36,597 bases of DNA from Protoeuglena noctilucae (GCA_958009085.1 OY253688.1:682001-718597); one strand, 5' to 3'. Positions 1 through 36,597 are shown, counted from the first letter of the stretch. Program-made: numbers and translations. Notes: generated from the letters alone by a model not told the origin.

Positions 1-184
1 CTGGCTGCTGAGCTGACTGCGTGGCTACGCGGTACACCCAAGCCCTCGCGCCTGCCCATCGACCCTGCACTCCGTCACCTGTCACCCCCCTCACCCCTCA
101 CCTATCACCCCCTCACCACCCCATCACCCCCTCACCACCCCCCGTCACCTTAACACCCCATCACCCCCCTCCCCCCCTCCCCAG

Positions 185-1333
185 CTGGGCGCCGCCGCCG
201 TCTGCCACGGCGCGACCGGCAAGGGCAACGACCAGGTCCGATTCGAACTGGGATACTACGCCCTGAAGCCCGACATCAAGGTCATTGCCCCCTGGCGCGA
301 GTGGGACCTCAACTCCCGCACCAAGCTGCTGGCTTACGCCGAGGCGAACGGCATCCCGGTGCCGGCGTCCAAGCGGTCTGAGGCGAGAGTGGGGGTGGTG
401 GAGTGGTGGAGTTCGGGTTAGTTATTGCGAACATTGGGAGCGGTCACAGAACGATCCGGGTTGGCATCCCTCACTCTAGCACCCATCCCTCCCTCACCTG
501 CCCTCTCTCACCTGTCACCCACCCCACCTCAAACGCTCTCACCCACCCACCTCCTCACCCACCCCTCACTCTCACCCACCCCCCCCCCCCCCCCCTCCCC
601 CAAACTCCCCCCAGCCCCCCTACTCCATGGACGCCAATCTCCTGCACATCAGCTACGAGGGCAATGCCCTCGAGGACCCATGGGTGGAGCCGCCCGAGGA
701 CATGTACCTGCGCACGGTGGCGCCAGAGGTGAGAGACATGGGGGAATGGCTTGTCCAGATATGGTTTTTGCGTATGTATTCTGAATATTTGTATTTTAGT
801 AATATTTTCTGTGTAAGTTTACACATGCTTCATAAATGGTTTTTTTTTGTTTTTAATCATGTTTTAGTTTGTATCTATACTAAATACTGGTAATTATCAA
901 AAGTTATTGTTTCTGTACCCCCGCAGAAGGCCCCCGACCAGCCCACGTATTTGGAGATTGAGTTCGAAAAGGGCGACGCCGTGGCCATCAACGGGGAGCG
1001 CATGTCGCCCGCAACGCTGCTGAGGACGCTGAACGAGGTGAGGGGAGGGGTGGGGTTTGTGTAGAGAGATATATCCCATACCGTCACATGCTCGACACTG
1101 CTGAAGGGGTGTCGGTTAGCGATGCGGTGCTGCGGTAATACTGTCCATTACCCCATCTCATTCCATTCCACCAACCCATCTGACATCTCATATTATCACA
1201 TTCCCCAATTGTCACAGGTCGCCGGCGCCAACGGCATCGGCCGCCGCGACATTGTGGAGTCGCGCTTTGTGGGGATGAAGTCGCGGGGGGTGTACGAGAC
1301 GCCGGGGGGGACGGTGCTGCTCGAGGCACACAG
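185..1333 (+). CDS. ASS1: Argininosuccinate synthase, internal exons only (5' part lies before the window, 3' part in or after the N gap)
   Basis: Exons 185-382, 615-728, 927-1037 and 1218-1333 join in frame to [40 protein letters not shown]...[23 protein letters not shown]...[13 protein letters not shown]...[34 protein letters not shown]. These are the hallmark ArgG/ASS motifs. Donors at 383 and 1334 are GC. Confidence 0.97.
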
Positions 1334-1455
1334 GCGAGTGCGATATTGTGTTATTGATAGTGTTACTGTTACTGTTATGGTTATTATCAGTGATGGCTGT
1401 GGTGTTGTGTGTATGAGACGCCGGGGGGACCGTGCTGCTCGAGGCGCACAGGTGA
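1291..1455 (+). repeat. Direct repeat: ASS exon end plus donor (1291-1337) copied in the intron (1410-1455)
   Basis: gtacgagacgccgggggggacggtgctgctcgaggcacacaggcga vs gtatgagacgccggggggaccgtgctgctcgaggcgcacaggtga. Confidence 0.92.
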
Positions 1456-1520
1456 AGAGGACGTTGTTCTTGTTCACAATATAGTGATAGATGTTTGACT
1501 GCATGTGCGTCTTCATCCAG

Positions 1521-1720
1521 NNNNNNNNNNNNNNNNNNNNNNNNNNNNNNNNNNNNNNNNNNNNNNNNNNNNNNNNNNNNNNNNNNNNNNNNNNNNNNNN
1601 NNNNNNNNNNNNNNNNNNNNNNNNNNNNNNNNNNNNNNNNNNNNNNNNNNNNNNNNNNNNNNNNNNNNNNNNNNNNNNNNNNNNNNNNNNNNNNNNNNNN
1701 NNNNNNNNNNNNNNNNNNNN
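1521..1720. other. Assembly gap (200 N)
   Basis: Run of N between the converging ASS and NRAMP genes; both 3' ends are missing. Confidence 1.
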
Positions 1721-4700
1721 TGGCTGTTGCTGTTGTGGGTTGTTGTTGTTGTTGCTGCTGTCAAAATGGTGTTGGCATTGTTGGTTTGGATTGCGCTGTT
1801 CTTCGAAAGGCGGGACTGCGGGGGGGATTGAGAGGGGGTGGTAGAGGGGGTAGTGATGTGTGGAAGTGGCAATGAGTGTTTCCAATCCCACATATTCCAA
1901 TTTAACAATCACCATGACTCACCAGCAGCTCCCCCAGCGAGCACCCCTCCTGGAACAGGTGTAACGTCGAAGGCGCATTGGCCCCCACACCCACACCCAC
2001 ACCCACACCCGCACCCATAACACCCGCGCTTGCCCCCATACCACCCACATTGGCACCCATACCACCCGCACCCGCCCTCATCCCACCCCCCGCATTCCCA
2101 GCCCCCACCCCGCCCCCCTCCCTCCCCCTTCCGCTCCCCCCCTCTCTGCCGATACTGAGCTTGCCGATGGCGAGGGCGGCGTGGGTATCGCTGGGGCTGC
2201 GCCTTAAACTGCGATTGGATCGGTCCTCGTGGTCGTCCATCATTGCAGACGCCAGAATGGATAAGTCACTGGGTGGGGTAAAAGGGGAAGGTGGGGTAAG
2301 GATAAAGGATGCAGATGGGCTGAAGATGGGGTGAGAATGAGGGCGATGGGAGAGGGGGAGCTGATGTGTCGCCATACACGCACCCCGCAGCATTGCTGAG
2401 TCGATGCATTAAAGAAACCGAGCCTAACATTATCAATGATGATAACCATAATAACAATAATAGCATTATAACAATATATCGACAATAATAATAACGATAA
2501 GTAAGAAAACAACAATCACAATAGTAACCCCACGCCCCTCCCTCACCGCACGCTCCTCCCCGACCGCACCCGCCCCTCCCCCCTCGTCGCCCCCACCGAC
2601 GCCGCCACCTGCCTCACCCCACCCCCACCCGCATTTGCAACACCCGCGTTTGCGGCGATTGCGCGCGCGTTCATTGCGATAGGGATGCCGCCCGCCACGT
2701 GACTGCCGAACGCGGGCTTGGGATGCGGGTGCATGTGTGATGGCATGTGCGGGTGGTGGGGTGCGAGGGGTGGGGCGGGGGTGGGGTCGAAAGCGGTGAG
2801 GTCTGGGGCACTGCGGGGGGGGAGAGTGTGTGAGAGAGATGATTAGGTGGGATGGGGAAGGAAGGGGACGTTGGTGACACGTGAAAGTAACAATTACGGT
2901 AACAACCGTAGGGCTGCAGGTGTGTCAGACCCACATACGCTGCCCACCCATGAACGGCATGCCGTTCATTCATTGTGTACAATATACACACCCCATCTCT
3001 TATCCCCTCTCACCTCATCTTCCAGTGCCCCTCCCAGCCCCCGCTGCTGCAGCTGTGCCGCGCCGCCGCCGCCCCCGCCCCCACCGCCCCCGCCCCCGCC
3101 TCCCGCGCGCGCATCAAAGCGCCGAATGTGATGCCGCCGGGGGGGATGGCGGGGACGGCACTGCTGTGGCTGTGATGGTTGTGGTTATCCAGCAAAGGGC
3201 GAGTGGGGGTGGCCTGCGGGGGTGGGGAGAGAGTGGGGTTAATGAGTTAGGGGTTGCGCATGTGTTTAATGTGTATCATCGCATTCCAATGCATCTCGCA
3301 AACCCCTATCACGCACACCTGCACCCCAGCATGCGCACAACCCATGCCCTCACCCCATCACTCTACCACACCCCCATCCATCACCCCCCCACACAACACT
3401 CACCCCCTCCGCCCCCCACCCCATCCCCTCCTCCCTCAATGCCCACGGCAGTGGCGCGTTCGCATCCCCCCCACGCACCGCCCCATCCCCCCCCCTACAC
3501 TCCCCCAGTATTTCATTCAAATCGTCATCGAATGACAGCGCCTTGCTGCCCAGATACCACAGCAGGTAGAGGTATGCGATGGCGCACGTGATGGCGAGGA
3601 GCCAGATGAGGGACGAAGCGAGGGGGCCGCCTGGATGGGAGGGGGAGAGGGGATTAGGGGGGTTAGGGTCTTTATAAAACTGAGGATTGGAAGGGGTGGG
3701 GTGAGGGGTGAGGGGATAAGGGGGTAAGGGGGGTAAGGGGTGATGTGGGTGTGGGAGGGGTCAGGTAATGGGGTGAAGTGATATGCTGGGTTGAGCAAAG
3801 AATGCAATCATGACTGAAGCACTCCCCACCACCCCTCCCTTCCCCCACACCCCCCCGCCACTCACCCCACCCCCACGCCGCCCTCGCCACCTCTCTAACT
3901 GCAGGTGTCGCCTCGATTACGAAGCACCCCAGGTTGACAGAGACGAATAGCAGAGACGCGATTGCGCAGGTGATGGATAGCCAGAAGCCAGATGACTGGG
4001 GGGAGGAGATGGGGATGGGGGTGGGGTGATGGGGATGGCGGGGGTGGGGTGAGGGGATGGTGGGGTGGTAAGGGAGGGGTGGGGGTGGGGGGGGGTGGAT
4101 GCGTGGGGCGACTGTGGCGTGTGAAAAGCAGCTTTGCTCTGCAATCTCCCATAGCAATCCCCACCTCACCACTGCCTGCAATTGTCACACCAACAAAACT
4201 AACAACCTCGTTACATCTCCCATTCCTCCCCTCACCATCGCCCCGGTAATGGCGGGGTTGGCGCAGGCGGCCAGCAGCGGCACGAGCGCGAATGGCAGCT
4301 GGACGGTCTGCAGCACATTCAGCGACTGGTTGAGCGTGTCCAGTGCGTGGGGTGACGATGCCTGGGAATATGAGAGAGAGGGAGTGAGTGAGTGAGTGTC
4401 GGTGTTTGGATGGTCTGCAGCACATTCCGTGACCCATTCCCACTCTAACAATCTAACATTTCACCCTTTTCACTTCCCACACCCCTCACCATCCCCACCA
4501 CCGCCAGCGCCGGCCCCAGCGCCACCGCCCGCGTCACCGCCACCCGTTGCATGGGCCGCATCCGCACCCCCAGCAGCCCCGTCATCACGTGCTGCCCCGC
4601 CAGCGTGCCAGTCATCGTGCTCGAGTTGCCGCTCGCCAGCAGGCCCAGGCCCCAGATGTACCTGGGAGATGAGGGAGAGAGGCGGTCGTTACATGAAGTG

Positions 4701-7022
4701 TTACTAGTATTACTATACGGTACCATGGCAAGAGAGGGGTGTTTGGAAAATGTGTACAATGTGTGTGTGGATCACCCACCCCCTCTTCCCTCACTTCATC
4801 GCTAACCCATCCATTACCACCGCATAACCCAACCACCCCCCCTATCCCCTCACCCCATCGCTACCCCACACACCCCCACCCCTGATCCCCCCCTCACCTC
4901 ATCGCCGGCCCATACGCCGCCACCAGCATCGCCCCCGCCGTCGTGAGCCCCGCCTGCCCCGCCCCCGGCTGCCCATAGAACCCTTTCGCAAACACCGCGA
5001 CCACCGCCACATTGATCGCCAGCGATAGCAGCAGAGCGATGGCTGAGTCGGTGCCCAGATACCACAGCGCGCGCCGCTTGTGGGGGGTAGTGACGGTGGC
5101 GTCGCGCGTGCGCGTGAGGACGAGCGCGGAGTGCAGGAATACGTTGTGGGGCATCAGCACGGATCCCACCAGCGCGGCGGCGATGGTGGCGGTGCCGCGG
5201 GGGAGGGAGGGGAGGAGGAGGCCCTGCGGGGGGGGGGGAGGGGGAGAGGGGATTTGTTTTAACGGTTTATTTAAAAACTGATTGGGAGGACCAATACGCC
5301 GTTCACACATGATCGTTACTGCAACAGCATCCATACCCATCCACTTCCCACTCACCTTCGCCACCTCGCTCGCCTCCACCCACCGCAGTCGACACATCAC
5401 ATCTCATGATATCAATAAAGCATCGACACCCCTCCCCTTCCCACTCACCTTGGCCACTTCCCCCGCCTCCACCCCCGCCCTGCCTGCCATGACCCAGAAG
5501 GAACCCGCCATGACCGCCACCAGTGCCGCAAACATGCCCTCGACCATGCTGGGGGGGGGAAAGAGAAGTGGGAGGTTGGTTTTAAACACATACATGCACT
5601 CAAAGATGGTAGTACGATACTAGAAGTGATAGCAATGCTGTGATGCGGGGGGGAGAGTGCAGGGAAGCGACGATCGTAACGTGCTCTCCGCAATGCTGGG
5701 GGAATCCCCATAAACACCCATCATGCACACTCGCCACCCTCATTGGAGGGTTAACCACCCTCACCGGAACCCGAACCCGTCCGCCGCGAGCATGAGGAAG
5801 GAGCCTAAGGCCCCCACCACAACCCCGGCCGGCAGCGGCACGGCTCCTTTTGACAGAAACGTCAGGGCTGCGGCACATCCCAGCACCTCCTGGATGTCGC
5901 TGCCCACCACGGCGAGCTCCATCATCACCCACAGGGCGAGTCTGGGAGAGGGGAGGGGTGGGTGGGGGTGATGGTTGCGTGGGTGAAGTGACGACATCGC
6001 ACGGTGGGGAGATGGGGTGTCCGTGTTACCCCGCACAGTACAGCACGCTTTCCACGTAATGTGCTCTGAGGCAGTCCAAGGACTGTGCCGGGATACACAC
6101 GCACACAGCTACAGCCGACGAACTCCCCCCCGCCTCCACCAGCTAGTCGCTCGCTAGCAACTTGCTCACCTGGGCACGCGTGGGTAGACCCCCCGACAGA
6201 CGGAGGCCAGGTCCCGCCCCGTCGCGACCCCCACCCTCGCTGCCTGCACTTGCAGCAGCAATCCCAGCGCAGTCGCCCACAGCACCACCCACAGCAGCGC
6301 CGTGCCGGAGGACGCGCCCGCCTGCAGGTCGCCCTCCAAGTTTCCGGGATCCAAAAACGCGATCGACATTAGCAGGCCGGGGCCTGAAAGCGAGGGAGGG
6401 CGCGGAAGCGGAGGTTTTCTCATTCGCGCAACCGAGCGCTTCTGGAAAGACGCGTGGGGCGACGCCGGTGGACGCGGCAGGAATCGCGGTTCGATGCATT
6501 GTGCGTATATGCATTCGCAGACCGCCTCGCCTGTGAATCGCCAGAGCTCGCGCCACGAAAAGGGCGCAATGTCGGCGTCCGGGGAGGGGAGGCCCAGGAG
6601 CAGGCCGTGGCGCCGGTAGGACCCCGATCCGTGCGCGATGGATCCCTCGGGAGGTAACAGACGGAACGGCTCCTCCCCATCCCTGTCCGCTCCATCCTGC
6701 GCGGAGGAAGGGACCCACGTTCCACTCCGCGTTGTAAATGCCGCGCGAAGCGCCACGAGCGCTCCCCGATAAGCCCACGCGGGCAGCGGACGACATACAA
6801 GGGTGTTTAGTAAGCAGCCAAGCGCCCCGCCCCGGCAGCGAGGCGACGCGAGCTCCCCCGGTCCGGCCCTGAACGACACACGAGCAGTCCCAACACAGAC
6901 GCCGAGAGGAGGGATGCGGGCGCGCATCGCACCGTCCCGTGACCGATGAGCGGCTCCGTCAGCGCGTCCCCGTCGCGGCCGGCCAGCCCCGGCGAGGGGC
7001 CCTCCCGGCCCGGCCCGAGCAT
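1721..7022 (-). CDS. NRAMP: NRAMP/SLC11 divalent metal transporter with a long low-complexity C-terminal extension (3' end runs into the gap)
   Basis: Exons 7022-6933, 6696-6531, 6383-6170, 5941-5765, 5548-5449, 5223-4898, 4661-4490, 4361-4236, 3995-3866, 3630-3404, 3213-3014, 2810-2547, 2268-1923 and 1815-gap are all phase-consistent. Motifs: [97 protein letters not shown]. The core (6696-3540) is secure; the start codon and tail exons are less so. Confidence 0.93.
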
Positions 7023-7435
7023 CTCTCGCCAGCCAATCGCCCCTCAGCAAAGGGCCCTGGCTCTGAATCAGTCGCGGGCGCAAACGTCAGCACGCGATGA
7101 CACTGTTCCGACCGTCTCCCCATCCACGCGCGCGGCGCAGCGACAAGGGGATGCTGGAGCCATCATGTCTCGAGGATCAACGCAGGGGTCGCCGCGGCCA
7201 ATAGCATATGCGGGAGATCGTTGAAATGCAGTAGGCGAGCGCGCAAAACCCCGCCTCGATCCTGCGTCAGCGCGATGGTCAGCGAGCGCCGTGCCGCCAG
7301 TGTGTCGCCCAGCCCTTCCCTCCTCGGCGCCCGCCTCCCCGCCCCAGTTTCCCCCCTGCCGCACCACCGCAGTCTCGCTGTCGCGCTCGCCCATTCAGCC
7401 CTTCCCTGCCTGGGGAATCCGCGGGGTCCGTCGCC
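7023..7435. promoter_or_regulatory. Probable bidirectional promoter between divergent NRAMP and HDAC genes
   Basis: 413-bp CpG-rich interval between the two inferred ATGs (7022 on -, 7436 on +). Inferred from gene geometry only. Confidence 0.5.
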
Positions 7436-10356
7436 ATGACGGGCCAGAGGTGAGACGGCATCCTTCCTGCCCCGCCGCGCGCCAGGTTTGCTTCGTGGAG
7501 TCCCGCGAACGCGCGGCGGGCGCCCAACCGCGACCCGCCCGCGTGCGGTGCGCCGGGAGGCACGAACTGGTATGGCGACCTTTTTCGCGTCCCTGCGTGC
7601 GGTAGCAATCGATCCTGGGCCCGAGCGAGCGATGTCTGGCATTTCGACTTCGCGGAGCCACCGGTCGTCGCGCGCCCGGGCCCACGTCGTTCGCACGGCC
7701 GGGCGCTGGAGGGCCAGTGCCGAAAGCGTTCTGCAGGCCCGAGGCTGGGCCCTCCGTCGACCGCCGCCCGTGCTGGCATTGCTTCGCACACGACAATCGC
7801 GATTGCGCGATCCTCGGTTCCCGCGCCCCCTCCCGCGACCGCTCCCGGCGCACCTTGCCCCCTCCGCAATCGCGCCTCCCCCCGCGCGTCCCCCAACCCC
7901 AGGAGAGCGGCGTATTTTTACGATGAGCACATCGGGAACTTCACGTACGGGGGCGGCAACCCTATGCGCCCCCACCGAGTCCGGTGAGCGCCCGCAGTGC
8001 GCCGCTGCGTCCTGGGCCGCGCCACGGCCCCCCGCGCGCCCCCTCGGGTCCCTCGCCGCCCGCGCCGGGTTCCTCGTTCCGATCTGCGGCGCGCGCGCGC
8101 GTTTCATGTCCCGGCGAGCCCCCCTCGGTCCGCAGGCTGACGCACTCGCTCGTGACGCACTACGACCTGCTCCCGCGCATGGTAGTGCACCGGCCGCGCA
8201 AGCGGACGTTCGAGGAGCTCACTCACTTCCACGCGGACGAGTACGTCGATTTCCTGCGCATGGTCACGCCGGAGAACCAAGACGAGTACATCCAGCAGCT
8301 GCGCCGCTACAACCTGGGGCTGCCGGGCGAGGCCGACTGGTGCGCGGGCCCGCGATGCTTTGGATATGATTGGTTATTTATAGTGTATGACTTGGCGCGA
8401 TCGCGGGGCGATGCGGGGCCCGGGCGCGGCCGGGCGGGGCCTGCTTTGGGTTTTTGAGTGCGTGCGCGCGCGCCGCGCGATCCGCGCCCTCCCGTCCCGC
8501 AGTCCGGTGTTTGACGGGATGTACGAGTACTGCCAGACGTACTGCGGCGGTTCCGTGGACGCGGCCGCGCTGATCAACACGGGCGAGGTCGACTTGGCTT
8601 TTAACTGGAGCGGCGGCATGCACCACGCCAAGGTGCGTGAGGGATGCCGGTCGCTGCGTGAGAAACCGACTGTGATGGTTGCAATTGCAGCTATCGATAT
8701 TAGGTGTTGTGCTCGGCGTACGCACCGACCGCTTCACCACGCCCCTGCCCTCACGCGCCCACCCTGGCTGCATCGCTGTCCCATGAATCTTCGCTTGTTA
8801 CGCAAAAACGCAGAAAGCGGAGGCCTCTGGTTTCTGCTACATGAACGACATCGTGCTGGCCATCCTGGAGCTACTCAAGACGCACGCCCGGGTGTTGTAT
8901 GTCGACATCGACATCCACCACGGCGATGGGGTGGAGGAGGCGTTCTATCTCACCGATCGCGTCATGACGGTCAGCTTCCACAAATACGGGGACTTCTTCC
9001 CGGGGACGGGGGCCCTGGGGGACTACGGTGAGGGGGGGGGGGGGGGGGAGTGGGGGGGATGGGGCTGTGCCAATCGCGCAATGCAAGCACACGCACTTAA
9101 GCATTTGGTTCGTCACACTCCACACACATGCACATTGTCGTACATCCCATCACCACCCATCCACACAACTCGCACCACCCACACCCACCCATCCCCCATA
9201 TTTCCCAACCAGGCCACGCCCGGGGCAAGTACTACGCGGTGAACGGCCCCCTGCTCGAGGGCATCGACGACGCCAGCTACGAGTACATGTTTCGCCCCAT
9301 CATGCAAAGGGTCATGGAGCTATTCCAGCCGGGCGCGATCGTGGTGTGCGGGGGCGCCGACTCGCTGTCGGGGGACAGGCTGGGGTGCTTCAACCTCAGC
9401 CTGGAGGGGCACGCGTCCAACCTCGACTTCCTGCAGTCGTTCGGGTGAGAGCGTGGTATGGGGTTGTAACAGAGAGATGGTGTCGGGGTGGGGGACTATG
9501 GTGGGCAGTGACTGTCCCTCCACTCCACTCTCACATACTCGCATACTCACCATAACCTGTCCAACCCCACCTCCCCAGCGTCCCCATGCTGCTTCTGGGC
9601 GGCGGCGGCTACACGATGCGCAACGTGGCGCGGTGCTGGGCGTTCGAGACAGGGCGCATGCTGGGGGTGGAGATGGCGGACGAGCTCCCATCCAAGGCCC
9701 TATCCGAGTTCAATTATTACATGGACAGCGGCCGCCTGCGCATCCAGACGTCCAACATGAAGAACGCCAACACGAGGGAATACCTGGATAAGGTGGTCAC
9801 CACGTGCCTGCAGGTGAGGGGGTGGGGATAGAAGGGGGGGGTGTGCAGTGTTGGGTCAGTGGGAGATGTGGGGGGATGTGCAAAGGTTGTTAAACAGGCA
9901 TGGGATGTATGTTATATCAGAGGATCTCTTTTGAGCTGCTGATACGCGCACTGACACGCATGCACTCACATGCACTTGCCCCCACTCACACCCCCTCACA
10001 CGCACTCACCCCCCCACCACCATCCCCAGAACCTCTCCAAGCTCCCCGCCGCCCCCTCCGCGGACTTCAAGGCCCCCCCCGATGCCATGGGCGTGACCGA
10101 AGCTGAGGCAATGGACGAGGACGTCGATGCGAGGGGCGGGGGGCAGGCGGTGCGTGAACGTCGCATTGAGAGGGATGATGAGAGGGATGGGGGGTTGCCG
10201 GGTGGGAGGTACGAGTACAATCCCCGGGATGACCCTGATTGGGATGGGCCGGAGAAGCCTGCTGCGTTGGCGGAGGGGGGTGCGGGTGCGGGTGCGGGGG
10301 AGGTGAAGGGGGAGGAGGGGGCAAGGGGGGAGGGGGGGGAGGGGGGGGGAAGATGA
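7436..10356 (+). CDS. RPD3: Class I (RPD3/HDAC1-type) histone deacetylase, ~478 aa
   Basis: Exons 7436-7449, 7903-7983, 8136-8339, 8503-8632, 8814-9027, 9213-9444, 9579-9813, 10030-10356. Translation: [37 protein letters not shown]...DCPVFDG...[24 protein letters not shown]...[17 protein letters not shown]...[16 protein letters not shown]...[14 protein letters not shown]. Catalytic and Zn-binding residues are intact; all introns are GT-AG. Confidence 0.96.
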
Positions 10357-10940
10357 GGAAATGGGGGAGTGAGAGTGAGAGGGGATGGGGTGAGAGAGTG
10401 GGGTTGCTTAGTTGGGTGGAATGTGAGGGGTGGGTGGGTGTGGGAATTGTGTTGGTGTGTGCGGTGGGTGCGACTGGCTTATGAAATGTATGGAAACGTC
10501 GCGTGTGCGGGGTTGGCGTTGCCAGTGGCTATTCTAATGAGTCTATCCAAGTCGGTGCTGCTTGAACACGACGCATTCGTCAGTCTTTCCAATATCGTCA
10601 GATTATTGTCAAATTCGAATTCAATCACTGCGCGGCGCCGCAGTTGGCGCTCGCATAGTCCATGCCAGCATGCGGTGTCAGTGCCCGTGCGTGGCGCGAG
10701 GAAGAGCGATCGCAAGCAAGGCTTTACATATTACGACAAACGGTGTTGTTGTTGTGACTAGATTGTATGTATAGGAAAGGGTCGTCATGCTCCGTAAACC
10801 ATACGCTCCACCCTCGCACCCTCACACACCCCCACCCCACCCCCTCCCATCCCCTCACAGCTGCCCCGCCACCCCTTCACACACCCATCCACTTACACAC
10901 CCTCACCCCCCCCCACCCCCCACACACCCCGACATCCCCC

Positions 10941-13900
10941 TCACAGCTGCCCCGCCGCATCGTCATCCTCATCGTTGTCCCCCTCATCCTCCCAGAAGCT
11001 CACCGGCCCCGCAAACACGATCCCCTGCGCCACCACGCAAGCGCCCACCAGCCCGCCACCCATGGACACGCTCGCACCCGCGCTCGCCTTGCGGCCCTCG
11101 GGGTCGCGAGACGCACGCACGTCCATGCGAGACCCGTCCGCCGTGATCAACACCCCGCGCAACTCCATTCCCTCATCCGACTTGTTCCCATTCCCATTGC
11201 CACCCTCGCTGCCACCCCCGCACCCCTCCCCCCCGCACCCGCCGCCCTCGCCCCACCCGTCGCAAGAGGGGGGGTCGGCATCGGCACGCGCACTCGCATT
11301 TGCGTCAGGCGCCCACCCGCACGCGCCACTGTTCTGTGCGGCCCAGAGAGCGCGCGCGCGGCCGTGGGTGGGGGGCCAGCGGGGCTTGGGGAGGAGGGCG
11401 GGGGTGGCGGTGGGGGGTGGGGCGGAGGTGGTGGAGGTGGTTGGTGAGGGTGACGAGGTGGGTGCGCCTCTCATGCGCGCTCGCTCCTCAATGCGGTGCC
11501 TGGGGGGGGGGTGGGGGGAGAAGAGGGGAGTGGGTAATGGAATGGCACTGCATGCGACCAACAACACTCCACCTCGCTCTCGCCGTCACTGCCCACCTAC
11601 CCCATGCACTCCCTCTCTACCCACATCCACACTTCACTCCCCCATGCACTCCCTCCCACTCACCTCAATGCCTCTCCCCCATGCACTCCCTCCCACTCAC
11701 CTCAATGCCTCGTTCTCGCTCCCCCTCCTCAGCAGCTCCTGCAGGCTGACGCCACCACCCCCCCGCCTGCGTGATGCGCCCAGGGGCAGCAGAGAGGCGG
11801 TGGATGTGGATGCGGAGAAGGGGGGGACTGGGGGGGAGAGGAGAGAGGGAGTGAGTGGGAGTGGGAGTGGGATTGGCAGTGAGTGTGACTGCGATGGATG
11901 GCATGCCAAGCCAGCTCAAGTGCAAGCCACTTGCGAATGTGCGCGACTGCCGCATATGCATGCACCACACACACACGCTCCCCCCCCCCCTCACCTTCCT
12001 CTTCCCGACCCCTCGCGTCCCCCCCCCTCCCTCCCCCCCCACTCCCCCTCCCCCCACGTCGGCACCCCCCTCGGCTCCCCCCTCACGCGGATCATGCCGC
12101 CCTCGTAGTGAAGCACGTAGATGTCGCGGTCGCCCAGCAACACCTGAGAGTTGTGGGAAGTAAGACGTTAATTAGTATCATTGGGGTTACTAGTCACCCA
12201 GCAACACCTGGGGGGGCGAATAACGAAAGGTTCAAGCATCCGTCATTGTCACCCAACAACACCTGGGGAGAGTGGAATGGCAGGAGTAATTCAGTTCATT
12301 GAACATCAGATAATGGCATGGTTTGCGCGGGCGATATATCACAGATGTACCACCCACCCTCCCCACCCCTCACCTCATCCCCCTCCCCCTCCCCCTCCTC
12401 GCTCCCCCCCTCCTCGTCACTCCCCCCCTCCCCCTCATCCTCAGCCACTGCCTCTGTCGCTGCCTCCCCCTCATCGTCTGAGTCAGGCGCCTCCACCCCC
12501 GCAATGCCCAGCAGCTCCAAATTCAAACCCATGGCTGCGGAGGTGGGGGTGGGGGGTTAGAAATGTGTTGTTGGCATCTATGTTGCACACAGATGGGATA
12601 GGATAGGCAACACATGCACCTGGGCAAGCATGCACACGCACACTGACTGACGCACGCACACACACACCCACACCCACACACACACACACTCACCCACACA
12701 CACACACACCCAACTTATACACAAATACAAACACTAGCACCCATACACCCACAGACTCACCCGACAGCGTCGACTGCGCCGTGTAGTCCGACAAATCAAA
12801 CACCTCCACCCCTCCCCCGGGCGCCGCCGCCGTGAGACCCCTGGGAGCCTCGGCCCCACTCCACGCCCCATTATCATACCCGTGACTGTTGCTGTGAAGA
12901 TTCGAATGCTGACCACCCCAATGCCCCCTCTCCCCCCTCTCTCCCTCCAGCACGGTGTACCGATCTTTCGCCAGCTCCACCGCTCGTTCCAGATCAGTGG
13001 CGAGCACGGTGGCGAGCGGGGGCACGAGCACCGATCCGGGCCTCTCCACGTGCAAGTGGGCGTTGAGGTCGGATGCGGCGAGCACGGCCGAGGATGCGTC
13101 GACGCGCATGACGGATGCCGACAGGGGGAGGTACGGCTGCACGTTGTCGAGGAAGCGGTCAGCATCCGATTGGTCCTGGGTGATGAGAGAAGGGGGTGAG
13201 TGGGTGAGTGGGTGATTGAGTGGGTGAATGTGTGAGTGAGGGTGAAAGGTGCAGTGGGGGAGGTGTGGTGGGGTTGAGAGGGGAGTGTGTGTGTGGAGTG
13301 GTCAGGTGAAGAGGCGTCATCGATCGTGCATCTATCCATCACAGTCACCATCACCCCCTATAACTCGCCTGGAACACGGGCACGATGTCCCTGACCAAGT
13401 CGCACCCCTCCTCGACCGCCTTGAAGCAGTACAGGCCCATCATGCCCTCATGCTCGAATGCGAGAGCGAACACGCTGGGGGAAGGGGGAGAGGGGAGCGG
13501 GGAGTGAGCCTCTTACTCACTCCACGCCTCTTAACAACGTTACAGTCACACTCACACCCATACAGTCACCACCACAGTCACCCACCCCACCCCCATCCCA
13601 CCCCCACGTCACACCCCGTCCCACTCGCACTCACCTCCTCGGCATCCACCCCTTCACGGCCCCCCACAGCGTCCACCCATCCACGTCCCCCTCCGCCGTC
13701 GCCTGCAGGTACCGCAGCGACAGCAGCGACTCCTCCATGCCGCCCGCGCCGAGCAAGTCCGCGGGGTGGGGGAGGGCGTCGAAACACGAGGGGGGAGGGG
13801 GGCCGTCCATGCCGGGGACACCGCCCGCCCCGTCCAGGCCCTGGGGGAAAGGATAAGGATAAGGGGAGGCGTTTGAATGAGTATAAATGTGCGTATATGA

Positions 13901-14990
13901 TGGATGACGTCGCGTGATGGGGCGCTGCGCTGTCCCAGTACCAGTACCGGTGCAGCGGTGGGTGGGTTTTGTAGCACCCCCTAACCCATGCAAACCCATG
14001 CATGTGCGTAGTCGCTGTGCTTGCCTGGTTGGCGAGGGCGACGAGGGGGTCGATTGAGGCGCCCGGGGGGTACCGAATGCCCTTGTCGCGGAGGATGTCG
14101 ATGATGGGGAGCTGCGGGGAGTGGCGGGGGGGGCTGACGTGGCACGACCGGGCACGAGGGCTTGCAACGCGCGGCCGGGACGCCGGCGACCATGCGGAGT
14201 GTGCGGAGAGGGCGCGAGTGCATCGTACGAACGCAGCAGAGGCGTCGGCGGGGCTTCCTGGGCCCGCGCCGGCGCTCGCGGCGGGTGGCAACCCTTGCGA
14301 CCCACGTGCGCACTCTTTCACCGCGCCGCGGCTCACCCGGTGGTCGTAGAGGTCGTCGCAGAACATGGCGAACTCGATATCGCTCGAACACAGCGACAAC
14401 CAGCCCCGCTCGACCCACCGCCCCTCCCCGCGCGCCCCCAACACCACCGCCGGCCTCGCTAGGTCCTCCTCCTCCTCCTCGTCCGTGCCGTCGTTGGGGT
14501 CGTCCCAGAGCGGCTCCAGCGCAAACTCCAGCTCCCGATACGCCGCGGGAGGCTGGAAACCGAGCGCCGGGTCGATGTCGCGGCCGTCCACGCGGAACTC
14601 AGCATGGCGGTAGTCCAAATAGAGGTCCAGGACCTCGTCGTCGCCCTCGTTAGATGCAGCTGCGGGGAGGGGAGGAATAACAGCGCGTGCCGGCGCGGGA
14701 CGGAGGGGCGCCGCGGCCGGGGAGGGGCGGGGCGGAAGGATGGGGAGGGCACGTGTGAGGGCAGGAATCACGCGGCAAGCGGCGTCCGGGCGCCCCCGAC
14801 GATGCGCAGACGCGCGCGGGACGAACGGACACGGCGTTCGAACGCCGCGACAGCCGCACCGCTGCGCCGGGGGATCGCGGCGGGGCTGCGCGTCCGCCCT
14901 GCGAGGGATCCCGCCCCGCCGCGCCCCGCCGGCGCCAAGCCCGCGCGAGACCGTCGCGAACGCGCGCGTTGCTCTCACCCGTACCGACAT
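10941..14990 (-). CDS. Uncharacterised acidic protein with a DUF3110-like domain, possibly plastid-targeted
   Basis: Phase-consistent exons 14659-14337, 14111-14025, 13840-13635, 13474-13369, 13175-12761, 12534-12374, then 12143-11995, 11827-11701, 11499-10941 with one unresolved phase clash. VFALAFEHEGMMGLY...IVPVFQDQSDADRFL...VLVPPLATVLATDLER resembles, from memory, the cyanobacterial/plant DUF3110 pattern. The Arg/Ala/Ser-rich N-terminus from the ATG at 14990 has an uncertain exon structure. Confidence 0.7.
12633..12711. repeat. Imperfect (CA)n microsatellite, intronic
   Basis: cacacgcacac...cacacacccacacccacacacacacacactcacccacacacacacacacc. Confidence 0.85.
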
Positions 14991-16220
14991 CCGCGCCCCC
15001 CGGGCCGCTGGCCCTCCGCGCGGTCAGGGGTCGCGCGAAGGGTCCACGCCCCGCGGCGCGCCGCCCCGTCCATCGCGCGAGGCCCGTGACAAGCGGGCGC
15101 GAGTTCCCACACGCATCCATTGGCCCAAGCTAGAGATGTGCGTGCCGAGACGGGCCCCGATCACAGTCGTGCGGGGCGCTAGGGCGCAGCAAGGGCACCC
15201 GCAGGAGAAGCGCGGCCCCCGGCCGATCCCCGGGGCCGATCGAGGACTGCGCGGAAAGAACGTTACCCACAGACGCTGTGGGTTCGAAATATCGCCGCCT
15301 GCGGGCCTCTGCGGCGCGGCAGGGTCGCAACGAATCTCTTCGTTCGTTAATGCGCAGGCGGGAGCTAAGCGATTGATTCGTGGGCTCGCCGGTCACTCAG
15401 GCAAACATTGACGCGTCGGGCAGTGCGCTCGGCCGGAAGGCTACGCCACGAGGGCACGCGACCGAGACCGACTGACCAAAAGGGCTATTACCCAGTTGGT
15501 GGGGGGACAGCAGAAGCCACGGGCGCGATGCTCGCGCAGTGCGGGCGCGGAATAAGATGTGGGCGGGGCTCTATCCTGCAGCGACGACTCGAGGCTAGGG
15601 GCCGACCCCGGCATGCGACGAGTTGGCGGCCGGAGTGTAGCTCCGCGGCGAGAGCCTTGAGGGTCGGACTCCTTGCAGCGAAATTTCAGCAGAGCAATCG
15701 TGTCGTTGGCGAAGGCGGGGCATCCCCAGGCGTTGTCCTCAGCGCGGGGACTCGTCTCCTCGCAGTGGCGCGCCTACGGTCCCTGCCTCAAGGGCGCCTG
15801 CCGACCGCGACGGGTGACAGGCGCGCGGCGGATAGTGTATACATTGCAATGCACCGCGTGTTAGCTGCGTCTCCGCTCGCTGCGCCTTGGGAGGTCCCGC
15901 ACGTCCTACATGCTCGCTGTGGCGGGCCTCGCGCGCGCGTGTTCGAGGTCCCTTGCTTGACTGGCGTCACTGCGCGCATCATGTGTGTCATAGCTATGCG
16001 TCTCTGTGCTTGTCACGCATCCCGACTCCCCACGCTCGCCTCCGTCGCTGTTGCAGACACAACGTCCAGCTTGAGTGGCCCGGGAGGGACCTTATTTCCT
16101 CTTTTGGCGTTGCCATTCCACGCATGTTATCATCCACATCCCTTGCTTGCGCTAACGTGTCCTCCGCCCCTCTCCGCAGGCTGAGCGGGTGGCCGGCCCT
16201 GTCGTTGGGCTCGGCGCGCC

Positions 16221-19200
16221 ATGACGCAGGCCGCGCCGGCCCCGAAGCTGCCGCCGCTGGCAGCGGGGATCCTCGAGTCCCTCGCGGCGCGTCAGCCAGC
16301 GGCGGTGGTGGTATCGACGGCGAGCTTCGACGTCCCCACGGGCCAGGTGGCTGGCCGCGACGCGAATTCACGTTGAAATTGCCTAATTTTGGTACGCGCA
16401 GTTTATTCATATCATAAACTCCGCGTTTCTGTCCCCGCAGCGCCTCGACTCCCACGCCCTGGCCTCCACGTCGGGGCCCCCAGATGCGACCCCGCGCCCC
16501 AACTCCCGCGGCAAGGCCCTGCCCCCTCTGCTGGCATCGGCAGCCACCCCGGTGAGTCGAACCAATCCGGTGGCACACGGGTCGTGCCTGTCACACAGCG
16601 GGGCGATGCCTAACCCTGTGTGGGCGTGTGCGCATCCATACACAGCCATCAGCGCCCATCCCTACACATATGAAACCCCTCATTTCGCCCATCGCAGATG
16701 ACGGGGACTGGTGCACCGGCACGGGGTCCCTCAGACACGGGCAATGCACCCAGGAGCGCCCACGACAGGCTGGGAACGCGTGAGTGGGCGACTGAACACG
16801 TTGTGATGCAGCTGGCGGAGGGGTTTGCGATTGATCCCCCTGCCCATGAACATGCAGTCTACCCATCTCTTTCTTACCTTCCCTCACTTGTTTAACCCTC
16901 TCTCCCCCCACCCCCTCGCTTCCTCACCCCACCTCTGTTGCCCACCCACCCCCATCCACAGTATCGGTGCGCACGGCTGGCAAGGCGGGCGTGTTATTAG
17001 AGGCAGTCACTGCCGATGCCTTCGCCACGGCTGCGGGGGCGGGGGAGTGGGACGACCACGGCCCGGACGGCATGCATGGGGTGCGGGGGGCACACGTGTC
17101 GGCAGCGGCACTGGAGGTGAGGGGGGCATTGGGGGGTGGAATGGGGAGTAAAGGGTAACACGTAGTCTCTGTACGCACATTCTCATCCCTCTTTTCTTAC
17201 AGCGCACATTGTCTCACGTCGTCTGTGCACCCTCGAATCACACTGACACAATGCCAGTACATCATCACTACTCCCCCTCCCACCTGCAGCGTGCGCTGTC
17301 CCAGGTCGTCTCTGAACCACGCATGCTAATACATCACTACCCACGCATGCCAACGCATCACTACTCCTCTCCCCTTTAATGCAGCGCGCCTTATCCCAGG
17401 TCGTCTCTGCCCTGGATCCCTTAGGCGATCCTGGCCCCTCCCCCCCCCTCGCCCCCCTGCACCGACTGGGGCTGTCCAGGGAAGCACTGGGGCAGGCGGG
17501 GGTGCCCGCGGACATTGCAGAACGGTGAGAGGGAGGGACAATGTTTGAATAAGTACTGTTTGGTTGTTTATAGTCTCTACGTGCCTTCACTGTTGACACC
17601 CCGCATGCGTTAATGCTTCACTCCGTAGCTACACTTCAACCTCATCCCACCCCTCTACTCCAGCTTTCACAATCACCATCCCTCTCTCACATTCACAAAA
17701 CTACTCCCCCCACTCCCCTCTCCTCAGCATCCACCGCCTCCTCTACGTCAGCACCGTCGGATTTGGCGCGTCGCTCTCCGCCGCCCTCCGCCCCTGCCGC
17801 CACCGCTCCAGCGACGTCATGCGGAGAATCGTCACGGGATACCTGGCCCTCGCGTGCGCGTCCCTGCGCCACACCTTTCACTCGGAAGTGCTGGCGCTGG
17901 CCGAGCTGACGTCCGCGCAGGCGGCCGAGCTGCACGACAGGCTGGAGAGACTGGCGCAGGTGGGAGTGACGGTGGGACCGATGGATGTGCCTCTCCCTCA
18001 TGTCTCTCACATCTCTCCCTCATCTCTATCACTCTTTTCACCTCTCCCCCATCCCCATCTCACTTCAGGCCTACACCGACCAGTCCACGCTCGAGCGCGC
18101 CCTGGCCAGCGTCGTCTCCGCCCACGCCGAGGAGGTGTCGCGGAACAGGGCACTGACGGGGCAACTAGAGAACGTGCAAGCAACTGTGGAAGATTTGGAT
18201 AAGAGATACGCCATGACCAGGCACCAATACATCGCGGAGGCGCAACACCGGGCGGACCTGCAAGCAGAGGTGGGGGCATGACGTGCGCGTGTGTGTCTGT
18301 GTCTGTGTCTGTGTCTGTGGAGATGTGAAATGCAGGGACTGCGAAGGAGGTGGATTGCCGGATCGGAGTGACTCTGTTACTCTGCGCTGCATGCCCGCTC
18401 ACGCACCCACACGCCCACCCCACCCTCTCACGCCCCCCCTCTCCCCTCTCCCCCACTGTTACCCCTCCCATTCCTCACACCCCCGTTATTCAAATCCCCC
18501 CCAGGTCGCCTCCCTCCGGCAGCGCGTGGCATCGGCCGAGGCGACCGCGCAAGAGTGCCGGGAGGGGGAGAGGCGCGCGGAGGAGTCGCTGTTGAAATTC
18601 AAATCGGAGACGGAAGCCGAGCTGGCCAGGGTGCCGGGGCTGGAGGAGGAACTGGCCAGGGAAAGGGGTGAGGGGGTTGGATGGGGTGCAGTGAGGGATG
18701 GGATGGGGGCTTTTGGGTTGTGAAGACGGGTGAGTGGGGGTGAGGGTGAGGGAGAGATGGGGTTGTGGTAGGAACAGAAATGGTTATGGAGAGGGGTGAG
18801 GGGTAAAATGGCATGGGGGGTCGCGTCCCTATCTATCCCGCTCATCCCCTAACCCTCACCCCCCCATCCCCCCTCCCATACATGTCCCCTGTTCCCCCAT
18901 CTCCCTTCCCCATCTCATCTACCCCCCCACCCTCCCCAATCCCCCATCTCCCAGGCCTGCGCGAGGCTGCCGAGGACCGCCTCTCCTCCCTCTCTTCTAC
19001 AAACGAGCGATCGGAGTGGCGGCAGAGAGTCACGCACGCGCGCTTCCAAGAAGAGATGGGGGCCAAGGGGGCCATGCAGGAAAGAGTACTTAAAGCAGAA
19101 AGGGGTTTAACTGAAGCTACCGGGGAGCTCGCGCGGCTGAGGGAGGAACACCGCAAGCTGGGGAGGGTGTATGAGGAGTTGTTGACGGAGGGGGCGGGGC

Positions 19201-20654
19201 TGCGTGCGTCGGTGTCTCGGCTGGAGTTCGAGAGGGAGCGGCTGGTGGGGGCGAACCGGGAGCTGGAGACGAAAGGGATCGAGATGCAGGCGAGGGGGGT
19301 TGGGTGGGGGAATGGGGGAGAGTGGGTGATGGGGTGGTGTAAGGGATGGAGAGGGTGGTGATGGGAGATGAGCGTCAGGGAGATGCATGCGAGGGGGTGG
19401 GGGTGATGGGGGATGGGTGGTGTGAGTGAGGAGAGTGGTGGTAAGAGACTAAGGGGATTGAGATGCAGGCGAGGGGGTGATGGATGGGGAATGTGCGGGT
19501 GATGGGGTGGTGTGAGGGCTGGGGGCGAGTGGGTGACGGTAGCTGCCTCCATGCGTGCGAATGGGGAAGCAACGTGCTCCCCCGCCACCCCTCTCCTGCC
19601 ACGTGTGCCACTCCCCTTCCCCCTCCCTCCCCATCCCTCACCTGCTCTCGTCTCCTCTTCACCACCCCAGGAGGCCCTGGAGCGCAAGCGAGAGAAGAAG
19701 CGCGCTTACAAGGCAGCCGCGTCTGAGCTGCGAGGGTCCCGCGACAGTGCGGTGGAGCAGATCGAGCATCTGAGGTCGCAGCTGCAGTCGGTGACCAAGG
19801 AGAGGCAGGCGGCGGGGAGGGAGTGCGAGAGGGCCATGGGGGAGGCGAGGGGGTTGAGGTGAGGGGGGCGGAGTTGGTGGCAGTGGTTGGGGGTGGAAGT
19901 GGGGGTGGGGGGGTGCGGGCGAGTGGGGAGATGACTGTGCTCACCCACACACATCCCGCATCATCCCTCATCCCACATCACCCATCTCACCCATGCCATG
20001 CATTCACTCGCAGGGACCACCTGTATATACCAATGCGTGGCCTCACCCGCACACCTATCGTATCTCTCATCCCAAGCATCTCCTATGCACTCGCAGGGAC
20101 CACCTCCGCTCCGTCACGCTGGGCTTCACGCACGCCGTCCGCGCCCTCCGCGCCAACCAGACGGCCAGGCGATACCTGCAGCGGAGAGTGGCGGAGCTGT
20201 CGGCGGGGTGGACGGCAGCCAATACGCGGCTGGTGGGGGTGGAGAGGAGACTGGAGGGGCAGGTGAGAAGGGGGGGTGGGATGTGGTTATGAGAGGTGGA
20301 TGGGTGGGTGTGAGGCATTCCCTCCCCGTTTCGCACCCCATCCAATTCACCCTCCTTTTCAAATCTACCACCCGCACCCCACCTCACCCCATCATTCCCC
20401 CCCCATCCATCCCAGGTCGCCGAGTGCGCGCGCCTCAGGGACACTTTATCCGAATTGGAAAAGGACCTGCAGGCCGCATCCCAGCGCGCATCGGACGCCG
20501 AAGACAACGCCCGGCGACTGGAGGCGGCGTTGGCAGAGGCGGAGGGGCGGCTGCGTCTGGGGAGGGACGACTTCGCGACGGCGCAGGAGAGGCTGGAGGA
20601 GGCCAAGAGGGGGAGCGAGGGTGAGTGTGGGGGTGGGGGAGTGTATATGTCTGT

Positions 20655-20692
<38 letters not shown>

Positions 20693-23498
20693 CTGCAGGA
20701 GGCCAAGAGGGGGAGCGAGGGGGAGCGTGTGGTTGTTGTGTGGTAGAGGGAGGGGGAGGGTGGGGCAGAAGACATGGCAGGCCGCGACTCACCTCCCCGC
20801 TCCCGCCATCCCCGTCACTCCTCACCACCCACCCCACCCATGCTATTACTCACCACATCAACACCCCCCCCAAAACCCCTTATCCCTGCAGCTCTCGAGG
20901 CCACCTTAGCCACCCTCCGCCGTCAATTAGAAGAGCGCGCGGCAGAGCTGCAGGCGGCGCGTGACAGGGCGGACGCGGCGGAGCGAGAGCTCAGCACCGT
21001 GCGTGGGACGGTGGCGACGATGAAGATCGAAAAGACGCAGATGCAGGGGCAGCTGCAGGCGGGGAGGCAGACGATACGGGTGAGTGGGAGGGGATATATA
21101 GTGTGAATTAAGTGATGATGGGTGCATGCGTGGGAGGCAGACAATACGGGTGAGGTTGAGGGGTGGGTGAGTGTCATGCACCATTTGCCAAGTGCACCCA
21201 TCACACTCACCGTCTCTCTGCCACATTCCACTGCTTTTGCACGACCTGTAGTCCTGAGATATGATATGCTCACATTCCTCTCTTATATTCAAATTCACTC
21301 GCAGGATCTTCAGTCCAAAGTGGCCGAGGAGCAGACGCGCGTGAAGGACGGGCTGGCGAGGGAGGCGGCACTCAAGGCGACGGTGGCAGATCTGGAGAGG
21401 CAGCTGAGGGGGGCCACGGGACGGGGAGACGGGCTGCAGGTGAGGGGGTTGGATGGTAGTGGGAGAGATAGGATGGGGTGGCATTGCAGGGGAGAGTAAG
21501 GTCAGCGACAGCTGTGCGCAATCCAACTCCCTCTCCCTCTCCCGTATTAGATTCCACAAATACTCATTCTTTCTCACTATCTTATTCCAATTTTTCAAAT
21601 CTTTACACCCCACTCCCTCTGCCCCTACGCAGACCCTCTTGGACGAGCAGCGTCGTCTTTTGGAGGAGGAGAAGCGCCTGCGAGCGGCAGACGTGGAGAG
21701 ACTCTTAGCGGTACAGGCGGCGGTATCTGATGAGTTGGAAAAGACGAGAGAGGATCTAAAGCGGGAGGTGGAGGGTCGCGGGGAGGACGTGCAGTGGCGG
21801 GAGGAGGAGATGGCGCGGCTGCGGGCGGTGTTGGCAAAGCAAGCCGAGGAGATCGAGGAGAAGAAAAAGACGATCGAGGCCAGGGATAAGAGGATACAGG
21901 CGAGGAGATGGCTGTACTGCGCGGTTGCATGGTTGGCTGGTTGTCCGCCGCGGTCGTTTTTGTGATGTGTTTGCACTGTTATATGGCTGCTTGTGGGGGA
22001 TTAGCCCCTAGGCACATCACTGCTGTGCTGCTACCCCCAACCACCTGGTTACGGCAGATGTGCGATGCGAACGGGTCGGTGTCGTTGTGTGTGTCGCAGG
22101 AGTTGCGTGACCGCATTGAGAAGCAGAACGGCGCCTTGGAGGATCTGCGGGAGAGGCTGGACGAAGAGAGGGAGAGGAACGAGAGATTAAATGAACAGAA
22201 GGTCTACTTCGAGTCACAGGTGGGTATTTGAATGGGGGGATGGCAGGTGGGGTGAGGGTTTACTTCGAGTCACAGGTGCGTATTTAAAAGGCATGCGAAA
22301 AGCCCAGACAGACTATGGGTGTGCTCCTTTCACAAGTCTGACCCACTCACTCACTCCCTCACTCACTCACTCCCCCACCCACTCTCAGGTCTCTTCGATC
22401 AAGGCGGCCAACGACCACTTGAACGACAGGCACGTGATGGACGAGGAGGAGATCCGCAGGCTGCAGGGGATGCTGGTGGAGGAGGGGAAGGTGCTGGCGT
22501 CATCGCAGGAGGAGCAGGTGAGTGTGTGACATGGGGCATGGGGCATGGCATGGCATGGGGAGGTGCTGCGTCATCGTATCCGGGAGATATCCGGGAGACA
22601 CCCGGGATCGCAGGAAGAACAGGCGAGTGCATGGCATGGGGCGCATGCGTGGTGTGATGAGATGGCATGCGGTGGCAAAGCAGAGATAGGCGCTCGTCTC
22701 CACCAACCCTCACTGCCACCCCCACTGCCACCCTTAACACCACCCCCACTCCCACCCCCACTGCCCCCCCCACTGCCACCCTCACCCTCCCCCTCCTCTC
22801 CCCCCCCAGGAGCACGCCGTTGCCAAGGCCCGCCAGCAGGCGGAGCTGGCCTCCCGCGCGCGCATGCTCAGCCAGGAGACGAAGTGGCTCAGCGCGATGC
22901 GACGCGCAGTGGAGGACCTGCGTGATCGCGAGAAGGGGTACGACGCACTGCAGCGACTGTTCAAGGCGGTGGAGCTGAGCGTGGAGGACATGGGGGGGCT
23001 GGCGAAGGGGGTCCGGGACAACGCGGAGCCTGAGGGGGAGGAGAGGGGGGAGGGGGGGGCGGTGCGGGCGCAGCGCAGGCGAGCAAGGGGGGGTTGGGTC
23101 AGTGCTGGTTTGAGTACTGAGTGAGTAGAGGTTGTAAGAGTTGTGGTTGGGATGGGATGGAGGAGTATGCACGTGCATGATGCGACTATCGCCGTAATCA
23201 CCGCCACCGCTTCCCCCATGCACCCTCACTCACTCACCAACCACCCATTCCTTTCTCCTCACATGTTAATCCTCCCCCCTCTCTCTAATTATCTCTCAGG
23301 CTCACGGACCGCGAGAAGGACCGGGAGCGCTTTGTGTCTCTGCTGCTCGAGCGCGTGGACGTGGTGCGTGCCGATTTGGAGAAGGCCAAGGAAGTGAGGA
23401 TGGAGTTCAATCGGCCCAAGTCCGCGAGGGGGTACCAGGCGATGCTCAAAGAGAGCCAGGAGCTGGTGGAGGAGTTGGGGGGGAGGGTGGAGAGGTGA
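16221..23498 (+). CDS. Large uncharacterised coiled-coil protein, ~1131 aa, 19 coding exons
   Basis: Exons 16221-16346, 16441-16551, 16698-16779, 16962-17116, 17400-17524, 17728-17959, 18069-18269, 18505-18667, 18955-19289, 19671-19858, 20097-20262, 20416-20620, 20892-21079, 21305-21439, 21633-21899, 22100-22219, 22389-22517, 22810-23078, 23300-23498 join without stops or phase clashes. It is E/R/A/L/Q heptad-rich from ~17900 onward. A non-coiled segment, LGLSREALGQAGVPADIAERIHRLLYVSTVGF, precedes the coil. A probable 5'UTR intron has its acceptor at 16179. Confidence 0.88.
20587..20730 (+). repeat. Direct repeat: exon end plus donor (20587-20629) copied 100 bp downstream in the intron
   Basis: gagaggctggaggaggccaagagggggagcgagggtgagtgtg vs gagaggctgcaggaggccaagagggggagcgagggggagcgtg. 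Confidence 0.92.
20657..20690. repeat. (GA)n microsatellite, intronic
   Basis: gagagagagagagagagagagagagagaga directly abutting a duplicated exon end. Confidence 0.9.
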
Positions 23499-24035
23499 CG
23501 GAGGGGGACGGGGCGTCGCGCGCGGCAGTAGCGATGGGCGTGTACGTAATGGGGGTGCTTGAAGTGTTACACGGAGCCGAGTGGAGGAAGTGTACCCTAA
23601 CCCTCGTGAGCGAGAGTGCGGGTGTCGCCATGCGCTCTGTGCCTCTGCGGCGAGGTGTGTTGTCATGGCATGACATGCGCACGGCAGGTCGGTCGAGTGA
23701 CCAGGGCTGCGGCAGGAAGGCGGACAGCGCAATTGCCCCATTCACAGACGTTGCCCCTCTTCAAACGCGTCGCCCCTCCAAACGGGGCGGCGAGCGCGGG
23801 GCTGGCCGTGAGACTGCGGCTGGCTACACAGGGAGCGGGCCCTAACAAGGCCCAGCCAGGTTAACATACAAGACAAGACAGGGGGCGTGCGGTGGGTCAA
23901 AGACGCACGCCCGACAGAGAGGCAGGCAGCCAGGCAGTCGCAGCCGTCCGGTCGAGAAGGGAGCGAGCGGCGCTGGCGTGCCCAGAGATTGATGCGCGTA
24001 CCACACGCATGCGTATGCGCATATTCAGAGGCGCG

Positions 24036-27000
24036 TCACAGGCCGACGCGGGCCATGGGGACCGCCCCCGCGCGCCCCCGCACCCCCCGCACCCCGGCCG
24101 CTGCCCTCCTCGTCCCACCCACAGCCGGCTCCCTGACCAGGGGCCGCGCTTGGGGCGTGGGGCGTGCGTGGGTGCGTGCGTAGGTGGCCTTGACCGCCCC
24201 CTGCCGCTGCGGCGCCTGTGCCTCCCCCTGCTTGCTGACTGCGAGGGGGGTGAGGATAGGGATGTGTGTCGGGACAGGTGCGAAGCAGGGCATGGGGATA
24301 CCGACAGCACTAACCAGGCAGAGCACGACATGCGCCATGCCATAAGTATGGGCCAGTGACGAGGCACCTCGCCCCACCACCCCATGCCCCCCCCATCCAA
24401 CATGTCTCACCCGACGCCCCGTTCCCCCCCTCGTGCCCCTGCATCTCGCCGTCCATGCTGGTGAAGAGGGAGCTGCTGGCGTGCACCTTGATGGCCCTCC
24501 CGCTGATTTCGTGCAGGTTGCGCCACTCGGGGTCCCACTCCACCGCCTCCGGGGTCGAGCACGCCACGGAGAGGCCCTTGGGCACCGTGTCTAAGGCATG
24601 CGAGGACGGGAACTGCTCCTCGAACAACTGCAAGGGGGGGTGGAGAGATGAGTGAGGTTGAGGTTGGGCAGGTGCGGTAGGAAGGAGGGAGAGGTGGGAG
24701 GGGTGAGAGAGGAGGGGGCGCGCGAGGGTGGCGACGCATTTAGCGAAGGGCCGTGCACATGACCATCACCACCCCTCTCTCGCCTGCTGCCTGAGGAGGT
24801 CGTACCACTCACATCAACATTCATCATCCCCCACCACCCCATCCCCTCTCTCGCCTGCCTCAGGAGGTAGTACAGTCACACGACCACCCCCCCTCCCCCC
24901 CCTCTCTCGCCTGCCTCAGGAGGTAGTACTCGCGCGACCGCGGCGTGTCCACCGGGAAGCGCTCGTGCCTCTTGTCCCACATCTCGTCCGTCACCACTGT
25001 GCGGGCGTAGGCCTTGAGGCCATCCACCCAGTCGTAGCCCACGCCGTCGCTGAACTGCTCCTTCTGGCGCCACAGAACCTGAGTTGCAATGGGGGACACA
25101 GGGGGGTTTACGATAAAAACGCCCCAGCGCAGAGACACACACGCCCGCTCGCCAGCCGCAGCAGCAGAGGCAATCGCACGTACACCCACACGCACACGAC
25201 ATATGACATCACTCTCGGCTTTCATGACTCCTTCCTACCACACCCATGCCCACCCAGCCACCCCGCCCCCAGTCGCACCCCAGCCCACCCCCCTCGCATC
25301 CCCCTCACCTCGTCCGGCAGGTAGGGGTCCTCGGGCCGGTCGAACGCCTTGCGCAGGATGTACTTCTCCATCTGCGGGTGCACCCCGTCCGGCTTCTTGG
25401 TCATGTCGCAGACCTTGTCGAGGGGAGAGACGTCCATGGCGTAGTTCATGAAGTCCCGGTCCAGGTACGGCACGCGGGGCTCCACGCCCCACGCGAAGGG
25501 GGCCTTGTTGGCGCGGAGAACGTCCCACTGCGGATCACGAAGCGTGGAGGTGGATATGGTCAGTCAGGGCAGTTACATAACAACGGCGTGCAACGGCAGC
25601 AGCTGCACATGCCTCGCCGCGCGCGATGGGACAACAAGATACGATATGCGCCATGTCACGCGCCATGTCACATGCCATGTTATGTTGCCACCAACCCCCC
25701 CTTCTTTCTCTCGCCTGGTGGAGCCTTGCCGTCTTCCTAACGCACTCCTTGTGGAACTCGTCCGGGCTGGGCGCCTTGTGGAAGTAGAGGTAACCCCCGA
25801 AGATCTCGTCGGCCCCCTCCCCCGACAGCACCATCTTGATGCCCATGGCCTTGATCTTGCGCGCGAGCAGGTACATGGGCACGGCCGCCCGCACCTGCTC
25901 GTAGCTCTCGATGTGCCAGATGAGGTCGCGGAGGGCGTCGAGGCCGTCCTCCACCGTGAAGTGGAACTCAAAGTGCTCGGTGCCCAGGAACTCGGCCACG
26001 CGGCGGGCGGCCACCAGGTCCGGGGCGCCCTTGAGCCCCACGGAAAAGGTCTTGAGCCGCGTCATCTGGTAGCTGTTGCGGCTCTCGCTGAGGTGCTTCA
26101 CCACGATGGCCGCCACGAGCGACGAGTCCAGGCCGCCGGACAGCAGCATGCCGTAGGGCACGTCCGTCATGAGGCGCTTCACCACCGCGTCCACCAGCAG
26201 GTCGTGGATCTTGGCCAGGTCCGCGCGGTGCTGGGGCACGTACGACGCGTCCACCAGCCACCGAGGGGTGAACCACTGGGTGAAGGACACCTGGCCGTCG
26301 CGGGTGGCGCGCATGTAGTGGCCGGGGGGGAAGATGTAGAACTCGCTGCACACCGCCTGCAGCGCCTTCATCTCCGACGCCACCCACACCGCACCCGTCT
26401 GCGGGACGGAGGGGCGGCGGCGGATGAACAGGGAAAGCGGCTCCGCGGGCGGCTTGTCAATCCCCCTTCGAGCTCCCCACCCACCTCGTCCTTGCCCCAG
26501 TACATCGGCGCCTTGCCCATCTCGTCCCGCGAGGCGTAAAAGTCCCCTGTCTTCTCGTCGTACATGGCGAGGGCGAACATGCCGTCCATGCGCTCACTGA
26601 CGGGCCTGCGGAACACGGACGCGGGGCCGGGGGTGGAGACGCGGCCGGAGGCGTCGCCGCGAGGGGCGCGGCGCGCGGGCTGGCCGAGGCGCCGTGCCAG
26701 TCCCGCGGCCGAGTCCGCGCCGCCCGCCAGGCAGCGGCGGCGCGAAGTAGAATGCAATCCCCATCTCCCAAGGCCCGGGAATCCCCAGGCGCCGCGGAGC
26801 GGGCGCGGGACGCCGGGCTCCCCACCCCTCTGGCCGCTCCCGCGCCCCGCGACGTCGATAGTCGCGCCGCAGTCGCAAAAACACGGCGCAGGGAAGCGAT
26901 TTCCTCACCCGAAATCGCGGTTGTTGTGAACAAAGAGCGGCCCGGTGACGGCACAATCGCTCGACGACGAGAGCGCTTGTCCCTTGAGCTCCTTCTCCCG

Positions 27001-27428
27001 GATGTCATCGTGGTTGTATGTCTCTCCGTTCTGAACCCACACCACGCGCCCTTCGGGCGTCTGGATCTCGAACGGCTGCCTGCAATGTGTTGGATGGGCT
27101 CGGCGTCGGAACGCTATCCGCGGGGCTCCCGTTCGCGCAGCGCGCTGCTCCACCGACGCGTCCGCTCTATAGGCGCGCCAGGGGATCCGAGGCGGCCCAC
27201 CAGCCGCGCCCCCCGGCCCGCTCGCCTCCCGTTTTCGGTGATGTCCACCACAATGAGCCGCTCGTGCGCCATGTAGACGCCGTCCTTGTTAATGATGTTG
27301 ATAGCATTGCCGTCCGGACCCCGATGGCGCAGTATCTTGGACACGCGGAGCACCAGGCGCCGGTTCCGGTCGACCACCTCGGGGCTCGCGCCCGGGTCGC
27401 GGCGGTAGCACGCGAGAATGCCGCACAT
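24036..27428 (-). CDS. ASNS: Asparagine synthetase (glutamine-hydrolysing, AsnB type), ~661 aa
   Basis: Exons 27428-27226, 27079-26909, 26605-26485, 26398-25715, 25527-25309, 25078-24911, 24627-24411, 24238-24036. Motifs: N-terminal MCGILA (Ntn Cys), RHRGPD, AHERLIVVD, NGETYNH, DGMFA, LLSGGLDSSL, VLSGEGADEIFGGYLYFHKAP, RANK, EPRVPYLD, WRQKEQFSDGVGY, SVACST. The last exon is less certain. Confidence 0.97.
24774..24945 (-). repeat. Triplicated ASNS exon end plus GC donor (one real copy, two intronic copies)
   Basis: cctctctcgcctgcctcaggaggtagtac at 24901 and 24846; more decayed cctctctcgcctgctgcctgaggaggtcgtac at 24774. Confidence 0.92.
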
Positions 27429-27798
27429 CCCTCCCTGGACGATACGGCTGATCGGTCCCCAGCGGAGGGCGGGCGCGCGGGGCCCGATGGCTTTGATGCG
27501 CGACGCGCCGTCCTGCCCACTGGCAGGGGTCTCCCCCGCGTCCACGGGACGATGCAGAGGCTGGCCAAGGGTCATTCCACGTCTAGAACGCCACTTCAAG
27601 CACGGCTGGGCGGCACCTGCAGGCCGCTGCGACCCGCCTCGCGATGCACTGGGGCGCCATGCGATCCAACCCAGTGTGCCGAGGCTGGGGCCATCGGCAA
27701 GGCACCGAGTGGCGACGCGCCGCTGAGCGAGAGCGGCAGACCCCAGGCATCGTCCGAGGATAGCCTGGCTGGTGGGGGACACCCCTTCACAGCCGCGT

Positions 27799-28596
27799 TC
27801 ACTCGACGGTCGGGTTCTGGATGACGATGAGGATGAAGTCGCCGTTCTTGCGGAACTCCGGTGTGATGATCATCTCGTGTTTCTCCGACCGAAGCCGTAA
27901 CACCTCCAGCTCCTGGAGATGGCACGAGGGGGCGAGAGAGGTGTGATGGGGGAACGAGCCGCTGCTCCTGACCCTACGAGGGACAACCAGGGAGCCCTAC
28001 GCCTCCCAGGCCGCGATCGAGTGTCTCCCTGCCCCCTCGCCTGCTCCTGGGCGTGGTCCTCCTCATCCGCCGCGCCCGCGTCGTCCGACGAATCCTTGCG
28101 CGGGGGCACGGGGAGCTTCTTCACCAGGTCCCACGCCTTCTTGACAAACTGCGTGACCAGCCCGGCGTAGTTGACCGTCTCCTCGTGGGGCAGGTCCGAC
28201 TTGATGGGGATGCCGTCGCCCGTCAAGATCATGATGCCCAGAATCCCTGGGGGAGGGGGTCACGGGGGGAAGCCTTGGGTGCACGCACGTCAGGGGAAGC
28301 GCACGTGCCACGCAGACTAGGTGGCGCACAGATTTCGATGCAGGTGGTTGCCACGCATCGAGCCCGCCAGCCCGGCGCACCTTTGTGGGCCTTGATCCTC
28401 TTCAGCGTCTCCTCCACAATGTTTGCCTGGTCTGCCTGCGGGAAAGGCCGAGTGCGGCGAACGTCGGGCTGCGCGCATGCCTCCTGGCGCCACCCACATC
28501 GCGCTAAGCTGGGTGCCAGGCCACTGCCGAGGTCCGCGACGTATCCGAACGCAAGAGGACGCGCGCCGGGATGCCAGCGGGCGAGTAACTCACCAT
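27799..28596 (-). CDS. DYNLRB: Dynein light chain, Roadblock/LC7 family, ~125 aa
   Basis: Exons 28596-28594 (ATG only), 28435-28381, 28246-28041, 27912-27799 give MADQANIVEETLKRIKAHKGILGIMILTGDGIPIKSDL...TVNYAGLVTQFVKKAWDLVKKL...ELEVLRLRSEKHEMIITPE...FILIVIQNPTVE, a typical Roadblock signature. Confidence 0.93.
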
Positions 28597-29753
28597 CTCT
28601 GCGCCGGAACCGCGGATGCCTGGCGAAACCCGCCTACGGACCCCTCGAGTAGTCGGTCTCTGCGAAAGCACGCGAGGACAGTTGAGGCGTTGACCCAGCC
28701 ATGGAGCGCCAACACCAGCCGCACATGAAATGCATACGGTGCCACAGGAGGAGGCCGTTCCTAAGTCCCCGGGGCTCTGAAAAGCAAAACACCATGTCTA
28801 CGCAGCCCTGTGCCTAGCCGGGGCAGGCTCAGCACTTGTCCTTCATCCGAGACACCGCTTGAGGTCACAGAGATCGCGCAAACGGAAACGCGTGGAAGGA
28901 AGTCACGCCAGCGGCTTTGGGCGGGCCAGCGAGCGCCACCCAGCGTTTCCCCCGTTACTCGCGACTGGGTGGCTCGCATGGCACGACGCACGCGCTCCAC
29001 AGCACATGAAAGGGCTACATGTGGCATGGCGAGGTTAGGTACCGCCAAAGGTCGCAGAGATGATGCACCGCGCGGTGGACATGCCCCACCTGGCCGAAGG
29101 CTCCCCCGCGGGCCACGCAGCTGACAAACGCCCGCCCAGGAAGCGGCGACTGCTATGACCTGGAACCCTCTTCCGCGGTGGCCTCGGATGGGATTGAGCG
29201 GCCCGACAGATACGTGCAGCCTGCTTTGATGACAAATGCGGCAGATGCAAGGGGTCGGCGATGCGTAGGACGGTCTCAGCAGCCGCTTTACGTGTGAAGT
29301 GCTGCATGAGAGGTTCTGCCATCCCTGGATGGCCTCCCCGGAGCCTCCCGTGGCTGCCAGAAGCCACTGCTTGACGCACGTGTTTCGTTGCTGAGCGGCC
29401 GAGGTCTCCGCCGGCCGCGACGCATCCGGTGCAGTCAGCTGCGCTGCCTGAACTCCGTCGTGGCTGAAAGGCGGCCGACAGTTGTTGGTGACGACCCTGG
29501 CAACGACGCCGGACAGCGAGCAGAGCCAGAAGCAAGTCGCTGAGCCGAACGACAAAGCCCCATAACAACGTCAAGAGCATACGGCCCTTCAACGCGGCGC
29601 TCCTAACGCGGGGGACATAGCCACCAGTCGCCGCAAGTGCTCCACAAGAGCTACCAGCTGGAGATCGGCACACCTGCCGAGCAGCTTGCCCCTGCCCAAA
29701 AGTCTGAGCTAGGCGAACGCGTGCCCACTCAGTAGCGCGCCTCGGCTGCGCCG

Positions 29754-30590
29754 TCACTTAGCCCACTTGGCGATCATGGCATGGTCTGTGAGTGCTTTGT
29801 CGGAGATGCTCTCCAAGTCGTCGTGCCTGCAAAGGACGAGACAGGTCGCGTCGGTTCCAAGCACCCTACCCCTCGCGTGTGCAAAAAGCGCCGCTAAGGC
29901 AGCCTGTTCGCGCTGGGCACCCTCGCTCGCAGGGTGCACAGGCATCACGGGCATCCAGCGCGCGCACTCACGCGATGTCGTAGACTTTCTCGTTCTCCAA
30001 ATCCACGACCCAGTTGCGGTGGTGGCCCACAAACTTGTCCATCCCGTCGTTGTACATGCGGATCGTCACGTGGGACCAGAACAGAGCGCCTGCGGGGTGG
30101 GGCGGAAAGGCCAGGTCCAGGCCGAGCCTCTCCGGGTCCAGAGACCCCGCCGCTCGGCGCCTCAGACGTTGACGCTCACCGATGGCCGTGGCCACGTAGA
30201 GGTACGTCTTGGACGGCTCCGGGGGCGTAATCTTGGTCTCCTTCCAAATGTCCGCGTGGCCCCCTGCGGTTGACGCGCCGCAGCGGTCGTCACGGACGCC
30301 CGAGCTGCGCAACTTCACACGCTGCTCGGCCGACGGCGCAAGAGGCGCCGAGAGGCGCCGAGCTTGCCGCAACACGGTGGTGCGTCAACGTGTCTCCAGC
30401 CCGGGCCTGTGCGGTCGATCCCACCCCCCGGCACTCAAGCACGCTGCGATAAGACGTCTCACGGACTCCGACATCGCGACCGCGAGGACGCACCTGCCAT
30501 CCCACGCATCTGCTGCCCCGCCACGCGCCCGCTGGTCGAGGCCGCCTCCAGATGCCGCGAGGCCGCCCGAGCGAGCTTCAACAGCGACAT
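29754..30590 (-). CDS. NDUFB2: Probable mitochondrial complex I accessory subunit NDUFB2 (AGGG)-like, ~123 aa
   Basis: Exons 30590-30494, 30263-30180, 30089-29972, 29826-29754. A mitochondrial presequence (MSLLKLARAASRHLEAASTSGRVAGQQMRGM) is followed by AGGH and a single hydrophobic helix, YLYVATAIGALFWSHVTIRMYNDGMDKFVGHH. This resembles the NDUFB2 G-x-x-W-x5-R-x3-D-x4/5-GH pattern. The gene model is solid; the family call is from remembered similarity. Confidence 0.7.
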
Positions 30591-31262
30591 CTTGCGCGAC
30601 GCCGGACAGCCGGCGCCCTGGTCCGCGAAGGGCGAGAGGCGCTGACGTCCGTCGTCCCAGCGGAAGGCGGGGAGGGCGCTGGGCGGCAATCGTGCGCTTT
30701 CCCGGGAACAGGCTAGAGTTTCCGCGCGATGAGGACGCCGGTGACGTGCCAGTCATCAATTCTGACACGATGTTTTCCACCCCGTGCAGCCGCTGGGCTC
30801 CCTTTGCACCGACTTGCCATCATTGCCACGCAGAGGCCACCGGAGCAAGGACGGATGCGCAGCTGGTACCGCCGAGGGCTTGGGATTGGGGTTCTGGCAT
30901 CGCCCAGACCCAGTGCTGCGCTGCCTGCTCGCATGGACATTCAAAACTACTTCCGAACGCATCTATCGGTCTCTCTAAGACGGTAAAGGACCCAGCTAGG
31001 GGCAGAAATGGACGAAAACCAAGCTGGGGGTGTGGAGCTGCGAGATGCGCCCTTGCCTGGTGGCGATGGTGCTCAGTGGGAGGGAGCTATGGGAGCGAGG
31101 CGCCGCCACGACACTGCATCATGTCATAGTACGGCGTCGATGGGACAGGGGCCGCGTCCACATGCTGTGGCGCGGTGCGGGGCAAATCAATCCAGGGCAT
31201 GCATGGCAGGCGGGCAATGGGCGTCACTGGGTCGAATGGGTCAAGGCGTCGCGATACACGTG

Positions 31263-32146
31263 TCATTGCATCACCGTCTGCCACGGCGCTGGCGGCGGGA
31301 CGCGACGAACGGACTGGCTCGGCCCCTCCCCGTCCGCATCCCCCGCCACGCCTTCGCTGGCCCGCTTCTGCGTTCAGTGGGGGTCGCTCGCGAATGTCAG
31401 CAAGCAAGCAGTCCAGGGGGACGTGCAAAAGGGCCGCATCGTCCCCCGTACGGGGTCCGAGGGCAGCGCAGCATGCTGCGCCGTGCTGGGGCCAGGGAGG
31501 AGGCTCAGGAGCGCAGGGTGCCGCTGCCGTGCACAGGACGATGCCACGTGGCCGCCGCAGTGCTGCTCGCCTGGGACATGCGCCGCTGCATGCCGGGCGG
31601 GTTGGGGAAGACGCGTCGCGACACCCGGCAAATGGTGTGGTAGTTATCGAAGAAGACGCGGCACTGGCAGGTCTGGTCGCACACGTGGTACGTGCCTGCA
31701 GGTGCGGGCGGCAGGGCGACGCGGTTGGGGCGCCCAGCAGCGCGAGGGGGCTCCAGAAGCACGGAGCCAACCATCGGTCGCTGGGGGCCCCCCACGTGCG
31801 GCTCCCGCGTCGCCATCGCGTCTCTCGAGCTGATTTTGAACAAGACCGCGCCCGGGCTCGCGAGGCGGCAGGAAAGCGAGCGACCGGCCGAGGAAGCGCG
31901 GGAAGGTCGGTCTTTGAACCCTGGGCCAGGCCGCAGCGCGGTGCGCTCTTTCCGCTACTCTCGGCGCTTCCGAGCAGCCATGCGAACCAGCCGGGACCCG
32001 ACCCGGCGCGCTAGGGGCGGCAGCTGCGCACCTGCCGTCCGGCACAGATACAGGTTCCCCGCCACGTTCTCCACGCAGCAAGTTTTGCTGCAGACGTGCT
32101 CGCTAGCGAAGGCCCCGCGGGGAGCGGCGGGCTCGTCCACCTCCAT
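31263..32146 (-). CDS. Small Cys/His-rich putative zinc-binding protein (SKIP31 C-terminal/UL92-like spacing), ~114 aa
   Basis: Exons 32146-32032, 31695-31571 and probably 31367-31263 give MEVDEPAAPRGAFASEHVCSKTCCVENVAGNLYLCRTAGTYHVCDQTCQCRVFFDNYHTICRVSRRVFPNPPGMQRRMSQ/KRASEG...TVMQ*. Without the second (GC-AG) intron it would end at 31505. Confidence 0.75.
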
Positions 32147-32422
32147 CGCAGGCTGCTGGGGAGGCTCTAAATTGGGCGGCTGCACACGGTTCCTAAGAAG
32201 CTGAGCAGCAAGTTTTGTAGGGCCCGGGGAGGCGTGGCCACTGGAAGAGCGTCCCGGTCGCACTGGCGGGGTGGGGATGGCCCTCGCCAGTGCGTCGCCC
32301 CCCAGGCTCCCCCTTCGCGGCCAACTGACCGTGCGCGGGACACTCCGTCCCCATTTTCAAACGCTGGCCGAAGCCGCGCCGCAGCCGCGCCGCAGCACGC
32401 GGTCCCAGCCCCTCCCCGCGCC

Positions 32423-35400
32423 TCAGTTGTGGATGCCGAGCCGCTGCAGGTCTTGGTCGATGTGGGCCTCCCCCGCCCCGGGCCGGTGGTCCTCCGGCTT
32501 CATGGCGGGGAACAGCAGCACCTCCTTGATGTTCTGGGGAAGCGAGAACGCGAGGATGGCGCTCGCGGACGGTGGCAGCCCATCGTGACGAGCAGCAACG
32601 TATTCACCACCCAAGACAGCAGCGCTGGCATGCTTGGCGTCTTCTGCCACGCACGAACCCCGCCCCCACTCGCCTGGGTGTCGGTGAGGAGCATGCACAT
32701 GCGGTCGATGCCCAGCCCCCACCCCCCCGTGGGCGGCAGGCCGTACTCGAGCGCCGTGCAGAAGTTCTCGTCGATGAACATGGCCTCGTCGTCGCCCTCC
32801 GCCTTGGCCAGCGCCTGCTGGGCGAACAGGTCCCGCTGCTTGAGGGGGTCGTTCAACTCTGCAAGTGGGGGGCGAGGGGGGGCGCGTGTCGTGGCAGGCG
32901 CTCCAGCGGGAGCGAGGATGGAAGCCCAATCCATGCGCGATAGCCACTTTACACCGCTCACCCGTGTACGCGTTGCACATCTCCTTCTTGTTGATGAAGA
33001 GCTCGAAGCGCTCCGTCTGCCCCGGCCGCGACCGGTGGTACTTGGCGAGGGGTGACATGATCTGGGGGTGGTCGCAGATGAACGTGGGGTTGACGCACTG
33101 GGACTCGAGGTACTCGGCCACCAGGGTGTCGAGGAGGCGGGCCGTGGTGCGGGGGGTTGGGCAGTCGAGGCCACGGCTTGACACCTGCGGGAAGGGAGGG
33201 AGGGGGCCAACGGGTCGGAGACGGGGCGGCGAGGGGAGCGCGGAAAGGGGGGCATACGCAAAGAGTGCGGGACGCGCCACAGTGGCAGGGCCACGCGGCG
33301 CAACACCACGACCAGGCGATGGCTATGACCTATGCACAACCGCCACCCCCCACTGCTCACCTCCCTGTCGAGGAACGCCCTGCACTCGTCTCCGTCGAAG
33401 TCCTTGGGGATAACGATGTTCAGCGCCTGCTCGAGCCCCTCCACCATGGAGATGCGCCGCCAGGGGGGCGAGAAGTCGATCTCAATGGGGTCCGCGTCTG
33501 GCCCGTTGGCGTGGTACTGGATCTTGTAGCTCCCCTTGATCTCCCGCACCATCTCCGACAGCATGTGCTCCGTCAGGTCCATCAGGTCGTGGTAATCGGC
33601 ATAGGCCATGTAGAACTCACACGTCGTGAACTCGGGGTTGTGCGTCAGGTCGATGCCCTCGTTGCGGAACTGCTTGCCGATCTCGTACACCCTGCGAGCG
33701 ATACGACGGGCAGCGTGTATCACCCAGGCCCTCCCCCAGCGGTGCATCGACAGGTCCGCGCCCGTGCGCCCTGCCCCCCCTCGCGCCCCTCGCCTCTCGA
33801 GCCCCCCCACAACGAGCATCTTGAGGTAGAGCTCGGGCGCGATGCGCATAAACAGCTTCATCTTGAGGTCGTTGTGGTAGGTCACGAACGGGCGCGCGGC
33901 CGCCCCCCCCGGGATCATGTTCATCATGGGCGTCTCCACCTCCAGGAAGTCGCGGTCGTCGAGGTAGCGGCGCACGAAGCGGGTGATGCGGGAGCGAGTC
34001 TGGAAGATCTGGCGCACGGGCGTGTTGACCATCAGGTCCAGGTATCGCTGGCGGTACCGCGTCTCTTGGTCCGTCAGGCCCACGAACTTGGCGGGGGGCA
34101 TGTGCAGGCAGGGGGACTGAGGGAGAAGAGAAATGACGCGATCAGACCCAAGGCGAGAGCAGTCGACCCCTGTGACCCTGCTGCAGCCGCATCGCGTCCC
34201 TCACCAGCACCACCATCGACGTGGGGAACACGGACAGCTCGCCCTTCTTGGTCTTGCCGGGGAAGCCACGGATGCCGACGATGTCCCCGCGGTGCACGGA
34301 CGCGTGCTGCGGGCAGCGACGCGCGGGCTGGCAGTCATATAGAACGCGTCATGGCAGGTGCGGGGGTGACCTGCCAGCGCGCACAGCCCCGTGCCCGCCC
34401 CTCACCAGCGCCCGGAACCCCTCCTCGTCGAGGCCCTCCGCCGTCTGCAGGCTGGCCATGACCTGCGCGTGGGGAGGAGCTGCCGGTCACGCTGCGCATA
34501 TTACAGCAGCCCAGAGTCACCGCCGCTGACGGGGCTGGTGAACCGGGTCGGCATGTCCCCCGGTACGTAAGCCCCGCGCGGGTGGTGCGCCCCTCGCGGC
34601 ACTGAATGCCGGGTCAGCCGCGCCCGTGGGCACCAGCCATAGCTCTAGGCGCTCAACGGAGGGGGGCGGCGGTGGAGGGCACGCCGCCCACCCCTTGGGG
34701 CGCCTCGCTGGTGGAGTCGAGCGGGAAGTGGCAAGCGAGGCAGGAGTCGTAAGCGTGTGCTGCCCCCGCCAGGGTAACAACCTACCCCGCACTCGCCTGG
34801 ATCTTGACCCCGTCGGCCTTGAGGTCGTAGAAGACGAGCTTGGCCCCCGAGGAGCGCTTCAGCATCACGCGTCCCGCCACCGACAGCGGCACTTCCGTCA
34901 GCTGCAAGGGCGACGGCGTAGCAGGCGTGGGAGGGCAGCACAGCTGGCGGGGCTGGCAGTGGGTGGCGGTGGCTGTGCCGCCGCGGGGCGCCTCGCCTGC
35001 GCGCCAGCCTCCAGATCTGAGTACTTGGCCACGATCTCTGGCAGCCGCGTGTCCACGTGGAACTTGTGCGGGTAGGGGTTGTCGCCCGCCGCCTTGCGCG
35101 CCACCACCGCCCGGCAGCGGTTCTCGAAGTACGCCGTCGGGTCCAGCTCCTCCTCCGCCACCTCCGCGTCGGCCTTCTTTGACGCGGGAGGGGCCGCCTG
35201 CGGGGGCCGGGCCAGGGGCCAAGCGCAGGATCGCACACCACGCCCGTCGGCATCGGGTCTGCACGCCCCTGGAGCCGACCTGGACCGGCGCCCCCCGCAC
35301 CTCGGCCTGCTTCGCCTTCTTCTCCGCACGCTCCTTCGCGACGCGAGCCGCCTTCTGCCGCTTCTTGAACTCGCTGCGGGGGCGGTGGGGTCGCGGGTCG

Positions 35401-35713
35401 GGCGCCGCGCCCGCTGGGGATCCTGCGCCCCGCGGATCGCCCAGCCGGGGCGCCCGCAGCCCCGGAGGCGCGCTGTCCCATCCGTGATCGCACGGCCTCG
35501 CGCGGGGTCCGGGGGATCGCGACGGAGGCCGCATCCGGGCCCCCCGCGAGGGGCGCGGCGGCTAGCCGGATTGGGGCGGCGCGTGGAATCCCCGGGCAGC
35601 GCGCCCCCGCGTCCCTAGGACAGGGCCCCTCCCCACCTCTTCGACATCGGGTTCCCGTCCTCATCCCGGAGGTCCTCGGACCAGTTCTCGGGGAGAGCGT
35701 ACTCGGCGCTCAT
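32423..35713 (-). CDS. KARS1: Cytosolic class II lysyl-tRNA synthetase, ~595 aa
   Basis: Exons 35713-35637, 35373-35301, 35197-34997, 34901-34797, 34462-34406, 34306-34205, 34116-33794, 33691-33361, 33184-32962, 32858-32674, 32533-32423. It has the eukaryotic N-extension [18 protein letters not shown], an OB-fold ([20 protein letters not shown]), [57 protein letters not shown] and [12 protein letters not shown]. Four of 10 introns are GC-AG. Confidence 0.98.
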
Positions 35714-35959
35714 GGCTGCGGACGCACGTCTCCCGAGCTGGCGTCTGACGCCGAGAATGAACGCTCCGCCGCAAGGGGGGCGCGAGGCGGAGGTGCTGTG
35801 CGATCCGGGAGTGCGAAGGGACGTCGCTGCCGCACCGCAGAGTCTCAAACGCGGCGGGGTGACACGTTTTAACGAGAAGAGGCCGCAGACCGGTCGGAAG
35901 GGGCGTCAGGGCCCTCAGGCGCTCAACTGGCGACCGCGAGGTTTGCCCTGGCTTGTCTG

Positions 35960-35978
35960 GTTTATATATCATAATTTT
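35960..35978. promoter_or_regulatory. TATA-like AT-rich element upstream of tRNA-Lys and LysRS
   Basis: tttatatatcataatttt, ~40 bp upstream of the tRNA; the main AT-rich patch in the GC-rich divergent interval. Confidence 0.5.
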
Positions 35979-36004
35979 CCCTAGTTGCTGTCCTTGGAAG
36001 CCGC

Positions 36005-36078
36005 GCCCTTCTAGCTCAGTTGGCCAGAGCGCGCGGCTTTTAACCGCGTGGTCAGGGGTTCGAATCCTCTGAAGGGCA
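36005..36078 (+). tRNA. tRNA-Lys(TTT): tRNA-Lys, anticodon UUU, intronless
   Basis: Acceptor stem GCCCTTC/GAAGGGC; D-arm GCTC...GAGC; anticodon stem CGCGG/CCGCG with loop CTTTTAA (TTT at 36039-36041); T-arm AGGGG-TTCGAAT-CCTCT; discriminator A. Confidence 0.97.
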
Positions 36079-36108
36079 GGCACGCGAGCTCGCATTCGGA
36101 GCCGTCCC

Positions 36109-36112
36109 TTTT
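36109..36112 (+). terminator. Probable RNA polymerase III terminator (TTTT)
   Basis: First T4 run, 30 nt downstream of the tRNA. Confidence 0.5.
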
Positions 36113-36313
36113 GGCGCCCCTGTTGCGCGAGCCTAGCTCGTGCGGCGAGGATCCTGGGGGGACTCACGGAAGGCCGGGGGGACTCGGACGCGCGATGGCG
36201 CGATCCGCCGGCCGCCTCCTCGTGGCGCCCTCTGGACACCGCGCCTTTATGGCCGGTGACGAAGAGCCGGTTCACAAAAAATGGCGCGGTGGCGCGCAGT
36301 GCGGTGGTTCGGC

Positions 36314-36597
36314 GGTTAGGGTCAGGGTTTTAGGGTAGGGTTAGGTAGGTAGGATAGGGTAGGATTAGGGGTAGTTTTTTGGGTTAGGTCAGGGTAGGTA
36401 GGGTTAGGGTTTGGGGTTAGGGTAGGGTTAGGGTTAGGGTTAGGGTTAGGGTTAGGGGTTAGGGTTAGGGTTAGGGTTAGGGTTAGGGTTAGGGTTAGGG
36501 TTAGGGTTAGGGTTAGGGTTAGGGTTAGGGTTAGGGTTAGGGTTAGGGTTAGGGTTAGGGTTAGGGTTAGGGTTAGGGTTAGGGTTAGGGTTAGGGT
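36314..36597 (+). repeat. Telomere (TTAGGG)n with a degenerate proximal zone
   Basis: Variant units (TCAGGG, TAGGG, TAGG, TTTTAGGG, TTTGGGG) at 36314-36427, then near-perfect TTAGGG to the end. The G-strand runs toward the end, as expected for a right chromosome terminus. Confidence 0.98.

Follow-up and report, generated by a model that had tools for sequence, protein, structure and literature searches.

Copies of splice-junction sequence within introns of a subtelomeric window of Protoeuglena noctilucae

The window and its junction copies

The window, meaning the whole stretch of DNA that was analysed, is a single subtelomeric segment of 36,597 nt from Protoeuglena noctilucae (GCA_958009085.1 OY253688.1:682001-718597). 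Argininosuccinate synthase (ASS), NRAMP, coiled-coil and asparagine synthetase (ASNS) genes lie within it. The intron set comprises 75 introns, 61 of which were predicted by an in-house gene finder. Most gene models are likewise in-house, and the junctions described below are gene-finder predictions except where RNA or Pfam support is given. The finder put micro-exons into two of the regions described below, a warning that gene predictors applied to GC-rich algae may take a duplicated copy for the authentic site. RNA evidence was taken from spliced contigs of runs X9 and X10, for which 15 of 48 joints are listed. Independent DNA was taken from metagenome run X5, which belongs to a study other than that of the organism's own runs.

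In about 13 of the 75 introns, which agrees with the one in six given in a preliminary description of this DNA, sequence from the intron's own exon edge recurs as an "echo" inside the intron. The outer copy spans the splice junction, the copies are 18-56 nt long and are spaced by 37-180 nt, and two or three copies are present per locus. The exon part of the copy is 9-44 nt. All 16 coordinate pairs listed in that description align, with core identities of 83-100% and whole-range identities of 73% to 100% across loci. Examples are 37/37 at 11674/11637, 31/31 at 24899/24843, and, with some mismatches, 44/49 at 20587/20687. Alignment is poorest for the third copies at 19378-19398 and 24774-24805 and for the copy at 22561-22641, which holds a 34-nt internal insertion.

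The donor echo of the ASS gene (1290-1455, plus strand) consists of a junction copy at 1290-1337 and an inner copy at 1409-1455, with a spacing of 119 nt and an identity of 43/48. The exon ends at 1333 with the GC donor CAG/GCGAGT (the slash marks the splice site), and the inner copy reads CAG/GTGAAG. The donor at 1334 is supported by Pfam; exon 1218-1334 corresponds to positions 74-112 of PF20979 and abuts positions 37-73 of the previous exon. The NRAMP donor echo (5326-5474, minus strand) has its junction copy at 5419-5474 and its inner copy at 5326-5381 (spacing 93 nt, identity 48/56). The junction copy contains 26 nt of exon and 30 nt of intron around the donor at 5448, and the 10-mer of the inner donor is identical. 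The exon itself is without a Pfam match and fills a gap of the right size between the matches of the neighboring exons.

A perfect 37-nt tandem duplication (11674-11710 and 11637-11673) forms the donor echo at 11597-11711 on the minus strand, within the gene at 10945-15073. The junction unit contains 10 nt of exon and 27 nt of intron, and an older third unit with a decayed donor is found at 11597-11636. The plus-strand donor echo at 19266-19540 is a tandem array of three units of 99, 80, and about 96 nt. Every unit opens with exon-edge-like sequence and a GC donor, which reads CAG/GCGAGGGGG at 19290 and 19469 and CAT/GCGAGGGGG at 19389.

Four further donor echoes are located on the plus strand. 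At 20587-20735, the junction copy (20587-20635; 34 nt of exon and 15 nt of intron) and the inner copy (20687-20735) are spaced by 100 nt and are identical at 44/49 positions; the inner GT is changed to GG, and a (GA)18 microsatellite lies between the two copies. At 21062-21163, the junction copy (21062-21093; 18 nt of exon and 14 nt of intron) and the inner copy (21132-21163) are spaced by 70 nt with an identity of 28/32, and the inner GTGAG is intact. The copies of the echo at 22198-22291 (22198-22235, with 22 nt of exon and 16 nt of intron, and 22254-22291) are spaced by 56 nt with an identity of 33/38, and the 18-nt spacer is unrelated to the sequence 3' of the inner copy (p 0.89). At 22489-22642, the junction copy (22489-22537) and the inner copy (22561-22642) share a core identical at 30/36 positions with a spacing of 105 nt; the inner copy is split by the 34-nt insertion, and a GC donor replaces GT.

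The ASNS donor echo (24772-24929, minus strand) contains three copies, namely the junction copy at 24899-24929 and inner copies at 24843-24873 and 24772-24805, with spacings of 56 and 71 nt. The junction copy is made of 19 nt of exon and 12 nt of intron with a GC donor, and the inner copy at 24843-24873 is identical to it at 31/31 positions.

Two extra donor candidates were found beyond those of the preliminary description. On the minus strand (10851-10956), positions 10937-10956 match 10851-10870 at 20/20 positions with a spacing of 86 nt (LLR 18.9). The site reads GGCGGGGCAGCT/GTGAGGGG and may be either a donor or the stop codon and 3'UTR start of the gene. The weak plus-strand candidate at 18649-18803 pairs a junction copy (18649-18675) with a possible inner copy (18777-18803) that is identical at 22/27 positions, and its LLR of 11.3 is under the chance threshold.

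Three echoes occur at predicted acceptors. The echo at 12129-12268 (minus strand) contains the real copy at 12129-12149 and inner copies at 12193-12213 and 12248-12268. The real site reads TCTCAG/GTGTTGCTGGGCGAC, and the copied unit is CAG plus the first 15 nt of the exon. Neighboring copies are 64 and 55 nt apart, and the spacers are unrelated and more AT-rich. The echo of the coiled-coil gene (17198-17409, plus strand) is built of three tandem units; the real copy at 17380-17409 is TGCAG followed by 25 nt of exon, and the inner copies appear at 17285-17314 and 17198-17227, with spacings of 95 and 87 nt. The two inner units are alike over their full length. At 20002-20105 (plus strand), the real copy (20085-20105; CACTCGCAG/GGACCACCT) and the inner copy (20002-20022) are identical at 20/21 positions (core 18/18) with a spacing of 83 nt and an LLR of 22.4. 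The sole case in which the copy lacks a junction is in the NRAMP gene (4300-4433, minus strand), where a 27-nt source at 4300-4326, 35 nt inside exon 4236-4361, is copied at 4407-4433 in the preceding intron (24/27, LLR 24.9).

Excess over chance, intron class, and splice-site use

The whole window was scanned for direct repeats with a spacing of 15-300 nt and a composition-corrected LLR of at least 18. The scan returned 20 matches, compared with 0 in 12 block-shuffles, for which the top value was 17.2. The same scan of 36 unrelated metagenome loci (298,891 nt) returned 4 matches, compared with 19 in 36,290 nt of the window. When 40 exonic nt alone were used as the query within the window, 12 of 149 junctions scored higher against their own intron than against any of the other 74, compared with an expectation of about 2. 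Complex inverted copies number 0 in the window, and all 14 listed inverted matches are low-complexity pairings of G-runs and C-runs.

Echoes are present in 15 of the 42 CpG-poor introns and in 0 of the 33 CpG-rich introns, as had been remarked before. Echo introns are longer, with a median of 253 vs 203 nt (P 0.007). The ratio of donor to acceptor cases is 11:3 with the two extra candidates and 9:3 in the original set. An excess of donors is expected if the upstream duplicate site wins, because this is harmless for donors and harmful for acceptors. At 9 of the 11 donor loci, the similarity stops inside the first run of at least 4 G or at most 2 nt past it, although this could reflect ungapped alignments breaking at differing run lengths. 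A G-run is found near the donor in 34 of the 42 CpG-poor introns and does not predict which of them carry an echo (Fisher P 0.66).

RNA joints in the two runs confirm four echo introns: 11500-11700 (minus strand; joints in both X9 and X10), 21080-21304 (plus), 22518-22809 (plus), and 24628-24910 (minus; ASNS), the last of which is a GC-AG intron by its RNA joints. The exon-attached, outer site is used at all four. None of the 15 joints listed (of 48) falls at the other 8-10 loci, and contigs drop rare isoforms. Joints at inner sites are likewise absent from these 15, and some use of the inner sites may occur among the others.

Both copies are held on single X5 contigs with zero differences at five loci (5326/5419, 17285/17380, 19266/19365, 21062/21132, and 22198/22254). 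Contig 5240-9018 holds both NRAMP donor copies, contig 14265-18278 holds all copies of the echo at 17198-17409, contig 18433-19415 holds the first two copies of the array at 19266-19540, and contig 20700-22334 holds both copies of the echoes at 21062-21163 and 22198-22291.

Origin of the copies

The best explanation, to which we assign a probability of about 0.5, is that short direct duplications arise at the G-run or C-run edges of introns, are hidden by splicing, and are selected for an unchanged mRNA. Each echo would be the inner copy of such a duplication, whose outer copy straddles the splice junction. The spliceosome would stay with the exon-attached site, which is the first of the donors or the last of the acceptors; spacer and inner copy would thereby turn into intron, and each event would lengthen the intron by one period. 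The duplications would be sited at the border between the exon and a CpG-poor intron, whose 5' edge is rich in G-runs and whose 3' edge is rich in C-runs. The homopolymer tracts there would be points where replication or repair slips or breaks, and this choice of mechanism is a guess. The product would be a true tandem duplication or a staggered break filled in with filler, and selection would then purge every product that alters the mRNA. We infer the duplication origin, the part played by the G and C runs, and the neutrality of the inner copies. The preliminary description had suggested that local duplications survive where splicing hides one copy; the direct orientation of the copies, the use of the exon-attached site at the four RNA-backed loci, and the longer echo introns all support this.

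It is possible, at rather poor odds, that ordinary tandem duplications fall uniformly along genes and that those neutral to the mRNA (wholly intronic or including a single junction) are kept. The junction excess would then be a detection effect, with exon-derived copies being complex and frozen by selection and G-rich or C-rich intron copies soon becoming unalignable. Whole-unit tandem similarity is observed at 11597-11711, 17198-17409, 19266-19540, and 5326-5474, as such duplication predicts, and only a core of 18-49 nt is repeated elsewhere. The spacer weakly resembles the sequence after the inner copy in 8 of 12 comparisons, judged against a lenient mononucleotide-shuffle null. Short-period G-rich and C-rich tandem repeats are also abundant within the introns and were removed by the complexity filter. 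However, junction-anchored loci number 12-14 in this one 36-kb subtelomeric window, compared with 2 that are wholly intronic; under uniform models that include a splicing filter, each junction locus should be accompanied by 0.6-1.9 intronic ones (0.63 in a tandem model and 1.7-1.9 in an insertion model with long duplication). The interior deficit is slight against the tandem model (P 0.047-0.022) and stronger against the insertion model (2e-4 to 3e-5); simulated interior duplications were detected in 63-75% of trials, a figure from a simulation that may underestimate the loss of alignability in G-rich or C-rich intron sequence and so hide interior duplications. The ratio of exon part to period never exceeds 0.39 at the 14 loci (KS P 2e-5), whereas values as high as 1 would follow from a uniform start. 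Of the four loci whose copies match at 100%, three (24843/24899, 20005-20022/20088-20105 with its 18/18 core, and 10851/10937) have a spacer that differs from the sequence after the inner copy. Recent plain tandem duplication therefore does not explain these three, and no one mechanism accounts for every locus. Junction-spanning duplications outnumber intron-internal ones in these counts, contrary to the outcome that the preliminary description named as refuting it. A degree of junction or edge bias in duplication is therefore indicated.

Selection for a splicing role, with the inner copies acting as U1-binding pseudo-donors, exon-edge enhancer copies, or sites of regulated unproductive splicing, is unlikely. 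The inner donor shares the 10-mer of the real site at 6 of the 11 donor loci and at 9 of the 11 is still a GT or GC donor whose score exceeds the 10th percentile for annotated donors, and CAG is kept at all three acceptor loci. The copied core is better conserved than the remaining unit at several loci, and the 5' halves of echo introns are crowded with donor-like motifs (GGGTGAGT and GGGGTAAG repeats). Against such a role, inner donors have been lost in some cases (GT to GG at 20721 and the third copy at 11623), the 73%-100% range of identities is that of neutral decay, no listed RNA joint uses an inner site, and splicing at the first inner donor would mostly disrupt the reading frame (at 8 of 11, the added length is not divisible by 3). 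Even less credible is a reading of the echoes as target-site duplications of introners or as remnants of introns born through tandem duplication of an AGGT segment. The window does resemble the introner carriers in the available part of PMC9860276 in coming from a marine alga and in having many introns near 200 nt whose GC content is below that of exons. An all-against-all BLAST of the 75 introns, however, gave 13 non-self rows (pair directions counted separately), all of low complexity, and no common sequence family among the introns of this one window; the best row covers 41 nt of a low-complexity 5' end with 80% identity (E 7e-5). Exon end and intron end match as often as in shuffles at all 12 positions, as do intron start and next exon start at all 12 on their side, and no locus-specific match links the intron ends. 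Further copies of the spacers are absent from the window, and the copies are 18-56 nt long and lie within the intron rather than at its far end. AGGT exon-segment duplication is contradicted by inner copies 37-180 nt from the junction in introns of 169-381 nt, with the RNA-confirmed acceptors at 21304, 22809, 24628, and 11500 well beyond them. An assembly or polishing artefact, or chance similarity, has a negligible probability. A 200-N gap adjoins the ASS locus, and the perfect 37-nt repeat interrupts Logan contigs, but the copies are diverged and shuffles yield 0 comparable matches. As the preliminary description had argued, mis-assembly does not account for the echoes, because metagenome contigs from another study contain the two copies at five loci.

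If the density observed here holds genome-wide, the echoes would represent intron growth in progress, by 37-180 nt per step and through the introns' own boundaries. Hundreds to thousands of authentic sites would then be followed by an identical or near-identical pseudo-site, and mutational-input bias at exon-intron boundaries could be directly tested. An extension of the preferred duplication at G-run and C-run edges is tentative: by re-copying adjacent junctions, it could be a main cause, across the genome, of intron growth and of the architecture with G-rich 5' and C-rich 3' ends, leaving thousands of intact pseudo-splice sites. Possible routes would be stalling linked to G-quadruplexes or R-loops, or staggered breaks. 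If true, the genome would be a natural experiment on the choice of the spliceosome among identical sites.

Comparison with known systems

The statement in the preliminary description that nothing similar was known is too strong. Human minisatellites whose first monomer lies across an exon-intron boundary are described in the available part of PMC1557585 for the 37-bp VNTR of F7 IVS7, CBS IVS13, LAMIN B2, PDGF intron 4, and the interferon-inducible gene 6-16. According to the same text, only the most upstream of the reiterated F7-type donors is normally used, under a 5'-to-3' scanning rule. As in the F7 type, direct units begin in the exon and the authentic donor recurs within the next intron as pseudo-sites; head-to-tail units with the junction in the first are found here at 11597-11711, 17198-17409, 19266-19540, and 5326-5474. 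At four loci here, use of the exon-attached site is seen in RNA. Unlike the F7 type as presented in that part of PMC1557585, there are 2-3 copies at every locus rather than the 5-25 of a many-copy VNTR, and the exon part is 9-44 nt rather than the 4 bp of F7. About half of the loci repeat only the junction core with an unrelated spacer, and acceptor-side cases occur as well. The pseudo-site arrangement was dissected in human F7 with 50 constructs; here it is repeated by evolution on both the donor and the acceptor sides. It is present in about 13 of 75 introns of one 36-kb window, in contrast to isolated genes.

Internal gene duplication was reportedly implicated in intron gain by Gao and Lynch in 2009. 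In the models of internal tandem or AGGT duplication outlined in the available part of PMC3443670, a small intragenic duplication adds splice sites and the mRNA can stay unchanged, as is the case here; unlike in those models, an existing intron is lengthened and none is newly made. The inner copy also lies elsewhere than at the intron's far end, and the length of the intron differs from the period. A pathogenic 403-bp duplication of the exon 8-intron 8 junction of FGG likewise duplicates a junction and its donor (PMC9052919, in the part available), and is a source of aberrant transcripts and disease. The echoes, unlike it, are small, and the normal site appears in RNA at four loci. They are also fixed or common in the population sampled by the metagenome.

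Polymerase-theta-type templated insertions copy nearby sequence, in direct and inverted orientation, from anywhere around a break. Templated insertion of this type was rejected for the echoes, with 0 complex inverted copies and 1 exon-internal source segment compared with 12-14 junction sources.

Introners, as far as the available part of PMC9860276 describes them, share with the echoes a marine algal host, introns near 200 nt, and short duplications beside splice sites; they differ in forming sequence families with 3-9 bp target-site duplications that flank the whole intron, neither of which was found in the window. Intron gain by double-strand-break repair of the Daphnia type resembles those loci at which a copy, unrelated filler, and a second copy follow one another (PMC3443670, same part). 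The repeats here are 18-56 nt long, compared with a few nt at those staggered breaks, and lie inside an existing intron, and break repair is a proposal. Literature searches returned no match for the density of the echoes or for their low-copy, partly non-tandem form. The kind of arrangement is already known from human minisatellites, and what is new in this window is its density and its low copy number.

Direct repeats shared by exon edges and introns

The preliminary description of this sequence listed 16 repeat pairs as echoes, in which a second, diverged copy of an exon–intron boundary lies within the same intron; the outer copy usually spans the junction and the inner copy is intronic. All 16 pairs align, with core identities of 83–100%. 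The whole window was scanned for direct repeats at spacings of 15–300 nt using a composition-corrected score (LLR), with short-period repeats filtered out. The scan returned 20 matches at LLR ≥ 18, and 12 block-shuffles returned none, with a top value of 17.2. At spacings of at least 35 nt, 19 matches appear in the window and 4 in 36 unrelated metagenome loci (298,891 nt). These loci match the large exon of the asparagine synthetase (ASNS) gene with ≤76% protein identity along most of its length, and are too distant for a comparison of orthologous introns; they therefore served solely as an external reference for the scan. No relative came up when metagenomes were searched with a coiled-coil exon. 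Most echo loci were missed by Tandem Repeats Finder, since their units are conserved only in part.

The introns of the window were also compared with their own and with other junctions using only the 40 exonic nt beside each junction, and the splice consensus was thus excluded. Of 149 junctions, 12 score higher with their own intron than with any of the 74 others, against about 2 expected by chance, and for 9 the margin over the best of the others is at least 3. An assembly artefact, already doubted in the preliminary description, is ruled out by contigs of X5, a metagenome run from a study separate from that of the organism's own runs: at 5 loci, both copies lie within single contigs with no differences. 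The reported echoes are confirmed and slightly extended by two additional candidates, at 10851/10937 (minus strand) and 18649/18777 (plus strand).

The gene models draw on three sources: 14 introns established by spliced RNA contigs, single exons that match Pfam families, and a small exon-chaining gene finder for which the 14 introns served as training set. The resulting 75 introns (14 RNA-defined and 61 from our gene models alone) have a median length of 193 nt. The genes are a partial argininosuccinate synthase (ASS) gene (plus), an NRAMP transporter gene (minus), a class I histone deacetylase (HDAC) gene (plus), an unnamed gene at 10945–15073 (minus), a long coiled-coil gene at 16221–23498 (plus), the ASNS gene (minus), whose identity is backed by a protein-atlas look-up, and a roadblock/LC7-like gene, a small gene, and a lysyl-tRNA synthetase (LysRS) gene, all on the minus strand. 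GC donors occur in 18 of the 75 introns; two of these (21900–22099 and 24628–24910) are among the 14 confirmed by RNA and 16 are predicted, and the donor is mostly GCGAG. These intron traits agree poorly with Pelagomonas, which has 0.45 introns per gene (PMC9481584), and with Emiliania, where about 60% of donors are GC (PMC4028052). The window is about 65% G+C, has an assembly gap of 200 N at 1521–1720, and is matched almost letter for letter in marine metagenomes and metatranscriptomes. A (TTAGGG)n telomere array at 36300–36597, with degenerate variants before it at 36314–36420, reaches the window end, which identifies the window as the terminal 36 kb of its chromosome. The density of echoes may be a subtelomeric feature.

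Splice-site use and anatomy of the echoes

RNA joints in two runs (X9 and X10) define four echo-bearing introns: 11500–11700 (minus), 21080–21304 (plus), 22518–22809 (plus), and 24628–24910 (minus, GC-AG). At all four the donor lies within the outer copy, and splicing uses the site attached to the exon, among the 15 of 48 RNA joints listed, which come from contigs placed beyond position 4999. The ASS exon 1218–1334 corresponds to positions 74–112 of PF20979 and directly abuts the preceding exon at positions 37–73. The NRAMP exon 5449–5548 has no Pfam match; its neighbors cover positions 59–109 and 148–253 and leave a gap of fitting size. The remaining echo junctions are predicted, with reading-frame continuity as support. 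A joint from 11416 to 19693, which skips 8,276 nt, was found in the DNA run only, has 22 nt on its shorter side, and was treated as a repeat-driven contig chimera.

Nine robust loci are at donors (1334, 5448, 11700, 19290, 20621, 21080, 22220, 22518, and 24910) and three are at acceptors (12143, 17385, and 20097). In one case the source is exon-internal, with 4300–4326 copied to 4407–4433. The copies at 10851 and 10937 are identical at 20 of 20 positions, at a site that is perhaps a stop codon or 3'UTR instead of a donor; the candidate at 18649/18777 is weak. An X9 RNA contig of 681 nt matches 10956–11498 only from letter 137 on, and the break falls at the edge of the repeat 10937–10956; it could represent a splice or an allele without one repeat unit.

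Echo copies are 18–56 nt long at spacings of 37–180 nt, and three copies are present at five loci. The junction copies contain 9–44 nt of exon and 4–30 nt of intron. Whole units are in tandem at four loci (11597–11711, with a perfect 37 × 2 repeat, 17198–17409, 19266–19540, and 5326–5474). At some other loci (for example, 22220, 24910, and 21080) the similarity stops abruptly and the spacer is unlike the sequence that follows the inner copy. At 9 of 11 donor loci the match breaks off inside the first run of at least four G past the donor, or ≤2 nt beyond it. No complex inverted copy was found in the window scan, and a BLAST search of the window with spacer and filler segments as queries returned low-complexity matches only, with no other copy. 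An inner donor retains the 10-mer of the real donor at 6 of 11 donor loci, and two inner donors are clearly destroyed; at 8 of 11 loci, splicing at the first inner donor would insert extra sequence whose length is not divisible by three. Donor-like motifs also occur in short tandem in the 5' parts of introns (GGGTGAGT, GGGGTAAG, and GTGAGG; 13194–13240, 3705–3740, and 18734–18756), so pseudo-donors are repeated at a small scale too.

Placement and intron class

Only two wholly intronic loci have a spacing of at least 35 nt: a three-unit array at 4779–4924 (spacings of 59 and 44 nt) in the NRAMP intron 4662–4897, and a G-rich pair at 3642/3705 (3642–3724). Small tandems lie in the coiled-coil introns at 17317–17364 (24 × 2) and 17991–18032 (22 × 2). 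The comparison of junction-spanning with wholly intronic duplications, proposed in the preliminary description, gives 12–14 versus 2 in this one window, and parity was not seen. Events were simulated uniformly over 40 CpG-poor introns and their flanking exons and kept if the mRNA was intact; the intronic copies were decayed by 0–20% and put through the same detector. For each junction event, the plain tandem model yielded 0.63 interior events picked up by the detector, and an insertion model with long duplication yielded 1.7–1.9. The corresponding P values for the observed counts are 0.047–0.022 and 2 × 10−4 to 3 × 10−5, for a single window with our own gene models and a decay model perhaps too mild for G-rich or C-rich stretches prone to slippage. 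The ratio of exon part to period is ≤0.39 throughout (KS P = 2 × 10−5 for 14 loci and 9 × 10−5 for the 12 robust loci). With the two additional candidates counted as donors, there are 11 cases at donors and 3 at acceptors (binomial P = 0.057), an excess in the direction predicted if the upstream duplicate site tends to win.

As described previously, no echo lies in a CpG-rich intron: the counts are 0 of 33 CpG-rich versus 15 of 42 CpG-poor introns (Fisher P = 5.9 × 10−5), where the 15 include the exon-internal case and both additional candidates. Within the CpG-poor class, introns with an echo exceed the others in length (median 253 vs 203 nt, P = 0.007), and a G-run ≤25 nt from the donor does not separate the two groups (P = 0.66). 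The CpG-rich introns (0.075–0.20 CpG per nt, 50–82% GC, median 146 nt) are found in the first 1–1.5 kb of long genes and throughout the LysRS, LC7, and small genes; CpG-poor introns (<0.07 CpG per nt) lie farther downstream. This pattern looks like a gradient of gene-body CpG depletion, possibly produced by methylation.

The CpG-poor introns are G-rich in the 5' half and C-rich in the 3' half. Adjacent tracts are complementary over 20–40 nt as low-complexity inverted repeats (3693–3733 with 3833–3873; 11635–11703 with 11838–11875) and could pair in the pre-mRNA. A C-rich 12-nt minisatellite (CCACCCCCACTG-like) at 22703–22810 occupies the 3' end of intron 22518–22809. The bin 22342–23008 reaches a metagenome depth of 132x, and contigs link the minisatellite to 10827 and 11198–11200, which indicates related C-rich repeats at many places. 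The ASS intron downstream of its echo (1338–1950) is unusually AT-rich (44% GC in the 1-kb bin 1001–2000) and holds TGTTAC and GCTGTT microsatellites and the assembly gap.

Origin of the echoes and known systems

The basic reading, local duplication hidden by splicing, had been offered in the preliminary description and is well supported. On this reading, each echo stems from a short direct duplication across a splice junction; the site attached to the exon would stay in use, hiding the duplication, and the intron would become longer. Membership in an introner family was rejected: the 75 introns share no sequence similarity with one another, and their two ends match each other no better than shuffled sequence. 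Target-site duplications of introners are given as 3–9 bp (PMC9860276). Intron birth by AGGT duplication was also rejected, with RNA-confirmed acceptors located well past the inner copies; models of intron gain by tandem duplication and by break repair are treated in a review (PMC3443670). The counts also point, short of proof, to a bias of the duplications toward intron edges, and any cause assigned to it would be an interpretation.

The preliminary description knew of no account at this density. In the literature searched, no report of boundary copies at such density, or of an algal case, was found; the kind of event has precedents in single human genes. In PMC1557585, human minisatellites are described in which the first monomer spans the exon–intron boundary and the donor is thus repeated in the intron, with examples in F7 IVS7 (37 bp, 5–9 copies, 4 bp of exon), CBS, LAMIN B2, PDGF, and 6-16; for F7, that paper shows selection of the most upstream site through 5'-to-3' scanning. 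Unlike these single-gene cases, the echoes combine low copy number, a partly non-tandem form, acceptor-side cases, and a density of about 13 in 75 introns in this window, and this combination marks them as a new variant.
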